Of a stretch of 64,000 nucleotides of DNA, positions 1 through 64,000 are shown in pieces. How positions within the stretch are numbered: the stretch's first letter is position 1; the number at the start of each line of letters is the position of its first letter. Below the pieces are notes generated by a model that had not been told where the DNA came from, searched no databases, and saw only the letters and a program-made list of their open reading frames with translations. The position numbers were made by a program, and so were the translations under genes. The DNA comes from an uncultured Spirochaetota bacterium (GTDB lineage Bacteria > Spirochaetota > Brevinematia > Brevinematales > JAOACQ01), in contig CAVYGN010000001.1 in the NCBI GenBank assembly GCA_963768055.1, positions 1,504,001 to 1,568,000 of the forward strand, in the 5' to 3' direction.

Positions 1-512
1 AATTTTATAGCCGTGCCGCTCGGTGAATCTTTTTTCATTCTATGATGTATTTCGACGATTTCAGGATCAAATCCTTCTCCCAATACCTCCGCGGCTATTT
101 TTACAAGCCTTGAAAGAAGATTGACGCCCACGCTGAAATTCGGCGCCCAGATAGCCGGTATATTTTTGCCGGCTTCCTTAAGCAGATATTTATCGTCATC
201 GCTAATTCCGGTAGTCCCGATAACTATCGCTTTACGCAAATTCAGCGCAGCTTCTATATTTTTCGCCGAGGCTGACGGGCTTGAAAAATCGATTAAAACA
301 TCCGAAGCCGACAGGGCTTTTTCAATATCGCTTATTATAGGAACAGAAAGATTCCTGCCGATTCCGCTTATCTCTCCCGCATCCCTGCCAAGATATGGAT
401 TTTGAGGATTTTCAACGGCTCCGGTCAGTATCGATTCTTTGTCCGAACTGATTACTTTAATATTCACCCTTCCCATTTTTCCGGCAGCGCCCGTTACGGT
501 TATTTTCAGCAT
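1..512 (-). CDS. dapB: 4-hydroxy-tetrahydrodipicolinate reductase (runs off window start)
   Basis: Manual translation from ATG at 512: MLKITVTGAAGKMGR, then DVLIDFS, IVIGTTG, APNFSVGVN and EIHHRMKKDSPSGTA motifs; absent from the ORF track because it is truncated. Confidence 0.92.
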   Translation of the reverse strand, partial: MLKITVTGAAGKMGRVNIKVISSDKESILTGAVENPQNPYLGRDAGEISGIGRNLSVPIISDIEKALSASDVLIDFSSPSASAKNIEAALNLRKAIVIGTTGISDDDKYLLKEAGKNIPAIWAPNFSVGVNLLSRLVKIAAEVLGEGFDPEIVEIHHRMKKDSPSGTAIK

Positions 513-517
513 AATAA

Positions 518-1897
518 TTAAACTCCGCCTATCATGACATCTTTAATAATTATATGCGGACTGCCCGTTGATACCGGCAACCCCCCCTGACCGCCCTTGC
601 CGCATCCCCCAAGACCTCCATGATGAGTCAGATCATTGCCGATTTTTGTTATATTATGGAGAGTCGAGAAAACATTGCCGGTCAGAACGGCATCCCTTAT
701 CAATTCTCCTATTTTACCGTTTTTGATCCTGTAGGCATAAGCTGAAGAAAATGTAAACATCTCAAGATTAGTCATTCCCCCCAAATAGTCGACTGCATAT
801 ATCCCGTCCTCTATTGAAGAAAGCAGTTCCTCAAATTTATAATCCCCCCTGTCGATGAACGTGTTTGTCATTCTTACTATAGGCTGGAAAGCCGGATTTA
901 TGGCCCTGGCGTTTCCGGTAGCGTTTTCATTCATCTTACCGGCTGTTTCCCTTGAATGAAGCCTGGAGTTTAGAAGCCCGTTCTTTATAAGATCGTTACG
1001 GCCCGTTTTTATACCCTCGTCATCGTATGGCGTATAACCCGCGAGTCCTGGTATTGAGCCGTCATCGATGATATTGAGGGTCCCGGGGCCGAATTCCCTG
1101 CCCAGAACCATTACCGACTGCATTTTTGGGTTCTCATACAAAAAATCCGATTCGGAAAGATGTCCGAAGGCTTCATGAGCGAACACTCCCGCAAGGTTAG
1201 AGTCAAGGAGAACCGTGTAAGTCCCCGATTCAACTTTTTTTGCGTTCAGAAGATCCATAGCCCTTTTCTTTACCGATTCTACATTATTCTCACGCCCCAA
1301 TACAAGTTCCATCCCTCCATACTGACCGACAGACTCGAATGCCTGCTGAACATTCGAACCGTCTTTTGCCATCGCAGAATAGGAGACTCCTGTAAACACC
1401 TTTGTTTGTGAAATTTCCCCCCCTTCGGTATTTACGAAAAACTTTTCCACATTCCAGTCGGAATATATAACCCTTGTCGAAGCTATGCCCGGATGTTTCA
1501 ATATATTATTGTATTGGTTCGCAATTTCGTTTTTCTCCTTTAAAGTAAACGAACCCGGGTCTATTTTATAATCAGTCTTTAAAACGGCTTTTACAGGCCC
1601 GGTCTTAAAAATTACAGTTTTTTTGTCCGCCTTGCTCTCACTTACCAGTTTTGCATTCCTGCATGCCGAGGCAATACTCTTATCAAAATCTATCTCATTA
1701 AAAGAAGAAAATCCCCAGCCGCCCCTTATAAGGGCCCTGACGTTTCCTGATGAAGTTTTAGAGGTCTGGACAGCTTCTATGTTATTGTTTGAATAAACGA
1801 TCCTTGTTGAATTTATTATTTCATAATGGATCTCTCCATAATCAGCGTCCAGTTTTTTGATTTTATCGGTTAAAAGTGAAAGCATTTTCACCCCCAT
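518..1897 (-). CDS. tldD: TldD/PmbA family metalloprotease (TldD-like)
   Basis: HEAFGHLSE zinc motif, PIVRMTNT, C-terminal GCGKGGQ...PVSTGSPH. Confidence 0.9.
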   Translation of the reverse strand: MGVKMLSLLTDKIKKLDADYGEIHYEIINSTRIVYSNNNIEAVQTSKTSSGNVRALIRGGWGFSSFNEIDFDKSIASACRNAKLVSESKADKKTVIFKTGPVKAVLKTDYKIDPGSFTLKEKNEIANQYNNILKHPGIASTRVIYSDWNVEKFFVNTEGGEISQTKVFTGVSYSAMAKDGSNVQQAFESVGQYGGMELVLGRENNVESVKKRAMDLLNAKKVESGTYTVLLDSNLAGVFAHEAFGHLSESDFLYENPKMQSVMVLGREFGPGTLNIIDDGSIPGLAGYTPYDDEGIKTGRNDLIKNGLLNSRLHSRETAGKMNENATGNARAINPAFQPIVRMTNTFIDRGDYKFEELLSSIEDGIYAVDYLGGMTNLEMFTFSSAYAYRIKNGKIGELIRDAVLTGNVFSTLHNITKIGNDLTHHGGLGGCGKGGQGGLPVSTGSPHIIIKDVMIGGV

Positions 1898-1939
1898 GAA
1901 AACAAAAAAAGCGCCACAGGCGCTTACGCCGCAGGGCGC

Positions 1940-2182
1940 TTATTGAAGTTTCTTATTCTGTTCTTCAACTAATTTCTCGACTTTTTTTACCTCTTCCTCA
2001 AGATGGTTGACTTTGCATGATACTATATGAAAACCTTCTATTATCTCCTTACTGATTTTTTCCATTGCATGTTCGACTGTTTCAAGATGTGTTTTAGTAT
2101 TCAGGACCCTGAACTCGACTTTATCCAATTCCTGTTTGATATTCATTACCTTTTCCATGACATTGTCCAGATTCTTTTCCAT
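1940..2182 (-). CDS. small coiled-coil hypothetical protein
   Basis: 80-aa heptad-rich ORF with GGAGGA RBS; hairpin plus T-run downstream at about 1904-1939. Confidence 0.7.
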   Translation of the reverse strand: MEKNLDNVMEKVMNIKQELDKVEFRVLNTKTHLETVEHAMEKISKEIIEGFHIVSCKVNHLEEEVKKVEKLVEEQNKKLQ

Positions 2183-2364
2183 CTTTTCCTCCGATAATTT
2201 AATGTAAATATGGCGCGTTTAACCCGATTCTCAATAATTATAAATTCAGTTAAATATTAAAGCAATTCGTAATAATATTCCAAAATTCATTTGCTTTAAC
2301 AACAGCTCTCTTCTATAATAAAAATCCGGTCTTAACCGCCCGGAATTCATGAAACGGGAAAAGC

Positions 2365-3546
2365 ATGAAATTGTTATATTACGACTGTTTTGCGGGGATA
2401 AGCGGCGATATGAACCTCGGTGCCCTTCTTGACGCAGGCGTCGAAAGCGAATATCTCTACAGGGAACTTAAAAAGCTCAAGATTAACGGATACGAACTTA
2501 AAATATTCCCGGATAAAAGAAAGGGTATAAAAGGGATAAAGGCTGAAGTCGTCCTGAAAGATCGACCGGTTCAGCTCTTGAGGAATATCATATCTATAAA
2601 GGAAATCTTAACAAAGAGTTCCCTGGGAGAAAACGTTATTAAAAATTCCCTCAGGGTGTTTGAAAATATCGCCGCGGCAGAAGCAAAGGTGCATGGGACG
2701 GCCATAGATGAAGTCCACTTTCACGAAATCGGAGCGATTGACTCTATCATCGATATTGTCGGCTCGGTAATCTGCCTCGACCGCCTGAGACCAGATAAAA
2801 TAATGAGTTCCAGTGTGGAGCTGGGGGGAGGTTTCATAAACTGCGATCATGGAATATTGCCCGTACCGGCCCCTGCGACGGCTGAATTGCTGTCAGGAGT
2901 GCCTGTAAAAAAGAACGGGGCTCCTTTCGAAATGACTACTCCTACCGGTGCAGCCATCCTCAAAACATTCGTTGATTCTTTTTCGGACCGGCCCGAGTTC
3001 CGGATAATAAAGACCGGATACGGGATCGGAGGGCGCGATACTGAAATTCCGAATGTCTTGAGGGTTTTTATCTGTGAAACTCAGCACTCCGGAAAAGATA
3101 AAGATATAGAGCTTTATCAGGAAATTATCCTGGAAACTAATTTAGACGATATGAATCCCGAATCCAGTTCTTACCTCATGGAAAAGCTTTTTAATTCAGG
3201 CGCCGCCGATGTATTCTTCACTCCGATAATTATGAAAAAAAGCAGGCCGGCTTACAGGATCAGCGTTCTTTGTTCAAAAGATAAAGAGGAGCCGGTCAGG
3301 GATGTACTGTTTTCAGAGACTTCGACATTCGGCATCAGGATATCCGAGATCAGGAAAATAGCCCTGCAAAGGGATTATAAAAAGGTTGAAACCAGGTTCG
3401 GAAAAGTAACGGTTAAAACCGCTTATTTCAGGGGAAGACCGTTGAAGAGCAAACTCGAGTTCGAGGAACTTCAAAAAATAGCAGAAGAGAATAATTTGAG
3501 CTATCCAGAAGCCGAAAGAGAGATTAAAAAGGAAACGGGTATATAA
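2365..3546 (+). CDS. larC: nickel pincer cofactor biosynthesis protein LarC (Ni insertase)
   Basis: YYDCFAGISGDMNLGAL, VHFHEIGAIDSIIDI, HGILPVPAPAT, ETNLDD, MKKSRP motifs. Confidence 0.95.
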   Translation: MKLLYYDCFAGISGDMNLGALLDAGVESEYLYRELKKLKINGYELKIFPDKRKGIKGIKAEVVLKDRPVQLLRNIISIKEILTKSSLGENVIKNSLRVFENIAAAEAKVHGTAIDEVHFHEIGAIDSIIDIVGSVICLDRLRPDKIMSSSVELGGGFINCDHGILPVPAPATAELLSGVPVKKNGAPFEMTTPTGAAILKTFVDSFSDRPEFRIIKTGYGIGGRDTEIPNVLRVFICETQHSGKDKDIELYQEIILETNLDDMNPESSSYLMEKLFNSGAADVFFTPIIMKKSRPAYRISVLCSKDKEEPVRDVLFSETSTFGIRISEIRKIALQRDYKKVETRFGKVTVKTAYFRGRPLKSKLEFEELQKIAEENNLSYPEAEREIKKETGI

Positions 3547-4296
3547 ATGAACCCTGAAGATATCGCTTCTATCCTGTCAAAAGTTCGTAACCATGAACTA
3601 TCGGTTGAAGAGGCTATGGAGAAAATGAAAGATCTTCCCTTCAAGGATCTGGGTTTCGCAAAAATAGACAACCATAGAGAACTAAGGCTGGGATATCCCG
3701 AAGTCATATATTGCGCGGGCAAAACAATCGAGCAGGTTAAGACCATTTTCCTTTATCTTCTGGGAAGCGGAAGGAATATTCTCGCCACGAGGGCTTCCGA
3801 AGAGATGTTCGAAGAAATAAAGAAAATTTGCATGGAAGCTGTTTATCATAGAGAAGCCCGCGCCATAACCGTTGTTAAAAGGGAGATCAAGACCGGAAAA
3901 TCATCGATTGCCATAGTGACCGCAGGAACCTCGGACATCCCTGTCGCGGAAGAAGCGGCGGTTACCGCCGAGTCTTTCGGGAATAAAGTGGAAAGGTATT
4001 TCGATATAGGGGTTGCGGGGATCCACAGGCTATTCAAGAGCCTGCCCGAGATCAGGAAAGCCAGGGTAATCATAGCGATAGCGGGAATGGAGGGGGCGCT
4101 GGCAAGCGTTTTAGGCGGGCTCGTCGAAAGGCCTATAATAGCCGTTCCTACGAGCGTGGGCTACGGAGCAAGTTTCGAGGGGCTTGCGGCCCTTTTAACG
4201 ATGCTTAACAGCTGCGCGCCCGGGATATCGGTAGTCAACATAGACAACGGCTTCGGAGCAGGATACATGGCCAGCATGATAAACAGGATCGAGTGA
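3547..4296 (+). CDS. larB: nickel pincer cofactor biosynthesis protein LarB (AIR carboxylase-like)
   Basis: AGTSDIPVAEEA, DIGVAGIHRL, AGMEGAL, PTSVGYG, VVNIDNGFGAG; abuts larC. Confidence 0.95.
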   Translation: MNPEDIASILSKVRNHELSVEEAMEKMKDLPFKDLGFAKIDNHRELRLGYPEVIYCAGKTIEQVKTIFLYLLGSGRNILATRASEEMFEEIKKICMEAVYHREARAITVVKREIKTGKSSIAIVTAGTSDIPVAEEAAVTAESFGNKVERYFDIGVAGIHRLFKSLPEIRKARVIIAIAGMEGALASVLGGLVERPIIAVPTSVGYGASFEGLAALLTMLNSCAPGISVVNIDNGFGAGYMASMINRIE

Positions 4297-4428
4297 TCTT
4301 TTTACAGATGGATCAACAGTAAAGTCAAAGAACTCAATTCGATCAGGTTCATGCATAGCTGCATTTGACAATAATCATTCTCTAAACTAGACTGTTTTCA
4401 AGGAAGAATTTATTTTTTGAGGTAATAT

Positions 4429-5130
4429 ATGTTGAATAAAATTTTGAAAATTTCCGCCTTATGCGCTGTCTTCCCGGCAATCCTCTCTTTTGTTTCTTGC
4501 CCTAGCAATCCGGGGTCTAATAATAATACAAATTCAAATTCAAGCGCTCCTACCACCACCATCCTTGACGATAATTTTACCCGGCCCAATCAATCCGGAC
4601 TCGGAGGAGGGTGGGTCTTAACAACCGGAACGGCATCTATAAATAACAACCTTGCCTTATTGACGGGAACATCCGGTTCTTCAATGGCCATTGTTACGAC
4701 CAATATGGCTTTCACAAGCACATATTTTAAAATTACCGCGAATTACAGCATGGATCCGGGAAGCGGGTTTGTTCAGAATTTATATATATCGGGTTTAAGC
4801 GGCAACAATTATACAGTTTGGGACACCGGAGGGATAATCGTATTGCTTAAAAACAATCCAACTATAAATCTTGCAGTTTTGACCTATATTTTCAACAGCT
4901 CGCACCAGTATCAATTGACAGTCGAGAATAACTCCGGGAATTTTACGCTTACTATGTACGATAAAACGGTAGCAACTACCGTGTATAGGACAGGTTCCGA
5001 TTCAAGCCCCTTTACAAGCTTTGGCAGTTTTGCATTGGATGGCGGCGGATATGTCAGTTCCGTCTCTAAAAACGCATACGTAAGCGAAATTAAATTGAAT
5101 ACAGGTAAAATTATCGTTATCGCTTTATGA
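4429..5130 (+). CDS. putative lipoprotein, beta-rich (lectin/jelly-roll-like)
   Basis: Signal peptide ending FVS-C, then Asn/Ser linker; GAGG RBS. Confidence 0.7.
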   Translation: MLNKILKISALCAVFPAILSFVSCPSNPGSNNNTNSNSSAPTTTILDDNFTRPNQSGLGGGWVLTTGTASINNNLALLTGTSGSSMAIVTTNMAFTSTYFKITANYSMDPGSGFVQNLYISGLSGNNYTVWDTGGIIVLLKNNPTINLAVLTYIFNSSHQYQLTVENNSGNFTLTMYDKTVATTVYRTGSDSSPFTSFGSFALDGGGYVSSVSKNAYVSEIKLNTGKIIVIAL

Positions 5131-5361
5131 GGGAGCAATAAATATAAAAGAGGGATCAAATATTCAACATCTGCCTGGTCGCAGCTTAACAATGTCCCCG
5201 GAATTTACGCCCTTGTTAAAACTGCGGGCCTTAAAAACATCCGGAAAAACGCGACAGGCCTGCCTTGGCTGAAGATTAAAAAATAGATGTTTTTGTTTGT
5301 CCGGCATATGAACAGCGGGTTACCGGATGCCCGGGAGGAACAGGTTTGCCGCCCTTGATTG

Positions 5362-6096
5362 TTACTTTAAATTATGCGCCAGCAGGAATTCTCCGTCCGA
5401 AAGGATGTCCTCCGGCCTGCCTGTCCTTATGATAGTGTGATCCTCCGAAAGCACGACGGCAGTTTCGAAGATGCCTTCGATATATTCGTATTCATGGGTC
5501 GCGCATATTATGGTCTTTCCCGCCCTGTTAAGGTCTATTATAAGCCCTTTCATAAACCTTTTAATTCCCGGATCAAGTCCGTCGAGGGGTTCGTCAAGGG
5601 TAAGAACCTCAGGGTTCAGAGAGAGAACTGCGGCTATCGCAACCTTCTTTTTCTCCCCCTCGCTAAGGTGGTAGGGTTCCCTGTGCTTTAAGTGCTCTAT
5701 CCCCAGCATGCAAAGGCAATCCCTGACCCTGCTGTTCACTTCCTCTTCCGTAAAACGCATCTGCCTGGGCCCGAAAGCTAACTCTTCGTAAACGTTCTGG
5801 CAGAACAGCTGGGCGTCGGAATTTTGAAATACGAAACCTATGCTCTTATGGAATTTTTTTGAGTAGGCCCTGTCGCTTAATTTTTTCGAATCGATGATAT
5901 CACCGTTGAAAAAATAATCTCCCGAATCAGGAAAAACTATGCCGTTGATCATTTTCAGCAGGGTGGATTTACCGCTACCGTTAGGCCCGATTACGGCATA
6001 AGATCCGCCTTCAGCTACGCTCAGGTCCAGATCATTAAGCGCGGGGCAATTCCTGTAGCTGTAATTAACGTTTTTGAACTCGATTATATATTTCAT
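5362..6096 (-). CDS. cbiO: ECF Ni/Co transporter ATPase (CbiO/NikO)
   Basis: Walker A GPNGSGKST, VFQNSDAQLF, LSEGEKKKVAIA, LDEP. Confidence 0.9.
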   Translation of the reverse strand: MKYIIEFKNVNYSYRNCPALNDLDLSVAEGGSYAVIGPNGSGKSTLLKMINGIVFPDSGDYFFNGDIIDSKKLSDRAYSKKFHKSIGFVFQNSDAQLFCQNVYEELAFGPRQMRFTEEEVNSRVRDCLCMLGIEHLKHREPYHLSEGEKKKVAIAAVLSLNPEVLTLDEPLDGLDPGIKRFMKGLIIDLNRAGKTIICATHEYEYIEGIFETAVVLSEDHTIIRTGRPEDILSDGEFLLAHNLK

Positions 6097-6154
6097 TCAA
6101 ACCTTCCGGGGGCCATTATTAAATAACGGAACTGTCTACTTGGAAAACCTCAAA

Positions 6155-6200
6155 TTGAAACCACCGATTTCACAGATTAAAATGATTATCTGTGAAATCT
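6155..6200. repeat. left arm of GxxExxY cassette 1 (CACAGAT, about 9-nt period)
   Basis: TTGAAACCACCGATTTCACAGAT; also folds locally as GATTTCACAGAT...ATCTGTGAAATC. Confidence 0.85.
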
Positions 6201-6212
6201 ACAAAAATTGTA

Positions 6213-6590
6213 TTAGTTTGCAAACCTTTTGAATTTTAATGAGCTTTCGCCAAAGTTAATTAATAAACCGATTTTCTTTTTGGAATTCTTCAAACTATTT
6301 ATAATTTGAGCTTCATCTGTTTTTGTAAGGCATCGCTCCGCTTTTATCTCCACTATAACTTCATGAAAAATTATAAAATCTGGAATGTAATACTTTCTCA
6401 ATTCAGAGTTTTTATAAAAAACTTTTAGCAATGGTTGCGCTTCATATGGTATTTTCCTCATTCTGAATTCTATTTCAAGACATTCCTGATAAACAGCTTC
6501 CAGAAAACCAGATCCCATTTCTTTATGGACTTCCATTACCGCGCCAATGATCTCATATGTTCGTGGATCGTTGCTTGTTTTTTTGACCAT
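6213..6590 (-). CDS. GxxExxY protein (PD-(D/E)XK nuclease superfamily)
   Basis: GSGFLEAVYQECL signature, IPDF..IVEIK, GLLINFG; AT-rich. Confidence 0.93.
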   Translation of the reverse strand: MVKKTSNDPRTYEIIGAVMEVHKEMGSGFLEAVYQECLEIEFRMRKIPYEAQPLLKVFYKNSELRKYYIPDFIIFHEVIVEIKAERCLTKTDEAQIINSLKNSKKKIGLLINFGESSLKFKRFAN

Positions 6591-6606
6591 GTTTATAATT
6601 ATAACA

Positions 6607-6663
6607 AGATTTCACTGATAATTCAAAATAATCTGTGATTATCTGTGGAATCTGTGGTTTCAA
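6607..6663. repeat. right arm of GxxExxY cassette 1
   Basis: ATCTGTG x3; 6641-6663 is the reverse complement of 6155-6177 at 21/23. Confidence 0.85.
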
Positions 6664-6698
6664 CCCGCGTTAAACGGTTTGTAAAGTAGATAATTCCG

Positions 6699-7502
6699 TT
6701 AAATAAAAAAAAACGTGGATATCAACAGGCAGTCCAGTCCGATAAAAATAAAATCTCCGGTTTTTAAGCGGAATTTCCATGGTGGAAGATAACTGCCGTT
6801 AAAACCCCTGCATTCCATCGCGTAATATGTCAATTCAGCCATTTCTTTGGATTTCAGGAACAACCCGCCCATCAGGTTTGAAAGCGACTGGTGTTTTTTG
6901 TCGTTTTTCCCGACAGACCTGAGCCGGAGCGCATAAAGCATATTTATTGAAAATTCCCCTAGAATAAAAATGTATTTTATAGTAATATCGAACACTAATA
7001 TGAAAACATCGGGGAGCTTTATAACTTTCATCGAATGAGTGATGTGGCTCCATTTAGTTGAATTTGCCAGGATATTTACAGCGGTAAGACTTCCGGTGAT
7101 TTTTAAAAACAGTATAGCGCAGTTGGAAAAATTTCCGGCGATCGCCGACGGAAGAAGGATAAGCGCCGAAAATAATCCGGATGTTAAAATCACGAAAGCC
7201 GTTCTTTTAATATCCTCCAGTTCAAGCATTCCCAGCGCCAGGAGTATATAAGCGTCGGAAAGCAATACGAATTGAATGGAGAAAGATAACGACAGAAATA
7301 TTATGAACATAAAAGTAAAAATGAATTTTATGGTCGCATTGAGCCTGTAAATTATCCCGTTTTCCGGTTTCCCCGCCCAGCGGATCCCCGAAAGCATGCC
7401 GAGAACATTGAGTATGCTTTTATCGATAAACGCGTCGCTGTCTCTCTGAAGCCCGAATTCATCTTTCTTCATCAGCCAGTCAGTCACTTTTCCTCCGGAC
7501 AT
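6699..7502 (-). CDS. cbiQ: ECF transporter transmembrane T component (CbiQ/NikQ)
   Basis: Hydrophobic protein with ALRLR and YYAMECRGF motifs; lies between cbiM and cbiO. Confidence 0.88.
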   Translation of the reverse strand: MSGGKVTDWLMKKDEFGLQRDSDAFIDKSILNVLGMLSGIRWAGKPENGIIYRLNATIKFIFTFMFIIFLSLSFSIQFVLLSDAYILLALGMLELEDIKRTAFVILTSGLFSALILLPSAIAGNFSNCAILFLKITGSLTAVNILANSTKWSHITHSMKVIKLPDVFILVFDITIKYIFILGEFSINMLYALRLRSVGKNDKKHQSLSNLMGGLFLKSKEMAELTYYAMECRGFNGSYLPPWKFRLKTGDFIFIGLDCLLISTFFFI

Positions 7503-8464
7503 TTCCTGCCGATAAAACCCGAGATCGCCTTGAAGATAATCAGAATGGCCGCAGTTCCGGCGATTGCGGAAATAACATACCCTGCTATCGTATTTTTAAG
7601 ATTAAAAATATTGTAATCCGTTAAGGGCGCCCTAAATTTAAATCCGCTCAGCATTCCTTCCGGGATATAACCCGTCAGTCTTTTAAGTTCATCCATAGGC
7701 CATTCGCCCCATGCCGTTCCTGAAAATAAAACCCCCAGTGGCGTTAAAACAGCCAGGACTCCCAAAAGCAGGTATAGGGGGCTGAAAATTTTGTTATCGC
7801 CGTCATGGATAATTTCCGGCGATACGCGGCGTATAAAGGCGATGACCCCGGCCGTCACCGTACCCTCGATAAAACCTGCTATTAGGTGGGCGATAAGCAT
7901 TGCGGGTATTGAGACACCAAGAGGATACGGACAGTAGAGCGGATGACCTGCCGGATCGAAAAATAACAAAGGCTGAATGCCGAACTCTACCGCGGTAAAG
8001 AAAGCTGCCAGGTTGATGGAAATGTACCCCGCGATAAAAGCCCCGGCGTATCCGTCAGGATCCCTCTTTATGAATTTCTTTATTAAATTGTAAATGAAAT
8101 AACCGGCAAAAGGTATGACAAAAGCCATATTGAAACAATTGGCGCCGAAAGCCAGAATACCGCCGTCGCCGAATAAAAGCGCCTGGATAAGAAGTGCCGT
8201 AGATACCGCTATTACCGCAGCGTACGGGCCCAGCAGAATTGCTACAAGGGTTGCACCGACGGCGTGCGCCGTAGTCCCGCCCGGAACAGGCACGTTGAAC
8301 ATCATAATGAGAAAGGAAAACGCCGCGGAGATGCCCAGGAGGGGCACCCTCTTCTCGGTCAGTTCTTTTTTTACCTTTTTTACCGACACGGTCCAAATCG
8401 GGATCATTATTGCGCCCATTACCGCGCATGTCTGGGGACTCAGATAATTGTCGGGAATATGCAT
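7484..8464 (-). CDS. cbiM: ECF nickel transporter substrate component NikM/CbiM fused to a C-terminal NikN-like domain
   Basis: N-terminal MHIPDNYLSP metal-binding motif, GGTTAHAVG, QALLFGDGG, C-terminal AWGEW...APLTDY. Confidence 0.92.
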   Translation of the reverse strand: MHIPDNYLSPQTCAVMGAIMIPIWTVSVKKVKKELTEKRVPLLGISAAFSFLIMMFNVPVPGGTTAHAVGATLVAILLGPYAAVIAVSTALLIQALLFGDGGILAFGANCFNMAFVIPFAGYFIYNLIKKFIKRDPDGYAGAFIAGYISINLAAFFTAVEFGIQPLLFFDPAGHPLYCPYPLGVSIPAMLIAHLIAGFIEGTVTAGVIAFIRRVSPEIIHDGDNKIFSPLYLLLGVLAVLTPLGVLFSGTAWGEWPMDELKRLTGYIPEGMLSGFKFRAPLTDYNIFNLKNTIAGYVISAIAGTAAILIIFKAISGFIGRKCPEEK

Positions 8465-8649
8465 TTGCCGTCCTTAAAAACCAAGAATTATAGATCAGAT
8501 TATAAAAATAGACAAAATTTGGGGCTTAAAAACGGGGACTGATGTGGTTCACCGCAGAGGCGCGGTGAAGTTCCCCTTCCAATCTTCAATAATTTTACAA
8601 ATACAATGTTTGTATATATAATCATATATAATTATATTGGAGAAACAAT

Positions 8650-8895
8650 ATGAATACTAGTACTGTTAATATCTCTTTTCAAAAAGAATTACTTAGGCAG
8701 ATTGATAATATAGCTAAGGCTGAAGCCAGAACAAGATCGGAATTGATTCGTGAAGCTGCAAGAATGTATATAGAAAGGAAGAAAAGGCTGGATAAAATGT
8801 TTGCCTTCGGAGACTTCCAGCTGAAGAATAGTAATATTAAAGAAGACCAGCTGGATAATGAAATTCATAAATATAGAAAGTTGAAAAGAAAATGA
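8650..8895 (+). CDS. CopG/ribbon-helix-helix antitoxin
   Basis: VNISFQKELLRQID...RSELIREAAR; overlaps the downstream PIN gene by 4 bp. Confidence 0.82.
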   Translation: MNTSTVNISFQKELLRQIDNIAKAEARTRSELIREAARMYIERKKRLDKMFAFGDFQLKNSNIKEDQLDNEIHKYRKLKRK

Positions 8896-9296
8896 AATCG
8901 GTCAAGGTTGTCCTGGACACCAATGTTATTATATCCGCTATAATATTCGGCGGTAAACCGAGACAACTGATTTATATGATTCACGAAATGAAATTTGAGG
9001 CTTATTTTTCAAAAGATATAATCGACGAGGTATTGGAGATTCTTGAAATGAAATTTGATTATCCAAAAAATAAGCTGATTACAGTTGAGAATGAGCTTAC
9101 ATCAATGGGGGAATTGGTGGAGCCAGGCGTTAAATTGTCAGTTATAAAAGAAGACCCCGATGATGATAAAATAATTGAATGTGCTGTTGCGGCAGAAGCT
9201 GATTATATTGTTTCCGGCGACAAGCATCTTCTTTCTTTTGAAAAATATGGTAATATTGAAATTTTGAAAACCGCTGACTTTTTGGAATTATTTTAG
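8892..9296 (+). CDS. PIN-family putative toxin (VapC-like)
   Basis: VVLDTNVIISA, DPDDDKIIECA, IVSGDKHLL. Confidence 0.92.
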   Translation: MKSVKVVLDTNVIISAIIFGGKPRQLIYMIHEMKFEAYFSKDIIDEVLEILEMKFDYPKNKLITVENELTSMGELVEPGVKLSVIKEDPDDDKIIECAVAAEADYIVSGDKHLLSFEKYGNIEILKTADFLELF

Positions 9297-9443
9297 GAAA
9301 TTATGATGGTTTTATTCCATTAGATATTGAGCGGACGGGCTTTTATGAAATGTTTATCGTGTTCTACCGCCCCCAGCGGTTTTGCGGTGAAACCCCGAAT
9401 ATGCTATAATATAGCGGAATCGAATCTCACAAAGCAGGTATCT

Positions 9444-10256
9444 ATGACATTGCAGGATAAATACAAAAACCTTAAATCCATAATAAAATCGTACGGCAGA
9501 GCCGCGGTTGCTTTCTCCGGCGGGGTCGACAGCTCTTTTTTGAGCAGGGCATGTTTCGATATTTTGGGCAGCAATTCGGCGGCTATAACCATCGTATCGA
9601 TAATGAACCCTAAAAGCGAGATCGACCGGTCCCACGAAATAGCCGCCCTGATCGGAATTCCCCATTATCTCCTTTATGAGGAAACTATTGAAGACGAAAT
9701 ACTGCGTAACCCTCCCGACAGGTGCTATCATTGTAAAAAGATGGAATTCTCTAAAATAATACAAAAGGCTTCCGGTCTTAACATCGGTACAGTCGTTGAC
9801 GGATCGAATTTCGACGACCTTTCGGATTACAGGCCCGGAATGCGGGCTCTGAAAGAGCTGGGGGTCAAAAGCCCTCTCAGGGAAGCGGGACTATCGAAAA
9901 AAGAGATCCGTGAATTGTCGAGGAATTCAGGTTTACCGACATGGGATAAACCGTCTTTCGCCTGCCTTGCTTCAAGGATCCCATATGAAGAAAGGATAAC
10001 AAAAGAAAAACTGCTCCGTGTCGACAGGTCGGAAGAATACCTGAGGAAAATCGGTTTTATTCAATTCAGGGTTAGAAGCCATGGAGATCTGGCCAGGATC
10101 GAAGTCAGCCCTGAAGAAAGGCCTAAAATGCTCGATTTAAAAATAATGGATGAAATTTCGTCCGTTTTAAAATCATTCGGATTTATCTATGTGTCCCTGG
10201 ACCTCGAAGGATATAAAACCGGAAGTATGAACCGCTTGCTGGAAGGGCGCTTCTAA
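9444..10256 (+). CDS. larE: ATP-dependent sulfur transferase LarE
   Basis: PP-loop AFSGGVDS, RCYHCK, DYRPG, SFACLASRIPYG-like segment; start moved to ATG 9444 (MTLQDKY). Confidence 0.93.
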   Translation: MTLQDKYKNLKSIIKSYGRAAVAFSGGVDSSFLSRACFDILGSNSAAITIVSIMNPKSEIDRSHEIAALIGIPHYLLYEETIEDEILRNPPDRCYHCKKMEFSKIIQKASGLNIGTVVDGSNFDDLSDYRPGMRALKELGVKSPLREAGLSKKEIRELSRNSGLPTWDKPSFACLASRIPYEERITKEKLLRVDRSEEYLRKIGFIQFRVRSHGDLARIEVSPEERPKMLDLKIMDEISSVLKSFGFIYVSLDLEGYKTGSMNRLLEGRF

Positions 10257-10355
10257 TAACCGCCTTTCTAAGGCGGATAGGTAGCGCCCATAGGGCGGTT
10301 TCATTATGATTAGAACATCTTATATTAATAATAAGCTTAGTTTTTGGAACCACCC
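10245..10355. mobile_element. MITE copy M1
   Basis: GGGCGCTTCTAATAAC...TTTTGGAACCACCC; internal similarity to 44189-44314 and 17870-18106. Confidence 0.8.
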
Positions 10356-10359
10356 TGAG

Positions 10360-11805
10360 TCATATTACGGGGAGGTTTGTCTTTCCCATCAGGTAAAGGT
10401 CAATAAAATGCGCGGCCTTGCGTCCCTCTGAAATGGCCCACACTATAAGGGATTGGCCCCTCCTCATATCCCCGGCGCAGAAAACCGGCTCCCTGCTTGT
10501 CATAAAATCAGTCCCCGTCAGGACATTACCCCTCTCATCGCATTTAATCTTGAGAACATCGATAAGGCCTTTATGAACAGGGCCTGTAAATCCTAATGCC
10601 AGCAATACCAGGTCGGCGTCTATCGTAAAGCCGCTGCCGCTTATTTCTTTCATAACCGGCAGGCCCTTTGCGTCATTATGGCGAAGCTCAACCCTTACAC
10701 ATGACAGCCGGCTTACACGGCCCCCTCTTCCGATAAATTTCTTTGTCGAAACCGACCAGTCCCTTTGACCACCCTCTTCGTGGCTTGAGGAAGTTTTTAA
10801 GATCATAGGGTATAAGGGCCAGGGATACCTTTCTGTCCTTTGTTCAGGGGGCTGAGGCAACAGTTCTATCTGGACAACGCAGGAGGCGCCCTGCCTGTGA
10901 GCGGTGCCTACACAGTCCGATCCCGTGTCGCCTCCGCCGATTACCACTACACGCTTGTCCCGGGCGTCTATAAGTTCCCCATTTGCTATCTCTTCTCCGG
11001 CGACCCTCCTGTTAGACTGGCTGAGGTAATCCATGGCAAAATGAATACCCTTCAGTTCCCTTCCCTCGATTTTTAAGTCTCTGGGTTCCCTTGCCCCTCC
11101 GGTAAGGCAGACGGCGTCAAATTCATTCAACAGGCGTTCAGCTTTTAAATCGATGCCTGCGTTAACTCCGGTTGTAAAATTAATCCCCTCTTTGATGAAT
11201 AGATCGACCCGCCTGTCCAATATGCTTTTTTCAAGTTTAAAATCGGGAATACCATAACGAAGCAAACCCCCGATTTTATCATCTTTTTCGTAAACCGTTA
11301 CATTATGGCCGGCTTTATTAAGCTGGGCGGCGCACGAAAGACCGGCAGGTCCGGAGCCTATAACGGCGATTTTTTCCCCTGTCCTTTTTAGAGGGGGTTC
11401 CGGCTTGATAAATCCAGTTTCAAATGCATGCTCGATAATATCAAGCTCATTTTCCCTTATCGATACAGGATCATCGTTAATGCCCAGAACGCATGAATAT
11501 TCACATGGCGAGGGGCATAGCCTCCCGGTTATTTCCGGGAGATTGTTGCAGGCCTGTAAAAGCTCCACCGCCCTTGTCCATTGTTTTTTATATGCTGCGT
11601 CATTCCAATCCGGGATAGAGCTGCCGACCGGACAGCTCCAATGACAAAAAGGAGTGCCGCAATCCATACAGCGTGACGCCTGTTCTCCTGAGATTTCCGA
11701 GTCTCTGGGAAGGCTTACTTCATTGTAATCATGAATTCGCTCACAAACCGGCCTGTATTCCGTTTTTTTTCTTCCTATCTTTAAAAAACCGTTAGTGTCA
11801 CCCAT
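10360..11805 (-). CDS. gltD: glutamate synthase small subunit
   Basis: RCMDCGTPFC, GRLCPSPCE, GSGPAGL, IGGGDTGSDC, GDMRRGQSLIVWAI. Confidence 0.97.
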   Translation of the reverse strand: MGDTNGFLKIGRKKTEYRPVCERIHDYNEVSLPRDSEISGEQASRCMDCGTPFCHWSCPVGSSIPDWNDAAYKKQWTRAVELLQACNNLPEITGRLCPSPCEYSCVLGINDDPVSIRENELDIIEHAFETGFIKPEPPLKRTGEKIAVIGSGPAGLSCAAQLNKAGHNVTVYEKDDKIGGLLRYGIPDFKLEKSILDRRVDLFIKEGINFTTGVNAGIDLKAERLLNEFDAVCLTGGAREPRDLKIEGRELKGIHFAMDYLSQSNRRVAGEEIANGELIDARDKRVVVIGGGDTGSDCVGTAHRQGASCVVQIELLPQPPEQRTERYPWPLYPMILKTSSSHEEGGQRDWSVSTKKFIGRGGRVSRLSCVRVELRHNDAKGLPVMKEISGSGFTIDADLVLLALGFTGPVHKGLIDVLKIKCDERGNVLTGTDFMTSREPVFCAGDMRRGQSLIVWAISEGRKAAHFIDLYLMGKTNLPVI

Positions 11806-14800
11806 CGTAGTCCTCCATAAGGTTTAACTTTCGGGTCATTTCTTTCTCCTTGAGAAGCTTTTTATATTCGAGGGGCATAACTTTTACAAATTTTTGCTTA
11901 ATTTCCCTCAAAGCATCAAATATATTTTTTGCGTATATACTCCCGGTGTATTTAAAATGATTATGGACCAATTTACTGATTATTTTGAGGTCTTCTTCGG
12001 TAATTTCAATCAGTTCCACCATATCCGTATTGCATTTATCTTTAAAATCGCCTTCCGGGTCATAGACATAAGCTACACCGCCGGACATACCCGCGCCGAA
12101 ATTTCTGCCTGTCTTCCCCAGTACGACAACTTTACCGCCTGTCATATATTCGCAGGCATGATCTCCTACACCCTCGACTACAGCGTTTATGCCGGAATTT
12201 CTTATGCAGAATCTTTCGCCTGCTATTCCAGCAACATAAGCCTCGCCGCTGATCGCGCCGTAGAAAGCGGTGTTGCCGATGATAATATTTTCTTCGGATC
12301 TGTAATCGCTTTTCTTATCAGGGTAAATTATGATCTTTCCCCCTGAAATGCCCTTTCCGACATAATCGTTTGCCAGGCCCTCAAGTTCGAACGTAACCCC
12401 GCCGGCAAGCCAGGAACCGAAGCTCTGTCCTGCCGTTCCTTTGAAATGATAAACTATGGTATCCTGAGACAGGCCCTTTTCTCCGTATATTCCGCAGATG
12501 GCGCCGGAAAGCATGGCTCCTGTTGTCCTGTCGGAATTCCTGATTGTAAATTCTTCTCTTACAGGTTCAGAATGTTTTAAAGCTTTCTTAGCATACCTGA
12601 TCAAATTATGGTCAAGAACCTCCCCAAGGCCATGGTCCTGGAGAGAGGTCTGGAATAATCCTGTCGATCCGCTTACTTCAGGCTTATACAGAATCCTTGA
12701 AAAATCGATATTTTTAGTTTTTACGGTTAATATTTCCCTGTTTATGTCCAGAAGTTCCGTTTTCCCGATCAGTCCGTCTATCGATCTTATTCCGAGGCCC
12801 GCCATTATCTCGCGAGTCTCATGAGCGACAAATTTCAAATAGTTCATTATATATTCGGGCCGTCCGCCGAATCTTTTCCTCAGCTTTTCGTCCTGGGTCG
12901 CCACCCCAACTGAACAAGTATTGAGATTACAATGCCTGAGCATTACACATCCTATGGATACCAGAATCGCCGTACCGAACCCGTATTCCTCCGCTCCAAG
13001 GATGGCGGCAATAACGACGTCCCTCCCTGTCCTGATCTGGCCGTCGGTCTGGAGCCTTACCCGGCTTCGCAGATTATGGAGCACAAGGGTCTGGTGGGTT
13101 TCAGAGATCCCGAGCTCCCATGGAAGACCGGCGTTCCGGATGGAACTCCATGGTGAGGCCCCGGTCCCTCCGTCCCCGCCCGATATCAATATCATATCGG
13201 CATGGCCCTTTGCCACGCCGGCGGCAATTGTACCTACGCCGATTTCAGAGACAAGCTTAACGCTTATCCTCGCCATAGGGTTTGTGTTCTTCAGGTCGAA
13301 AATAAGCTGGGCCAGATCCTCAATGGAATAAATGTCATGATGGGGCGGCGGGGATATTAAAGTAACACCGGGTGTCGTATACCTTGTTTTTGCAATATTA
13401 ATACTGACCTTATGCCCGGGGAGTTGCCCTCCTTCCCCCGGTTTCGCTCCCTGTGCTATTTTTATCTGGATTTCATCCGCATTAGAAAGATAATTTGTAG
13501 TAACGCCGAACCTTCCGGATGCGACCTGCTTTATAGAACTCCTCATGCTGGCTCCTCCGGGTAGGGGCTTAAAACGGGCAGGGTCTTCCCCGCCTTCTCC
13601 TGTATTTGATTTCGCACCTAAGCTGTTCATAGCTAAGGCAATAGTCTCATGGGCTTCTTTTGAAAGCGATCCGAAGCTCATAGCCCCTGAAGCGAATCTT
13701 TTTATTATACTCTCTTCGCTTTCCACCTCTTCAACAGGAATTGAAAGGCCAGGTCTGAATTTTAATAAAGAACGTAATGTAACAGGATTTTTCGACTGGT
13801 CGTTTATAAGTTTAGAAAATTCCTTGAACCTTTCATAATCTCCCTTTCTTACTGAATCCTGAAGAGCCGAGATACTTTCAGGGTTCCAGAGATGGACTTC
13901 CCCGTCTCTCTTCCATTGATATATTCCCCCGGTATTCAGAATTTCATTTTTAAATTCTTCCCTGAATGGAAAAGCATCCCTGTGCCTTGACATCGCTTCA
14001 TCTGCAGCAATATCGAAGCCAATTCCCCCGATCCTCGATACCGTTCCGTGGAAGCATTTTTCGATTATCTCGTCCGACAGGCCGAGGGCTTCATAAATCC
14101 CGGCCCCCCTGTAACTCTGTAGAGTCGAGATCCCCATTTTGGACAGGATTTTTAGAATTCCCTTGTCGACTGATTTTATATAATTGTGAATGGCTTCCGC
14201 GGCGTTAATATTCAAATCCCTTTCTTTAACCATGAACTTTATAGCCTCAAATGCCATATACGGGTTGATACAGTCGGCGCCGAATGCGAGGAGAAGCGCA
14301 AAATGATTGACCTCTCTTACTTCCCCGCTCTCGATAATAAAGCTTGCGGCCGATCTTTTTCCGGATGCCGTTAAAAATTGCCGAATATACCCTAGAGCGA
14401 GAAGCGACGGGATCGCCGCATAATCATGCCCTATTCCCCTGTCGCTTAAAATGAAATAAAAATAGCCTTCGCCTATCAAATCCAGGATTTCCCTGCAGGC
14501 ATTATCGAGAGCTTTCATAAAGCCGCCGATCGATTTTGTTCCGAATAGTAAAGATATTCTTCTTGATTTCCTCCCCGGCAAAGAGAGTCCGGCTAATAGC
14601 TCAAGCTGTTCATCGGTCAGAACCGGGCTGTCAACCCTTATCCTTGCACAGGTATCGGGCGACTCATCAAGAATATTATTTTTAGGCCCCAGATAACTTT
14701 CAAGGCTCATTACTATTTCCTCACGGATAGGATCGATGGCCGGATTGGTGACCTGGGCAAACAATTGCTTGAAATAATTATAAAAAAGCTGGTTTTTCCT

Positions 14801-16348
14801 TGATAAAACAGCATGAGGTGTGTCATTTCCCATAGCGCCGACAGGTTCCTGGGCATTTTCAGCCATGGGTTTCATAATGCTCTTGAGTTCTTCCCTTGTA
14901 TAACCGAAGGCCTTCAGCTTTGTGATAATATCGGGTTCTTTAGATGAATTTCCCGGCTTATCTCCAGATTTTCCGGGCTGAATTTTCTGGAGGGGGATCA
15001 TGTTTTCTTTTATCCATTTCCCGTATGGGTTTCTGATAGACAACTGCTTTTTAAGGGTATCGTCCTCTATGATCTCTCCCTTATGCGTATCGATGAACAG
15101 CATCTTTCCCGGCGTAAGCCTTCCGCTTAAGAGTATATCTTCCGGCGGCGTGTCAAGAACACCGACTTCGGATGCCATTACAATTTGCCCGCTTTTCGTG
15201 ATAATATACCGGGCGGGTCGAAGCCCGTTTCTGTCAAGCATGGCTCCCAGATATCTTCCGTCGGTAAAAGCGATCGCGGCCGGGCCGTCCCAGGGTTCCA
15301 TCATACATGCATGGTAAAGATAAAAATCCCTGAGTTTTTTATCCAGAAATTTATTATATTCCCAGGCGGCCGGTATTAACATCATCATTGAATGGGGCAT
15401 GGACCTGCCTGACAAAGTCAGAAGTTCGAATACATTGTCAATGGATGCCGAATCGCTTCCCCCGGGGGTTATTATAGGAAAAAGCTTTTTGATATTTTCC
15501 CCGAATAAGGAACTTTCCATAAGGTTTTCCATAGCTTTCATAGAATTGATATTACCGCGAATAGTATTAATCTCTCCGTTATGCGCAAGAAACCTGAAGG
15601 GCTGGGCCAGTTCCCAGGACGGGAAAGTGTTTGTACTGTATCTCGAATGTACAAGGCAAATCGCGCTTTCAATATCCGGTTCTTTAAGGTCAAGGTAAAA
15701 ATTTTCAACCTGGGAGGGTTTTAAAAGTCCCTTATAGCAGACTGTCCGGCTTGACAGGTTCGTGATATAGAATGCGGTTTTACGTTCCAGTTTGGAAGCG
15801 TGGACAGTATTCTCAATTATTTTCCTGGCTATGTATAATTTTCTTTCGAACCATAGCTCGTCGGTTTCCTTTAACTGTTCCTGCCTGTTCCCCCTGATAA
15901 TAAATACCTGTTCGATCAGCGGTTCGGTTTTCCTTGCATAATCGCCGATGCCGGAATTATCGACCGGGACTTTTCTCCATCCAAGGAGTTTGAGATTATT
16001 TTCATTTAAGATCTTTTCAAATATGTTTTTGCAGACTTTTTTATCTTCTTCGTCATCAGGTAAAAAAACGATCCCGGTGCCGTATTCCCCCTCCGGGGGA
16101 AGCCTGATATTATCGTCATTGCATGCCCGGCAAAAGAACCTGTGGGGGATCTGGATCAGTATTCCTGCTCCGTCCCCTGTTTTGGGGTCCGCGCCGGTAG
16201 CGCCCCTGTGAGCCAGCCTGTTTAAGATCTCTATTCCCTGTTTAATGATTATATTCGATTTTACCCCCTTGATGCTGCATATAAAGCCAACCCCGCAAGA
16301 ATCATGCTCAAATTCAGGATCATAAAGACCCTGTTTTTTCAAACCCAT
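11798..16348 (-). CDS. gltB: glutamate synthase large subunit
   Basis: EHDSCGVG N-terminal Cys, HSRYSTNT, AQGAKPGEGGQLPG, CVMLRHCNLNTC. Confidence 0.98.
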   Translation of the reverse strand: MGLKKQGLYDPEFEHDSCGVGFICSIKGVKSNIIIKQGIEILNRLAHRGATGADPKTGDGAGILIQIPHRFFCRACNDDNIRLPPEGEYGTGIVFLPDDEEDKKVCKNIFEKILNENNLKLLGWRKVPVDNSGIGDYARKTEPLIEQVFIIRGNRQEQLKETDELWFERKLYIARKIIENTVHASKLERKTAFYITNLSSRTVCYKGLLKPSQVENFYLDLKEPDIESAICLVHSRYSTNTFPSWELAQPFRFLAHNGEINTIRGNINSMKAMENLMESSLFGENIKKLFPIITPGGSDSASIDNVFELLTLSGRSMPHSMMMLIPAAWEYNKFLDKKLRDFYLYHACMMEPWDGPAAIAFTDGRYLGAMLDRNGLRPARYIITKSGQIVMASEVGVLDTPPEDILLSGRLTPGKMLFIDTHKGEIIEDDTLKKQLSIRNPYGKWIKENMIPLQKIQPGKSGDKPGNSSKEPDIITKLKAFGYTREELKSIMKPMAENAQEPVGAMGNDTPHAVLSRKNQLFYNYFKQLFAQVTNPAIDPIREEIVMSLESYLGPKNNILDESPDTCARIRVDSPVLTDEQLELLAGLSLPGRKSRRISLLFGTKSIGGFMKALDNACREILDLIGEGYFYFILSDRGIGHDYAAIPSLLALGYIRQFLTASGKRSAASFIIESGEVREVNHFALLLAFGADCINPYMAFEAIKFMVKERDLNINAAEAIHNYIKSVDKGILKILSKMGISTLQSYRGAGIYEALGLSDEIIEKCFHGTVSRIGGIGFDIAADEAMSRHRDAFPFREEFKNEILNTGGIYQWKRDGEVHLWNPESISALQDSVRKGDYERFKEFSKLINDQSKNPVTLRSLLKFRPGLSIPVEEVESEESIIKRFASGAMSFGSLSKEAHETIALAMNSLGAKSNTGEGGEDPARFKPLPGGASMRSSIKQVASGRFGVTTNYLSNADEIQIKIAQGAKPGEGGQLPGHKVSINIAKTRYTTPGVTLISPPPHHDIYSIEDLAQLIFDLKNTNPMARISVKLVSEIGVGTIAAGVAKGHADMILISGGDGGTGASPWSSIRNAGLPWELGISETHQTLVLHNLRSRVRLQTDGQIRTGRDVVIAAILGAEEYGFGTAILVSIGCVMLRHCNLNTCSVGVATQDEKLRKRFGGRPEYIMNYLKFVAHETREIMAGLGIRSIDGLIGKTELLDINREILTVKTKNIDFSRILYKPEVSGSTGLFQTSLQDHGLGEVLDHNLIRYAKKALKHSEPVREEFTIRNSDRTTGAMLSGAICGIYGEKGLSQDTIVYHFKGTAGQSFGSWLAGGVTFELEGLANDYVGKGISGGKIIIYPDKKSDYRSEENIIIGNTAFYGAISGEAYVAGIAGERFCIRNSGINAVVEGVGDHACEYMTGGKVVVLGKTGRNFGAGMSGGVAYVYDPEGDFKDKCNTDMVELIEITEEDLKIISKLVHNHFKYTGSIYAKNIFDALREIKQKFVKVMPLEYKKLLKEKEMTRKLNLMEDYDG

Positions 16349-16404
16349 AAACTTCCTCGCATGTACATATGGTAATTTTATTTTCGATTTACATCAATTA
16401 ATTA

Positions 16405-17190
16405 CTATTCTTGATGTGCGAAAATTTCTTCGTAAAAATTCTTCATTGCAATCCAGGAACGTCTGTCTGAAAGTGCGTTATAAGCTACACCGGTTGAAGG
16501 ATCGTTCCCCGAATCCGGATTTGTAAACGCATGAACGGTTCCGCTATAGAGGACCACCTGCCAGTCTACCTTTGTCTTTCTCATTGAATTCTCGAAATCG
16601 TTTAAAATTTTCGCATTGACAAAGGGGTCTTCAGCGCCATGAAGCACCAGGACTTTTCCCTTGATGTTCGCGTTTGAGTCAGGATTCGGTGAATCCAGAC
16701 TTCCATGGAATGAAACAATACCCTTAATATCCTCGCCGCTTCTTCCAAGCTCAAGTACTACGCCCCCGCCGAAACAGTAGCCCATAGCGGCAATCCTGGA
16801 AGTATCAACGTTCGGACTTTGCCTGAGGATGTTCAAAGCCGCCATGGCTCTCGAAAGCATTAATTTCCTGTCCTTCCTGTAAATACCGGCAAGTTTCCCG
16901 GCTTCTTCCCTGGTTTTTGCCTTTACGCCTTTCCCGTAAATATCGGCCGCGAAAGCTACATATCCCAGCCCGGCAATTTCCTCCGCCCTCCTAATTATAT
17001 ATGGATTAATGCCCCAATATTCATGCACGATAAGAATCCCGGGCTGTTTGCTCGTAGCGGAATTATCGTAAGCCAGGTAGCCCTCTAAAACTACATTGCC
17101 GTCTTTGTACTCAACATTTTTTTTAATTATCTCCGGATATGACAGGGCCCATAGAAAAAGAATGAATAAAACTGCGCTTATAATTCTCAT
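16405..17190 (-). CDS. dienelactone hydrolase family protein (exported)
   Basis: Signal peptide; HEYWG, GYCFGG nucleophile, HGAED, HAFTNP. Confidence 0.9.
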   Translation of the reverse strand: MRIISAVLFILFLWALSYPEIIKKNVEYKDGNVVLEGYLAYDNSATSKQPGILIVHEYWGINPYIIRRAEEIAGLGYVAFAADIYGKGVKAKTREEAGKLAGIYRKDRKLMLSRAMAALNILRQSPNVDTSRIAAMGYCFGGGVVLELGRSGEDIKGIVSFHGSLDSPNPDSNANIKGKVLVLHGAEDPFVNAKILNDFENSMRKTKVDWQVVLYSGTVHAFTNPDSGNDPSTGVAYNALSDRRSWIAMKNFYEEIFAHQE

Positions 17191-17191
17191 A

Positions 17192-17836
17192 TCATCCTCC
17201 GTGCGCTTTTTCCAATAACAGCCTTACCTCTTCATCCGTCGTTTGAGTAAAGTCTTCATACCATTCACCCACGGATGAAAAATAATCGGGAGTCGAATAA
17301 CAAATAACCTCGTCGGCCTCTTCCAATAGCTCCTCACAGGATGAACGGGGAGCAACCGGTATCGACACGATTATCCTGGAAGCTCCCATCTTTCGGAGCG
17401 CCTTCACAGCCGCCTTCATTGAAGCGCCTGTGGCTAATCCATCGTCAATGATGATAATTGTTTTTTCTTTAATGATCTGCGGTTGGGCATCTTTCCTGTA
17501 AAGGAGCTCTCTTCGCGACAACTCATTTCTTTCCGATTCGCTTACTTTCATGATCGACGATTCATTAATTCTGAGCCCTCCTATCACGTCGTCATTGAGT
17601 ACTATTACGCCCCCCTGGGCTATTGCTCCCATAGCCAGTTCAGGGTTTCCGGGAGCGCCTAACTTGCGGACTATAAAAACATCAAGCGGCAGTTTGAGTG
17701 CTGTCGAAACTTCATATGCAACGGGCACCCCCCCTCTTGGCAGTGCGAGAACAATAGCATCGGAACCTTTATATTTTTCCAGCTTTTCCGCAAGCAGCGC
17801 TCCGGCTTCCCTTCTGTCACTGAATAACCTGTTCAT
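17192..17836 (-). CDS. phosphoribosyltransferase family protein
   Basis: FSDRREAG, LALPRGGVPV, IIDDGLATGAS; start moved to ATG 17836 (GGGAGG RBS), because the longer ORF starts inside a MITE. Confidence 0.9.
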   Translation of the reverse strand: MNRLFSDRREAGALLAEKLEKYKGSDAIVLALPRGGVPVAYEVSTALKLPLDVFIVRKLGAPGNPELAMGAIAQGGVIVLNDDVIGGLRINESSIMKVSESERNELSRRELLYRKDAQPQIIKEKTIIIIDDGLATGASMKAAVKALRKMGASRIIVSIPVAPRSSCEELLEEADEVICYSTPDYFSSVGEWYEDFTQTTDEEVRLLLEKAHGG

Positions 17837-17869
17837 GTTTGACGCTTGCGCCTCCCGCAGGTAAATTAA

Positions 17870-18106
17870 GGGCACTTCTAAAAAAACGCCTTTTCATCGG
17901 GCAGGCCGATACAGGCACCGGACAAGCCGGTACAGGCAAGGCGGCAAGGTAGTGCTTGCGTTTATACGCAAGTATAAATGCACCTGTCCTCGTGACTGGC
18001 TCCAGGACAGGCACCAGGGCCCATAGGGTTTATGCCCGTAGGGTGCGGTTTCAATTACTAGTAGAACATCATTTATTAATAGCAAGGTTAGTTTTTATAA
18101 CCGCCC
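17870..18106. mobile_element. MITE copy M2 (longest, with nested palindromic modules)
   Basis: TTAA|GGGCACTTCTAA...TATAACCGCCC|TTAA. Confidence 0.85.
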
Positions 18107-18499
18107 TTAAAACATTATATCGACGCTCGATTCCCATAACCCATGAATATTGCAGTAACTTTCAGCTATCAGCTTACCCGGCGCATCCAGCTTGAGATTA
18201 AATGCAGCTATGGAATTCGCATAAACAGGCCCCTTATTAGGCCCGTCGACTGCCGCGCCATGTGCTGAAAAAATGCATTCGCCGACCTCGTAGATAAATT
18301 TACCGCCGTCAGGCATGAAATAGAGTTTGATCCAGGAGATATGATGCTCTGTCGTATTGGGATGAGGAATTTCTTTTCCTACCGTTACCGTAACAGTGAA
18401 AGGAACCCCGCTTTTTACCCCCGACGCGCCTTCGATCACGGGAACATGCTTTTCCTTTTTGAAATCCTCGGTTTTCAGGTAATCGCCGAGTTTTGACAT
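18107..18499 (-). CDS. superoxide reductase-like (class II SORL / neelaredoxin) protein
   Basis: EKHVP, HPNTTEHHISWI, YCNIHGLWE; start at ATG 18499 after GGAGG. Confidence 0.92.
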   Translation of the reverse strand: MSKLGDYLKTEDFKKEKHVPVIEGASGVKSGVPFTVTVTVGKEIPHPNTTEHHISWIKLYFMPDGGKFIYEVGECIFSAHGAAVDGPNKGPVYANSIAAFNLKLDAPGKLIAESYCNIHGLWESSVDIMF

Positions 18500-18556
18500 A
18501 ATCTGCCTCCATAGTTTTCGAATAATATACGAAATATGGGGTTTATCGTCAAATGC

Positions 18557-18596
18557 AAAAAAGAAAACCCCGTTCCCTCGAGGGGCGGAACGGGGG
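18557..18596 (-). terminator. intrinsic terminator downstream of the 18630-19262 gene
   Basis: CCCCGTTCC...GGAACGGGG stem followed by TTTTCTTTTTT on the minus strand. Confidence 0.7.
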
Positions 18597-18629
18597 TCTT
18601 CAAATTCAATCAATCGCTATCATGCAAGG

Positions 18630-19262
18630 TTATTTTTTGGCATGGAATTGCGGCTGGCTCCCGTTTTCGAAAATGTCCCTTTTTTCAAAGGGCTTAATGC
18701 CTGCCCCAAGCGATGAATACCCGTTAACAAGATTCGCAGCCGTGAGCCCGGTGTAATCCCTGATCAGGCCCGTGGTATCTCCCTGGAATTGATCGTCGAT
18801 AGATTTTACACCCCACCATACATAAGGCTGGGTGTTTCTGAGGAATTCTGTTTTGAAGTTCCCCAGGTAAAATATTGTTCCGGAAGCTACCGTGAAGTCT
18901 TTATCGATAACGACAGAATCGAAATCCTGTCCTTCCATATTGAGAACTATCCTGTGAAGGGTGTAATCGCCGGGGGTCAAAGAAGCAAAAAAGTAACCCT
19001 GGTTTGCATCGAGGGCAATAAACTGTTCATGTGCGCTGCCCATCGATTTAGGGATTAAGTCGAGGACCAGATAGGGTTCATGTCCGAAGAAGATAGGGCT
19101 TCTTACGGCATAGCCGTAAACCCCGTAAATATAGCCGGAACCGGGGTCCAATTTACCCCCGCTTATATTGTCCGGTTTTACATTCGCCTTATAAATATAG
19201 GACGAACACCCGGCCAGTATGAACGCTAGCGGAATTACGAATGAAATTACCAATCTTTTCAT
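18630..19262 (-). CDS. putative lipoprotein
   Basis: Lipobox LAG-C, GGAGG RBS. Confidence 0.75.
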   Translation of the reverse strand: MKRLVISFVIPLAFILAGCSSYIYKANVKPDNISGGKLDPGSGYIYGVYGYAVRSPIFFGHEPYLVLDLIPKSMGSAHEQFIALDANQGYFFASLTPGDYTLHRIVLNMEGQDFDSVVIDKDFTVASGTIFYLGNFKTEFLRNTQPYVWWGVKSIDDQFQGDTTGLIRDYTGLTAANLVNGYSSLGAGIKPFEKRDIFENGSQPQFHAKK

Positions 19263-19356
19263 AACCGCCTCCTTTAAAACGTCATATACTAATAATCTTC
19301 ATTAATATATAATTATATAAGGGATTATTGTCAAGAAAGGATGCATATGAATAATT

Positions 19357-19611
19357 CTAAGAATTCCTTATTTTCATGTAAAGGATATAAGCCGCCAGGA
19401 TCAGCGTGACGAAGTTGGCGACAGCTACGGGATACGATCTTACCAACAGCCCGTAAATCAGCCATAGGCATGTACCCAGGCAGAAGAAAAGGAACATTCC
19501 CAGCGAAAGATCGTCCGTTTTTTTGGTTTTAAAAACTTTATATGCCTGGGGTATAAAAGAACTTGTCGTACCTATGGCGGCAAGATACCCCAGGACGTCT
19601 GTGAAAGTCAT
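19357..19611 (-). CDS. SemiSWEET (MtN3/PQ-loop) sugar transporter
   Basis: 84 aa, three TM segments, FIPQ motif, KTDDLS, WLIYG, VAN. Confidence 0.92.
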   Translation of the reverse strand: MTFTDVLGYLAAIGTTSSFIPQAYKVFKTKKTDDLSLGMFLFFCLGTCLWLIYGLLVRSYPVAVANFVTLILAAYILYMKIRNS

Positions 19612-19768
19612 TATTTATCCTCCGGTGGATATTTGACCGTATATTATAATCGGAACCCGTAATATTCACAATATTCCGGTTCGGGCAGGAACGGTGAATC
19701 ACAGGGAGAAACGGACCCTGAGAGCCGTTAGCGGAGAACATAGAACTTTTGATTTAAGGAAGATAATA

Positions 19769-20158
19769 TTAAATATTTTTATATAATGAAAATTCTATAT
19801 AAGTATTAATTAATGAAAAATGTTTATCCAGAGAGAATAATTCAAGATCATTATCGATAACATTTTGCAAAATTATTAAATCCGGAATACCTACTTTATT
19901 GATCCCGTTTTTCAAATTTGCAGCCTGGTAATTAATCAAACCTTCCCACCTGATTATTAATGGAATATTTCTAACCGAATTAAGCAGCTCAATCAGTTTA
20001 TTCTGCCTTTTATGTTTGAGAAATGGGACTAATTCAGTTAAGATTAAATTATTTATACATATCAGATTTCTATCTATAAGCTGATTTAATTTTTCAACTT
20101 CCGGGTTCCCTCCAAAATATTCTATCCAGACCGATGAATCGATCAATATATTCCTCAT
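19769..20158 (-). CDS. vapC: VapC PIN-domain toxin
   Basis: ILIDSSVWIEY, IPDLII, LDKHF; AT-rich. Confidence 0.88.
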   Translation of the reverse strand: MRNILIDSSVWIEYFGGNPEVEKLNQLIDRNLICINNLILTELVPFLKHKRQNKLIELLNSVRNIPLIIRWEGLINYQAANLKNGINKVGIPDLIILQNVIDNDLELFSLDKHFSLINTYIEFSLYKNI

Positions 20159-20346
20159 CTCTTTCTCAAAGCATCTAAATCTATATCTAATTTAATTTTG
20201 CCGTAATAATTTTTAATTTCTTTTATTTTTTCTTTTTCAATCAGGTTGGTTAAAGCTTCTTTAATCAATCCGGTTTTTGTTTTAATATGGGTTAATCTCA
20301 TCGCCTCGTCGATCAGATTGTCCGGCAAAATTAAAGTAGTCCTCAT
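20155..20346 (-). CDS. vapB: VapB-family antitoxin
   Basis: MRTTLILPDNLIDEAM...KTKTGLIKEAL; overlaps vapC by 4 bp. Confidence 0.88.
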   Translation of the reverse strand: MRTTLILPDNLIDEAMRLTHIKTKTGLIKEALTNLIEKEKIKEIKNYYGKIKLDIDLDALRKR

Positions 20347-20419
20347 AAACGCCTCTTTTTATATGCATATATTAATATTATTAACGCATATTGTCAAGCT
20401 AAATATTACATATTATTGC

Positions 20420-20670
20420 CCGGATATTAATCAGAAACCTCTTCCACTCCTCAAACCCGGCCTCCGCGGTCTTCCTCCAGAGAGTGGCTGATTCCAAGGG
20501 CCCTGGCGGCTTTCGAACGGTTCCCTCCGCAAAGCTCCAGCTAGCGTGATGGAAAGGGGATCGGCCTTTTCTTCCATAAGGGCTTCCCCGGGATGTATAA
20601 CGGAAAAAGGCAGGTGTTCAGGCAGTATTATTCCGCCGGCAGCCAGGATAGCGGCGCGCTCCAGTATCCT
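20420..20670 (-). pseudogene. frameshifted C-terminal remnant of a sigma-54 activator (NtrC/Fis family)
   Basis: Manual translation gives ILERAAILAAGGIILPEHLP, then LELCGGNRSKAARALGIS, then ATLWRK, separated by two frameshifts. Confidence 0.8.
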
Positions 20671-20844
20671 CCTCCCTTTTCCTTAGGGGAGGCACTTCTA
20701 TTTCAATGATCCTGTTGCGCTTGGAGCCGTTTTGAAGTCATGCAGATATTGAATCTAATAGCCTAAAATTGTTCCTATCCGCCAATTCATGATATAATAT
20801 TTCCGTCTTTGAGGGGTCATTGATAAAACTGTAGGAGGAACATA

Positions 20845-22722
20845 ATGTTTAGACCCAAGCTCATGAAAAATTACTTTAAAGGGCCAATAATCGGGACCTT
20901 GCTGCTTTTGTGCCTTTTCATCCCCGCCGTTCCGGCGCTTCTTTACCCGGACACTGTCCTGGACAGAAAAGTCGCCAAATTGGTCTCGATGATGACCCTC
21001 GAAGAAAAGATAGGCCAGATGACCCAGGTGGACAAGATCTATCTAATCAGCCCAAGCGATATTAAGGATTATTTCCTGGGTTCGCTGCTTTCGGGAGGGG
21101 ATTCCAAACCGGCCACCCTCGATCCAAAGGCCTGGGCGGACATGATAGACAGTTACCAGGCGATTGCCCTGCAGACAAGGCTTAAGATACCTCTTTTATA
21201 CGGAATCGACGCCCTTCATGGCAATAATAGGGCGTATTCAACAGTAATATTTCCCCAGGATATAGGAATGGGCTGCACTCGGGACCCCTCCTTAGCGGAA
21301 CAGGAAGGCAGGATTACTGCTCTCGAGACCGCAGGAATAGGAGCATACTGGGCATTCGCCCCCTGCGTAGCCGTTGCAAGGGACGAACGCTGGGGAAGGA
21401 CATATGAATCTTTCAGCGAAGACCCAGGTCTTGTTTCCGAAATGGGGGCTTCGTTTTTAAAGGGACTCCGGGGAGATAATCTCTCGAATTCCGACAGTGT
21501 CCTGGGATGCCCGAAGCATTTTCTTGCCGACGGAGGAACGAAATACGGGACCAGCTTTTCAGGGGGCAACGACCAGGGCGACGCCCAGGTGAGCGAGGAA
21601 ATGCTCCGCGATATTTTCCTGAAACCGTATATAGCCGCTATTAAAGCCGGAGCAAAATCCATAATGGTATCTTTCAGCAGCTGGAACGGTAAAAAAATGT
21701 CAGGCAACGGATACCTTCTCACAAAAGTCCTTAAAAGGGAATTGAAATTCGACGGTTTTCTCATATCAGACTGGAAGGCTATAAACCAGCTACCGGGTTC
21801 TTACGACGACCAGGTCGAAGCCTCTATAAACGCAGGGCTTGACATGATAATGGTCCCCGACGATTACAAGGGTTTTATTTCAAGTTTAAAGAACCTTGTG
21901 CAAAATAAAAAAGTCCCGATGTCGAGAATAAATGACGCGGTCTCAAGGATCCTCAAGGTCAAATACGAACTCGGTATTTTCGATCACCCCTATACCGACA
22001 GGAAGCTTACGTCTAATATCGGCAGTCCTGAACACAGGGATATTGCGAGAAAAGCCGTCAGGGAGTCTGTGGTCCTTCTTAAAAACGACAATAAGATCCT
22101 TCCCCTTTCTAAAAACATGAAAAGAATCCTTGTCGCCGGAAAAAGCGCCGACGATATCGGACTCCAGTGCGGAGGGTGGACTCTCACCTGGCAGGGCGGC
22201 TGGGGTCCTATAACACCCGGCACGACGGTCCTTCAGGCCATTACAAACTCTGTCTCTAAGGGAACGGAAGTGAAATTTTCGATGGATGGAAGCTCGGCCG
22301 GCAGTTTTGATGCTGCTATAGTCGTTGTAGGCGAAACGCCGTACTCCGAATTCGCGGGCGACATAGTCCCTGAGAACGCGCCCCAGATCGGCAATTATAC
22401 GAAACGCACCTCGCTGGGGCTTGACGATAACGACATGACGACTATTGAAAATGTAAAAAAATCGGGCATTCCGATGATAATAGTTCTTATATCCGGCAGG
22501 CCTATGATAGTAAACGATGCCTTGAAGGATTCAAAGGCATTCATCGCGGCCTGGCTTCCCGGAACGGAAGGGCAGGGCGTTGCCGATGTAATTTTCGGCG
22601 ATTACGCCCCGACAGGGAAACTATCGTTTACATGGCCTAGGGAAATGTCCCAGATCCCTATACATATGGGTGACACGAATTACGATCCGCTGTTCCCGTT
22701 CGGTTACGGGCTGACATATTGA
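20845..22722 (+). CDS. glycoside hydrolase family 3 (exported beta-glucosidase/exo-glucanase)
   Basis: MTLEEKIGQMTQ, RWGRTYES, KHF, FLISDW nucleophile, AWLPGTEG. Confidence 0.95.
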   Translation: MFRPKLMKNYFKGPIIGTLLLLCLFIPAVPALLYPDTVLDRKVAKLVSMMTLEEKIGQMTQVDKIYLISPSDIKDYFLGSLLSGGDSKPATLDPKAWADMIDSYQAIALQTRLKIPLLYGIDALHGNNRAYSTVIFPQDIGMGCTRDPSLAEQEGRITALETAGIGAYWAFAPCVAVARDERWGRTYESFSEDPGLVSEMGASFLKGLRGDNLSNSDSVLGCPKHFLADGGTKYGTSFSGGNDQGDAQVSEEMLRDIFLKPYIAAIKAGAKSIMVSFSSWNGKKMSGNGYLLTKVLKRELKFDGFLISDWKAINQLPGSYDDQVEASINAGLDMIMVPDDYKGFISSLKNLVQNKKVPMSRINDAVSRILKVKYELGIFDHPYTDRKLTSNIGSPEHRDIARKAVRESVVLLKNDNKILPLSKNMKRILVAGKSADDIGLQCGGWTLTWQGGWGPITPGTTVLQAITNSVSKGTEVKFSMDGSSAGSFDAAIVVVGETPYSEFAGDIVPENAPQIGNYTKRTSLGLDDNDMTTIENVKKSGIPMIIVLISGRPMIVNDALKDSKAFIAAWLPGTEGQGVADVIFGDYAPTGKLSFTWPREMSQIPIHMGDTNYDPLFPFGYGLTY

Positions 22723-22741
22723 TTTTTTCGAAACTTCATAG

Positions 22742-22796
22742 CGTTAATTAGCGTGGTTCTTAACTCCGAAGCTGCGCTAATTGACGTAGTTTTTTA
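22742..22796. terminator. probable terminator hairpin between convergent genes
   Basis: CGTTAATTAGCG...CGCTAATTGACG stem followed by a T-run. Confidence 0.5.
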
Positions 22797-24710
22797 TTGC
22801 TTCGCTCCTGCTTTTTTCAAAAGAATAAAGATTTTATCGCTTCCAGCCAATTTTAAAGCCGTCCTGCCTTTTACATCCATGGCTTTTAAATCGGCCCCGG
22901 CATCGATCAGTACCCTTACCATGTCAGTTTGCCCATTTTCAGCAGCAACCATCAAGGCGGTATCCCCGTCCTCATCCAGCACCTGGTCAATGTTTCCCTT
23001 GTAATTTTTAAAAAACATTTCATCGTCGTTGGCCGCCGCATCGAACATGGTCTCAAGCAAGGCCTTTTCAGCATTTAGAGTTTCCTTGGACTCCATTTTA
23101 GCACCGGCATCGTTTAATATCTTAACCGCGACCAATCCCCTTTTTATAGTCGCCCATGTTAATACTGTCTCTCCTGATTTATTCACAGCGTTAATATCGG
23201 CCTTCGCCTCGATCAGCGATTTAATTATATCAGAATGCAAATAGGAGGCCGCGTACATCAAAGCTGTCCAGCCGTTTCTTTCCGCTGCGTTGACATCGGC
23301 TTTAGCCCCTATCAATGACTTGACCGCATCCGATTGTCCGGTGATGACTGCGTACATCAGGGCAGTCATGCCGTATTTACTAACGGCATTAACATCGGCC
23401 TTCGCCTCGATCAACGCTTTGATCCCATCAGCTTGGCCGTTAATAGCTGCGTACATCAAAGCCGTCCTTCCGTCTTTATCCGCGGAGTTGATGTCTCCTT
23501 TATAACTTTTAATAAACTCAACATCACCGTATCTGGCGGCGCTAAGAATGGTCTGTTTGGCCCCTGCGTCTTTTAATAGTTTGGTGATAGCAGAATCTTT
23601 AGCGAACAATAAAGCGGTACTGCCGTATTTATCCAAAGCATTAATATCGGCCCCGCCCTCGATCAATGCTTTAACCGCCTCTCTATGGCCATTCCCGGCT
23701 TCAATCATTAAAGCCGTCAAACCGTCTGAATCCGCTGTGTTAATGTCAGCCTTGGCTATGATCAATGCTTTAACTGTGTCCGTTTTACCATTGATGGCTG
23801 CATACATCAAGGGTGTCCATCCTTCTTTATCCGCCGCGTTGATATCAGCTTTTGCATCTATAAATGCTATAACCGCTTTCGTTTTGCCTTCGCCTGCTGC
23901 TTCCATCAAAGCAGTTACACCGTTTTTACTAGCGGCATTTACATTAGCCTTTGCATCGATAAATACTTTAGCCTCCTTTCCATGCCCGATGATTGACTCA
24001 ATCATCAAGGCCGTCCATCCTTCCTTATCTGCAGAGTCGACATTGGCCTTCGCATCGATCAATATTCTGACAGCATCCATTTGATTGTACAGTGCCGCCC
24101 ACATTAAAGCCGTCCACCCTTCATTATCAGCCGCATTGACGTCTGCTTTTGCTTCGATCAATGCTTTAAGCGCATCGATTCGGCCATTGTCCGCCGCGTA
24201 CATCAAGGCGGTCTTGCCATCCTTATCAGCGGAGTTGACGTCGCTTTGATGACTTTTAATAAACGAAACATCTCCGTATTTAGCGGCACTAAGCAGTGTC
24301 TGTTTCGCACCGGCTTCTTTTAAAAGTTTTGCAATAACAGGATTATCCGCAAATAATAAAGCTGTACTGCCGTATTTATCTGCAGCGTTGATATCGGCTC
24401 CTGCCTCGATCAATGCTTTAACGGCCGTCTTTTGTCCAATAAGTGCAGCATGCATCAAAGCCGTCAAGCCTTCTTTATCTGCAGCATTGATATCTGCCTT
24501 CGATTTTATCAATACCTTAACCGCGGCCTCATGGTTATACATTGCAGCGTACATTAAAGCCGTCCACCCGTCCTTATCCGCAGCGCTGATATTGCCCTTA
24601 TAACTTTTTATAAAAGAAACATCACCTTTTCTAGCTGCATCGAACAAATCCTCATCAGCAAAAGTGAAGGCGGGAATTACCAGCATGATAAATATCAGCC
24701 ATTTCTTCAT
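22794..24710 (-). CDS. exported ankyrin-repeat protein
   Basis: Signal peptide MKKWLIFIMLVIPAFTFA after AGGAGG; many G-TALM-AA...ADINAAD repeats. Confidence 0.93.
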   Translation of the reverse strand: MKKWLIFIMLVIPAFTFADEDLFDAARKGDVSFIKSYKGNISAADKDGWTALMYAAMYNHEAAVKVLIKSKADINAADKEGLTALMHAALIGQKTAVKALIEAGADINAADKYGSTALLFADNPVIAKLLKEAGAKQTLLSAAKYGDVSFIKSHQSDVNSADKDGKTALMYAADNGRIDALKALIEAKADVNAADNEGWTALMWAALYNQMDAVRILIDAKANVDSADKEGWTALMIESIIGHGKEAKVFIDAKANVNAASKNGVTALMEAAGEGKTKAVIAFIDAKADINAADKEGWTPLMYAAINGKTDTVKALIIAKADINTADSDGLTALMIEAGNGHREAVKALIEGGADINALDKYGSTALLFAKDSAITKLLKDAGAKQTILSAARYGDVEFIKSYKGDINSADKDGRTALMYAAINGQADGIKALIEAKADVNAVSKYGMTALMYAVITGQSDAVKSLIGAKADVNAAERNGWTALMYAASYLHSDIIKSLIEAKADINAVNKSGETVLTWATIKRGLVAVKILNDAGAKMESKETLNAEKALLETMFDAAANDDEMFFKNYKGNIDQVLDEDGDTALMVAAENGQTDMVRVLIDAGADLKAMDVKGRTALKLAGSDKIFILLKKAGAKQ

Positions 24711-24860
24711 AATATGCCTCCTTACAATTCGATGTTTTATTATATATATCCCATTAAAAACATGCATGTTTTTGTTATTATTCAGTATTTAAACTAATAT
24801 TTATTACCTATTTTAATACCCTTATTAAACATACTGGCGCACGTTTTTTGAATCGTAATC

Positions 24861-24889
24861 TTGACAAGCTCATGGATTACATGTAAACT
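24861..24889 (+). promoter_or_regulatory. sigma70-type promoter
   Basis: TTGACA-17bp-TAAACT upstream of the STAS gene. Confidence 0.55.
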
Positions 24890-24959
24890 AAACGGTCAAT
24901 AAAGCGGCCCGCCCCGGGGGCTGGGCGTATCAGTCTTATTTTTGAATTAAGGACCGCTT

Positions 24960-25301
24960 ATGCATAGAGTCGACTTTTATGAGGAAAACGGTATATTTGT
25001 TATTAAACCTACCGGGGAAATGATATTTTTCTTCCTTGAAGAGGTCAGTAAATTTATCAAGGACAAGATTAAGCTCAACGGCTACAGATTCGTCTTCGAA
25101 CTCGGCGAGGTCCCATGGATCGATTCGATCGGGCTTGGGCTTTTCGCTATAGCGGTAAAGGCGGCGATAACGAATCAATCGAAAATCTGCGTCATCAACC
25201 CAAGAGAAAACATCGTACAATTGTTTAAAATGAGCAACCTTCTTGATTTCATCAATATCTGCGGCAATATGAAAGAGGCTGTTGAATTTTTCTCACATTA
25301 A
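24960..25301 (+). CDS. STAS-domain anti-sigma factor antagonist
   Basis: VPWIDSIGLG motif, 113 aa. Confidence 0.85.
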   Translation: MHRVDFYEENGIFVIKPTGEMIFFFLEEVSKFIKDKIKLNGYRFVFELGEVPWIDSIGLGLFAIAVKAAITNQSKICVINPRENIVQLFKMSNLLDFINICGNMKEAVEFFSH

Positions 25302-25310
25302 GGATTTTTT

Positions 25311-26447
25311 ATGAACGAACAGAAAAAGATATTAATTACAATGCTCGAAGCAGGAGCGGGGCACAAAATGCCGGCCCTGGCTATTAAGGACTCGATAGAA
25401 AAATTGTATCCCGGCCGGTTTAAAATAGATGTAGTCGATCTCTTTAAAGTAGCCGGGGCGCTTGAAAATGACCGCGCTATGAAAGGGGCATGGGACTTCG
25501 CGCTAGCCCACCCTGTTGTCGGCAGGTTTGTTTACCATCTTATGGAGTTTTTTCATTTCAATCCCAGGCTTTATATAAGTATAATGCTTTCCGAGGTTAT
25601 GATTAAGGGAAGGCGTTACATAAAGGAATACAAACCCGACCTTATCGTTTCAACCCAGTTTTACTGTATCCCGATTTCAAGCATGGCCAGGGATAAATTA
25701 AAATTGCCGATCAAAGTCATAGGTTATGTAACCGACCCTTTCTGGGGTTATTCCCTCTGGGCAGACAGGGGCGCCGATTTTATGCTGGTTTCATCTGAAA
25801 AGGCAAGGAAAATGCTCATCAGCCATAAAGTAAGCCCCGATAAGATAAAAATATTCCCATTTCCCATCAATCAAAAATTTTTCAACCTGACCAGGTCGAG
25901 GGAAGAGATTTCAAGGGAGTATTCCATAAACCCGGCCTATAAAACGGTATTGGCCACTGCCGGGGGACAGGGGATAAGCAATATCGGCGTTTTCATCAAG
26001 AAAATATATAAAAAGTCCCTTCCCCTTAACGTTATAGCTATATGCGGCAAAAATGAGAAGCTCAGAACCGAACTGGACAATCTTAAAAAAAAGGTACCTT
26101 CGGCTACGAATCTAATACCTGTCGGTTTCGTGAATAATATGAACGAACTACTGTCTGTTTCAGATCTCAACATCGCAAAAGCGGGAGCTTCGACAACCTT
26201 CGAGGCCCTTTTCATGAATAACCCGATCATCTTTACCCATTATGCAGCGCCGCCTGAAAAGCCGAATATCGATTACTGCGTAGAAAACAAGGTCGGATGG
26301 TATACCCCGGGTGAAAAGGCCTTCTTCGATGTCCTTGACCGGATCATGAATACCGGGATCCTTGATGAATATAAAAATAATTTAAAGGGAATGAAACTGC
26401 ATTCCGGAAGCGAAGAGATTGCCGAATTCGTAGTTTCCCAGCTTTGA
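25311..26447 (+). CDS. diacylglycerol glycosyltransferase (MGDG synthase/UgtP-like, GT28)
   Basis: GAGHK, PDLIVSTQ, VTDP, ICGKN, GFVNNM, KAGASTTFEAL. Confidence 0.88.
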   Translation: MNEQKKILITMLEAGAGHKMPALAIKDSIEKLYPGRFKIDVVDLFKVAGALENDRAMKGAWDFALAHPVVGRFVYHLMEFFHFNPRLYISIMLSEVMIKGRRYIKEYKPDLIVSTQFYCIPISSMARDKLKLPIKVIGYVTDPFWGYSLWADRGADFMLVSSEKARKMLISHKVSPDKIKIFPFPINQKFFNLTRSREEISREYSINPAYKTVLATAGGQGISNIGVFIKKIYKKSLPLNVIAICGKNEKLRTELDNLKKKVPSATNLIPVGFVNNMNELLSVSDLNIAKAGASTTFEALFMNNPIIFTHYAAPPEKPNIDYCVENKVGWYTPGEKAFFDVLDRIMNTGILDEYKNNLKGMKLHSGSEEIAEFVVSQL

Positions 26448-26453
26448 CGCCCC

Positions 26454-27254
26454 TTAAACAGCCTCTTTGATCCTGCTTATGAGCACGGCTTCTCCGCTAA
26501 CCTTGTCGATGTCTATGACGACGCCCTGTACTTCTATAATTCCCTTGTCTTCAGGCGAAAACCTTACGGGAAGGTGGCGGATCACTTTTCGGTAAGATTC
26601 TTCTATTTTCATGCCTATAACCGAATCGATGGAACCGCACATGCCGATATCGGTAATATAGGCCGTCTTTTTCGGAAGTATCCTTTCATCGGACGTCTGA
26701 ATATGAGTATGGGTGCCCCAGACAGCGCTGACCCTTCCATCGAAATACCAGCCGAAAGCCTGTTTTTCGCTTGTCGCTTCGGCATGAAAATCGACCAGGA
26801 TGATCGAAATTCCTTCATTTTTCAGCCGTTCTACTTCCGATTCCACGGCCTGAAAAGGGCAGTCTATGGCTTCCATGAATATTCTGCCCATCGCATTGAT
26901 AACGGCGGCCTTCAAACCGTTTATTTCATAAATAAAAGTGCCATGGCCGGGAGTTTTCGGGGGATAATTGATAGGGCGGAGGAGATTGGGAATGATGTCT
27001 ATAAAATCGAAAACTTCCTTTTTCTGCCAGACATGGTTTCCGGTCGTTATAACGTCAACGCCGGTATCCAGAATCTGTTTAACCACCGCACTGGTAATGC
27101 CGAAACCATGGGCGGAATTCTCGCCGTTAAGTACGACAAGGTCCGGAGTCATTTTAATTTTCATCCTGTTGATGACATTTGCAAAGGCTTTCCTGCCGGC
27201 ATCTCCTATGATATCTCCGAATGCGAGGACCCTGAAAATATTTTCAGATTTCAT
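26454..27254 (-). CDS. ymdB: YmdB-family metallophosphoesterase
   Basis: GDIIG, NGENSAHG, TTGNH, DFHAEATSEK, GTHTH. Confidence 0.93.
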   Translation of the reverse strand: MKSENIFRVLAFGDIIGDAGRKAFANVINRMKIKMTPDLVVLNGENSAHGFGITSAVVKQILDTGVDVITTGNHVWQKKEVFDFIDIIPNLLRPINYPPKTPGHGTFIYEINGLKAAVINAMGRIFMEAIDCPFQAVESEVERLKNEGISIILVDFHAEATSEKQAFGWYFDGRVSAVWGTHTHIQTSDERILPKKTAYITDIGMCGSIDSVIGMKIEESYRKVIRHLPVRFSPEDKGIIEVQGVVIDIDKVSGEAVLISRIKEAV

Positions 27255-27339
27255 AATTTTTCACAGGATATATTACCTACCCGCTTTATTTAAGGGCATT
27301 CAGGTTATATTATTCTTTGTAAAAAAGCAAAATAAGAGG

Positions 27340-27392
27340 AAGATTTCTTACTTGTCATTTCGAGGAGTCCCGGCAGGACAACGAGTAATCTT
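27340..27392. repeat. GTCATTTCGAG-type palindromic repeat, partial copy
   Basis: TTGTCATTTCGAGGAGTCCCGGCAGGACAACGAGTAATCT closely matches 39878-39916. Confidence 0.75.
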
Positions 27393-27393
27393 T

Positions 27394-27825
27394 TTAGAGA
27401 TACTTGATCAATGTTATCGTATTTCCGCGGCCTTCCTTATATTCATGGGTCATTTCATCCATGTAATTCTTCATCGTGTGGATTCCCAGTCCATGCGTTT
27501 TCATTTCAGCAAGGTGCTCGCCTATATCTACGGCCGGGAACCTGTTAGGATCGAAGGGCTTGCCCCTGTCTTTCACGGAAACCGATATGCCTTTATTTAT
27601 TTCTTCGACCTCTATTTCAAGGTCCCTCTGCCCCTGGGGAATCTCAGGGTCTGCGGAATAAGAATATCTTATAATATTTGTGCAGAGCTCGTCGACCGCC
27701 ATTTCTATTTCCATCCTGCCTATCTCGTTGAAGCCGATTTTTTCAGCGTATTCGTTTACAAAGGAACGGATCTTTCCCAGGTTCGACAGTTCACCCTGTA
27801 TCTTTAGTACTAATTTACTCAGCAT
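27394..27825 (-). CDS. anti-sigma factor / Ser kinase (RsbW-like HATPase_c)
   Basis: AVDELCTNIIRYS, DRGKPFDP, GLGIHTM. Confidence 0.9.
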   Translation of the reverse strand: MLSKLVLKIQGELSNLGKIRSFVNEYAEKIGFNEIGRMEIEMAVDELCTNIIRYSYSADPEIPQGQRDLEIEVEEINKGISVSVKDRGKPFDPNRFPAVDIGEHLAEMKTHGLGIHTMKNYMDEMTHEYKEGRGNTITLIKYL

Positions 27826-27832
27826 GCCGCTT

Positions 27833-28180
27833 TTATTTCAGCATAGATAAGGCCCCGGACACTGAATCTGCAATACTCAGGACCTTGGTAAATCCCATTG
27901 TTTCGAAAACATGCTTGATTTTATCGGACATTCCCGCTATTACGATGTTGCCCCCGGCGGATTTCGCCTCGTTAAAAGAGGCAATAAGCACTCCCAGTCC
28001 TGCCGTAGCTATATAATCGACCCCTTTCATGTCTATGACGATCTTATTGGATTTTCCAAGAAAGCTCTTCATCTGCTTGTCGAACTGGGGCGTCGAGTGG
28101 GCGTCAAGCGACCCTTTTATACCCATGATCCCGACTCCGCTGGACCCCTCCATTCTGAAATTAAACTCCGCTTCTGCCAT
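27833..28180 (-). CDS. anti-sigma factor antagonist (RsbV-like STAS)
   Basis: GSLDAHS, VDYIATAGLGVL; paired with the RsbW-like gene. Confidence 0.9.
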   Translation of the reverse strand: MAEAEFNFRMEGSSGVGIMGIKGSLDAHSTPQFDKQMKSFLGKSNKIVIDMKGVDYIATAGLGVLIASFNEAKSAGGNIVIAGMSDKIKHVFETMGFTKVLSIADSVSGALSMLK

Positions 28181-28254
28181 AATTTCTCTCCTTTCTTATA
28201 AATTATGCTAATTCCTTTATATATTAACTTTGAACAAATAAATTTACTGAGGGA

Positions 28255-28321
28255 TCACCGCAAAGGCGCCAAGGACGCAAAGGGCTGTCCTGAGGCAGCG
28301 AAGGAGACAGAGTACGCAAAG
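28255..28321. repeat. left arm of GxxExxY cassette 2 (CGCAAAG units)
   Basis: TCACCGCAAAGGCGCCAAGGACGCAAAG...ACGCAAAG. Confidence 0.85.
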
Positions 28322-28323
28322 AA

Positions 28324-28707
28324 TTATAATTGATTTACAATTCTTTTTATCCCGTCTTTCAATAAAATTGAATTAAAGTTTATCAATAAACCCAATTTTA
28401 ATCCAGTTAATTTTAAATATGTTAATAATTGCGCTTCATGTATCAATTCGATTTGATTAACTGATTTTAATTCAATAATTACTTTTTTTTCAACTACTAA
28501 ATCCAATCTATAAACACAGTCTAACAAAATTCCTTTATAATTTACTGGTAATGATTTTTGTCTTTCAAACTTTAAATTTAATTTATTTAATTCATAACAT
28601 AAGCATTCTTCATAAGCTGATTCTAAAAGACCCGGCCCAATTCTTTTATGAACTTCAATCGCTGCCCCAATAATTTTATTGGATAATTCATCTTCAATTT
28701 TTTTCAT
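28324..28707 (-). CDS. GxxExxY protein (PD-(D/E)XK nuclease superfamily)
   Basis: GPGLLESAYEECL, RLDLVVE..IIELK, AQLLTYLK, GLLINFN; very AT-rich. Confidence 0.95.
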   Translation of the reverse strand: MKKIEDELSNKIIGAAIEVHKRIGPGLLESAYEECLCYELNKLNLKFERQKSLPVNYKGILLDCVYRLDLVVEKKVIIELKSVNQIELIHEAQLLTYLKLTGLKLGLLINFNSILLKDGIKRIVNQL

Positions 28708-28718
28708 TTTATTAATTA

Positions 28719-28774
28719 CTTTGCATTTCTTTGCGTCCTTCGATATCTTTGCGACCTTTGCGACTTTGCGTTGA
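28719..28774. repeat. right arm of GxxExxY cassette 2
   Basis: CTTTGC x5; 28747-28774 is the reverse complement of 28255-28282 at 24/28. Confidence 0.87.
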
Positions 28775-28790
28775 AAAAAATATTGTTTTA

Positions 28791-29969
28791 CTATATGGTA
28801 ATATCTACTTCAAGTATGAAGATCTGTTCCGGAATACTCCCCGGCAGCTCCCCGAGTTCTTCGGTGTAATACGCGCAGTTTATCGATAAAAGGGGGAAAA
28901 CCAGGCCGACGCCCGCCGTCGGATAGCCTTTGTAAATACCGGCCCTTAGTTTTATGAAAGTGAGCAGACCGATCTCAGCACCCAGCCTTACCTTAAGAAA
29001 AAAATCCTGTGTAAAATCCTGGATATTGTCCAGGTCGAAATAGAAGGTAAGGTCCGAAACGAAATACTGCGGCAGTACCGACTTTATTTTGTAGCTTGAA
29101 CCGATATCTAGTTCGGGGGCCCAGTAGGTCGGCTGGGTATCATTAGTGTTGTATATTTCCTGCTGGTTCGCGGCATACTCCCGCCACGAGAATTGGGTGC
29201 CGAACCAATCCCTTACCACCAGCCCGAGCGAGAGGTCTTCGCTTTTTAACAACAGTCCCGCATCTGAACCTATCGCCTGGCCCCATAAGAAGCCCTTATC
29301 GAAATTTATAAAACTTATTTCGGTATCGTAAGCTTCCAGGAGGCTCATTCGAGGGTTTGAATATTTTAAACGGTTTATGTATTTTACGGTCACACCGCCG
29401 TAAACGGTAGTAAATTCCCCCAGGAAAACAGGAACGGGTATTTTGAACCCTATGCCGGCGAGGCAGTTTAAGTCAAGATAACTCTGAAAATCGAAATAAG
29501 GAAGGCCCGGGTCCTGTTTTGCCGTGATCGAGGACTGCATATCGTCATAAAAAAGGAGTCCCACACCCTGCCAGAGAAAACCAAGGGCGAGCGGACCCTC
29601 CGCGCCAAGCTCCGCTTTCGCGTTAATCAGTGTCTTCCATTGGTCCGGAGTAAGCTGCGAATAATCACCGCCGTTCTTCTGCAGGGCATTATAAATGGTG
29701 TAATAATTATAGAGATCGTAGTTAGCGGAAACGCCGGCCCTGAAAAGGGAAACGAGGAGGTCGTCGTAAAGCGCAAACGCCGCGGGATTCATGAATAGCA
29801 TGCCGTACTTATCGTAGCTTGTCAGTCCCGCCCCGCCTGTGGCTATGATATCGACGGGAGGGGGAGGTTTAAATTCAGTCGATTCTGCGTAGAAATAAAC
29901 TCCTGATGCGGACAAAAAGATTATAAAGAGGATTAAAAGCCGTACCCTCAATTTCGCCCTCCCAATCAA
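28791..29969 (-). CDS. probable outer-membrane beta-barrel protein
   Basis: Signal peptide, GGAG...LFMNPAA N-terminal motif, alternating beta strands, C-terminal LRAGIYKGYPTAGVG. Confidence 0.6.
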   Translation of the reverse strand: MIGRAKLRVRLLILFIIFLSASGVYFYAESTEFKPPPPVDIIATGGAGLTSYDKYGMLFMNPAAFALYDDLLVSLFRAGVSANYDLYNYYTIYNALQKNGGDYSQLTPDQWKTLINAKAELGAEGPLALGFLWQGVGLLFYDDMQSSITAKQDPGLPYFDFQSYLDLNCLAGIGFKIPVPVFLGEFTTVYGGVTVKYINRLKYSNPRMSLLEAYDTEISFINFDKGFLWGQAIGSDAGLLLKSEDLSLGLVVRDWFGTQFSWREYAANQQEIYNTNDTQPTYWAPELDIGSSYKIKSVLPQYFVSDLTFYFDLDNIQDFTQDFFLKVRLGAEIGLLTFIKLRAGIYKGYPTAGVGLVFPLLSINCAYYTEELGELPGSIPEQIFILEVDITI

Positions 29970-31090
29970 AGCCCGAAATAATTTGTTATATACTTGCCCA
30001 TATTAACCGCGGTTATGGACGGCATCAACACTCTAAGATCCTGCATGTTCGTCACACCGGAATTTTCCATATCGTTGGTAAAAACCGTAAAAGACTGGAG
30101 AGACAAATGAATGTAACCCGCACCTGAAAGACAGCTGTCGACATTCGCTTCGCTCGTAATAGTTAATGTTGTAACAGCAGTTAAGCCGGGAGGGACAAAA
30201 GCGCCGGTAATCTCAAAATAATTTGTTATATTCAGCGGGCTGATTTGAAGAACGTTGTTGGTCACATTCAGGTTTGAAAGCAATGACGCCAGACTATTGA
30301 CAACCCCGCCTATACTGCTTGTCATCTGACTGAATTCCTGTTTTGCCTGGGATGACAATAAGGAATTTATAATATTGCTTGCCGCAATTGCGCTCTCGGC
30401 CTGATTATTGGTAAGGACAGATAATTTCTGGTTCAAAACCGACATAACGGGAACTACTTTTAAAGCATCTATAGGATTAGGCCCTGATAAATTCGTCAAT
30501 GAAGTAATAAGGCTGATGGCGTTTGTCAGGACTGGATTTTGGGTTACATTGAAGCTGCTGTCTATCGATATAAAATCGTTCGTATCGTTCTGAACGTTGC
30601 CGTCGTTGTCTGTATCCACTGTGAAGAAAATTGAATATATCTCGTTAAAAAAATAGAAATTGAGATTGATGTTTACGTCCTTCGCGGGTATTACACCGTC
30701 GGCCTGGTTGTTTATAATCCTGTAGAGGTGGTTATGAATATAGGAAGAGGAATCGTAGAGCTTGTTCTGCAGGCCTCCTATGGAATAACTCGATGAAATG
30801 ATCAAAGTGACCAGATTCGTGAGCGGTATCCTCTCGTATAGATAGCATGTGCAGGAGCCCTCGATCGCCCTTGAATTATTGGGAGCGAGGGCCATCGCCT
30901 TCGAATAGCAATTATAGGCGTTGGTGTAATCCAGGTTGTTTAGATAATAATCGCCCATTGCGACTAAGGTATTTACATCGTAAACGTTGGTGGAATTCGA
31001 AGGGTTGAATACCGAGAACAGGTTGAAACTGCAGGAATTAAAAAAAGCCGCCAGAAATATTATAAAGATAAAAAGATATAAGCCTTTCAT
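29966..31090 (-). CDS. lipoprotein with N-terminal TPR
   Basis: Lipobox FNS-C; MGDYYLNNLDYTNAYNCYSKAMALAP TPR motif. Confidence 0.7.
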   Translation of the reverse strand: MKGLYLFIFIIFLAAFFNSCSFNLFSVFNPSNSTNVYDVNTLVAMGDYYLNNLDYTNAYNCYSKAMALAPNNSRAIEGSCTCYLYERIPLTNLVTLIISSSYSIGGLQNKLYDSSSYIHNHLYRIINNQADGVIPAKDVNINLNFYFFNEIYSIFFTVDTDNDGNVQNDTNDFISIDSSFNVTQNPVLTNAISLITSLTNLSGPNPIDALKVVPVMSVLNQKLSVLTNNQAESAIAASNIINSLLSSQAKQEFSQMTSSIGGVVNSLASLLSNLNVTNNVLQISPLNITNYFEITGAFVPPGLTAVTTLTITSEANVDSCLSGAGYIHLSLQSFTVFTNDMENSGVTNMQDLRVLMPSITAVNMGKYITNYFGL

Positions 31091-31321
31091 GTATCCTCTT
31101 TATACTTCTTTTCGGCTATACTGATTTTTAAATTCACAAATTTTATATATATAATTCAACAAATTTAACGGTTTGTCAAATTAATCAAATCAGTATGCAT
31201 TACTTAATAAGCGGTTATTAAAAAATATAATTATTAAATGTATTTGTAAAATTCAGGGTATTTTTTTGGAAAAATAGTAGGTTTATTTTTACTACTATTA
31301 TCAAAATTTAAGCTAAAACTA

Positions 31322-31350
31322 TTGACAGAAATAAAAAAAAAAGAGATAAT
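31322..31350 (+). promoter_or_regulatory. sigma70-type promoter of ddl-ftsQAZ
   Basis: TTGACA-17bp-GATAAT. Confidence 0.55.
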
Positions 31351-31406
31351 ACAAATGTTTAATTTACAATGTTATCTTTTTTTTAATAATTGGAAGAGGG
31401 GATCCG

Positions 31407-32357
31407 ATGAGGCTGGATGAGGATTTAAACCGTTATAAAGGAAAAAAGATCGGTGTACTCATGGGCGGTCTTTCATCCGAAAGGGAAATCTCTCTTTGTT
31501 CGGGTGAAAATGTTTACAATTCCCTTCTGAATTTAGGTCTGAACGCGGTCAAAATTGACGCAGGCAGGGATCTTATCAGGGACCTTTCAGACACCCGCAT
31601 CGATATCGTTTTCAATATTCTCCATGGTAAATACGGCGAAGACGGCATAGTCCAGGGCATCCTTGAATATCTTGATATTCCCTATACCGGATCAGGCATA
31701 CTCGGAAGCGCAATCGGCATCGATAAGATCATGTCAAAAAAAATATTTATTCAAAACGGCATACCTGTACCACCTCATGTTTGCATAGATATTGCAGATC
31801 CCTTGAAAACCCTGGAAGCTATTGCGTCGGAGATCGGATTCCCGTTCGTTCTGAAGCCGAATTGCGAGGGATCCAGTATCGGCGTGTCCCTGATAAAGGA
31901 CGATTCTGATTACAGGAGTAAAATCGCCGGCCATATTGACGAATATCCATGTTCTTATGCGGAAAGATATATTGCCGGCAAGGAGATAACGATAGGCATA
32001 GCGGGGAACAGAAATAATATCATGACCCTTCCTATATTAAGCCTTAAACCGGCGAACGAATTTTATGATTTTGAGGCGAAATATACCAAGGGTCTCACTG
32101 AATTCGAACTCCCCGCAAAGATGACTTTAGAAAAAGAAAAAACGATTTTAAAATTCGCTGAAACGGCTTTCAGGGAAATGAAACTTTCAGGAGTTGTCCG
32201 TTTTGACGCGATAATCGACGATAATGAAAATCCCTATTTTTTGGAAGTGAATACAATCCCGGGAATGACTGAAACCAGCGATATTCCGGCAATGGCCAGG
32301 GCAGCCGGATGCTATGACGAACTGCTGATAACGATTCTCGACAGTTCGATAAAATAG
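31407..32357 (+). CDS. ddl: D-alanine--D-alanine ligase
   Basis: GGLSSEREIS, LHGKYGEDG, EGSSIG, YDFEAKY, LEVNTIPGMT. Confidence 0.96.
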   Translation: MRLDEDLNRYKGKKIGVLMGGLSSEREISLCSGENVYNSLLNLGLNAVKIDAGRDLIRDLSDTRIDIVFNILHGKYGEDGIVQGILEYLDIPYTGSGILGSAIGIDKIMSKKIFIQNGIPVPPHVCIDIADPLKTLEAIASEIGFPFVLKPNCEGSSIGVSLIKDDSDYRSKIAGHIDEYPCSYAERYIAGKEITIGIAGNRNNIMTLPILSLKPANEFYDFEAKYTKGLTEFELPAKMTLEKEKTILKFAETAFREMKLSGVVRFDAIIDDNENPYFLEVNTIPGMTETSDIPAMARAAGCYDELLITILDSSIK

Positions 32358-32365
32358 GAATAACA

Positions 32366-33076
32366 ATGGGAAAGGCGTTGTCTTCATTTATCATATTCGT
32401 GTTCTTTACGGCTTTTCTTGGCGGTCTTCATTACGGAATGTACTATCTGCTTTCCAGGCAGGGAAGGTTGAACCTGTCCGAAATACGTATCGAAGGCAAT
32501 AATCTTCTATCCGAAAGGGCGGTCATCGAAGCCTCCGCCCTCCTTCCCGGCAGAAGCATTTTCGGCCTTGATCTAAGGCAGGTCGAAGACAACCTGAAGA
32601 AAAATTACCTTGTCGAGGGTGCAATAGTGGAACTTTTACCGCCGGATAAAGTTCTTATCAGGGTAAGCGAGAGAGCTCCGGCCGCGGTAATAGCCGACAG
32701 CACTAAAAAAGGCTTCATATGTGATGGAAACGGCCATATTCTTGCTAATGGCTACTTGCCCGAGCTTCCGGTGATCCTGCTCGATTATGCCATTTCCGAT
32801 GAAAAGACAATCAGCGACGGTTACATTCTCGCTCTTCTTGATAATCTATCCGGGTTCGAAAGGAAAAATGAAATTGGAAGGATAATTGTGAAAAAAAACG
32901 AGGGGACTTCGATCATTATTAAAATCCTCGCCGGTACGGTTTTCTTTACGGGAAAGAGCATTCCCGACAGGGATTTATACAATAAGATCCTCAGTACCGC
33001 TGAAAAAATCAAGGCTAAAGGCCTGAAAATAAAGTATATCGATATTAATAAGGACAGCGCTATCGGTTACGAATGA
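32366..33076 (+). CDS. ftsQ: cell division protein FtsQ/DivIB
   Basis: One TM segment, POTRA-like IEGNNLLS...PDKVLIRVSER; lies between ddl and ftsA. Confidence 0.85.
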   Translation: MGKALSSFIIFVFFTAFLGGLHYGMYYLLSRQGRLNLSEIRIEGNNLLSERAVIEASALLPGRSIFGLDLRQVEDNLKKNYLVEGAIVELLPPDKVLIRVSERAPAAVIADSTKKGFICDGNGHILANGYLPELPVILLDYAISDEKTISDGYILALLDNLSGFERKNEIGRIIVKKNEGTSIIIKILAGTVFFTGKSIPDRDLYNKILSTAEKIKAKGLKIKYIDINKDSAIGYE

Positions 33077-34335
33077 TATCGGTTCCTTGGGAGGCTGCTT
33101 TGGAAACCCGCACTGTTGTCGGTCTGGATATCGGCACAACAAAAGTCTGCACCGTGATCGCCAAGATCGGTGAAACCAACGACCTTGAAATAATGGGGGT
33201 CGGCATCGCGCCTTCAAAGGGTTTGAGAAAGGGCGTGGTCATTAATATAGACAGTACGGCAGCGTCCATCGCGGCTTCAGTAGAAAAAGCGGAAATCCAG
33301 GCCGGCTACGAGGTAAAAGGAGTTTATATAGGGATATCGGGCGGCCATGTCGAAGGCATCAACAGCAAGGGAGTCATCGCCGTATCGGATAAGAATAAGG
33401 AGATAACCGAGGCCGATGTAAGAAGGGTCATTGACGCCGCGACTGCCATTGTCATACCCGTCGACAGGGAAGTGGTCCATATAATCCCCCAGGAATTTAT
33501 AGTCGACGACCAGGACGGCATCAAAGACCCTGTAGGAATGTCCGGGATACGCCTGGAAGCAATGGTAAATATCATAACAGCCGCAGCGACTTCGGTGAAT
33601 AATATAGTTAAAAGCGTCAATAAGGCCGGTTTTGACGCGCTCGATATAGTTCTGGAACCGCTTGCTTCGGCGCAGGCTATCCTTACCGAAGAGGAAAAAG
33701 AATTGGGAGTCGTCCTTATAGATATCGGCGGAGGAACCTCCGATTATGTTATATATGAGGAGGGCAGTTCGAGGCAGACAGGCATACTCTCGATAGGCGG
33801 AAATCATATAACTAACGATATAGCCTTCGGCTTGAAAACCCCGATAGTTTCAGCGGAAGAAATTAAAAAAAGATACGGCGCTTCCATCGCCGAATATATA
33901 GACGACAATGAGGAGATCGAAGTGCCCGGCCTGGGCGGCAGAATGCCGGCTGTGGAAAAAAGGCGAAAATTAGTGGAAATAATCGAGCCAAGGATCGAAG
34001 AGATCCTTTCGCTTGTCAACCAGGAAATAATAAAAACAAGAAAAAAGGATTATCTGGCCGCAGGTGTTGTCCTCACAGGCGGCGTCGCTATGACTCCTTT
34101 TATAGTCGAACTCGCGGGGGAGGTTTTCAACCTTCCAGTAAGGATCGGCAGGCCTCTTGGCATCAAGGGCCTTAAGGATATCGTAGACAGCCCGGTTTAT
34201 TCCACCGCTGTCGGCCTGGCCCTTTACGCCCAGGATAATTTGCCGAAACTAGGTCCCACAAATTCCAGGGATGACGATAAGAACTTCAAATCCATTATAG
34301 AAAGGATAAGGGAATGGTTTAACGAGTTTTTTTAG
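33073..34335 (+). CDS. ftsA: cell division protein FtsA (true start possibly TTG at 33100)
   Basis: GLDIGTTKV, DIGGGTSD, GVVLTGG, amphipathic C-terminal WFNEFF. Confidence 0.97.
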   Translation: MISVPWEAALETRTVVGLDIGTTKVCTVIAKIGETNDLEIMGVGIAPSKGLRKGVVINIDSTAASIAASVEKAEIQAGYEVKGVYIGISGGHVEGINSKGVIAVSDKNKEITEADVRRVIDAATAIVIPVDREVVHIIPQEFIVDDQDGIKDPVGMSGIRLEAMVNIITAAATSVNNIVKSVNKAGFDALDIVLEPLASAQAILTEEEKELGVVLIDIGGGTSDYVIYEEGSSRQTGILSIGGNHITNDIAFGLKTPIVSAEEIKKRYGASIAEYIDDNEEIEVPGLGGRMPAVEKRRKLVEIIEPRIEEILSLVNQEIIKTRKKDYLAAGVVLTGGVAMTPFIVELAGEVFNLPVRIGRPLGIKGLKDIVDSPVYSTAVGLALYAQDNLPKLGPTNSRDDDKNFKSIIERIREWFNEFF

Positions 34336-34410
34336 GGCGCTTCTAATATAACCTACGGGCTCCTTCGGCACTCTTACGAGCACAGGCCCTACGGATATTA
34401 GAATTGTCCC
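34335..34410. mobile_element. MITE copy M3, between ftsA and ftsZ
   Basis: TTTA|GGGCGCTTCTAATAT...ATATTAGAATTGTCCC|TTAA. Confidence 0.75.
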
Positions 34411-34443
34411 TTAATCAATATAAATCGGAAAAGGGAGGGAACC

Positions 34444-35640
34444 ATGGCATATGAGAGATACGAGCAGGAAAGGTACCAGGAGGCAGCACCAGCATACGAG
34501 GGGGAAGAATCGCTTACCAGGATAAAGGTTATAGGCATCGGCGGCGCGGGCTGCAATGCGATCAACAGAATGATCGAGGACGGAATCAGCAACGTCGAAT
34601 TTGTCGCGGTAAATACCGACGCCCAGGTTTTAAAGAATTCGCTCGCCAAAAATACCCTTCAGATAGGGGCGCGTTCAACGAAGGGTCTTGGCGCGGGGGC
34701 GAAGCCCGAAGTCGGTGAAAAGGCCGCACAGGAGGATATTGAAGAAATAAGGGCCCTGCTTGATAAAACTAACATGGTCTTTATTACGGCGGGAATGGGC
34801 GGAGGAACCGGAACCGGCGCAGCTCCGATATTCGCAAAAGTGGCTAAGGACATAGGAGCCCTGACGGTAGCGGTAGTCACTATACCGTTCGATTTCGAAG
34901 GAAAAAGAAGGATAGATACTGCATACCATGGAATCGCAAGGCTTAAGGAACATGTCGATACGATGCTTGTTATCTCAAATTCACGTATTTTTAAGGTCAT
35001 CGAAAGAAAAGCGGGCGTAAAACAGGCCTTTAATAAGATCGACGACGTGTTAAAGCAGGCAGTCCAGGGGATCTCGAGCATAATCACCGAGGTCGGAATC
35101 ATCAATGTGGATTTCGCGGATGTTAAAACTGTCCTTTCAAGCCGCGGAGAAGCAATAATGGGAATTGGAATAGGCCAGGGCGACGACAGGGCGATAAATG
35201 CGGCGCGGGGCGCTCTTGAAAATCCTCTTATCGAGAATTCATCATTTAAAAACGCCGGAGCGATGCTGGTAAATATCATCGGGGGGCCGGATTTCGGTAT
35301 GGTCGAATACGACGAGGCCGCTAAAACCATAGCGGAATATTGCAGGCCCGACGCGGAAATCATCGTCGGCCTTAATGTGGACGAGAGCCTCAAAGATAAA
35401 GTCAGGATAATAATAATCGCGACGGATTTTACATCCAGCCAGACCCGTGAGAATGAAAAGGAAATAATACCCGCTGAAAATATTTTCGAGGAAAGGAAGG
35501 TGGTTTCATTATCGGAGCTGCGCCATGAACGTGGTAAAATCAGGAGCCCGCAGAACACAGGGTCGATCCACAAGGTAGTTTCCCCGATATCGGACGATTA
35601 CGAAACACCCGCTTTTTTAAGAAAAAGGAAAATGGGTTAA
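34444..35640 (+). CDS. ftsZ: cell division protein FtsZ
   Basis: GIGGAGCNA, GMGGGTGTG, NVDFADV, C-terminal ETPAFLR. Confidence 0.98.
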   Translation: MAYERYEQERYQEAAPAYEGEESLTRIKVIGIGGAGCNAINRMIEDGISNVEFVAVNTDAQVLKNSLAKNTLQIGARSTKGLGAGAKPEVGEKAAQEDIEEIRALLDKTNMVFITAGMGGGTGTGAAPIFAKVAKDIGALTVAVVTIPFDFEGKRRIDTAYHGIARLKEHVDTMLVISNSRIFKVIERKAGVKQAFNKIDDVLKQAVQGISSIITEVGIINVDFADVKTVLSSRGEAIMGIGIGQGDDRAINAARGALENPLIENSSFKNAGAMLVNIIGGPDFGMVEYDEAAKTIAEYCRPDAEIIVGLNVDESLKDKVRIIIIATDFTSSQTRENEKEIIPAENIFEERKVVSLSELRHERGKIRSPQNTGSIHKVVSPISDDYETPAFLRKRKMG

Positions 35641-35749
35641 GGGCAGTTGTAATAACTTAAGAATATCACCCTATATTCCAACAAGAGCAGTGTATTTTCT
35701 AATATTTGCCCTATGGGCGCTTCCTATCTGAAGGTTTTTAGATGCGCCC
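35641..35749. mobile_element. MITE copy M4, filling the whole gap between the ftsZ and ruvC stop codons
   Basis: TTAA|GGGCAGTTGTAA...TTAGATGCGCCC|TTAA; homologous to 52865-52947. Confidence 0.78.
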
Positions 35750-36250
35750 TTAAACTGACGCCTTACGGATCCTTTCACGGAATTTAATTGCGCTGATGCC
35801 TGAAAACGCTATCGCGATAGCGTCGGAAATATCGTCAGGTCCCGGTATTCCCGCTATTGAAAAGATCATTTCAACGGATTTTCTTATCTGCGCTTTATCC
35901 GAGCGGCCGTAGCCGGTCACGGCCATTTTGACCTGAAGCGGGGTGAATTCATAAAGAGGCAGGCAGTGCCTGGCCGAGAGGAGTATTATAATTCCCCTCA
36001 ATTCGCTTATTTCAAGGGCTGTTTTTACATTTTTTGCGAAAATAATTTTTTCCATGGCAATGAATTCGGGTTTTCGTTCGCAAATAAGTTTTTCAAGATC
36101 CTCGTAGATTTGAAGGAACCTGACAGGTTTTTCAAGCCTTCTATCAGTTGATATTAGGCCGTATGATATTAAATTTAAATTGTCGTCAATCGATTCGATA
36201 AATCCATACCCCAACCTGTCATATCCGGGGTCAATACCAAGCACGATCAT
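35750..36250 (-). CDS. ruvC: crossover junction endodeoxyribonuclease RuvC
   Basis: VLGIDPG, TPLQVKMAVTGYG, DDISDAIAIA. Confidence 0.95.
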   Translation of the reverse strand: MIVLGIDPGYDRLGYGFIESIDDNLNLISYGLISTDRRLEKPVRFLQIYEDLEKLICERKPEFIAMEKIIFAKNVKTALEISELRGIIILLSARHCLPLYEFTPLQVKMAVTGYGRSDKAQIRKSVEMIFSIAGIPGPDDISDAIAIAFSGISAIKFRERIRKASV

Positions 36251-37437
36251 TTAACCGCCTTTTTTCTACAGCAGGCAGTTTTCAAAACCAGCCATTCGGC
36301 TATATCTTTTTTACTTCCTTCCATACACTCGCCGCCTTCAGATTCCCCTGAAAAGAGTTCGACCCTGTTTTCATCTCTTCCCATAGGCGAAGTATTATTT
36401 TGTATGTCTATCATATTCAAAGCGATAAAGTCAAGGTTCTTATCCCTTAATTTTTTTAATGCGTTAACTGCACCGTTATCGGATTCCAGGGCGAAACCTA
36501 CGGTCAGCTTACCGTTACCAATGCCTGAAACGGATATTTCCTTTAAAATATCAGGCGTTTTTATCAGTTTGATCTCCCGGGCATTTTCTTTTTTTATTTT
36601 ATCCTCGCTGTATGAATCGGGTTTAAAATCAGCCGGAGCCCCTGCCATATAGAGACCGTCGAATTGAGGCAGGTTTAACCTGACAGCTTCAAGCATTTCC
36701 TCTGCGGAATAGGCCTTGACAGACGGTATCCATGAAGGCAGCGGAATTGAAATATTGGAATAAATAAGCAGGACTTCCGCACCTTTCCTGAAAAGGGATT
36801 TTGCAATCTCTATCCCCATTTTGCCGGATGAAAAATTGGAAATGTACCTTACAGGATCGATCTTTTCAATCGTACCTCCTGCAGTCACAAGAAACCTCAT
36901 GCCTTTAAGAGGTTCGTCGACATCCCTGCTGATTAACGCAAAGATTTTATCTTCAGGAGGGAGCCTTCCTCTGCCGGTTGTCCCGCAGGCAAGATCCCCG
37001 TTGTCAGGCATGACGACAATATAACCAAGGCTTGATAATTTTTGAAGATTTTCATAGCTGGCCCTGTTATCGAACATCCTTGTGTTCATCGCCGGAAACA
37101 GTATTTTCCTTTTATTAAACGCCAGCATCGAAGTTGTCAAAAGACTGTCGGCAAAACCTGCAGCGATTTTAGCAAGAATATCGGCGGAGGCGGGAACAAC
37201 GGCGAAAACATCAGCCCAATCCGAGAGCCTGATATGTGCAAGGGGTTCGCGCATATCGAAATCTTTTACAAATACCTCTTCCCCTGAAATAGCCTTAAAA
37301 AGTAACGGATTAACGAGTTTAGCCGCATTCCTCGTCATTATTACCCTGACAATATGTCCATCCCTCCTGAGCAGCCTGATAACTGTCGGAATTTTATAAA
37401 TAGATATGCCGGCGCTTATGCCGAGAAGGATTTTCAT
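36247..37437 (-). CDS. coaBC: phosphopantothenoylcysteine decarboxylase/synthase CoaBC
   Basis: GISAGISIYK, PAMNTRM, LACG, TAGGT..DPVRYISNFSSGKMG. Confidence 0.95.
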   Translation of the reverse strand: MKILLGISAGISIYKIPTVIRLLRRDGHIVRVIMTRNAAKLVNPLLFKAISGEEVFVKDFDMREPLAHIRLSDWADVFAVVPASADILAKIAAGFADSLLTTSMLAFNKRKILFPAMNTRMFDNRASYENLQKLSSLGYIVVMPDNGDLACGTTGRGRLPPEDKIFALISRDVDEPLKGMRFLVTAGGTIEKIDPVRYISNFSSGKMGIEIAKSLFRKGAEVLLIYSNISIPLPSWIPSVKAYSAEEMLEAVRLNLPQFDGLYMAGAPADFKPDSYSEDKIKKENAREIKLIKTPDILKEISVSGIGNGKLTVGFALESDNGAVNALKKLRDKNLDFIALNMIDIQNNTSPMGRDENRVELFSGESEGGECMEGSKKDIAEWLVLKTACCRKKAVK

Positions 37438-37439
37438 GG

Positions 37440-38639
37440 CTACTTCCTGCTTTGTACTTTTATCCACTTCAGCAGAATATAATAACTGTTGTCTTTTACT
37501 ACGATGCTGTATATGTTCCCGTCGTTGTCCACATAAAAACCGAAATTTGCTGTATTATCGGATAATACAGGCGCATAATATATCTCTTCATTTTTTTTAG
37601 GCGAATTAATGTCGATAAACCTGAACCGGATGCCATGATATTTTTCAATATAGGAATAAAGGACAAGAATATCGTCCCTGGTCACCTTTAGAAACTGGTC
37701 CATATATCTTTTACTCTGAAATATATTTTTCGTAATAGCGTTCTGTAAAATGCTGTAAACATCAAGGGAATGATATGTATTCTCAGGCATACCTGTATTC
37801 GACACGCCGTTTTGAATGCCGTAGTAATCCGTATAAATTATCAGGCGTTCGTCATTTTTCAAATTATAGATATCGCCCACCTGTCCCACATAAATGTTTT
37901 TACCCCTGACATTGGTCGATGATATATATCTCGTACTGAATTCAAAAGAAAGCTCCCCGGAGGGAGAAAAGCGCTTCACAAGCCATACGGTATCGTCACC
38001 GTCATATTGCTTATAAAAAGCATAGAGATTATCGAACAGGTCCGTGTCGATCCTCTCCGGATAAGTCATAGGTTCCGAATGTATGCCGTTGTTTCCAATC
38101 GCATAAATAAATTTACCGTCTGTCGAGAATTTGTATATATAGTAATTGCTGCTCCCCTTGACCGCATTGGTATCAATAAAATTCGGATCGCCCGCTGTGT
38201 TAGTATCAAATTTGCTTTCAATATTGGATTGAGAAGCCAGCACGTATATTTCTCCGTATTTATTCAGGATTACCTGGAATGGAATATTGAAACTGTACCC
38301 TTCGCCCGAAGCGGGGATTGAAGATATTTTAGCTTTTTCCCCTCCCCCTTTCATAGAAAATATGGATATTCTTTTATTGTATACGTCAGCCAGGTAAAGT
38401 TTGTCCCTGAAAATATCGAATTGCTTGGGAATATCTATATAATCCCCGATGAAAACTTCCGAAGAATTTGTATAATAGTTGGTCAGCAGGGGTATATTAC
38501 TGCCGATTTCATCAAACCCCGAGCCCAGGGGCGCGTAAAAAACTATCTCATACTGCATGAAATTGGGCCTGTCGGTGCATGACGATAAGGCTATGGCTAA
38601 CACTGCAAGGCAGATTAAAATATTAAAGTGTTTTTTCAT
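37440..38639 (-). CDS. lipoprotein with NHL/beta-propeller-like repeats
   Basis: Lipobox LSS-C; LYLADVYNKRI, YKFSTDGKFI, VDNDGNIY. Confidence 0.7.
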   Translation of the reverse strand: MKKHFNILICLAVLAIALSSCTDRPNFMQYEIVFYAPLGSGFDEIGSNIPLLTNYYTNSSEVFIGDYIDIPKQFDIFRDKLYLADVYNKRISIFSMKGGGEKAKISSIPASGEGYSFNIPFQVILNKYGEIYVLASQSNIESKFDTNTAGDPNFIDTNAVKGSSNYYIYKFSTDGKFIYAIGNNGIHSEPMTYPERIDTDLFDNLYAFYKQYDGDDTVWLVKRFSPSGELSFEFSTRYISSTNVRGKNIYVGQVGDIYNLKNDERLIIYTDYYGIQNGVSNTGMPENTYHSLDVYSILQNAITKNIFQSKRYMDQFLKVTRDDILVLYSYIEKYHGIRFRFIDINSPKKNEEIYYAPVLSDNTANFGFYVDNDGNIYSIVVKDNSYYILLKWIKVQSRK

Positions 38640-39760
38640 TACTTGACCTTTTGATAATATGATGCGGCTAAACCATTAAGAATTTCCACTCCTTTTTTTA
38701 AAACTTCGTCTTTTGTCGCGAAGCACAGGCGGAAATTTGTGTTGACTTCTGAAAATACGTTGCCCGGGATTATAAGGACTTTGTTCTTTATCGCAAGTTC
38801 GACAAAATCCGTTACATTTCCGCCCTTTAACTCCGGGAACATATAAAAAGCCCCTGAAGGTTTGACGATATTGAAGCTGTCTTTCAGGCCGTTGTAAATA
38901 ATGTCGCGTTTTTTTGCATAGCCCTCGCGAAATTCGGACATATCAATGTCGAGAGCGGCGACCGCAGCGTATTGAAAAGGCGCTGGAGCGCAAACAAAGG
39001 AATATTGCTGAATTTTTATCATCTGGGCTATTAAATCGCTGTTGCCTACAGCATAGCCCAGCCTCCATCCAGTCATTGCATAGGTTTTTGAAAACCCTCC
39101 AAGAATGAGTATGTTATCATAATGCTGCGCCGGGCTTATAAACGCATTGTCGTAAACAAAGCCGTCATATATTTCATCTGTGATCAAAAGCAGGTTTTTT
39201 TCCCTGGCAACCTTAATGACGGTTTCGAGGTCTTTATTATCGTATACATAACCCGTGGGATTGGAAGGACTGTTAATAATGATCGCTTTGGCAGCAGGGC
39301 TTATCGCGTCTCTTAAAGTTTTCTCGTTTATCCTGAAATCCGGATAGGTGCTGACGATTACAGGTTTAGCGTCTAGCAGCCTTGCCAGGTGTTTATACAT
39401 GGCAAAGTATGGATCGAAAAATACGATTTCATCGCCCGGATCAAGAATTGACATAAGCGCAAGCAGTAAACCGCCCGATGTACCGGAAGTGATGATCACC
39501 TCGTTTGAAGAAAATTTCCTGTTCCTGGTTTTTTCAATATAGGCAAGGACCTTTTCCCTTAATTCCCCGATGCCCTGGGTCAGCGTATACCTGTTAAATC
39601 CTTTCCTTATAGCGTCGATAGCGACTTCCTTCAAGACGTCAGGGACATCAAAATCAGGCTGGCCGATACTGAAATCGATGGGATTTTCTATCATCGATGC
39701 CAGTTCAAAAACCTTCCTGATCCCTGAAGAATCAACCCGTTTGGCTCTTTCTGAAATCAT
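38639..39760 (-). CDS. PLP-dependent aminotransferase class I/II
   Basis: IGQPDF, NSPSNPTG, DEIY, GFSKTYAMTGWRLG. Confidence 0.95.
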   Translation of the reverse strand: MISERAKRVDSSGIRKVFELASMIENPIDFSIGQPDFDVPDVLKEVAIDAIRKGFNRYTLTQGIGELREKVLAYIEKTRNRKFSSNEVIITSGTSGGLLLALMSILDPGDEIVFFDPYFAMYKHLARLLDAKPVIVSTYPDFRINEKTLRDAISPAAKAIIINSPSNPTGYVYDNKDLETVIKVAREKNLLLITDEIYDGFVYDNAFISPAQHYDNILILGGFSKTYAMTGWRLGYAVGNSDLIAQMIKIQQYSFVCAPAPFQYAAVAALDIDMSEFREGYAKKRDIIYNGLKDSFNIVKPSGAFYMFPELKGGNVTDFVELAIKNKVLIIPGNVFSEVNTNFRLCFATKDEVLKKGVEILNGLAASYYQKVK

Positions 39761-39878
39761 ATCCGCTCCCAGATTTTCATTTTTTAATTTATTATTCTAT
39801 TTCATTTTCCAAATAAAATCAATTTACAGAACTGCGGGGTAAAATTTCACAGGAAGGAACACAGAGTAACAGAGAGGT

Positions 39879-39941
39879 TGTCATTTCGAGGAGCCCGGCA
39901 GGGCGACGAGAAATCTTCCCAAAACGCTCCTCGAAATGACA
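39879..39941. repeat. GTCATTTCGAG-type palindromic repeat, full copy
   Basis: Perfect 16-bp inverted repeat TGTCATTTCGAGGAGC / GCTCCTCGAAATGACA. Confidence 0.85.
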
Positions 39942-40006
39942 TCTTTACATATGGTTTCTTGGAATTATTCCTTGATTTATCTCTGTTTTCAAAATAAAAT
40001 AAGATT

Positions 40007-40624
40007 ATGCTGAAAATGATTTTCGATTACTTCATTACATTGCTCGTTATTATCGATCCGTCTGTGTCTCTTGTAATCCTGCTCGCTCTCCTTCCGCAAT
40101 CGACAGATAAAAACACAGCAAGGATAGCATTAAAATCATCCCTTGCAGTCCTCATAGGATGTTCCGTCTGCATTCTTCTCGGCACCCTGGTTCTTCAGAT
40201 TTTCGGGGTCAATTTCTCGTCGTTCAAGGTCATAGGGGGTATTATTCTGCTGCTGCTTGCTATTCAGATGGTGCAGGCGAAGATCAGTACAACCCGCTAT
40301 ACTGAAAAAGATATTACCGAGCGCCGTCAAAAAGCCGACATATCCGTTATACCCCTTGCGATCCCGGGAACACTCGGCCCCGGCACGATTACCACCCTGT
40401 TTATTTACCGCAGCCAGGCGGATTGGGAAGGCATTATCGCGCTTTTCATAGCGGTATTTATAAATTGCATGATTTTATATTTTGTAATTTCTTACGCAAA
40501 AAAAATTGAGAATTTTCTTGGAAAAACTATTATCAATATGATCACCCGGTTCATGGGATTGATGGTCGGCGCTATCGGAGTCCAATTCATAATCTCGGGT
40601 TCAAAGGAATTGTGGCTGAAATAG
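40007..40624 (+). CDS. MarC family membrane protein
   Basis: IIDP, PLAIPGTLGPGTI, TRFMGL. Confidence 0.92.
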   Translation: MLKMIFDYFITLLVIIDPSVSLVILLALLPQSTDKNTARIALKSSLAVLIGCSVCILLGTLVLQIFGVNFSSFKVIGGIILLLLAIQMVQAKISTTRYTEKDITERRQKADISVIPLAIPGTLGPGTITTLFIYRSQADWEGIIALFIAVFINCMILYFVISYAKKIENFLGKTIINMITRFMGLMVGAIGVQFIISGSKELWLK

Positions 40625-40688
40625 TCGGCAGTCTACGCTGATGACTGCTGACTTTCGACTGTTGATTCTGTGCCTGACTCTAATTTTC

Positions 40689-40717
40689 TTGATTTTTTAA
40701 TATGGTTTTATTATAAT
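40689..40717 (+). promoter_or_regulatory. sigma70 promoter for tRNA-Asn
   Basis: TTGATT-17bp-TATAAT. Confidence 0.6.
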
Positions 40718-40770
40718 ATTTAATCATAAAGGGCGGTTCCTGCTAAGTTTATTCCGATCGCCCTAGTCTT

Positions 40771-40843
40771 TCCCCTGTAGCTCAGTTGGCAGAGCAGGTG
40801 ACTGTTAATCACCGGGCCGTAGGTTCGAGCCCTACCGGGGGAG
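40771..40843 (+). tRNA. tRNA-Asn(GTT); CCA not encoded
   Basis: Cloverleaf: TCCCCTG/CGGGGGA acceptor stem, GGTGA-CTGTTAA-TCACC anticodon arm, GTTCGAG T loop. Confidence 0.96.
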
Positions 40844-40846
40844 ATG

Positions 40847-40883
40847 AGGCCCCGCTCCTTAATCAGGGCAGGGCCTTTTTTTT
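40847..40883 (+). terminator. intrinsic terminator after the tRNA
   Basis: AGGCCCCGCTC...GGGCAGGGCCT stem followed by T8. Confidence 0.75.
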
Positions 40884-40961
40884 ATCCCGCTTCAATTCAA
40901 TTTTCATGGATTCCGGGGCCGATAATTTTATTTGAATCTCTCTCCCTCTTAGGAGGTTTTT

Positions 40962-41957
40962 TTGGTATATCTGAGATCGACATTGAGGTATTTCCTTACA
41001 TTCCTGAGAATTACGTTTTTATTGTGCGTTTTGCTGCTGATCTGCTTGTTTTCAGGAGCTATTTCCCTCAAATCTCAGGGCGATCCTGCATTTTTTATCG
41101 ATTCGCTGAAAAATTACGGTATAATCATTATCAGGATAATGCCTTTTATAATAATTCTGTCAAGCCTCATTTTTTTTTCAAATATTTCAAAGACCGCCGC
41201 CAAGCCATTCCTTATAACTATGATACCCTTCCTGACAATTTTCAACACTTTAATCCTCTGCCTGTCTTTTTTTATCAGCGCCGATTTCAGGGAATTCGAT
41301 GGACAGGCTCGCACCTATTATTACCCGGAACTGGCTCCTGATGCGGTCAATAATTTGGGGGAATATAAAATTGTTATGAAAGGGGGCGGAAATAAAGGGG
41401 TGTTATTCTATAATAATGCCTACCTTTTTAAAAATTTTAAATTAGTAAACGGCAACATCTCCCTGGATACCGGAACTGCGATTTTAGATTCTTCGTTAAC
41501 GCCTTCTTATACTCATTACAGTTTTCCTTCCGGATTGGAGGCAATCGGACTTGAGAAAACCGGAATTTCAGATTATGTAATAAAAAATTTTCTTGATGCT
41601 TCAAGGAACCTTCCTGTTATTTTTTCAGGATTAAGCACAGGAAGCAGTATTGCCGCCCTGATAATATCGTTTTTATTCATGAACCTGGGGTTTTTCGCCA
41701 TGGCCTGTTCATTCGCCGTCTTTTTTAATGATAAACAAACAATTCTTCTTTCATGGTCGGTCATTGTATTGTTATCGGCTGTATTATTTTTAATCCTGCC
41801 CCAATATTTCATTCTCATATCGATAATTAAATCCGGGATAAGAAACGCCCAATTTAAATTGATTCTTCCCAGCATTTTCGTAGGCCTGCCCGGCGGTCTT
41901 ATCGGTTATATCCTGATAGGGCTAAAAATGCCGGGACCAGGCAGGAAGGCCGCCTGA
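40962..41957 (+). CDS. membrane protein (3TM-soluble domain-3TM)
   Basis: Hydropathy pattern; AGGAGG RBS with TTG start. Confidence 0.7.
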   Translation: MVYLRSTLRYFLTFLRITFLLCVLLLICLFSGAISLKSQGDPAFFIDSLKNYGIIIIRIMPFIIILSSLIFFSNISKTAAKPFLITMIPFLTIFNTLILCLSFFISADFREFDGQARTYYYPELAPDAVNNLGEYKIVMKGGGNKGVLFYNNAYLFKNFKLVNGNISLDTGTAILDSSLTPSYTHYSFPSGLEAIGLEKTGISDYVIKNFLDASRNLPVIFSGLSTGSSIAALIISFLFMNLGFFAMACSFAVFFNDKQTILLSWSVIVLLSAVLFLILPQYFILISIIKSGIRNAQFKLILPSIFVGLPGGLIGYILIGLKMPGPGRKAA

Positions 41958-42991
41958 TGAAAAAATTAAGGAGTTTTATAGGACTTTTTTTTGTACTGGC
42001 GATTTTTGTTATAATATTCTCATTTATCTACTATTTCCTTATTGAAAAAATACAATCCGTATGGCTTGTGTTTTATATATCGAAGTCGGTTTTATTTTAT
42101 CTGCCAGTCTTATCATCCCTGTCCATTTTGTGGCCGTTAGTATTCAGGGATATTTCGGAAGGTTCTTACAGGGGAAAAAGTTCCAGTTTAAATTATAAAG
42201 TTACTGTTTTCATATTCCTCGTTATTTGTTCGGCTTTTCTGTACCAGGAAGCCGCTGTGCCGGCTATTTACAATTCGATAAGTTTTAGCAAAATAATGAA
42301 ATCAAAAGGAATTACCCCGCAGAAAGCTGTTAAATTTTCAGAAGGGGATAAATTCAGCATGACCGAATTCAATAATCTTGGAGCGTTGAGAATGAGGTCG
42401 AACATAGCTTTTTCCGCCGGGACATCCTATATTTATTTTGGAAAAATGTACGATGGAAACGGGCCTTATTTTATCGAAGGATTTCGCTTCATAAATTATA
42501 AACCCTCCAATGAACCGGATTATATAATTACTTCCGAATATGCTAAAATTATAGACGATCTGATTTATGTTGTCAGCCCCTACTATTTCGAATATTCAGG
42601 CCAGGCTGTTAAAAATGTAAAAAGAATTGAAGGGGTCAAGACCATTGTCCTTCCATACAGGCCGGCAGGAATATTTGCCCTTTCATCGGAAAATATACCG
42701 GAGACCGTGAGTTTGATTGATGTTTTGTTTTATAACGATTACTCTTTCAATGCCGGTATCAATTTCCGATCTCTCGGCAATATAATTTTCAACAGGATCG
42801 GGTATTATATAATACTTGTCCTTATGCTGATAATCTCTTCGACTTTCGGTTCCGCTTTTAAAAACATGAGAATGCTGAAAGGGGAATACCTAAAGACCGC
42901 CGCGTTTTATTTAATATCGTTTTTTTTCGTATCGCTCTGCTACGATACGCTCGCCGAGGCTTTTGCCATGATATACAGCCTTCTTATTTAA
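41957..42991 (+). CDS. membrane protein (TM-soluble beta domain-TM)
   Basis: Hydropathy pattern; translationally coupled to the previous gene. Confidence 0.7.
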   Translation: MKKLRSFIGLFFVLAIFVIIFSFIYYFLIEKIQSVWLVFYISKSVLFYLPVLSSLSILWPLVFRDISEGSYRGKSSSLNYKVTVFIFLVICSAFLYQEAAVPAIYNSISFSKIMKSKGITPQKAVKFSEGDKFSMTEFNNLGALRMRSNIAFSAGTSYIYFGKMYDGNGPYFIEGFRFINYKPSNEPDYIITSEYAKIIDDLIYVVSPYYFEYSGQAVKNVKRIEGVKTIVLPYRPAGIFALSSENIPETVSLIDVLFYNDYSFNAGINFRSLGNIIFNRIGYYIILVLMLIISSTFGSAFKNMRMLKGEYLKTAAFYLISFFFVSLCYDTLAEAFAMIYSLLI

Positions 42992-43013
42992 TTATGGAAA
43001 AGGATAGCCTGAT

Positions 43014-43421
43014 ATGCATACTTTATTGATCACATTGATACTCTCGTCAAATGTAATGAACATTGAAATCGCATCTACAAGGGCGCAGAAAGAAACAGGG
43101 CTTATGAACAGAAGGTCCTGGAACGGAACGGACGGTATGCTCTTTATAAATAAAAATCCGATGTTCGCATCTTATTGGATGAAAAATACATATCTCAATC
43201 TGACAATGTATTTCATGGACACAGATCTTAACATACTTGAGGTTTACAATCCTGTGCCGCAGTCTACTGAAATAATAAGCTCGGCTTCAGATAAAATACA
43301 GTATGTACTTGAACTTAACCCTCTTCTTACGAACATCCTGAGGGATTCTTACGCTGTCTTCCGGAAAAAGCTGAAAGAAAAACTGACAGACTTAAAAAGT
43401 GTAATAAATCCGGAAGACTGA
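43014..43421 (+). CDS. DUF192 family protein
   Basis: EIA...GLMNR, GMLF, YWMKNT, VLELN. Confidence 0.85.
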   Translation: MHTLLITLILSSNVMNIEIASTRAQKETGLMNRRSWNGTDGMLFINKNPMFASYWMKNTYLNLTMYFMDTDLNILEVYNPVPQSTEIISSASDKIQYVLELNPLLTNILRDSYAVFRKKLKEKLTDLKSVINPED

Positions 43422-43425
43422 GACC

Positions 43426-44052
43426 CTATCTTGTAAAGTAAAGATTTACTTTCTTTGTCGTATCCGCTATCTTCATTTTCCCCTTGGTGTCTACATACCC
43501 GGAGTAAAAAGAGGTGGTAAGATAATACTTGTTCCCGACATCGCCGGCTATATGTTTGTCCTTGTTGATGATCAGGTAAACGTCCGAATCCGCTTTTTTA
43601 CCTGAACTCGTTACACCGCAAAAATCTTCATTGTTGGTCGTTAAATCCACCGTCTCGGTCACTTCCCCGTTTACTTCCTTTTCGTAGATGAAATCCTTCG
43701 ATACCGGATAGTAAGTATAATATTCCACCATGTCCGAATACTCGAATTTTACGGCATACCAGACTTTAACATCGTAAGTAATCGAATTATCGAGAAGTAT
43801 GTCGACCCTCAGGTAATCCTTGTCGAAACACGATATCGCCCCCTTTATATCGACCTCCGGGGCGTTATCAACTTTGACCTCGGTAGCAAGCTCATCGTCG
43901 GGAGAAATAACCCAGTCGCTGGCTGTATATGGATCGTTCACATCCGATACTTCATCAGCGTTCTTTGACGGAAGACCCCTCGGCATAACAAAAGCGGGTA
44001 TAAAAAATAGAACCGCAGCGACAACTAAAATTAACCTCATACTCTTTCCCAT
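43426..44052 (-). CDS. exported hypothetical protein
   Basis: Signal peptide; AGGAGG RBS before ATG 44052; acidic and beta-rich. Confidence 0.7.
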   Translation of the reverse strand: MGKSMRLILVVAAVLFFIPAFVMPRGLPSKNADEVSDVNDPYTASDWVISPDDELATEVKVDNAPEVDIKGAISCFDKDYLRVDILLDNSITYDVKVWYAVKFEYSDMVEYYTYYPVSKDFIYEKEVNGEVTETVDLTTNNEDFCGVTSSGKKADSDVYLIINKDKHIAGDVGNKYYLTTSFYSGYVDTKGKMKIADTTKKVNLYFTR

Positions 44053-44188
44053 ACAGCACCTCCTATAAATCGGCAATCATTTAAAAAATATGCCGCTCCT
44101 TAACTCAATATATAGTAAATAATATCATATAACATAATTTAAGCAAGGATTTTTTTTTAATCAATAGAATTTAAAAATAATTTATAAA

Positions 44189-44314
44189 GGGCGGTTCCAA
44201 AAACTAACTTTGTTAGTAATAAAAGATGTTCTAATCATAATGAAACCGCCCAATGGGTACTACCTTGCCCGATGAAAAGGCTATGTCCTGTAAGGAGGTT
44301 TTTTAGAAGTGCCC
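44189..44314. mobile_element. MITE copy M5 (opposite orientation)
   Basis: TAAA|GGGCGGTTCCAAAAACTAA...TTAGAAGTGCCC|TAAA; reverse complement resembles M1/M2. Confidence 0.85.
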
Positions 44315-44366
44315 TAAATTTACAAAATGCAGAGGCGGGAATTGCGATTTTCGAAATAAATGCGAA

Positions 44367-45425
44367 TCATTCCTGCTGGAATAGATCTATTTCCTCGAGA
44401 AGAGCTGCAAGTATGCCGGCTTTGGATATTTTCCTCACCAGGGTGCCTTTTTTAAAAAGTACAGCGCCCTTCGTCCCGACGGCGATTCCGATGTCGGCTT
44501 CGGCGGCTTCACCGGGCCCGTTGACGGTGCACCCCATTACGGCGACTTTCATGTATTTTTTTAAGCCCTTTGTTTTTTTTGCCAGGTCGTTAACGACTTC
44601 CTCCACATCGAATTCATGCCTGGCGCAAACAGGGCAGGATATGATTTCTATTCCTTCACTCCGGAGACCCAGGACCCTGAGCAGAGTTTTTGCCACCTCG
44701 ACCTCTTTTACCGGATCGCCTGTGATAGAGATCCGGATAGTATCGCCTATTCCGTCCAGAAGCAGCGCTCCGATCCCGGCCGAACTCTTTATTAGCGCCT
44801 GTTCGTATCCCCCCGCTTCCGTCACTCCAAGATGAAGGGGATAATCCTTCCTGTCGGAAAAAATCCGGTAAGCTTCTACCATTACCCTGACATTCGACGA
44901 TTTGAGAGAAACTTTGATATCCTTAAAACCCGTTTCTTCAAGCAGGCCGATATGTCCCATTGCTGAATCGACCAGAGCTTCGGCCGTCGGATGCTGATAT
45001 TTTTTCCTGTCTATCGAACCCCCGTTAACGCCGATCCTGATGGGAATGTTTTTATTCATGCAGGCCCTTACAACCTCTTTTACTTCATCGCTGTTACGGA
45101 GGTTTCCCGGATTGATCCTCAGGGCATCCGCCCCGGATTCTATTGAGTTTAAAGCCAGCCTGTAGTCAAAATGAATATCTGCTACGAGAGGAATATCTAC
45201 GAATTTTTTTATCTCTTTGATAGATTCGGCGGATTTACTGTCCGGAATTCCGAGCCTGACTATATCGCACCCGGCTCTTATAAGCCTTTTAATTTCCCTT
45301 ACGGTGGAACGAACATCATCCGTACGCGCTGTCGTCATGGATTGTACCGATATCGGCGACAGTCCGCCCACTTTTACATTCCCGATCGTTACCTGCTTTG
45401 TAATTTTCCTGCGGGGCTTATTCAT
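44367..45425 (-). CDS. ispG: (E)-4-hydroxy-3-methylbut-2-enyl-diphosphate synthase
   Basis: SVQSMT, PLVADIHFD, RINPGN, HLGVTEAG, SCPVCAR, MGCTVNGPGEA. Confidence 0.97.
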   Translation of the reverse strand: MNKPRRKITKQVTIGNVKVGGLSPISVQSMTTARTDDVRSTVREIKRLIRAGCDIVRLGIPDSKSAESIKEIKKFVDIPLVADIHFDYRLALNSIESGADALRINPGNLRNSDEVKEVVRACMNKNIPIRIGVNGGSIDRKKYQHPTAEALVDSAMGHIGLLEETGFKDIKVSLKSSNVRVMVEAYRIFSDRKDYPLHLGVTEAGGYEQALIKSSAGIGALLLDGIGDTIRISITGDPVKEVEVAKTLLRVLGLRSEGIEIISCPVCARHEFDVEEVVNDLAKKTKGLKKYMKVAVMGCTVNGPGEAAEADIGIAVGTKGAVLFKKGTLVRKISKAGILAALLEEIDLFQQE

Positions 45426-46137
45426 ATTTCATGGCTTCGGAAAGCTTGAAACGTCCTTCATACAGGGCCTTGCCGATTATTACACCTTTTAAGCCCATGG
45501 GTTCATATTCTTTGAGTTTTTTTATATCCTCAAGGGTCGATACGCCCCCTGAAATAATTATAGGAATATCGGTAACTGTAAGCATTGTCTCGACCGCATC
45601 GTAATTCGGGCCTTCCAGCGTACCGTCGCGCATTATATCTGTGTAAATGACTTCTTCGACGCCGTATTCTTCAAGTTCTTTAATAATATCCACAGCCCTT
45701 TTATCTGTCGTTTCCTTCCATCCGTTTTTAACAACAAAGCCGTCGGCCGCGTCTATCGCTATTATTACTCCATGCGGATCGTTTTTGCAAAGGTTCTTGA
45801 TGAACTTTTTATTATCGATGGCGGCTGTTCCTATTATTATCTTGTGAACTCCCCTGTTCTTCAGGGCTCTGATTATGCGGTTGTCCCTTATGCCGCCTCC
45901 AACCTCGATCTCGATTTTAACTTCTTCTACAATCCTCTGGATTATATCCAGATTTTTCGTTTTGCCTTCGAAAGCCCCGTCCAGATCGACTATATGAAGC
46001 CTTCTTGCCCCTTCCCTTTCCCAGTATTTTGCCTGGAAGACCGGTTCATTCGAATATACCGTTTCAAACTCCGGATTGCCGCGGACCAGCCTCACGCATT
46101 TTCTGTTTTTTATATCTATCGCCGGAATAATTAACAT
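45418..46137 (-). CDS. hisA: ProFAR isomerase HisA
   Basis: IIPAIDI, LHIVDLDGA, VGGGIR, TDIMRDGTLEGP. Confidence 0.96.
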   Translation of the reverse strand: MLIIPAIDIKNRKCVRLVRGNPEFETVYSNEPVFQAKYWEREGARRLHIVDLDGAFEGKTKNLDIIQRIVEEVKIEIEVGGGIRDNRIIRALKNRGVHKIIIGTAAIDNKKFIKNLCKNDPHGVIIAIDAADGFVVKNGWKETTDKRAVDIIKELEEYGVEEVIYTDIMRDGTLEGPNYDAVETMLTVTDIPIIISGGVSTLEDIKKLKEYEPMGLKGVIIGKALYEGRFKLSEAMKYE

Positions 46138-46172
46138 AAATTTCTCCTTTTTTAATCATTAAAAATAAAAAA

Positions 46173-46775
46173 TTATAACTTATCGAACCTTTCCAGCAGT
46201 CTTAAACCGTTCCTGTGACTTTTCTCAGGATGGTATTGGACGGCGAAAATATTTTCATTAACGATAGAAGACGCGTAAACGATTTCATATTCGGTTGTAG
46301 TAACGATTATATCCTTGTTATATGGAACCGGAAAGTAAGAGTGATCAAAATAAAAATAAGCATTATTTTCCAAAACGTCAAAAATACCCTCGTTTTTTAC
46401 AAGTGAAACCTGGTTCCAGCCTATATGGGGGACAGGAAGGGATATGTCAAGCCGGACAATTTCACCCTTAAGCACTCCAAGCCCGTTAAAAACGCCGTTT
46501 TCATAGCTTTTTTCAAAGAGAAGATGCATGCCCAGGCAAATCCCCAAAAAAGGCTTTCCGGATTTTATAGAACTCTTAATAGGATCGACAAGCGAGAACT
46601 TTTCAAGATTCTTGATTGCGTCCTCGAAAGCCCCTACGCCCGGAAGCACAAGTTTATCCGCATTCCTGACATCCTCGGGCTTTGAACTGATTCTGATGTC
46701 CGAAAAGCCGACCCTTGAGAAAGCATTGTATACGCTTGCAAGGTTTCCCATTCCGTAATCTATTATAACTGTCAT
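46173..46775 (-). CDS. hisH: imidazole glycerol phosphate synthase glutaminase subunit
   Basis: IIDYGMGNL, LPGVG, GICLGM, QYHPEKS; start ATG 46775. Confidence 0.96.
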   Translation of the reverse strand: MTVIIDYGMGNLASVYNAFSRVGFSDIRISSKPEDVRNADKLVLPGVGAFEDAIKNLEKFSLVDPIKSSIKSGKPFLGICLGMHLLFEKSYENGVFNGLGVLKGEIVRLDISLPVPHIGWNQVSLVKNEGIFDVLENNAYFYFDHSYFPVPYNKDIIVTTTEYEIVYASSIVNENIFAVQYHPEKSHRNGLRLLERFDKL

Positions 46776-46782
46776 TTTCTTT

Positions 46783-47379
46783 TCAAACCTTCTCAATATA
46801 TTCCTTTGTCGAAGGTATGGAATTTTTTGCCTTCTCGTCAATTTCGACCGCCATCCGGAGAGCCCTTGCGAACGCCTTGCATGAAGCTTCCATAATGTGG
46901 TGCAGATTGTCCCCTGTTTTGACGGTTAAATGAAGCGTATAACCCATCGAACAAAACCCTTTAAAAAAAACATCACCCAGTTCAAAATTAAAATTGCCGA
47001 TATCGCCTGCGAAATTAGACAGGTTTGTCCTGCAGAACGAGCGTCCGCTGACATCCAATACGGCTTCGACAAGAGCTTCATCAAGGGGGACAACGGCATA
47101 GCCGAAACGCTTTATCCCGGCCTTGTCCGCGAGTATTTCGCCAAGGCCCTTGCCGAGCAGGATCCCTGTATCTTCAACAAGGTGATGATAATCGACATGG
47201 ATGTCGCCGCTTGCATCGATTCTCAAATCCGTCAGGCTGTGTTTTGAAATTGTTTCCAGCATGTGATTAAAAAAACCTATGCCGGTGTTGATCTCGAAAA
47301 CCCCCGATCCGTCTATATTGATTTTTAAGTCAATGTGGGTTTCTCTGGTTTTCCTTGAAAATTCTCCAAGCCTTGCCAC
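46783..47379 (-). CDS. hisB: imidazoleglycerol-phosphate dehydratase
   Basis: RKTRET, GFFNHML, DYHHLVED, NLHHIMEA, IPSTK. Confidence 0.96.
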   Translation of the reverse strand: MARLGEFSRKTRETHIDLKINIDGSGVFEINTGIGFFNHMLETISKHSLTDLRIDASGDIHVDYHHLVEDTGILLGKGLGEILADKAGIKRFGYAVVPLDEALVEAVLDVSGRSFCRTNLSNFAGDIGNFNFELGDVFFKGFCSMGYTLHLTVKTGDNLHHIMEASCKAFARALRMAVEIDEKAKNSIPSTKEYIEKV

Positions 47380-47422
47380 ATTAAACCTCCCCCATAAATT
47401 ATTAATATGATAATATATTAAC

Positions 47423-48670
47423 TTATCTTTTTATTCTGTCAATAGTTGTTTTTTCAAAACCGGCGGCCCCAAAAGGTTTTTGAAGGAATACCAGGGCCAG
47501 GAGCGCCAGGTCTGCCGTCATCACCGCTCCGCCCATTACCCATAAAAAAACATTCAGGGAAAAATAGCTCAAGGTTAAATAATATAATCCCGCAAGCAGC
47601 GCTAAAATAAGCCAAACAGCCGCACTGATAAGCTTAATATTCCTTGCAATAGAATAATTTAATATATTCAGCATTATTCCCAGGGGAAGGCTTGCTATAA
47701 TATAAACAGGCAGAATTTCTGCTGCGGGAAGATACTTTTCGCCGGATAAGAACATTACAATCCATTTCCCGAAGATCACCGTAAAAAAAGACGCCAGGGA
47801 AAACGACAGCACAGTCAGCAATATTCCCGCCCAAAAATGCCCTTTCCTGTTCTTAAGCGAATATGAAAAAACTACATTCGAGAAAAACAGGGAAAGCGTA
47901 ATAAGGTTCTTGCCGAACTGGGCGCAAAGGGAAAGATAACCGCTCTCTACCCCTCCTATACAATATTTAACAATAATCAGGTCAAGCGCGTATATCAGTC
48001 CGAACGGAACTAGAACGAGACATGTATTCAGATAGGTACCTAGAAGGCCCCAATTGATTTTTAACTCCCTTTTTTCAAATATAACCCGGACAAAAGGCCC
48101 CAAAAGCAGAAAAATCGCGGCAGCGCTTCCAACGATAGAAGCCCCAAGCGCTCCCATTACTTTCCACCCGGCTATGATCAAAAAAAACGCCGCTGCGGCC
48201 CTTATTACCATCTCCATGCCGGTATTGAAGCTTAATTTAAGGAATTCCATCCGCCCCTGGTAAATACCCCTGTAACCGGCGATGACGAGCGATAAGGCGG
48301 CTATCCCCGCACCCGCTATAGTGTATGCAGGGTCATTAAGGCGGTAAACCAGTTTAAAAAAAGGGTATAAGGCAAGGATAATGCAGAAGATAATAAACCC
48401 GGAAAGCCAGAAATCGAGGGATAATTCCTTTACAGCCAGGGATGTTGACTCTATTTTATTTACTGTCACATACTTGGCCGATGCAAGCTGAAGGGATGAG
48501 TTGGCCCAGGTCAGCCCGATTAAAAAATAAAAAAAGGCGTTAAAAATACCGTAATATTCAGGCCCCATGAGCCTGCTGGCTATAGAGGTAAAAGCAAAAT
48601 TAGAAGCGGTAACAATTCCGAAACCGCAAATGTAGTAAAATGTGTTCTTTGAATAATTATCAGATTTCAA
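47423..48670 (-). CDS. Wzx-like oligosaccharide flippase (MOP superfamily)
   Basis: About 12 TM segments, SRLMGPEYYG, RGIYQG, LDLIIVK. Confidence 0.75.
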   Translation of the reverse strand: MKSDNYSKNTFYYICGFGIVTASNFAFTSIASRLMGPEYYGIFNAFFYFLIGLTWANSSLQLASAKYVTVNKIESTSLAVKELSLDFWLSGFIIFCIILALYPFFKLVYRLNDPAYTIAGAGIAALSLVIAGYRGIYQGRMEFLKLSFNTGMEMVIRAAAAFFLIIAGWKVMGALGASIVGSAAAIFLLLGPFVRVIFEKRELKINWGLLGTYLNTCLVLVPFGLIYALDLIIVKYCIGGVESGYLSLCAQFGKNLITLSLFFSNVVFSYSLKNRKGHFWAGILLTVLSFSLASFFTVIFGKWIVMFLSGEKYLPAAEILPVYIIASLPLGIMLNILNYSIARNIKLISAAVWLILALLAGLYYLTLSYFSLNVFLWVMGGAVMTADLALLALVFLQKPFGAAGFEKTTIDRIKR

Positions 48671-48860
48671 TTAAAAACATCCTGTTTAAAACCATGGGTT
48701 AAATTCTAAGGGCAAAAAATCAAGCATTTATTTTAAAGCAAAAAGGGCTTAATTACAAGAGCAAAAAACAATAAATTGTCTTGAAATTTGTAAAAAACAT
48801 TTATATTTTTAACAAAACCCCTTAAAATAAAACCCGGACTTATTCAACAAGGGGTCTTAT

Positions 48861-49415
48861 ATGAGAGTAAGGAAATTCCTGATCAGGCTTCTTATCATAT
48901 TTATTTTTCTCGCGGTCATCAGCGCGTCATTGTATTTCATTCAGGTTTTTTTTCATCCCTTCGATTCCCAGATAAACAGCCTTATCGACTGGATCAATTA
49001 TATAAACAAGGCGGGTTCTTATTCGCTTATCGCCGGCATCACGCTGGGTTCGATCGTTTTTATCATTGCTATCGCATTGTTCCCCCTCCTTCTCAGTGGA
49101 ATAAACAGGAAGAATTACTGGTCAAGCATCCAGAAGGGCCTGCTCTCCTCATTTGTTTTCTTTATTTCACAGATCTTTTATAAATACGCGGAAAAATTGG
49201 GGGAAATTTATTTCTATCTCGCTCTTTTCGCGATTATCGTAACCACGCTGATACTTGTAGAAATAATAACGCTTTCCATGAAAGAGGGCAAAGAGGAGGA
49301 GGTCCGCACCGATATTATTGCCGCCATTTCTTCAGGTCTTATTTTCGGGGTCCTGATCAGGCTTATTGAACTGGGATTACACGAGGTTAAAAACCTTCTT
49401 TCTTTTATGCCATAA
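48861..49415 (+). CDS. membrane hypothetical protein
   Basis: 184-aa ORF with about 5 TM segments. Confidence 0.65.
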   Translation: MRVRKFLIRLLIIFIFLAVISASLYFIQVFFHPFDSQINSLIDWINYINKAGSYSLIAGITLGSIVFIIAIALFPLLLSGINRKNYWSSIQKGLLSSFVFFISQIFYKYAEKLGEIYFYLALFAIIVTTLILVEIITLSMKEGKEEEVRTDIIAAISSGLIFGVLIRLIELGLHEVKNLLSFMP

Positions 49416-50675
49416 AAAAGAATCGAGCATCAATACGGCGAGGACCGCATAACCGACCGCTCCGATAACCAGGCTTACCTGGACAAGGTCTTTGTGGAAT
49501 AGGACAATACCTGAAACCTGAAGCAGGACGCCGGCAAAAATGGCCGCCGAATAAAACAGTTTCTGCGAGATAATATAATAATTGATGAGAAAACTTATAA
49601 GGGCGTAGGGCAGAAACATAAAGGCGTATATAGGTAGAATGTTTTCCATCCCTATAAATTTACCCCCGAATATTCCCACCGAAAGGAACCGGCTTATAAA
49701 AGCAAGGAAAGCGCAGAACGATATTAGTACAAGAAGTAGAAACAAAAAAGCCCTCAAATTGGACCTGGTCATATTTTCCCTGTCCTTCGACATGAATGGA
49801 AGCATAACAAACGACAAGGAATTTGCAATGAAAAACGACGCTATTCCAAACTGTTTGACCATCGAATATGTCCCAACCAGCTCTTCAAGATAATGCCTTA
49901 CAAGGATCGTATCGAGATAAATTATCAACTGGAAAGCGAAAACCGACAAAAAACCCGTAAGAAACGACCTCATTATTTTGCCCATATCGATAAAATCGGG
50001 GGTTGTTTCATCCGGGCCTCTCAAGAGCCCGCTCCTTTTAACAAATAAATAAAAATCTGCGGTCAGGTAGGCGGCGCTGATAATAAAAGACATAAGGACG
50101 CCTCCGAGAGCGCCGAGATAGCTTGAAGTCAGGTATACAAGCCCTACCCCGAGAGCGAATTTGCTTATCACGGCTGTGAGCTTGTATATAATATACTTTT
50201 TATAGTCTTCCCTTGACTGGATCAGGCTTTGAAAAGGGAAGGTAAAGAGATTCATGGCAGCCAGGGCAAAGAAAATTAAAAAGGGCCGGCTGTCGCCAAG
50301 ATGATAATAATCTTTTAAAAAAGGAAGGCCCAGAGCAAGTATACCTGTAATCAAAATTATCAGTATGAAGATTATTAAAAAAACTTTTTTAAGATAGTCC
50401 CTCAGGGCTCCTCCTTTTTTTTCATGGATCAGCCTCGATATATCGGCGCTGAAGACCATCTGCAGTGCCAGGCCGGGTATGCTTACGATCATTAAAAGAG
50501 AAATGAGGGGAACATAGATGCCGTACTGGGCCGGTTCAAGAATTTTCCCTAAAAAAACGGTATATAAAAAGTTTATCGCCCCTTCAGCCGAGGTAACTAT
50601 CGAAATATAAGTCGAGCCTAAAAATATCCTGTTTGAAATTATTTTTTTTACATTACTGCGGATAAAATCAGCCAT
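49377..50675 (-). CDS. Wzx-like oligosaccharide flippase
   Basis: About 12 TM segments, KILEPAQYG, LDTILVRHY. Confidence 0.78.
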   Translation of the reverse strand: MADFIRSNVKKIISNRIFLGSTYISIVTSAEGAINFLYTVFLGKILEPAQYGIYVPLISLLMIVSIPGLALQMVFSADISRLIHEKKGGALRDYLKKVFLIIFILIILITGILALGLPFLKDYYHLGDSRPFLIFFALAAMNLFTFPFQSLIQSREDYKKYIIYKLTAVISKFALGVGLVYLTSSYLGALGGVLMSFIISAAYLTADFYLFVKRSGLLRGPDETTPDFIDMGKIMRSFLTGFLSVFAFQLIIYLDTILVRHYLEELVGTYSMVKQFGIASFFIANSLSFVMLPFMSKDRENMTRSNLRAFLFLLLVLISFCAFLAFISRFLSVGIFGGKFIGMENILPIYAFMFLPYALISFLINYYIISQKLFYSAAIFAGVLLQVSGIVLFHKDLVQVSLVIGAVGYAVLAVLMLDSFLWHKRKKVFNLV

Positions 50676-52816
50676 CAGTCTATCACCTCTATACTCGAAA
50701 TAAAATTACCCATGAGGTTCTGCACGCCGGTCCTGTCAAACCTGACCGTAAGCAGTTTATCCGAAGCGAAAGTGACTTTTCCCCTGCCGAAAGTCCTGTG
50801 AAAGACAATGTCGCCGGCCTTTATTTCACTTATGTCCGATACCGGCCTTCCATGGACGGCATCTTCTCTTTTAAAACGTTCTCCCGCTCTGACGAACGAT
50901 CCGCCTTCCTGGACCTGGACATATTCGCCGGGAATGTCCCTCAGGAACGGCGAAGGCAGGCAGTTCTCGACATTTCCATATTTCATACGCCTTTCGGAAT
51001 ACGACAAATAAAGCCTCTCCCTTGCCCTTGTTATGCCCACATAAAACAGCCTTCTCTCCTCATTCAATTCGGACGCCGAATAGAGGCTCGAAGTATGGGG
51101 AATAAGGCCGGCATTAACGCCGCTTATAAATACAATTTTGAATTCCAGTCCTTTGGCGTTATGTATTGTCATAAGAGACACATAATCCCTGCCGTCGTCG
51201 CTTTCCAGTTCGTCGGAACCGGCCTGCAGGGTAATATCGTTAATGAAATCCTGGATCAGGGCATCGGGATTGGAATTCTCATATTCCTTTACAGAATTAA
51301 TAAGTTCTTCGACGTTTGCCCAGCGGTCAAGGCCGTCTTCATCAAAGTTGAGAATGTATTCCCTGTATCCGATGGAATCTATCAGTACCTTGACGAAATT
51401 CATGGGCGTCATTTTACCTGACGATTCATTTAACTCCTTAAGTATATTCCCCAATTCCCTCATCGGCGCGCCGGGGGCAAACTGTAAACCTTCCGGGCCC
51501 AGCAGTATTTCAATAAAAGACATATTAAGACTGACGGAGGCTTTTATTATCTTATCCAGAGTCGCTTCCCCGATCTTCCTTTTCGGTACATTTACTATCC
51601 TCTCGAGGGAAGCGCTGTCGTATGGATTTATTATTAGTTTTATGTATGAGAGAATATCCTTTACTTCCTTCCTGGCATAAAATTTCTGTCCGCCGAATAC
51701 TTTATAAGGGATATTATGGAAAAGCAGCGATTCCTCGAGAAGCCTTGACTGGGCGTTGGTCCGGTAAAATACCGCTATATCCCTGTAATCATGATCCGCC
51801 AGGAGCTTATCTATAGCGTCCACGATCCTGCCGGCCTCTTCCTTATCGGTAATGGCCTCGATAATGGTTATCTTTTCTCCGGGTTTACTGCTGGTCCATA
51901 ATTTTTTATCTATCCGCCCCTCGATCTTTTCTACGACCGCATGCGCGGTCGAGAGGATCACACCGGTCGACCTGTAATTCTGTTCAAGCAGTATGATCCT
52001 TGCCTTGTAATGGTCCTTGAAATCGTTAATATTTTCGACATTGGCACCCCTCCAGCTGTATATCGACTGGTCGTCGTCGCCGACTGCGCAGATATTATCG
52101 GTCGGAGGACAGAAGAGTTTTATAAGCTCATATTGAGCCTCGTTTGTGTCCTGGAACTCATCTATCATGACATATTGCCACAGCGATTGATAAACCGCCC
52201 TTATCTTTTCATTTTCCAGGAATATTTTTATCGGAAGGGAGATCAGATCCGGAAAATCAACTGCCTTATTTCTCCTGAGAATTTTTTCATAATCATTGAA
52301 AACTATAGCCGCAGCCTCGTCTATGGCGGTAACCGCCCTGTTTTTAAACCCGGCGGGGGTAATAAGCGAATCCTTGAGGCTCGATATCCTGTCGGCTATG
52401 CCTGCGGGATTATATGTTTTCGCATCTATCCCCCGGTCTTTCATAATGCTCCTGACAAGGCTCTTCGAATCCGAGGAGTCGTATATGACAAAATCCCTGG
52501 GATACCCTACAGCATCGGGGTTTCTCCGGAGGATCATCACTCCAGTGGAATGAAACGTCCTGACCCATGAATTCGAAGCGTCGATGCCGGAAAGGGCTGA
52601 AATCCTTTCCTTCATCTCCCCGGCCGCTTTATTTGTAAAGGTCACTGCGAGAATATTATGCATAGTTATTTTTTTCATCTTTAAAAGATAGGCGAACCTG
52701 TGAGTTATGACGCGGGTTTTACCGCTCCCCGCCCCCGCAAGTACGAGGAGAGGGCCCTCGGTATGCTCGACGGCTTCCCTTTGCTTTTCATTTAAAGAAT
52801 CAAGGATTAAATCCAT
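50675..52816 (-). CDS. pcrA: ATP-dependent DNA helicase PcrA/UvrD
   Basis: LNEKQREAV, AGAGSGKT, DEFQDTN, VGDDDQSIY, QNYRS, TIHNAKGLEF, EERRLFYVGITRA. Confidence 0.96.
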   Translation of the reverse strand: MDLILDSLNEKQREAVEHTEGPLLVLAGAGSGKTRVITHRFAYLLKMKKITMHNILAVTFTNKAAGEMKERISALSGIDASNSWVRTFHSTGVMILRRNPDAVGYPRDFVIYDSSDSKSLVRSIMKDRGIDAKTYNPAGIADRISSLKDSLITPAGFKNRAVTAIDEAAAIVFNDYEKILRRNKAVDFPDLISLPIKIFLENEKIRAVYQSLWQYVMIDEFQDTNEAQYELIKLFCPPTDNICAVGDDDQSIYSWRGANVENINDFKDHYKARIILLEQNYRSTGVILSTAHAVVEKIEGRIDKKLWTSSKPGEKITIIEAITDKEEAGRIVDAIDKLLADHDYRDIAVFYRTNAQSRLLEESLLFHNIPYKVFGGQKFYARKEVKDILSYIKLIINPYDSASLERIVNVPKRKIGEATLDKIIKASVSLNMSFIEILLGPEGLQFAPGAPMRELGNILKELNESSGKMTPMNFVKVLIDSIGYREYILNFDEDGLDRWANVEELINSVKEYENSNPDALIQDFINDITLQAGSDELESDDGRDYVSLMTIHNAKGLEFKIVFISGVNAGLIPHTSSLYSASELNEERRLFYVGITRARERLYLSYSERRMKYGNVENCLPSPFLRDIPGEYVQVQEGGSFVRAGERFKREDAVHGRPVSDISEIKAGDIVFHRTFGRGKVTFASDKLLTVRFDRTGVQNLMGNFISSIEVID

Positions 52817-52864
52817 AAGGTAGACCCCAAACGAAGTGATAGTCAAATCGGGAGATATTATAAA

Positions 52865-52947
52865 GGGCAGTTCTAATAACTCAAGAATATCACCCTTTGC
52901 GCAAAAAATTTGCTATAACTTTAATACATGCCATATGGGCGCTTCCA
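52865..52947. mobile_element. MITE copy M7 (degenerate right end)
   Basis: GGGCAGTTCTAATAACTCAAGAATATCACCC...ATGGGCGCTTCC, colinear with 35641-35724. Confidence 0.7.
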
Positions 52948-53000
52948 GACGGGGATAAATTGGAGAAATTTTGTTTTCTCTTATAAAACATAACCTGGGA

Positions 53001-54854
53001 TTATAAACCGGATTTCCTGAATTCCAGCAGATAAGCGGTGCTGTCATAAGGTAAATAGGCAGGGTGTATCCGGCTATAATTTACAAAATCAAAGCCAAGT
53101 GAATGGTAACTATTTGTCAAGCCCGGTAAATCTTTTTCAATGTCGGGTTTCTCATAAATTTCAAAAATTCTTTGATTGGTAATTTTATCGAAGAATTTCT
53201 GGAATTGAATACGGTACAACGGTGTTGGGGAGTTATAATCAAACCTGAATATCGGGACATTATCTTTTAATAGTGCTGAACAGCCTGTCCAACTGCGTGT
53301 TATTATCCACATATCAATCTTTTTAATTAGTTTAATTTCATCCTTTCCAGTTACAGTCCTGTCTTTTCCGATCATAGAAATATTTGAGATATAACCGGGA
53401 ATATCCTTGTAAAAAGGTTGCCGCCATCCCCAATCACGGCCCTTGTAAATGTAAAGGCCGTAGCAGAATAACACCTGCATTGAAAACAGAAAAAGAATCA
53501 TTATTCCCGGAGGCCGGGTATTTTTTTTATCCGGGGCCGCAAGCCATTCCAGGCAAATAAGCGACAGGAATATTCCACTTATGACCTCAATAAATAAACC
53601 ATAGCGGATATATCCGGTAGTAAATCCCCATAAAAATCCTGTGCAAAGGATTAAATAGGATAAGATTTTTATGATTTTGCCAGAAATGTCTCTTTTCAGT
53701 ATCACGGCAACAGAAAGAATCAGAGCAGTACAATATCCAAGGAACATCCTTCCACTGTAGACATTCAATTCCGAGAGCCTTTTTGGTACAATGAAACAGT
53801 ATGCGGGCCAGAACAGATATTCAAATATATTTTTTGCTGGCCCCCATCTCATGTCTTTATCCGGGGAAGATGAAATTAGACAATACGGCGACTGGAATAA
53901 TTTATTAAAGAAAGGAAAAACAGGGTTACCCGTGTTTATATAATTAAATATAATATAAATTGATACTGGTAAAAAAAATAAAATTGAGCTAACAAGAAGG
54001 GTTTTCAAATTTATGCCTTTCCGGCTCCTGAACAGGAAGAAACCCAGAAGAATTAAAATAAAAACAACAGCAGTGAATTTCATGGACAAGGCAAAGCCTG
54101 AAAGTATGGCGCAATAATAAAACCATTTTGGGCTGTCATCTTCCCGGCATATTATCAGTTTAAAGACTTCCAATAATAAAGGTATAAATAAGAGGTCTAC
54201 GAGATATGTTGCGAAATTAATCAAAATAAATTCAGTGGAAATAACCAATAAAGCAAAAATACCCAATAAAAAGTCGCTAATTTTAATATTTTTCGATCTG
54301 GCATAGAGTAATAAAAAATCTTTTACCTGTTTATAAATCAGGATAACTACCAAAAAATTTAGTAAAGTTCCGGCACGGTATCCCAGAACTTCCCTGAATA
54401 GATAAAAAAGCCGGTCTGACAGAGGAAATAAAAAGGAGTAGAGCGAAACCGGGAAGAAATGATAAGTAAAGTTACTTTTGAATTGAAAATTCTGGAAAAA
54501 AAGATGGTAGTTGCGGGTATCAAAATTGGTATCCGGGTATGGTAAACGCATTAAGAATAAAGTAAGTAAAGAGAAAAACGCCAGATAATCGATTAAATCA
54601 AATCTGTCCGCTTCAATTTTTATTATATTTATTAAAATTAAAATCAGGATTAAACTGTAAATAATTATGAGTAAAACGGGTATAAAAGGATTTGTTAGAA
54701 AGAAAGAAGCCATAAAGTGAAAAAGGTCAATGCTGAATACAAAAAGGATATAAAAAAGATAAATTAACAAAAAAAGCGGGATTGGTATTCTATTTTGATT
54801 ATCGTTAATCCGGATTATTCTGTAAACAGACTTTAAAGAACTCATTATATTCAC
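53001..54854 (-). CDS. polytopic membrane protein, possible GT-C fold glycosyltransferase
   Basis: Many TM segments, FDTRNYH loop, YLVDL, MKFT, TGNPVFPFFN; AT-rich. Confidence 0.6.
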   Translation of the reverse strand: MNIMSSLKSVYRIIRINDNQNRIPIPLFLLIYLFYILFVFSIDLFHFMASFFLTNPFIPVLLIIIYSLILILILINIIKIEADRFDLIDYLAFFSLLTLFLMRLPYPDTNFDTRNYHLFFQNFQFKSNFTYHFFPVSLYSFLFPLSDRLFYLFREVLGYRAGTLLNFLVVILIYKQVKDFLLLYARSKNIKISDFLLGIFALLVISTEFILINFATYLVDLLFIPLLLEVFKLIICREDDSPKWFYYCAILSGFALSMKFTAVVFILILLGFFLFRSRKGINLKTLLVSSILFFLPVSIYIIFNYINTGNPVFPFFNKLFQSPYCLISSSPDKDMRWGPAKNIFEYLFWPAYCFIVPKRLSELNVYSGRMFLGYCTALILSVAVILKRDISGKIIKILSYLILCTGFLWGFTTGYIRYGLFIEVISGIFLSLICLEWLAAPDKKNTRPPGIMILFLFSMQVLFCYGLYIYKGRDWGWRQPFYKDIPGYISNISMIGKDRTVTGKDEIKLIKKIDMWIITRSWTGCSALLKDNVPIFRFDYNSPTPLYRIQFQKFFDKITNQRIFEIYEKPDIEKDLPGLTNSYHSLGFDFVNYSRIHPAYLPYDSTAYLLEFRKSGL

Positions 54855-54959
54855 TACATTAACCTCTGGAGTTTAAAATAATTTTAAAGTAAGATTATGT
54901 TTATCACAAACTAATAAATGTAAAAAATATGGTGAAAAATCTTCAATGAATAAGACCGT

Positions 54960-55200
54960 GTCCTATTCCTCCAAATTAAAGACAATATGCAACACTATTT
55001 GAAGAAAATTTTTTACGCACCTTATGAAGAAAACGTAAGAACTGCCATCGAAAAACAGCTATTAAAAGTCCACAGTCCATAGTCACAAGTCATCAGGTCT
55101 TATTCCCACCGAATTAAAGACATTATATGCAATTCTATATGAAGTTAATTTTTTTATGCGCATTATGAAGTAAGCGTAAGAACTGCCGCTGAAAAACGGC
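54960..55200. repeat. imperfect ~100-bp direct repeat pair separated by a heptamer array
   Basis: 54960-55059 vs 55097-55200 share AATTAAAGACA, TTATGAAG, CGTAAGAACTGCC and GAAAAAC; AGTCNNN x4 at 55067-55094. Confidence 0.75.
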
Positions 55201-55456
55201 ATAGCAAACGCTAATCAGGAATCGATTATTGTAATTAATCGATTCTTATAAATAATAAAATTTCTAAAATAAAAAAGCATTCCATCAGCGTTTGCTTGCC
55301 GTCTTGAAGCGATGCAGTTCAAGTTTTCGAATAGCGAGATAAAAATTGACTTCATCCGGAAGAATGTTGTTTGATCGTCCCTTGATAATTTCCCCCCGAT
55401 TTATTAAATTATCATAAAAGCACCGATAAGATAAAATATAATATACGGAGGGAGAG

Positions 55457-55768
55457 ATGAGGGAGTTCATAAAAGACGAAGACGGTATCCATTGTCAATA
55501 TACAGTCAAGCATGGCGATAAACAGGATTCCTATTCCTGCACTGTCGAGAGTTTAAGCGAAAGGGCGGTGGATTTTTTAGCCGAAGAGGACGAGGGCTTC
55601 AAGGCCGGCCCGAAGGGCGGCGTCAGGCCCGGGATGACGATCCATGTAGAACTCTCGGAATTATCCCTGCCATGCAAGGTGACCTATGTTGAAACGGGAA
55701 GGGTCGGCGCGAATTTCATCGATTTAACGCCTGTGCAGAAAGAAGAGTTGAAAAAAATCGCGTTTTAA
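55457..55768 (+). CDS. small PilZ-like domain protein
   Basis: ESLSERAV (D-x-S-x-x-G-like) and C-terminal GRVGANFIDLT; GGAGGGAG RBS. Confidence 0.55.
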   Translation: MREFIKDEDGIHCQYTVKHGDKQDSYSCTVESLSERAVDFLAEEDEGFKAGPKGGVRPGMTIHVELSELSLPCKVTYVETGRVGANFIDLTPVQKEELKKIAF

Positions 55769-55774
55769 GAATGT

Positions 55775-55819
55775 TTAACCACGGATGGACACAGATAAAC
55801 ACAGATTATTCAGATTATT
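55775..55819. repeat. left arm of GxxExxY cassette 3 (10-nt period ACACRGATNN)
   Basis: TTAACCACGGATGGACACAGATAAACACAGATTATTCAGATT. Confidence 0.87.
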
Positions 55820-55831
55820 TCATAACTAATA

Positions 55832-56206
55832 TCAGTTCATCATACGCTTAATTTCAATTTTTTGTTTTCCAAAATTAATAATCAAACCTACACGTTTATT
55901 ACTTGCTTTTAAATAATTTAATAATTGAGCTTGATGATTCTCATCTATATTCTTCGCTACTTTTAATTCCACAATAACTTCATCTTCTACATAAATATCT
56001 GCATAATATTCCCCAACCTGTAAACTATCATAATAAACATTCAAAGGTTTTTGTTGAATAGCCGATAAGCCGGTCTTTTTTAACTCGATGCACATTGCAT
56101 TTTCATAGACTTTTTCTAAGAAACCTGTGCCCAATTTGTTGGAAACATTATATGCAGCACCAATAATCTTTTCAGTTATTAAATTTAATTCTTCAGTTTT
56201 TTTCAT
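55832..56206 (-). CDS. GxxExxY protein (PD-(D/E)XK nuclease superfamily)
   Basis: GTGFLEKVYENAM, YADIYVE..IVELK, AQLLNYLK, GLIINFG; start moved to ATG 56206. Confidence 0.95.
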   Translation of the reverse strand: MKKTEELNLITEKIIGAAYNVSNKLGTGFLEKVYENAMCIELKKTGLSAIQQKPLNVYYDSLQVGEYYADIYVEDEVIVELKVAKNIDENHQAQLLNYLKASNKRVGLIINFGKQKIEIKRMMN

Positions 56207-56263
56207 TTTAATCCGGTTATTAGATTTAATTATACAGATAACAACAGAAATAAGCATTTTCCC

Positions 56264-56295
56264 ATCTGTGTGCATCCGTGTTTATCTGTGGTTAA
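56264..56295. repeat. right arm of GxxExxY cassette 3
   Basis: ATCTGTGTGCATCCGTGTTTATCTGTGGTTAA is the reverse complement of 55775-55806 at 26/32. Confidence 0.87.
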
Positions 56296-56311
56296 TTATC
56301 CTGTTTAAATC

Positions 56312-57940
56312 CTAATTGAATTCTATTAAAGAAGGCTCATAATCTTCCGGTTTTTCATAGCCCAGAAGGTTGCAAATGGTAGCCGCGACGTTAGCGAGCC
56401 CCTTATGAGGGAGCGCAGACATTATATACTCGTTATTATAATTCGGGTCGGCTATCGCGAATGGGACCGGGTTCAGCGTATGGGATGTTTTTACCTCCCT
56501 GACCCCGTTCTTCTCGATGAACATCTCGTCAGAATTTCCATGGTCTGCGGTCACTATTGTTATTCCACCAAGCGCATTTACCGTATCGACGAGCCTGCCT
56601 ACGCATTCGGAAACGCATTCTACAGCGGCTACCGCGGCGCTCATAATCCCTGTATGACCGACCATATCTCCGTTGGCAAAATTAAGTCTTCCGAATCTGT
56701 ATTTCCCTGATTTAAGCAATTCAATGGTTTTCTCGGTAATCTCATATGCCTTCATCTTAGGGGTCTTATCGAATTGAACCCTGTCCGATGGAATTTCAAT
56801 GTAAGTTTCAAGGGATTCGTCGATATACCCTGAATTATTGCCGTTCCAGAAATAGGTAACGTGCCCGAATTTTTGCGTTTCGGAAATTGCGAAAGAGGTT
56901 ACCTTTTGGGCGCAGAGGTATTGGCCTACAGTCCGGTCGATTTCAGGAGGATTGACAAGAAAATTTTTCGGCAGATGAAGGTCCCCGTCATATTCCATCA
57001 TTCCGGCATAAAAAACATCCGGTTTTCTGCGTCGTTCGAATCCCTTGAAATCTTCGTATTCGAACGACATGGAAATTTCAATGGCCCTGTCTCCGCGAAA
57101 ATTAAAAAACACGACACTGTCTCCGTCATTTATCGTTCCCGCCGGAACGCCTTTATCTGCTATGACAAAAGACGGCAGATATTGATCGGTTATAGCCGGG
57201 TCTTCCCTGTAATAAGTCTCGACGGCTTCCCCGGCCGATGAGAACTGTCTTCCGATCCCGAGGACATGCGCGTTCCACCCTCTTTCGACTACGCTCCAGT
57301 CGGCAAAATACCTGTCCATAGTTGTTACCATTCTGCCTCCGCCGGAGGCTATTTTATAATCGAATCCTTTATCAGAGTTTATTTTTTTGAGGACATTTTC
57401 AAGTTTATCTATGTATGCCAGGGCTGATTTTTCAGGCACATCCCTCCCGTCAAGAAGGACATGCACCCTGACATGCGCTACATTTTCGTCTGAGGCTTTG
57501 TGGAGCATTGCGAACAGCTGCTCTATATGCGAATGAACATTGCCGTCGGATAACAGCCCGATAAAATGCAGTATATGGCCGTTACTGCAGCAGCCGGAAA
57601 CAAGCCTTTTCCAGGTTTCATTTTTAAATATGCTGCCGTCGCCGATAGCAAGGTTGACCCTTTTAGCGCCCTGGGCAAATACCCTGCCCGCTCCAAGAGC
57701 ATTATGGCCTACTTCGCTATTGCCCATATCGTCGTCCGAAGGCAGGCCGACAGCCTTGCCATGGGCCTGGAGGGTCGTGTAAAGCGGGCCCTTAAAGAGC
57801 TTATCAAGAGCGGGTTTTTTTGCCATATATACGGCGTTTCCCGGATATTCCCTCCCTATGCCTACACCGTCCATTATTATCAATAGAAGGGGTCCCTTTC
57901 TACCCTGAAACTTTATTAATCTATTAAGTTTAAATCCCAT
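56312..57940 (-). CDS. gpmI: 2,3-bisphosphoglycerate-independent phosphoglycerate mutase
   Basis: MGNSEVGH, LSDGNVHSH, DGRDV, NFRGDR, NGDMVGHTG, TADHGN. Confidence 0.97.
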   Translation of the reverse strand: MGFKLNRLIKFQGRKGPLLLIIMDGVGIGREYPGNAVYMAKKPALDKLFKGPLYTTLQAHGKAVGLPSDDDMGNSEVGHNALGAGRVFAQGAKRVNLAIGDGSIFKNETWKRLVSGCCSNGHILHFIGLLSDGNVHSHIEQLFAMLHKASDENVAHVRVHVLLDGRDVPEKSALAYIDKLENVLKKINSDKGFDYKIASGGGRMVTTMDRYFADWSVVERGWNAHVLGIGRQFSSAGEAVETYYREDPAITDQYLPSFVIADKGVPAGTINDGDSVVFFNFRGDRAIEISMSFEYEDFKGFERRRKPDVFYAGMMEYDGDLHLPKNFLVNPPEIDRTVGQYLCAQKVTSFAISETQKFGHVTYFWNGNNSGYIDESLETYIEIPSDRVQFDKTPKMKAYEITEKTIELLKSGKYRFGRLNFANGDMVGHTGIMSAAVAAVECVSECVGRLVDTVNALGGITIVTADHGNSDEMFIEKNGVREVKTSHTLNPVPFAIADPNYNNEYIMSALPHKGLANVAATICNLLGYEKPEDYEPSLIEFN

Positions 57941-58005
57941 AACTTCCTCCAAATTACAGCACAAGTACCCGTAATTTTAAATGATCGGGGGTTTTATATC
58001 AAAAA

Positions 58006-59643
58006 TTACACCTGTTCCATCATTATCATCCCCCTGACATCTTCAAGAAAATCCCCGAGTTCGGCAGAATCTGCAAAATTCCCGACAATTTCAAAAAGTT
58101 TCGACCTCTGGGTATGTTTCCAGTCGGCCATAGTCGCTGAAATCCCTTTTAAAATAAAGGATACCCCCTGAACCGATACATGACCCATAGTTTTCACGAT
58201 TATCTCGCTGCAAAGTTCGGAAATAAAAAATGTATCTACGTAAGAACCCAGGACATCCTGAATAGGCGGAAGCAGATCGTAAAATTTTTTTTCTTTCGAA
58301 GATAATAAACCGGAAAAAAAATCGATCGAATACCTTAATTTCTTAAAACGAATTCTCATTTTATGGATTGATTCGTCGGAAGCGTTCTCGTAATTCTTAA
58401 CGAACATCTCGGCGGATTTGACCGTTTCTCCCGCGCTTCGCAAAAGAATTTCCCGTACGGTTTTTCTTGTAATATCCCCGGATACGCTCATATAATCGCG
58501 CCTCAGGAAACCGTTTTTTATTAAATTATCCGTCCGTTCGAGGAAATGTTTGAAGCGGTAGGAATGCAGCATTGAAAGCATCTCCGTCCTCCTTTCCTCA
58601 CGAAGGTGAACTATCTCGCTGTCAATCACCTTTATCAGTTCGGTGTTGTTTCCCAGTATTTCAGCGGGAATGAATTCCTTGACCTTGCTTGAGAAAACAT
58701 CTATATCCCTTACCTTTCCTAGTACAAGAGTAATCCATCTTAAATTATTCTTCAGATAATTAAAATCGTTTGAAGTCAGTGTAAACCGGAAAAATTGCAG
58801 TGCGCTCCTGAGTTTCCTTAAGGCGACCCGCATATCATGGATATACTCGTCATCGATACCTATTTCCGCGCCGTAAAAATTTTTAAGGGCGATATTGAAA
58901 TAATATCCGAAGATCTTTTTAGCTGTAGAGGATGTAGATTCATCCCCGTTTAACTTCAATCCCGTTGTTTTTTTTAAATTAAAACCGAACCCGGCAAGAG
59001 ACCTTTCCAGTTTGTTCTTTTCCGTCGGCTTAAGGCCCGGTTCTTTCGAAATTAAAGACCCCAGCTCCCTGAAAGGCCCGTCTCCCGATCGGGCTTCCAG
59101 CAATGATTCCAGTTCAAGTTCTGTAAAATTATAAGGCATGGGGGAAAATTCCCTTCCGGCCGGCAGGAGAAGATTGGACTCAGCATGATCCAGAGTCAGC
59201 TCTGAAATATTGCCCCTGTATTTTATTTCCCATTTAGTTCTCTTATCGTTTATTGCAATAACAGCTGCCAAATCTCCCGGAATTATAAATCCGAACTGTT
59301 CTAAAAAAAAATCCCTGACCTTTTTTTCCTCAAACCTTGCAAAAGCGTCCGGCTTCTTTTCCTTTCGGTCTATTAACCATTCCGTTCTTGACAGAAAGGC
59401 GTTATCAGATTTTTTCGGCTGAAATTTAACCTCAATTTTCAAATCGTCGGAAATTCTAAGGCGGCAGCCAAACCCCGCCAGAAACAGGCTTAAATCCCTG
59501 GTGTCATAATACCGGTCGGAATACTCTTTTTCACCCAGGCATTTTATCCCGATCTTTTTCCCCGGCCTTTCCGACAGCCTGCCGATAAGGGAATCAATAT
59601 TGAAAAGTTCTCCCGTATTCCATTTAAATTCTTTCTCAAGCAT
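58006..59643 (-). CDS. CYTH + CHAD domain protein (polyphosphate/triphosphate related)
   Basis: N-terminal EKEFK, YYDT, ELELE; CHAD motifs IHDMRVALRKLRS and IHKMRIRFKKLRY. Confidence 0.9.
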   Translation of the reverse strand: MLEKEFKWNTGELFNIDSLIGRLSERPGKKIGIKCLGEKEYSDRYYDTRDLSLFLAGFGCRLRISDDLKIEVKFQPKKSDNAFLSRTEWLIDRKEKKPDAFARFEEKKVRDFFLEQFGFIIPGDLAAVIAINDKRTKWEIKYRGNISELTLDHAESNLLLPAGREFSPMPYNFTELELESLLEARSGDGPFRELGSLISKEPGLKPTEKNKLERSLAGFGFNLKKTTGLKLNGDESTSSTAKKIFGYYFNIALKNFYGAEIGIDDEYIHDMRVALRKLRSALQFFRFTLTSNDFNYLKNNLRWITLVLGKVRDIDVFSSKVKEFIPAEILGNNTELIKVIDSEIVHLREERRTEMLSMLHSYRFKHFLERTDNLIKNGFLRRDYMSVSGDITRKTVREILLRSAGETVKSAEMFVKNYENASDESIHKMRIRFKKLRYSIDFFSGLLSSKEKKFYDLLPPIQDVLGSYVDTFFISELCSEIIVKTMGHVSVQGVSFILKGISATMADWKHTQRSKLFEIVGNFADSAELGDFLEDVRGMIMMEQV

Positions 59644-59668
59644 AAAAATATCTATTACCTTTATTTAA

Positions 59669-59838
59669 GGGCACTTCTAATAACCGCCTTTTCACCGGAC
59701 AAGCCGGTACAAGCAAGGCGGATAGGTTGTGCACCTGTCCTGGTGAATGGCTCCAGGACAGGCACCAGGGCCCATTGGGCGATTTAATTATAATTAGAAC
59801 GCATAATGTAAGCAACATCGCGGTTATTGGAACCGCCC
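59669..59838. mobile_element. MITE copy M6
   Basis: TTAA|GGGCACTTCTAATAAC...TTGGAACCGCCC|TTAA; shares internal modules with M2. Confidence 0.85.
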
Positions 59839-61386
59839 TTAAATCATGAGCGATGCCTGGGCGGCAAATATCTCCATCAAACTCCGCGAGTCCACGTTTA
59901 ACGGTGACCTGGACATCACTGCTATTATGCAATTGATATCTTCGCCCTTTTTCAGGGGAACGGCATATAGATTGCCAAGATCCATCATCTTTTCTACCAA
60001 TTCCGAATCTTTGAACGATATGACTCCTCCGGAAAGTTCGAACAATCCTCCGCTTATCTGCATTATACTGTCTTTTTGAGCTGCATGGAAAAACCCGGGG
60101 CCTATTTTGACTCCGATTCCCATCAAGTCTTTTTTCAATATCTGGTGAAGGGTTTTAATATACTTGTCATTGCCCTTAATCGATTCAATTACCATTTCCC
60201 CCCCGTCATTTTGACGGTCAATGGTGATTACCAAAGAATCGGAGGCGAGATCATAGATCGCATCGGATAGTACTCCGCAAAGATCTTTTTTATTTTTTGC
60301 ATTCATTATTTCAATAATGTTTTGCCGGATTTTCCGAAAGCTCGTCGAATAGAAAATTTCATGATTTTCCATTTCCCGGTTCGAAAGGGCCATGATCCAC
60401 AGCCTGGATAGAGTTTCGATCATTACATTATCCGGAATGGTACGCGAGCGCATAAGAATTTCAACATTACCCATAAAGCCTCCCCTTTTTATAAGGCCCA
60501 GTCCGAATCTGCCGGTAAAGCTTAAAGCGCTTTCAAGTTCCAGGCAGATATCCTCCGGAAGCGCCCCGGACCACATATCATAGAGGCTCAATGGAAGCTC
60601 GACTATGCGGCCTCCGTTGTAAAGGGTTGTTTTTAGTTTGTCCAGCTTAATAAATATTCCTATCGGGGTTGTTCCCAATATCTTATTAAAGGTAAAAATG
60701 TTTTCAGGACTTCCCGAAAGGGCCTTGATCTGAACGCCCTGGTAAACATCATGGTATGAGTTTACAAAAACCAGGCAATCGCCGGCGAATTCCCTTATTT
60801 TCTGGGCCAGGAAACTATAAAGGTCTTCTTCGGGCGAAAGTTCCGTCAGAGATAGGGATGCTTTGTAAAGCAGCATTATTTTTTGGGAATATAACCTTTC
60901 TTTCTCTTCAGCCTGCTGACGGCGGGAATTTTCAAGCCTCATTTCCTCGCTATTCCTCGGATCCCTGCCGATCAGCGTAAAACCCGAATTCTTCCCCTTC
61001 GAGTCCCTTACAAGAGTGCTTGAAACTGTTACCGGAATAATTCCGCCGTCAGAGCATCGGAATTTAATTTCGAAAAACTCAGAATACTTTTCTTCAGCGG
61101 GTAAACGGAATATAGCCCCCATAACTTTATCAGGATCGTTGACAAATTCGCGGATGGATCTCCCGATGACCTCGCTTTCATTGTAGTTAAGCAGTCCGGC
61201 TGTTATACGGTTTAATTTTTTTATAATACCCTTAACATCCGTAAAGATCAAGATATCGCTTAATTTGTCAAGAAATATTCGCGGCATAAGGTTTATTGAT
61301 TTAAACCTGAAAAGGGAGATTACATAACAGGATCCAATAAACAATAATATAAGAAATGATAATATGAGAATGGAAATCAGATTCAT
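59839..61386 (-). CDS. membrane-anchored PAS + two GAF-like domain sensor with no recognisable output domain
   Basis: N-terminal TM, PAS (LIFTDVKGII..LLNYNESEVIG..LIGRD), two related GAF-like repeats. Confidence 0.7.
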   Translation of the reverse strand: MNLISILILSFLILLFIGSCYVISLFRFKSINLMPRIFLDKLSDILIFTDVKGIIKKLNRITAGLLNYNESEVIGRSIREFVNDPDKVMGAIFRLPAEEKYSEFFEIKFRCSDGGIIPVTVSSTLVRDSKGKNSGFTLIGRDPRNSEEMRLENSRRQQAEEKERLYSQKIMLLYKASLSLTELSPEEDLYSFLAQKIREFAGDCLVFVNSYHDVYQGVQIKALSGSPENIFTFNKILGTTPIGIFIKLDKLKTTLYNGGRIVELPLSLYDMWSGALPEDICLELESALSFTGRFGLGLIKRGGFMGNVEILMRSRTIPDNVMIETLSRLWIMALSNREMENHEIFYSTSFRKIRQNIIEIMNAKNKKDLCGVLSDAIYDLASDSLVITIDRQNDGGEMVIESIKGNDKYIKTLHQILKKDLMGIGVKIGPGFFHAAQKDSIMQISGGLFELSGGVISFKDSELVEKMMDLGNLYAVPLKKGEDINCIIAVMSRSPLNVDSRSLMEIFAAQASLMI

Positions 61387-61425
61387 TATCGGACCCTCGG
61401 CGCCTTGGCTGCGGGTTTATATCAT

Positions 61426-62304
61426 TTAATCGATGATCTTATTCAGGGGATATTCCACAATACCCGCCGCTCCGAGCCTTTTAAGCTCAGGGACTATATC
61501 GCGCACTATCCTTTCTTCCACGATTGTGTTAAGGGCTACCCACTCGCCGTCGGTAAGCGGACTTATGGTAGGTTTTCTCAGAGCCGGAAGAATTTTCAGG
61601 ATATCCGGCAGGTTTGTATTGGAAACGTTCAACATCAGCCCCACTTTGTTTTGAGCTTCAAGAACCGCCTGAATGAGGATGTTTATCCTTTCGATTTTAT
61701 TCTTTTTCCATGGATCAAGCCAGGACTTTGCATTAGCAATAAGCTGAGTTGTTGAGACCATCACCTCGTCTATTATGACAAGATTATTGGCCCTGAGGCT
61801 TGAACCGGTTTCCGTTATCTCTACGATGGCGTCGGCAAGTGTCGGGCATTTGACCTCGGTCGCACCCCAGCTGAATTCGACATTGGCGCTCACCCCGTTT
61901 TTAGCCAGGTATTTCTTAGTCATTTCAACCGCTTCTGTCGCTATCCTCTTGCCCTCAAGATCTTTTACGGTTTTTATCTGCGAGTCTTTCGGAGCGGCAA
62001 GGACCCAGCGTACCGGGTTAGAAGTGCTTTTCGAATAACTGAGGCCTGCAACAGCTATGACGCTGGCCTGGCTCTCGGCCACCCAGTCCATTCCGGTAAT
62101 TCCGGCGTCAAGGACGCCCTCTTCCACGTATCTTGCCATTTCCTGCGCCCTTATCATAAGCAGGGACAGTTCCGGATCGTCAACCCAGGGGTAGTAAGAA
62201 CGGGAACCTATAGTTATTGAATATCCAGCCTTTCTGAACATCGATATAGTTGCTTCTTCAAGGCTGCCCTTCGGAAGTCCGAATTTCAATATATTATCAT
62301 TCAT
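61426..62304 (-). CDS. hisG: ATP phosphoribosyltransferase (long form)
   Basis: [33 protein letters not shown]-terminal PTISPL regulatory domain. Confidence 0.96.
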
Positions 62305-62313
62305 AAAATAAAC

Positions 62314-62691
62314 CTATTTTTTATATACATTCAATGGATTGAATTTTTTTTCTTCGCCGTTGTATTCCCATGCGCCCTTTTTCCATGTTCTGAAAAAACA
62401 GCTTTCATAACCTTCATGACAGGCGGCTCCGCCCTTCTGGGTTACCCTGTAAAGCAGGGTATCATTATCGCAATCCAGAAGAACCTCTTTTATTTCCTGG
62501 CAATTTCCGGATTCCTCTCCCTTTCTCCAGAGCTTTTTCCTTGAGCGGGACCAGTAAACAGCCCTTCCGGTTTTAACGGTTTCTTCGAAAGCCTCTTTAT
62601 TGGTATAAGCGAGCATCAGGACTTTTCCGCTCGCCGCATCCTGAGTAATAACCGGAACCAGCCCGCCCATTTTATCGAAATCTATATCCAA
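62314..62691 (-). CDS. hisI: phosphoribosyl-AMP cyclohydrolase
   Basis: [30 protein letters not shown]. Confidence 0.96.
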
Positions 62692-62924
62692 ATCAATCTC
62701 CTTATTAAAATCTGCCGGATATATATTTTAAGACCGGCACCGCAAAATGTCAACAGACCGGAATCGAACGATTTCTTTTTGACATTGCCAAACGAATTTT
62801 GCCCCAGGTAATTACAGATCCGGGTATGACTATTTGACTATTTTCAGGCTTTCTTCTAAAATCAATTCGGATAAGGTTATCACAATTATATTCCTTAATT
62901 TTTCCGGATCTAAATTATTTTCAG

Positions 62925-63974
62925 GTGCATAAAATGAATTATGAGGGTTTTATAGAAAGAATCAGTACCAATCAAATAGCAGGATGGGTTTATGACAGGG
63001 ATAAACCTGACGAGCCGGTAAAACTTGAGATTTTTCTTTCCGGTACCTTATTGGATGTAGTGAGCGCCGACAAATATCGCGCTGACCTTTCCAATGCCGG
63101 GAAAGGTGATGGCAGGCATGGTTTTTATTACAATTTTAATAAATCGATTGATAAATCCGATTTAAAAAATATAAAAATCAAGATATCTGGAACAAATATC
63201 AGATTCGATAATCAAAATACACTGATAGCATTTAATAAGAAAAAAAAGGGGTTCGCCTTTCTTAAATCTAGACTGGAAAAAATAATTGAATTGATCGGTT
63301 TGGATTTTAATATGAGGAATAATGCAAGTTATTTTTATATAAACGGTGAAGGAATTGAAATCGGGGCATTGCATTACCCTTTATGGGTTAAAAAGAAAGT
63401 TAAAGTCAGATATGTCGACAGGATCAGCAGGGAAGAACTGCATAAGCAATACCCTGATATGGATAATTTAGTCAGTGTCGATATAATCGACAACGGTGAG
63501 AAACTTGAGAACATAAAAGATGACTCGCTTGATTTTATTATTTGCAATCATATGCTCGAACATTGTAAAAACCCTTTGGGAACAGTTAGAAACCATCTAA
63601 ATAAAATAAAAAGCAAAGGCGTTTTGTATTATACCGTACCGGATAAAAGATTTACTTTCGATAAAGAAAGGGAATTGACAAATTTCGAACATCTTGTTCT
63701 CGATGATAAAAATGAGGGCAATGTTTCTCATTACAATCATTACTATGAATGGGTAAGGTATTGCGGCAAAATAGAAGACGAGGCAATGATAAAGGAGCGG
63801 ATCGAATCGTTAATCAAAATAAATTACAGCATACATTTTCATACCTGGGAATTATACTCTTTTTTGGATTTCCTGAATAAATCCAAAGAATATTTGGGCA
63901 ATATTTTTGAAATGGAATTATTCCAGTTTAATAAAGAAGCCGGGGAGATTATTACTATATTAAGGAAAATCTGA
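62925..63974 (+). CDS. class I SAM-dependent methyltransferase with an N-terminal beta domain seen in glycan-synthesis proteins
   Basis: GIEIGALH, DFIICNHMLEH, VPDKRFTFD; N-terminal GWVYD...YRADL...GRHGF. Confidence 0.78.
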   Translation: MHKMNYEGFIERISTNQIAGWVYDRDKPDEPVKLEIFLSGTLLDVVSADKYRADLSNAGKGDGRHGFYYNFNKSIDKSDLKNIKIKISGTNIRFDNQNTLIAFNKKKKGFAFLKSRLEKIIELIGLDFNMRNNASYFYINGEGIEIGALHYPLWVKKKVKVRYVDRISREELHKQYPDMDNLVSVDIIDNGEKLENIKDDSLDFIICNHMLEHCKNPLGTVRNHLNKIKSKGVLYYTVPDKRFTFDKERELTNFEHLVLDDKNEGNVSHYNHYYEWVRYCGKIEDEAMIKERIESLIKINYSIHFHTWELYSFLDFLNKSKEYLGNIFEMELFQFNKEAGEIITILRKI

Positions 63975-64000
63975 TTATTTTTCCAGGTGCATAATTTAGA

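Follow-up and report, generated by a model that had tools for sequence, protein, structure and literature searches.

Why do three small, divergent genes of the GxxExxY type each lie between inverted arrays of a short repeated word, and does the encoded nuclease take part in spreading them? The question is raised by three cassettes in a stretch of 64,000 nucleotides from the genome of an uncultured Spirochaetota bacterium, which is referred to here as the window. Each cassette is an AT-rich unit of about 510–520 bp, and its inverted arms are made up of 7-nt words that recur at a 9–10-nt period (Table 1). As stated in the original prediction, the words are CACAGAT (9 nt) in cassette 1, CGCAAAG (8–9 nt) in cassette 2 and ACACRGAT (10 nt) in cassette 3; its arm matches of 21/23 and 24/28 for the first two were reproduced, and its 26/32 for the third is about right. 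The genes have a GC content of 0.32, 0.24 and 0.28 (c1, c2 and c3), compared with 0.43, 0.43 and 0.40 in their 3-kb flanks. All three cassettes are intergenic and free of a transposase, with the gene on the minus strand and in the orientation of the host gene that precedes it, again in agreement with the prediction. Cassette 1 possesses an additional outer inverted repeat that is unique to it genome-wide and whose core, AACGGAAYTRTCTACTT, occurs nowhere else in the genome. Letters equivalent to the −35 and −10 elements of the promoter-like site in its gene-proximal end are kept in 6/6 aligned 'A' ends with differing cargo.

Table 1. Features of the three cassettes and of the host genes next to cassette 1, with positions in the window.
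Feature	Position	Strand	Remarks
Host cbiO-like ABC ATPase	5362-6096	minus	parted from cbiQ by cassette 1
Cassette 1 outer inverted repeat, left	6116-6149		pairs with 6676-6709; 34 nt, 76%
Cassette 1 arms	6155-6177 / 6641-6663		23 nt, 91% complementary (21/23)
Cassette 1 gene-distal 'B' end	6155-6200		terminal TTGAAACCACCGAT-TTCACAGAT words, then local hairpin GATTTCACAGAT / ATCTGTGAAATC
GxxExxY / PD-(D/E)XK gene c1	6213-6590	minus	125 aa; TIGR04256 E 1.3e-39
Promoter-like TTGAAT-17-TATAAT (with TG)	6598-6626	minus	within gene-proximal end, points toward gene c1
Cassette 1 gene-proximal 'A' end	6607-6663		three CACAGAT words and subterminal hairpin arm
Cassette 1 outer inverted repeat, right	6676-6709		pairs with 6116-6149
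Host cbiQ-like gene	6699-7502	minus	upstream of cassette 1
Cassette 2 arms	28255-28282 / 28747-28774		28 nt, 86% (24/28)
Cassette 2 left arm	28255-28323		TCACCGCAAAG-GCGCCAAG-GACGCAAAG; extra ACGCAAAG word at 28314
GxxExxY gene c2	28324-28707	minus	127 aa; TIGR04256 E 2.4e-47
Cassette 2 right arm	28720-28774		CTTTGCG words, 8–9-nt period
Cassette 3 arms	55768-55806 / 56264-56302		39 nt, 77%
Cassette 3 arm core	55776-55796 / 56264-56284		21 nt, 90%
Cassette 3 left arm	55768-55810		TTAACCACGGAT-GGACACAGAT-AAACACAGAT, 10-nt period
GxxExxY gene c3	55832-56206	minus	124 aa; TIGR04256 E 3.3e-43
Cassette 3 right arm	56234-56302		ATCTGTG / ATCCGTG words; inner direct copy ACAGATAACAACAGA at 56234-56248

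Profile searches confirm the three proteins as members of TIGR04256 and PDDEXK_3 (PF13366; E 4e-37 to 1e-45), with full-length scores of 135–160 bits at a curated cut-off of 35 and of 127–155 bits at a cut-off of 22, respectively. The whole genome encodes five GxxExxY genes rather than three, the other two, c4 and c5, being located on contig 2 and likewise equipped with arms. The identity of an HUH/Y1 (IS200-like) transposase is ruled out for c1–c3, whose Pfam match is PF13366 only. G28, E31 and Y34 as well as the nuclease-motif residues D71, E81 and K83, all kept in c1, are invariant among the five paralogues; an alignment of 80 sequences shows no variation at G26, E31, Y34, D71 and K83 and has G28 and E81 in at least 90% of its members. 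With a dN/dS of 0.08 for c1 versus its paralogue c4 (reported range 0.08–0.10), GxxExxY is under purifying selection, with the D...ExK residues kept. The AF2 model (pLDDT 93.2) displays a restriction-endonuclease-like fold with an alpha-beta-beta-beta-alpha-beta core, and its best structural neighbours are 3ijm (Z 7.8), Cas4 SSO0001 (Z 7.6), BpuSI, SwaI, BglII and Hjc, at middling Z-scores that indicate no specific subfamily. PD-(D/E)XK enzymes hydrolyze DNA and are not known to join it; hence, a GxxExxY enzyme alone would be insufficient for insertion. Pfam and a 2012 survey list the function of GxxExxY as unknown.

The cassettes are insertions in short intergenic spacers, often within operons. 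That they are inserted units, as the original prediction inferred, is borne out by empty sites for 5/5 GxxExxY cassettes, i. e. by congeners in which the flanking genes are adjacent without a cassette. Thus, cbiQ and the cbiO-like gene adjoin directly in four relatives (G003, G004, G006 and G008), and the genes flanking cassettes 2, 3, 4 and 5 are adjacent in G001–G004, G003, G001–G003 and G001–G004, respectively. Cassettes similar to 1 and 4 occupy other sites in one congener (G004:C5 and G004:C6), and a relative of cassette 2 with CGCAAAG-type arms is present in G009. In metagenome contigs, the left flank joined at position 6115 is a different one, and no contig joining both flanks across cassette 1 was seen. 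From reading the sequence, TTAAATAA may be duplicated on the outer side of this cassette's outer repeat; as the flanks of the relatives are only 66–78% identical, no target-site duplication is definable.

It could be argued that the arms arose by chance or are host regulatory palindromes such as terminators or operators, with the genes being ordinary and vertically inherited. Palindromes are indeed frequent in intergenic DNA, which is where the cassettes lie. Yet, this reading is hardly credible and already contradicted by the empty sites, by the occurrence of the same design in many phyla and by the array counts and their controls. Arrays of at least three C-R-C-N-R-A-N words occur 39 times in the genome versus 0 times in a block-shuffled copy, and CACNGAT x3 arrays 24 times versus 0 for the reversed control pattern; overall, reversed patterns gave 0–7 hits versus 16–422 for the true ones. 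In addition, terminator-like sites were not found.

Within these arrays, conservation is confined to the word, and the letters of the spacers vary freely. All 39 of the genome's arrays use words of the five resident nucleases, if one changed letter is allowed. In CACAGAT-type arrays, a period of 9 nt is found 44 times and one of 10 nt 16 times genome-wide; position 4 is A in 71/90 words, position 5 is G in 90/90 and position 7 is T in 88/90, and the spacer positions hold only 0.15–0.54 bits. Partner arms fit each other no better than non-partners (complementarity 15.1 vs. 16.8; permutation p 0.99; 16 pairs), which implies that the word is conserved and not the pairing, and a selected pair-specific stem is thus not indicated. 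As proposed, the arms are able to form a long stem with the gene in its loop: in both the minimum-energy and the centroid fold of cassettes 1–3 they are the closing helix, with z-scores of −4.1, −3.3 and −4.1.

These predicted folds are consistent with an explanation at the RNA level, according to which the main role of the arms is to form a stem in the transcript, like those of the intervening sequences (IVSs) of rRNA. The cassette mRNA would be excised or stabilized either by RNase III or by the encoded nuclease, with RNA as its substrate, and the tandem words would be a by-product of the origin of the stem, for example, via slippage. Each of the five GxxExxY genes has the same orientation as the host gene upstream of it, cassette 1 between cbiQ and cbiO would be transcribed through if cbiO is expressed, and tRNA-splicing endonucleases share the fold of the GxxExxY model (Z 5.0–5.3). 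We nevertheless regard this explanation as improbable, since a compensatory relation between partner arms is absent in the 16 pairs, the word letters are conserved far beyond pairing needs next to free spacers, the 9–10-nt period suits one face of duplex DNA and the 'A' end of the CACAGAT family has its own promoter-like site. Moreover, insertion at new sites would be left unexplained.

The closest published relative is the 23S rRNA IVS of Coxiella, in which inverted repeats contain GACAGAT heptamers in tandem and RNase III cuts in the stem (PMC4990558), a shared design that also speaks for a role of the RNA. The same source reports IVSs of bacterial 23S rRNA with an S23p/four-helix-bundle ORF for Coxiella burnetii and Leptospira and regards them as selfish elements. 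Common to both are a size of about 430–520 nt, a single small ORF within a long stem closed by terminal inverted repeats, and tandem heptamers of variable copy number (GACAGAT in Coxiella, CACAGAT here); four-helix-bundle genes in the relatives also lie between inverted word arrays. The cassettes differ in that they reside between protein-coding genes instead of 23S rRNA helices (Rfam detected no rRNA in the window), encode a PF13366 PD-(D/E)XK nuclease and not an S23p/four-helix bundle (no gene of the genome matched TIGR02436), and have arms that carry many other cargoes. Furthermore, cleavage by RNase III is documented for the Coxiella IVS, whereas for the cassettes it is a possibility.

The arms had been considered each gene's own, which does not hold, because the arm families of the GxxExxY cassettes also bracket at least 10 other cargoes. 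About 57 CACAGAT-type arms (E<0.05) were found genome-wide, forming 17 inverted pairs of 65–3013 bp that enclose a D12-class methylase-like gene, an AAA_15/AAA_21 ATPase and its partner gene, small membrane proteins or, in gene-less hairpins, nothing; most cargoes of this family are non-nuclease. CGCAAAG arms delimit one gene-less hairpin and two other AT-rich cargoes. The family has both cargo-bearing and gene-less members, and arm-only copies, whose existence was to be checked, include a hairpin of 65 bp (C1:923934-923998) and one of 105 bp with CGCAAAG words (C1:468648-468753).

The preponderance of elements with other cargo or none, some of it defence-like (the ATPase with its partner and the methylase-like gene), would also be expected if the arms were the ends of non-autonomous elements moved by an enzyme outside the cassettes. 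This mover could be a host or distant transposase or recombinase, or replication or repair acting on hairpins, and GxxExxY would be the commonest passenger, for instance, a defence, addiction or anti-defence nuclease. We consider such a scenario possible, if rather unlikely. Next to one 'B' end lies a tyrosine integrase (C1:1382121-1383167) that possesses an arm-DNA-binding domain, but this enzyme, of the phage-integrase type, is encoded only once in the genome and has no arm on its other side. No candidate mobilizer was found: the test for a parent IS rests on an IS21-like element, the sole IS seen between arms, which was rejected, as only one of its 10 identical copies has arms nearby and these lie outside the element. 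Miniature inverted-repeat elements (MITEs) and mobile insertion cassettes are IS-derived, with terminal inverted repeats and without a transposase. The cassettes share with them inverted ends, the lack of a transposase, passenger genes, gene-less short forms and insertion polymorphism between related genomes; unlike them, they have no parent IS with these ends as far as the IS21-like element goes, and their ends consist of arrays whose word varies from one subfamily to another.

Beyond this genome, GxxExxY is the recurrent element-borne protein across phyla. Flanking inverted repeats at z>4 were detected for 54/79 GxxExxY loci from many phyla, and among 92 loci, word arrays flank 37 on both sides and 34 on one, compared with 2/175 in a shifted control. 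That one cargo recurs across phyla with such arms speaks against a mere passenger, as does the coexistence of several word types in one genome, each fitting a resident nuclease subtype, since a single host enzyme would need to recognize all of these words. The predicted tracking of protein by repeat type is seen in that word type follows the protein tree, with 38 changes versus a shuffle mean of 59 (300 shuffles, range 53–63); however, gene and arms travel together, so that such tracking is expected from descent alone. G at word position 5 pairs with Thr at residue 11 (30/34 cases) and T/G/A at position 7 with M/I/F at residue 19; independent-pair tests, with at most 5 supported pairs, were not significant. 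Among related genomes, word arrays occur in 11/12 whose GxxExxY match exceeds the cut-off, but also in 4/29 without a detectable GxxExxY gene (about 13 arrays in G001, 33 in G008, 42 in the 73% complete G025 and 10 in G012, the last only perhaps). Together with the mostly non-nuclease cargo, these arrays count against the nuclease as mobilizer and favour movement by an outside enzyme. The same applies to four-helix-bundle genes of relatives, one of them between a tRNA-Ala and a 23S gene, whose arms are arrays of quite different words, so that the design can do without a GxxExxY protein.

Weighing these observations, we tentatively propose, at somewhat less than even chances, that the cassettes are small selfish insertion elements whose word-array ends are read and cut by GxxExxY, which promotes their spread. 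The ends, inverted arrays of a 7-nt C-R-C-N-R-A-N word about one DNA helical turn (9–10 bp) apart, would primarily be protein-binding sites on duplex DNA and not a base-paired stem. The GxxExxY nuclease may recognize and cut these arrays as its cognate sites, its N-terminal segment setting the specificity, and could promote the spread of its own cassette and, in trans, of gene-less hairpins and other-cargo cassettes with the same word. The likeliest route would be a cut at or between the arm arrays, after which repair copies the filled element in a homing-like manner; alternatively, cut-and-paste might be completed by host repair. Upon read-through in host operons, which for cassette 1 between cbiQ and cbiO is needed for cbiO expression, the arms may form a long RNA stem like that of 23S rRNA IVSs. 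There, RNase III could cut the cassette from the transcript, limiting harm to the host.

In homing, a nuclease cuts vacant copies and its gene is copied in during repair, and the cassettes could spread likewise. Homing endonuclease genes and the nuclease-assisted homing of transposons (PMC10690162) also involve a selfish site-specific nuclease gene. In contrast to these, the cassettes occupy unrelated intergenic spacers and not one conserved target, come without intron, intein or guide RNA, and encode an enzyme whose cleavage activity is only predicted. Integron cassettes are comparable in being small, mostly one-gene units, in the variety of their AT-rich cargo and in having a structured recombination site, attC, that is an imperfect palindrome. 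The cassettes described here are, however, single and scattered over two contigs, without an array beside an intI integrase, have inverted arms at both ends versus one attC, and carry their own promoter-like site in the CACAGAT family.

With the REP/REPIN–RAYT systems, to which the original prediction had likened them, the cassettes have in common an enzyme gene that is present once or a few times and lies between inverted copies of a short repeat, a repeat scattered as gene-less inverted doublets and a repeat type that goes with the enzyme clade. They differ in the PD-(D/E)XK fold of GxxExxY versus the HUH/Y1 transposase RAYT, in ends made of 7-nt word arrays at helical period versus the single imperfect palindrome of REPs, and in their genes, as REPINs are without cargo. 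We infer that GxxExxY may be the cognate mobilizing enzyme of these cassettes in the way RAYT is for REP. The cassettes themselves are part of a far larger mobile cassette family that seems to be undescribed.

The three open reading frames that the original prediction had taken for GxxExxY nuclease genes, each bracketed by its own inverted arms, are indeed members of this family according to profile searches (TIGR04256, 135-160 bits; PF13366, 127-155 bits), and a repeat search of the window recovered the arms of all three cassettes. The genes of cassettes 1, 2 and 3 lie in AT-rich segments, with GC contents of 0.32, 0.24 and 0.28 vs. 0.40-0.43 in the flanks, and their arms are made up of rows of 7-nt words (CACAGAT, CGCAAAG and CACRGAT, respectively). 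The genome (3.69 Mb, two contigs) contains five GxxExxY genes, of which the two on contig 2 (c4 and c5) are also bounded by word arms, with CACNGAT and CACRGAGG words. All five share the orientation of the upstream host gene. A promoter scan detected a strong site in cassette 1 only and no overall excess of promoter-like counts over shuffles, and the arms matched no family in an Rfam search. Above the gathering score, Rfam matches nothing in the window but a tRNA gene. A separate dispersed repeat family is represented by about 300 nt of non-coding DNA upstream of the PilZ gene, which has about 30 matches elsewhere in the same genome, mostly at 70-77% identity and, for two short segments, at 90-94%. 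About 200 nt on the same contig (L142:1644-1843) form a hairpin-like stretch that has sub-threshold matches to plant miRNA precursor models and is unrelated to the arms.

Coordinates of the cassettes and of other features discussed (W, window; G000:C1, contig of the window's genome; G009, a related genome)
Feature	Position	Remarks
Cassette 1, gene	W 6213-6590 (minus)	between cbiQ and cbiO of a cbiM-cbiQ-cbiO operon
Cassette 1, arms	W 6155-6177 / 6641-6663	21/23 paired
Cassette 1, extra outer inverted repeat	W 6116-6149 / 6676-6709	34 nt; no other occurrence in genome
Cassette 2, gene	W 28324-28707 (minus)	between 392-aa gene and STAS gene
Cassette 2, arms	W 28255-28282 / 28747-28774	24/28 paired
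Cassette 3, gene	W 55832-56206 (minus)	between PilZ and phosphoglycerate mutase genes
Cassette 3, arms	W 55768-55806 / 56264-56302	30/39 paired; 21-nt core 90%
tRNA gene	W 40771-40843	
Dispersed repeat	W 55041-55383	
Hairpin-like stretch	G000:C1:924644-924843	
Arms with small internal hairpin	G000:C1:448986, 468515, 1084598, 1305630, 477327, 107794	
Three right arms (L134)	G000:C1:974734, 975855, 978921	
IS21-like element between arms	G000:C1:109469-112481	
IS21-like element itself (same copy)	G000:C1:109744-112333	istA 513 aa, istB 248 aa
Integrase locus (L135)	G000:C1:1382121-1383533	AT-rich segment
S23p gene with arms (L180)	G009:C5:221600-222400	

Word-armed GxxExxY cassettes are a real and statistically solid observation that extends across phyla. 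Among 80 loci of relatives from Planctomycetota, Bacteroidota, Verrucomicrobiota, Acidobacteriota, Chloroflexota, Nitrospinota, one archaeon and others, an inverted repeat spanning the gene (z>4 vs. shuffles) was present in 54 of the 79 with usable flanks, with offset controls at background. A stricter word detector applied to 92 loci found arrays on both sides in 37, on one side in 34 and on neither in 21, compared with 2/175 hits when positions were shifted by 420 bp. The words vary (CACGAAT, CGCGAAT, CGCAGAT, CACGAAG, CACGGAA, CACGAAA and others) around the common form C-R-C-N-R-A-N. The outermost word in several phyla is TTATCCAC or TTGTCCAC (loci L073, L102, L062, L115 and L080), while the corresponding end in the window's genome reads AACCAC. 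Both outermost words resemble the DnaA-box consensus (TTATCCACA), possibly by coincidence.

The original prediction further held that each nuclease subtype is paired with a cognate repeat. Word type does track protein phylogeny, as a FastTree phylogeny of 98 proteins, in which good support is confined to 13 of the 95 inner branches and word clades span phyla, requires 38 word changes vs. 53-63 (mean 59) in 300 label shuffles; however, simple co-inheritance of gene and arms predicts the same. Two suggestive patterns may connect individual residues to individual word letters: G at letter 5 accompanies Thr at residue 11 in 30 of 34 cases, and T, G or A at letter 7 accompanies Met, Ile or Phe at residue 19. 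Tests on independent pairs, with at most five supported pairs, gave no significant residue-word covariation. The part of the prediction that concerns correlation stands, while an action of each subtype on its cognate word is a plausible proposal that lacks proof and faces specific counter-evidence.

The arms might alternatively serve as the strands of a long stem. RNA folds of the three cassettes close on the arms in both minimum-energy and centroid structures (z -4.1, -3.3 and -4.1). Yet, partner arms show no better alignment to each other than to arms taken from other elements (mean score 15.1 vs. 16.8, permutation p 0.99, 16 CACAGAT-family pairs), the word letters are near-fixed while the 2-3 spacer letters carry 0.15-0.54 bits, and the word period is 9 nt in 44 cases and 10 nt in 16. 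We therefore read the arrays as predicted protein-binding words displayed on one face of duplex DNA, and the complementarity of the arms would then follow from the inverted arrangement of the arrays.

Five residues of the protein are invariant in 80 sequences, among them the nuclease-motif residues D71 and K83, and dN/dS amounts to 0.08-0.10 among c1, c4 and a copy from G004, a genome of the same genus, with dS near saturation in two of the three pairs. A confident AlphaFold model (pLDDT 93.2) shares with restriction enzymes, Cas4, Hjc and splicing endonucleases no more than the common fold; fold searches returned generic PD-(D/E)XK neighbours (Z <=7.8), and a sequence search of solved structures gave no match at E<=1. 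A 2012 survey lists the function of GxxExxY/PF13366 as 'Unknown', and none of the publications found to name GxxExxY treats its function. A literature search that reached few subscription journals yielded no published account of the cassettes.

Within the genome, the arms are far more numerous than the nuclease genes. A profile built from arm seeds detected 57 arms at E<0.05, of which 23 have no partner and the rest combine into 17 inverted pairs that span 65-3013 bp. Merely three of the 17 pairs enclose a GxxExxY gene. Others carry small membrane proteins (two of them mutually homologous, one with a Hol_Tox-like start), a D12-class methylase-like gene, an AAA_15/AAA_21 ATPase with a 258-aa partner, or proteins matching no family, and pairs of 65, 176, 278 and 341 bp are gene-less. 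Unpaired arms neighbour a DUF4160 and DUF2442 pair, ankyrin-repeat genes, a metallophosphatase and a tyrosine integrase. A 105-bp gene-less hairpin and two more AT-rich cargoes are likewise bounded by the CGCAAAG word of cassette 2, and one additional array has the CACGGAG word of c5. Arrays of at least three C-R-C-N-R-A-N words number 39 in the genome vs. none in a block-shuffled copy, and all 39 are built of words of the five resident nucleases if one letter change is allowed.

Elements of the CACAGAT family have two unlike ends. The 'A' end, which is gene-proximal in cassette 1, consists of three words followed by TTTTGGAA and a hairpin arm, and its letters fit an inward-facing promoter (-35, 17 nt, -10) in six of six aligned cases; at the 'B' end, gene-distal in cassette 1, the words are followed by TCTGTGAAATCCATATAAAATTA. 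The cargo is oriented oppositely to these ends in at least one element. In one arm sub-family, the first two words are separated by a small inserted hairpin (TAAGYCCTGTAAGGRT). At L134, three near-identical right arms lie within 4 kb, each followed by GCCCGGGCTGCAGCAGC, and the DUF4160 and DUF2442 gene pair is found between two of them.

A survey of 41 related genomes, of which 12 have a GxxExxY match over the cut-off and 29 do not, revealed general word arrays clearly above control in 11 of the 12 (16-422 vs. 0-6). Among the 29, this applied to four (G001 22, G008 33, G025 42 and G012 10), and the remaining 25 have at most four arrays each. On inspection, arrays in G001 and G008 proved genuine, although eight of the 22 matches in G001 belong to one unrelated tandem repeat. 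Triple CACNGAT arrays occur only in the window's own genome (24), G004 (33), G022 (7) and G006 (1), while the reversed control pattern gave none in any genome. Across these 41 genomes, which are kin rather than independent samples, the association of arrays with GxxExxY is strong but not absolute. G004 has undergone an approximately tenfold expansion relative to the window's genome, with 422 word-array matches (control 6) and nine GxxExxY genes.

The reading of these units as mobile cassettes is well supported. For all five, flank searches and inspection of the sequences identified related genomes in which the flanking genes are adjacent without a cassette: G003 and G004 (same genus) as well as G006 and G008 (same family) for c1; G001, G002, G003 and G004 for c2, with gaps of 13-51 bp vs. 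604-630 in the query; G003 for c3 (gap of 9 bp); G001, G002 and G003 for c4; and G001, G002, G003 and G004 for c5. The intergenic flanks are too diverged for base-exact junctions or target duplications to be defined. G004 carries c1/c4-like genes with CACAGAT arms at two different sites, one copy sharing 83% identity with c4 compared with 66-74% for host flanks, and G009 has a c2-like gene (81%) with CGCAAAG-type arms. Stop codons interrupt several GxxExxY copies of the relatives. The sequencing runs listed as containing the locus include none of RNA. In metagenomic DNA contigs from two studies, the filled cassette 1 site is present and no contig joins the flanks across it; in two runs of one study, a different left flank joins at 6115, where the outer repeat starts, a weak hint of a second site. 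A 99-nt high-depth contig was rejected as an excision product, since it is a gene-less relative of the arms. By tblastn, plasmid records gave six matches and phage records none.

Two candidate mobilisers were considered. An IS21-like istA/istB element that lies between arms occurs in 10 copies, all 100% identical; the ends of this element are internal to the arms, and a search with a 3.2-kb query found no arm matches at the nine other copies. It was thus rejected, having simply inserted within an arm-bounded element. At L135, a 'B'-type arm is followed directly on its inner side by a tyrosine integrase (Arm-DNA-bind_5, SAM_5 and Phage_integrase domains) and a 78-aa ORF. This integrase is a conceivable but unsupported mobiliser, being single-copy with no arm seen on the far side.

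Among known systems, REP/RAYT pairs, to which the original prediction had likened the cassettes, are alike in layout but differ in enzyme fold, and resemblance to MITEs, mobile insertion cassettes and integron cassettes is limited to single features. Nearest to the cassettes in the literature is the intervening sequence (IVS) of bacterial 23S rRNA. The Coxiella IVS is described as a 428-nt selfish element with one ORF, a 28-bp stem from terminal inverted repeats that is cut by RNase III, and three tandem GACAGAT heptamers whose number varies among strains (PMC4990558). Genes of the four-helix-bundle (S23p, TIGR02436) family, to which the ORFs of such IVSs belong, are flanked on either side by short-word arrays in 5/5 inspected cases in relatives, inverted in L177, L179 and L180 and partly direct-looking in L178, with words differing in type from those of GxxExxY. 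The gene at L180 has GTCGAAA-word arms, and its neighbours are tRNA-Ala on one side and the 23S gene, with its 5' end, on the other. No TIGR02436 gene was found in the window's genome.

Conceivably, though we consider this rather unlikely as a whole, GxxExxY proteins are word-reading endonucleases that together with inverted cognate 7-nt arrays constitute a cross-phylum class of mobile elements needing no transposase. The nuclease would recognise C-R-C-N-R-A-N arrays along one DNA face, with a specificity set by few N-terminal residues (residue 11 for letter 5, residue 19 for letter 7), and would drive the copying of whatever DNA is bounded by two such arrays, so that the arms would form a general cassette-shuffling platform. 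The long puzzling 23S rRNA IVSs, whose origin has to our knowledge been an open question since about 1990, may then be a branch of the same class that landed in rRNA.

Taken together, these results link the very widespread GxxExxY/PF13366 family with the word arrays as a defined partner on DNA, and reveal insertion polymorphism, cross-phylum spread and a design in common with rRNA IVSs. Annotation pipelines could mark such cassettes and gene-less hairpins as mobile DNA. If the nuclease does read the words, this would represent a new route of DNA movement by a nuclease and repeat arrays without transposase, a simple code of protein-DNA recognition for which natural variants exist, and a means by which small accessory and defence-like genes are dispersed into the spacers of operons.
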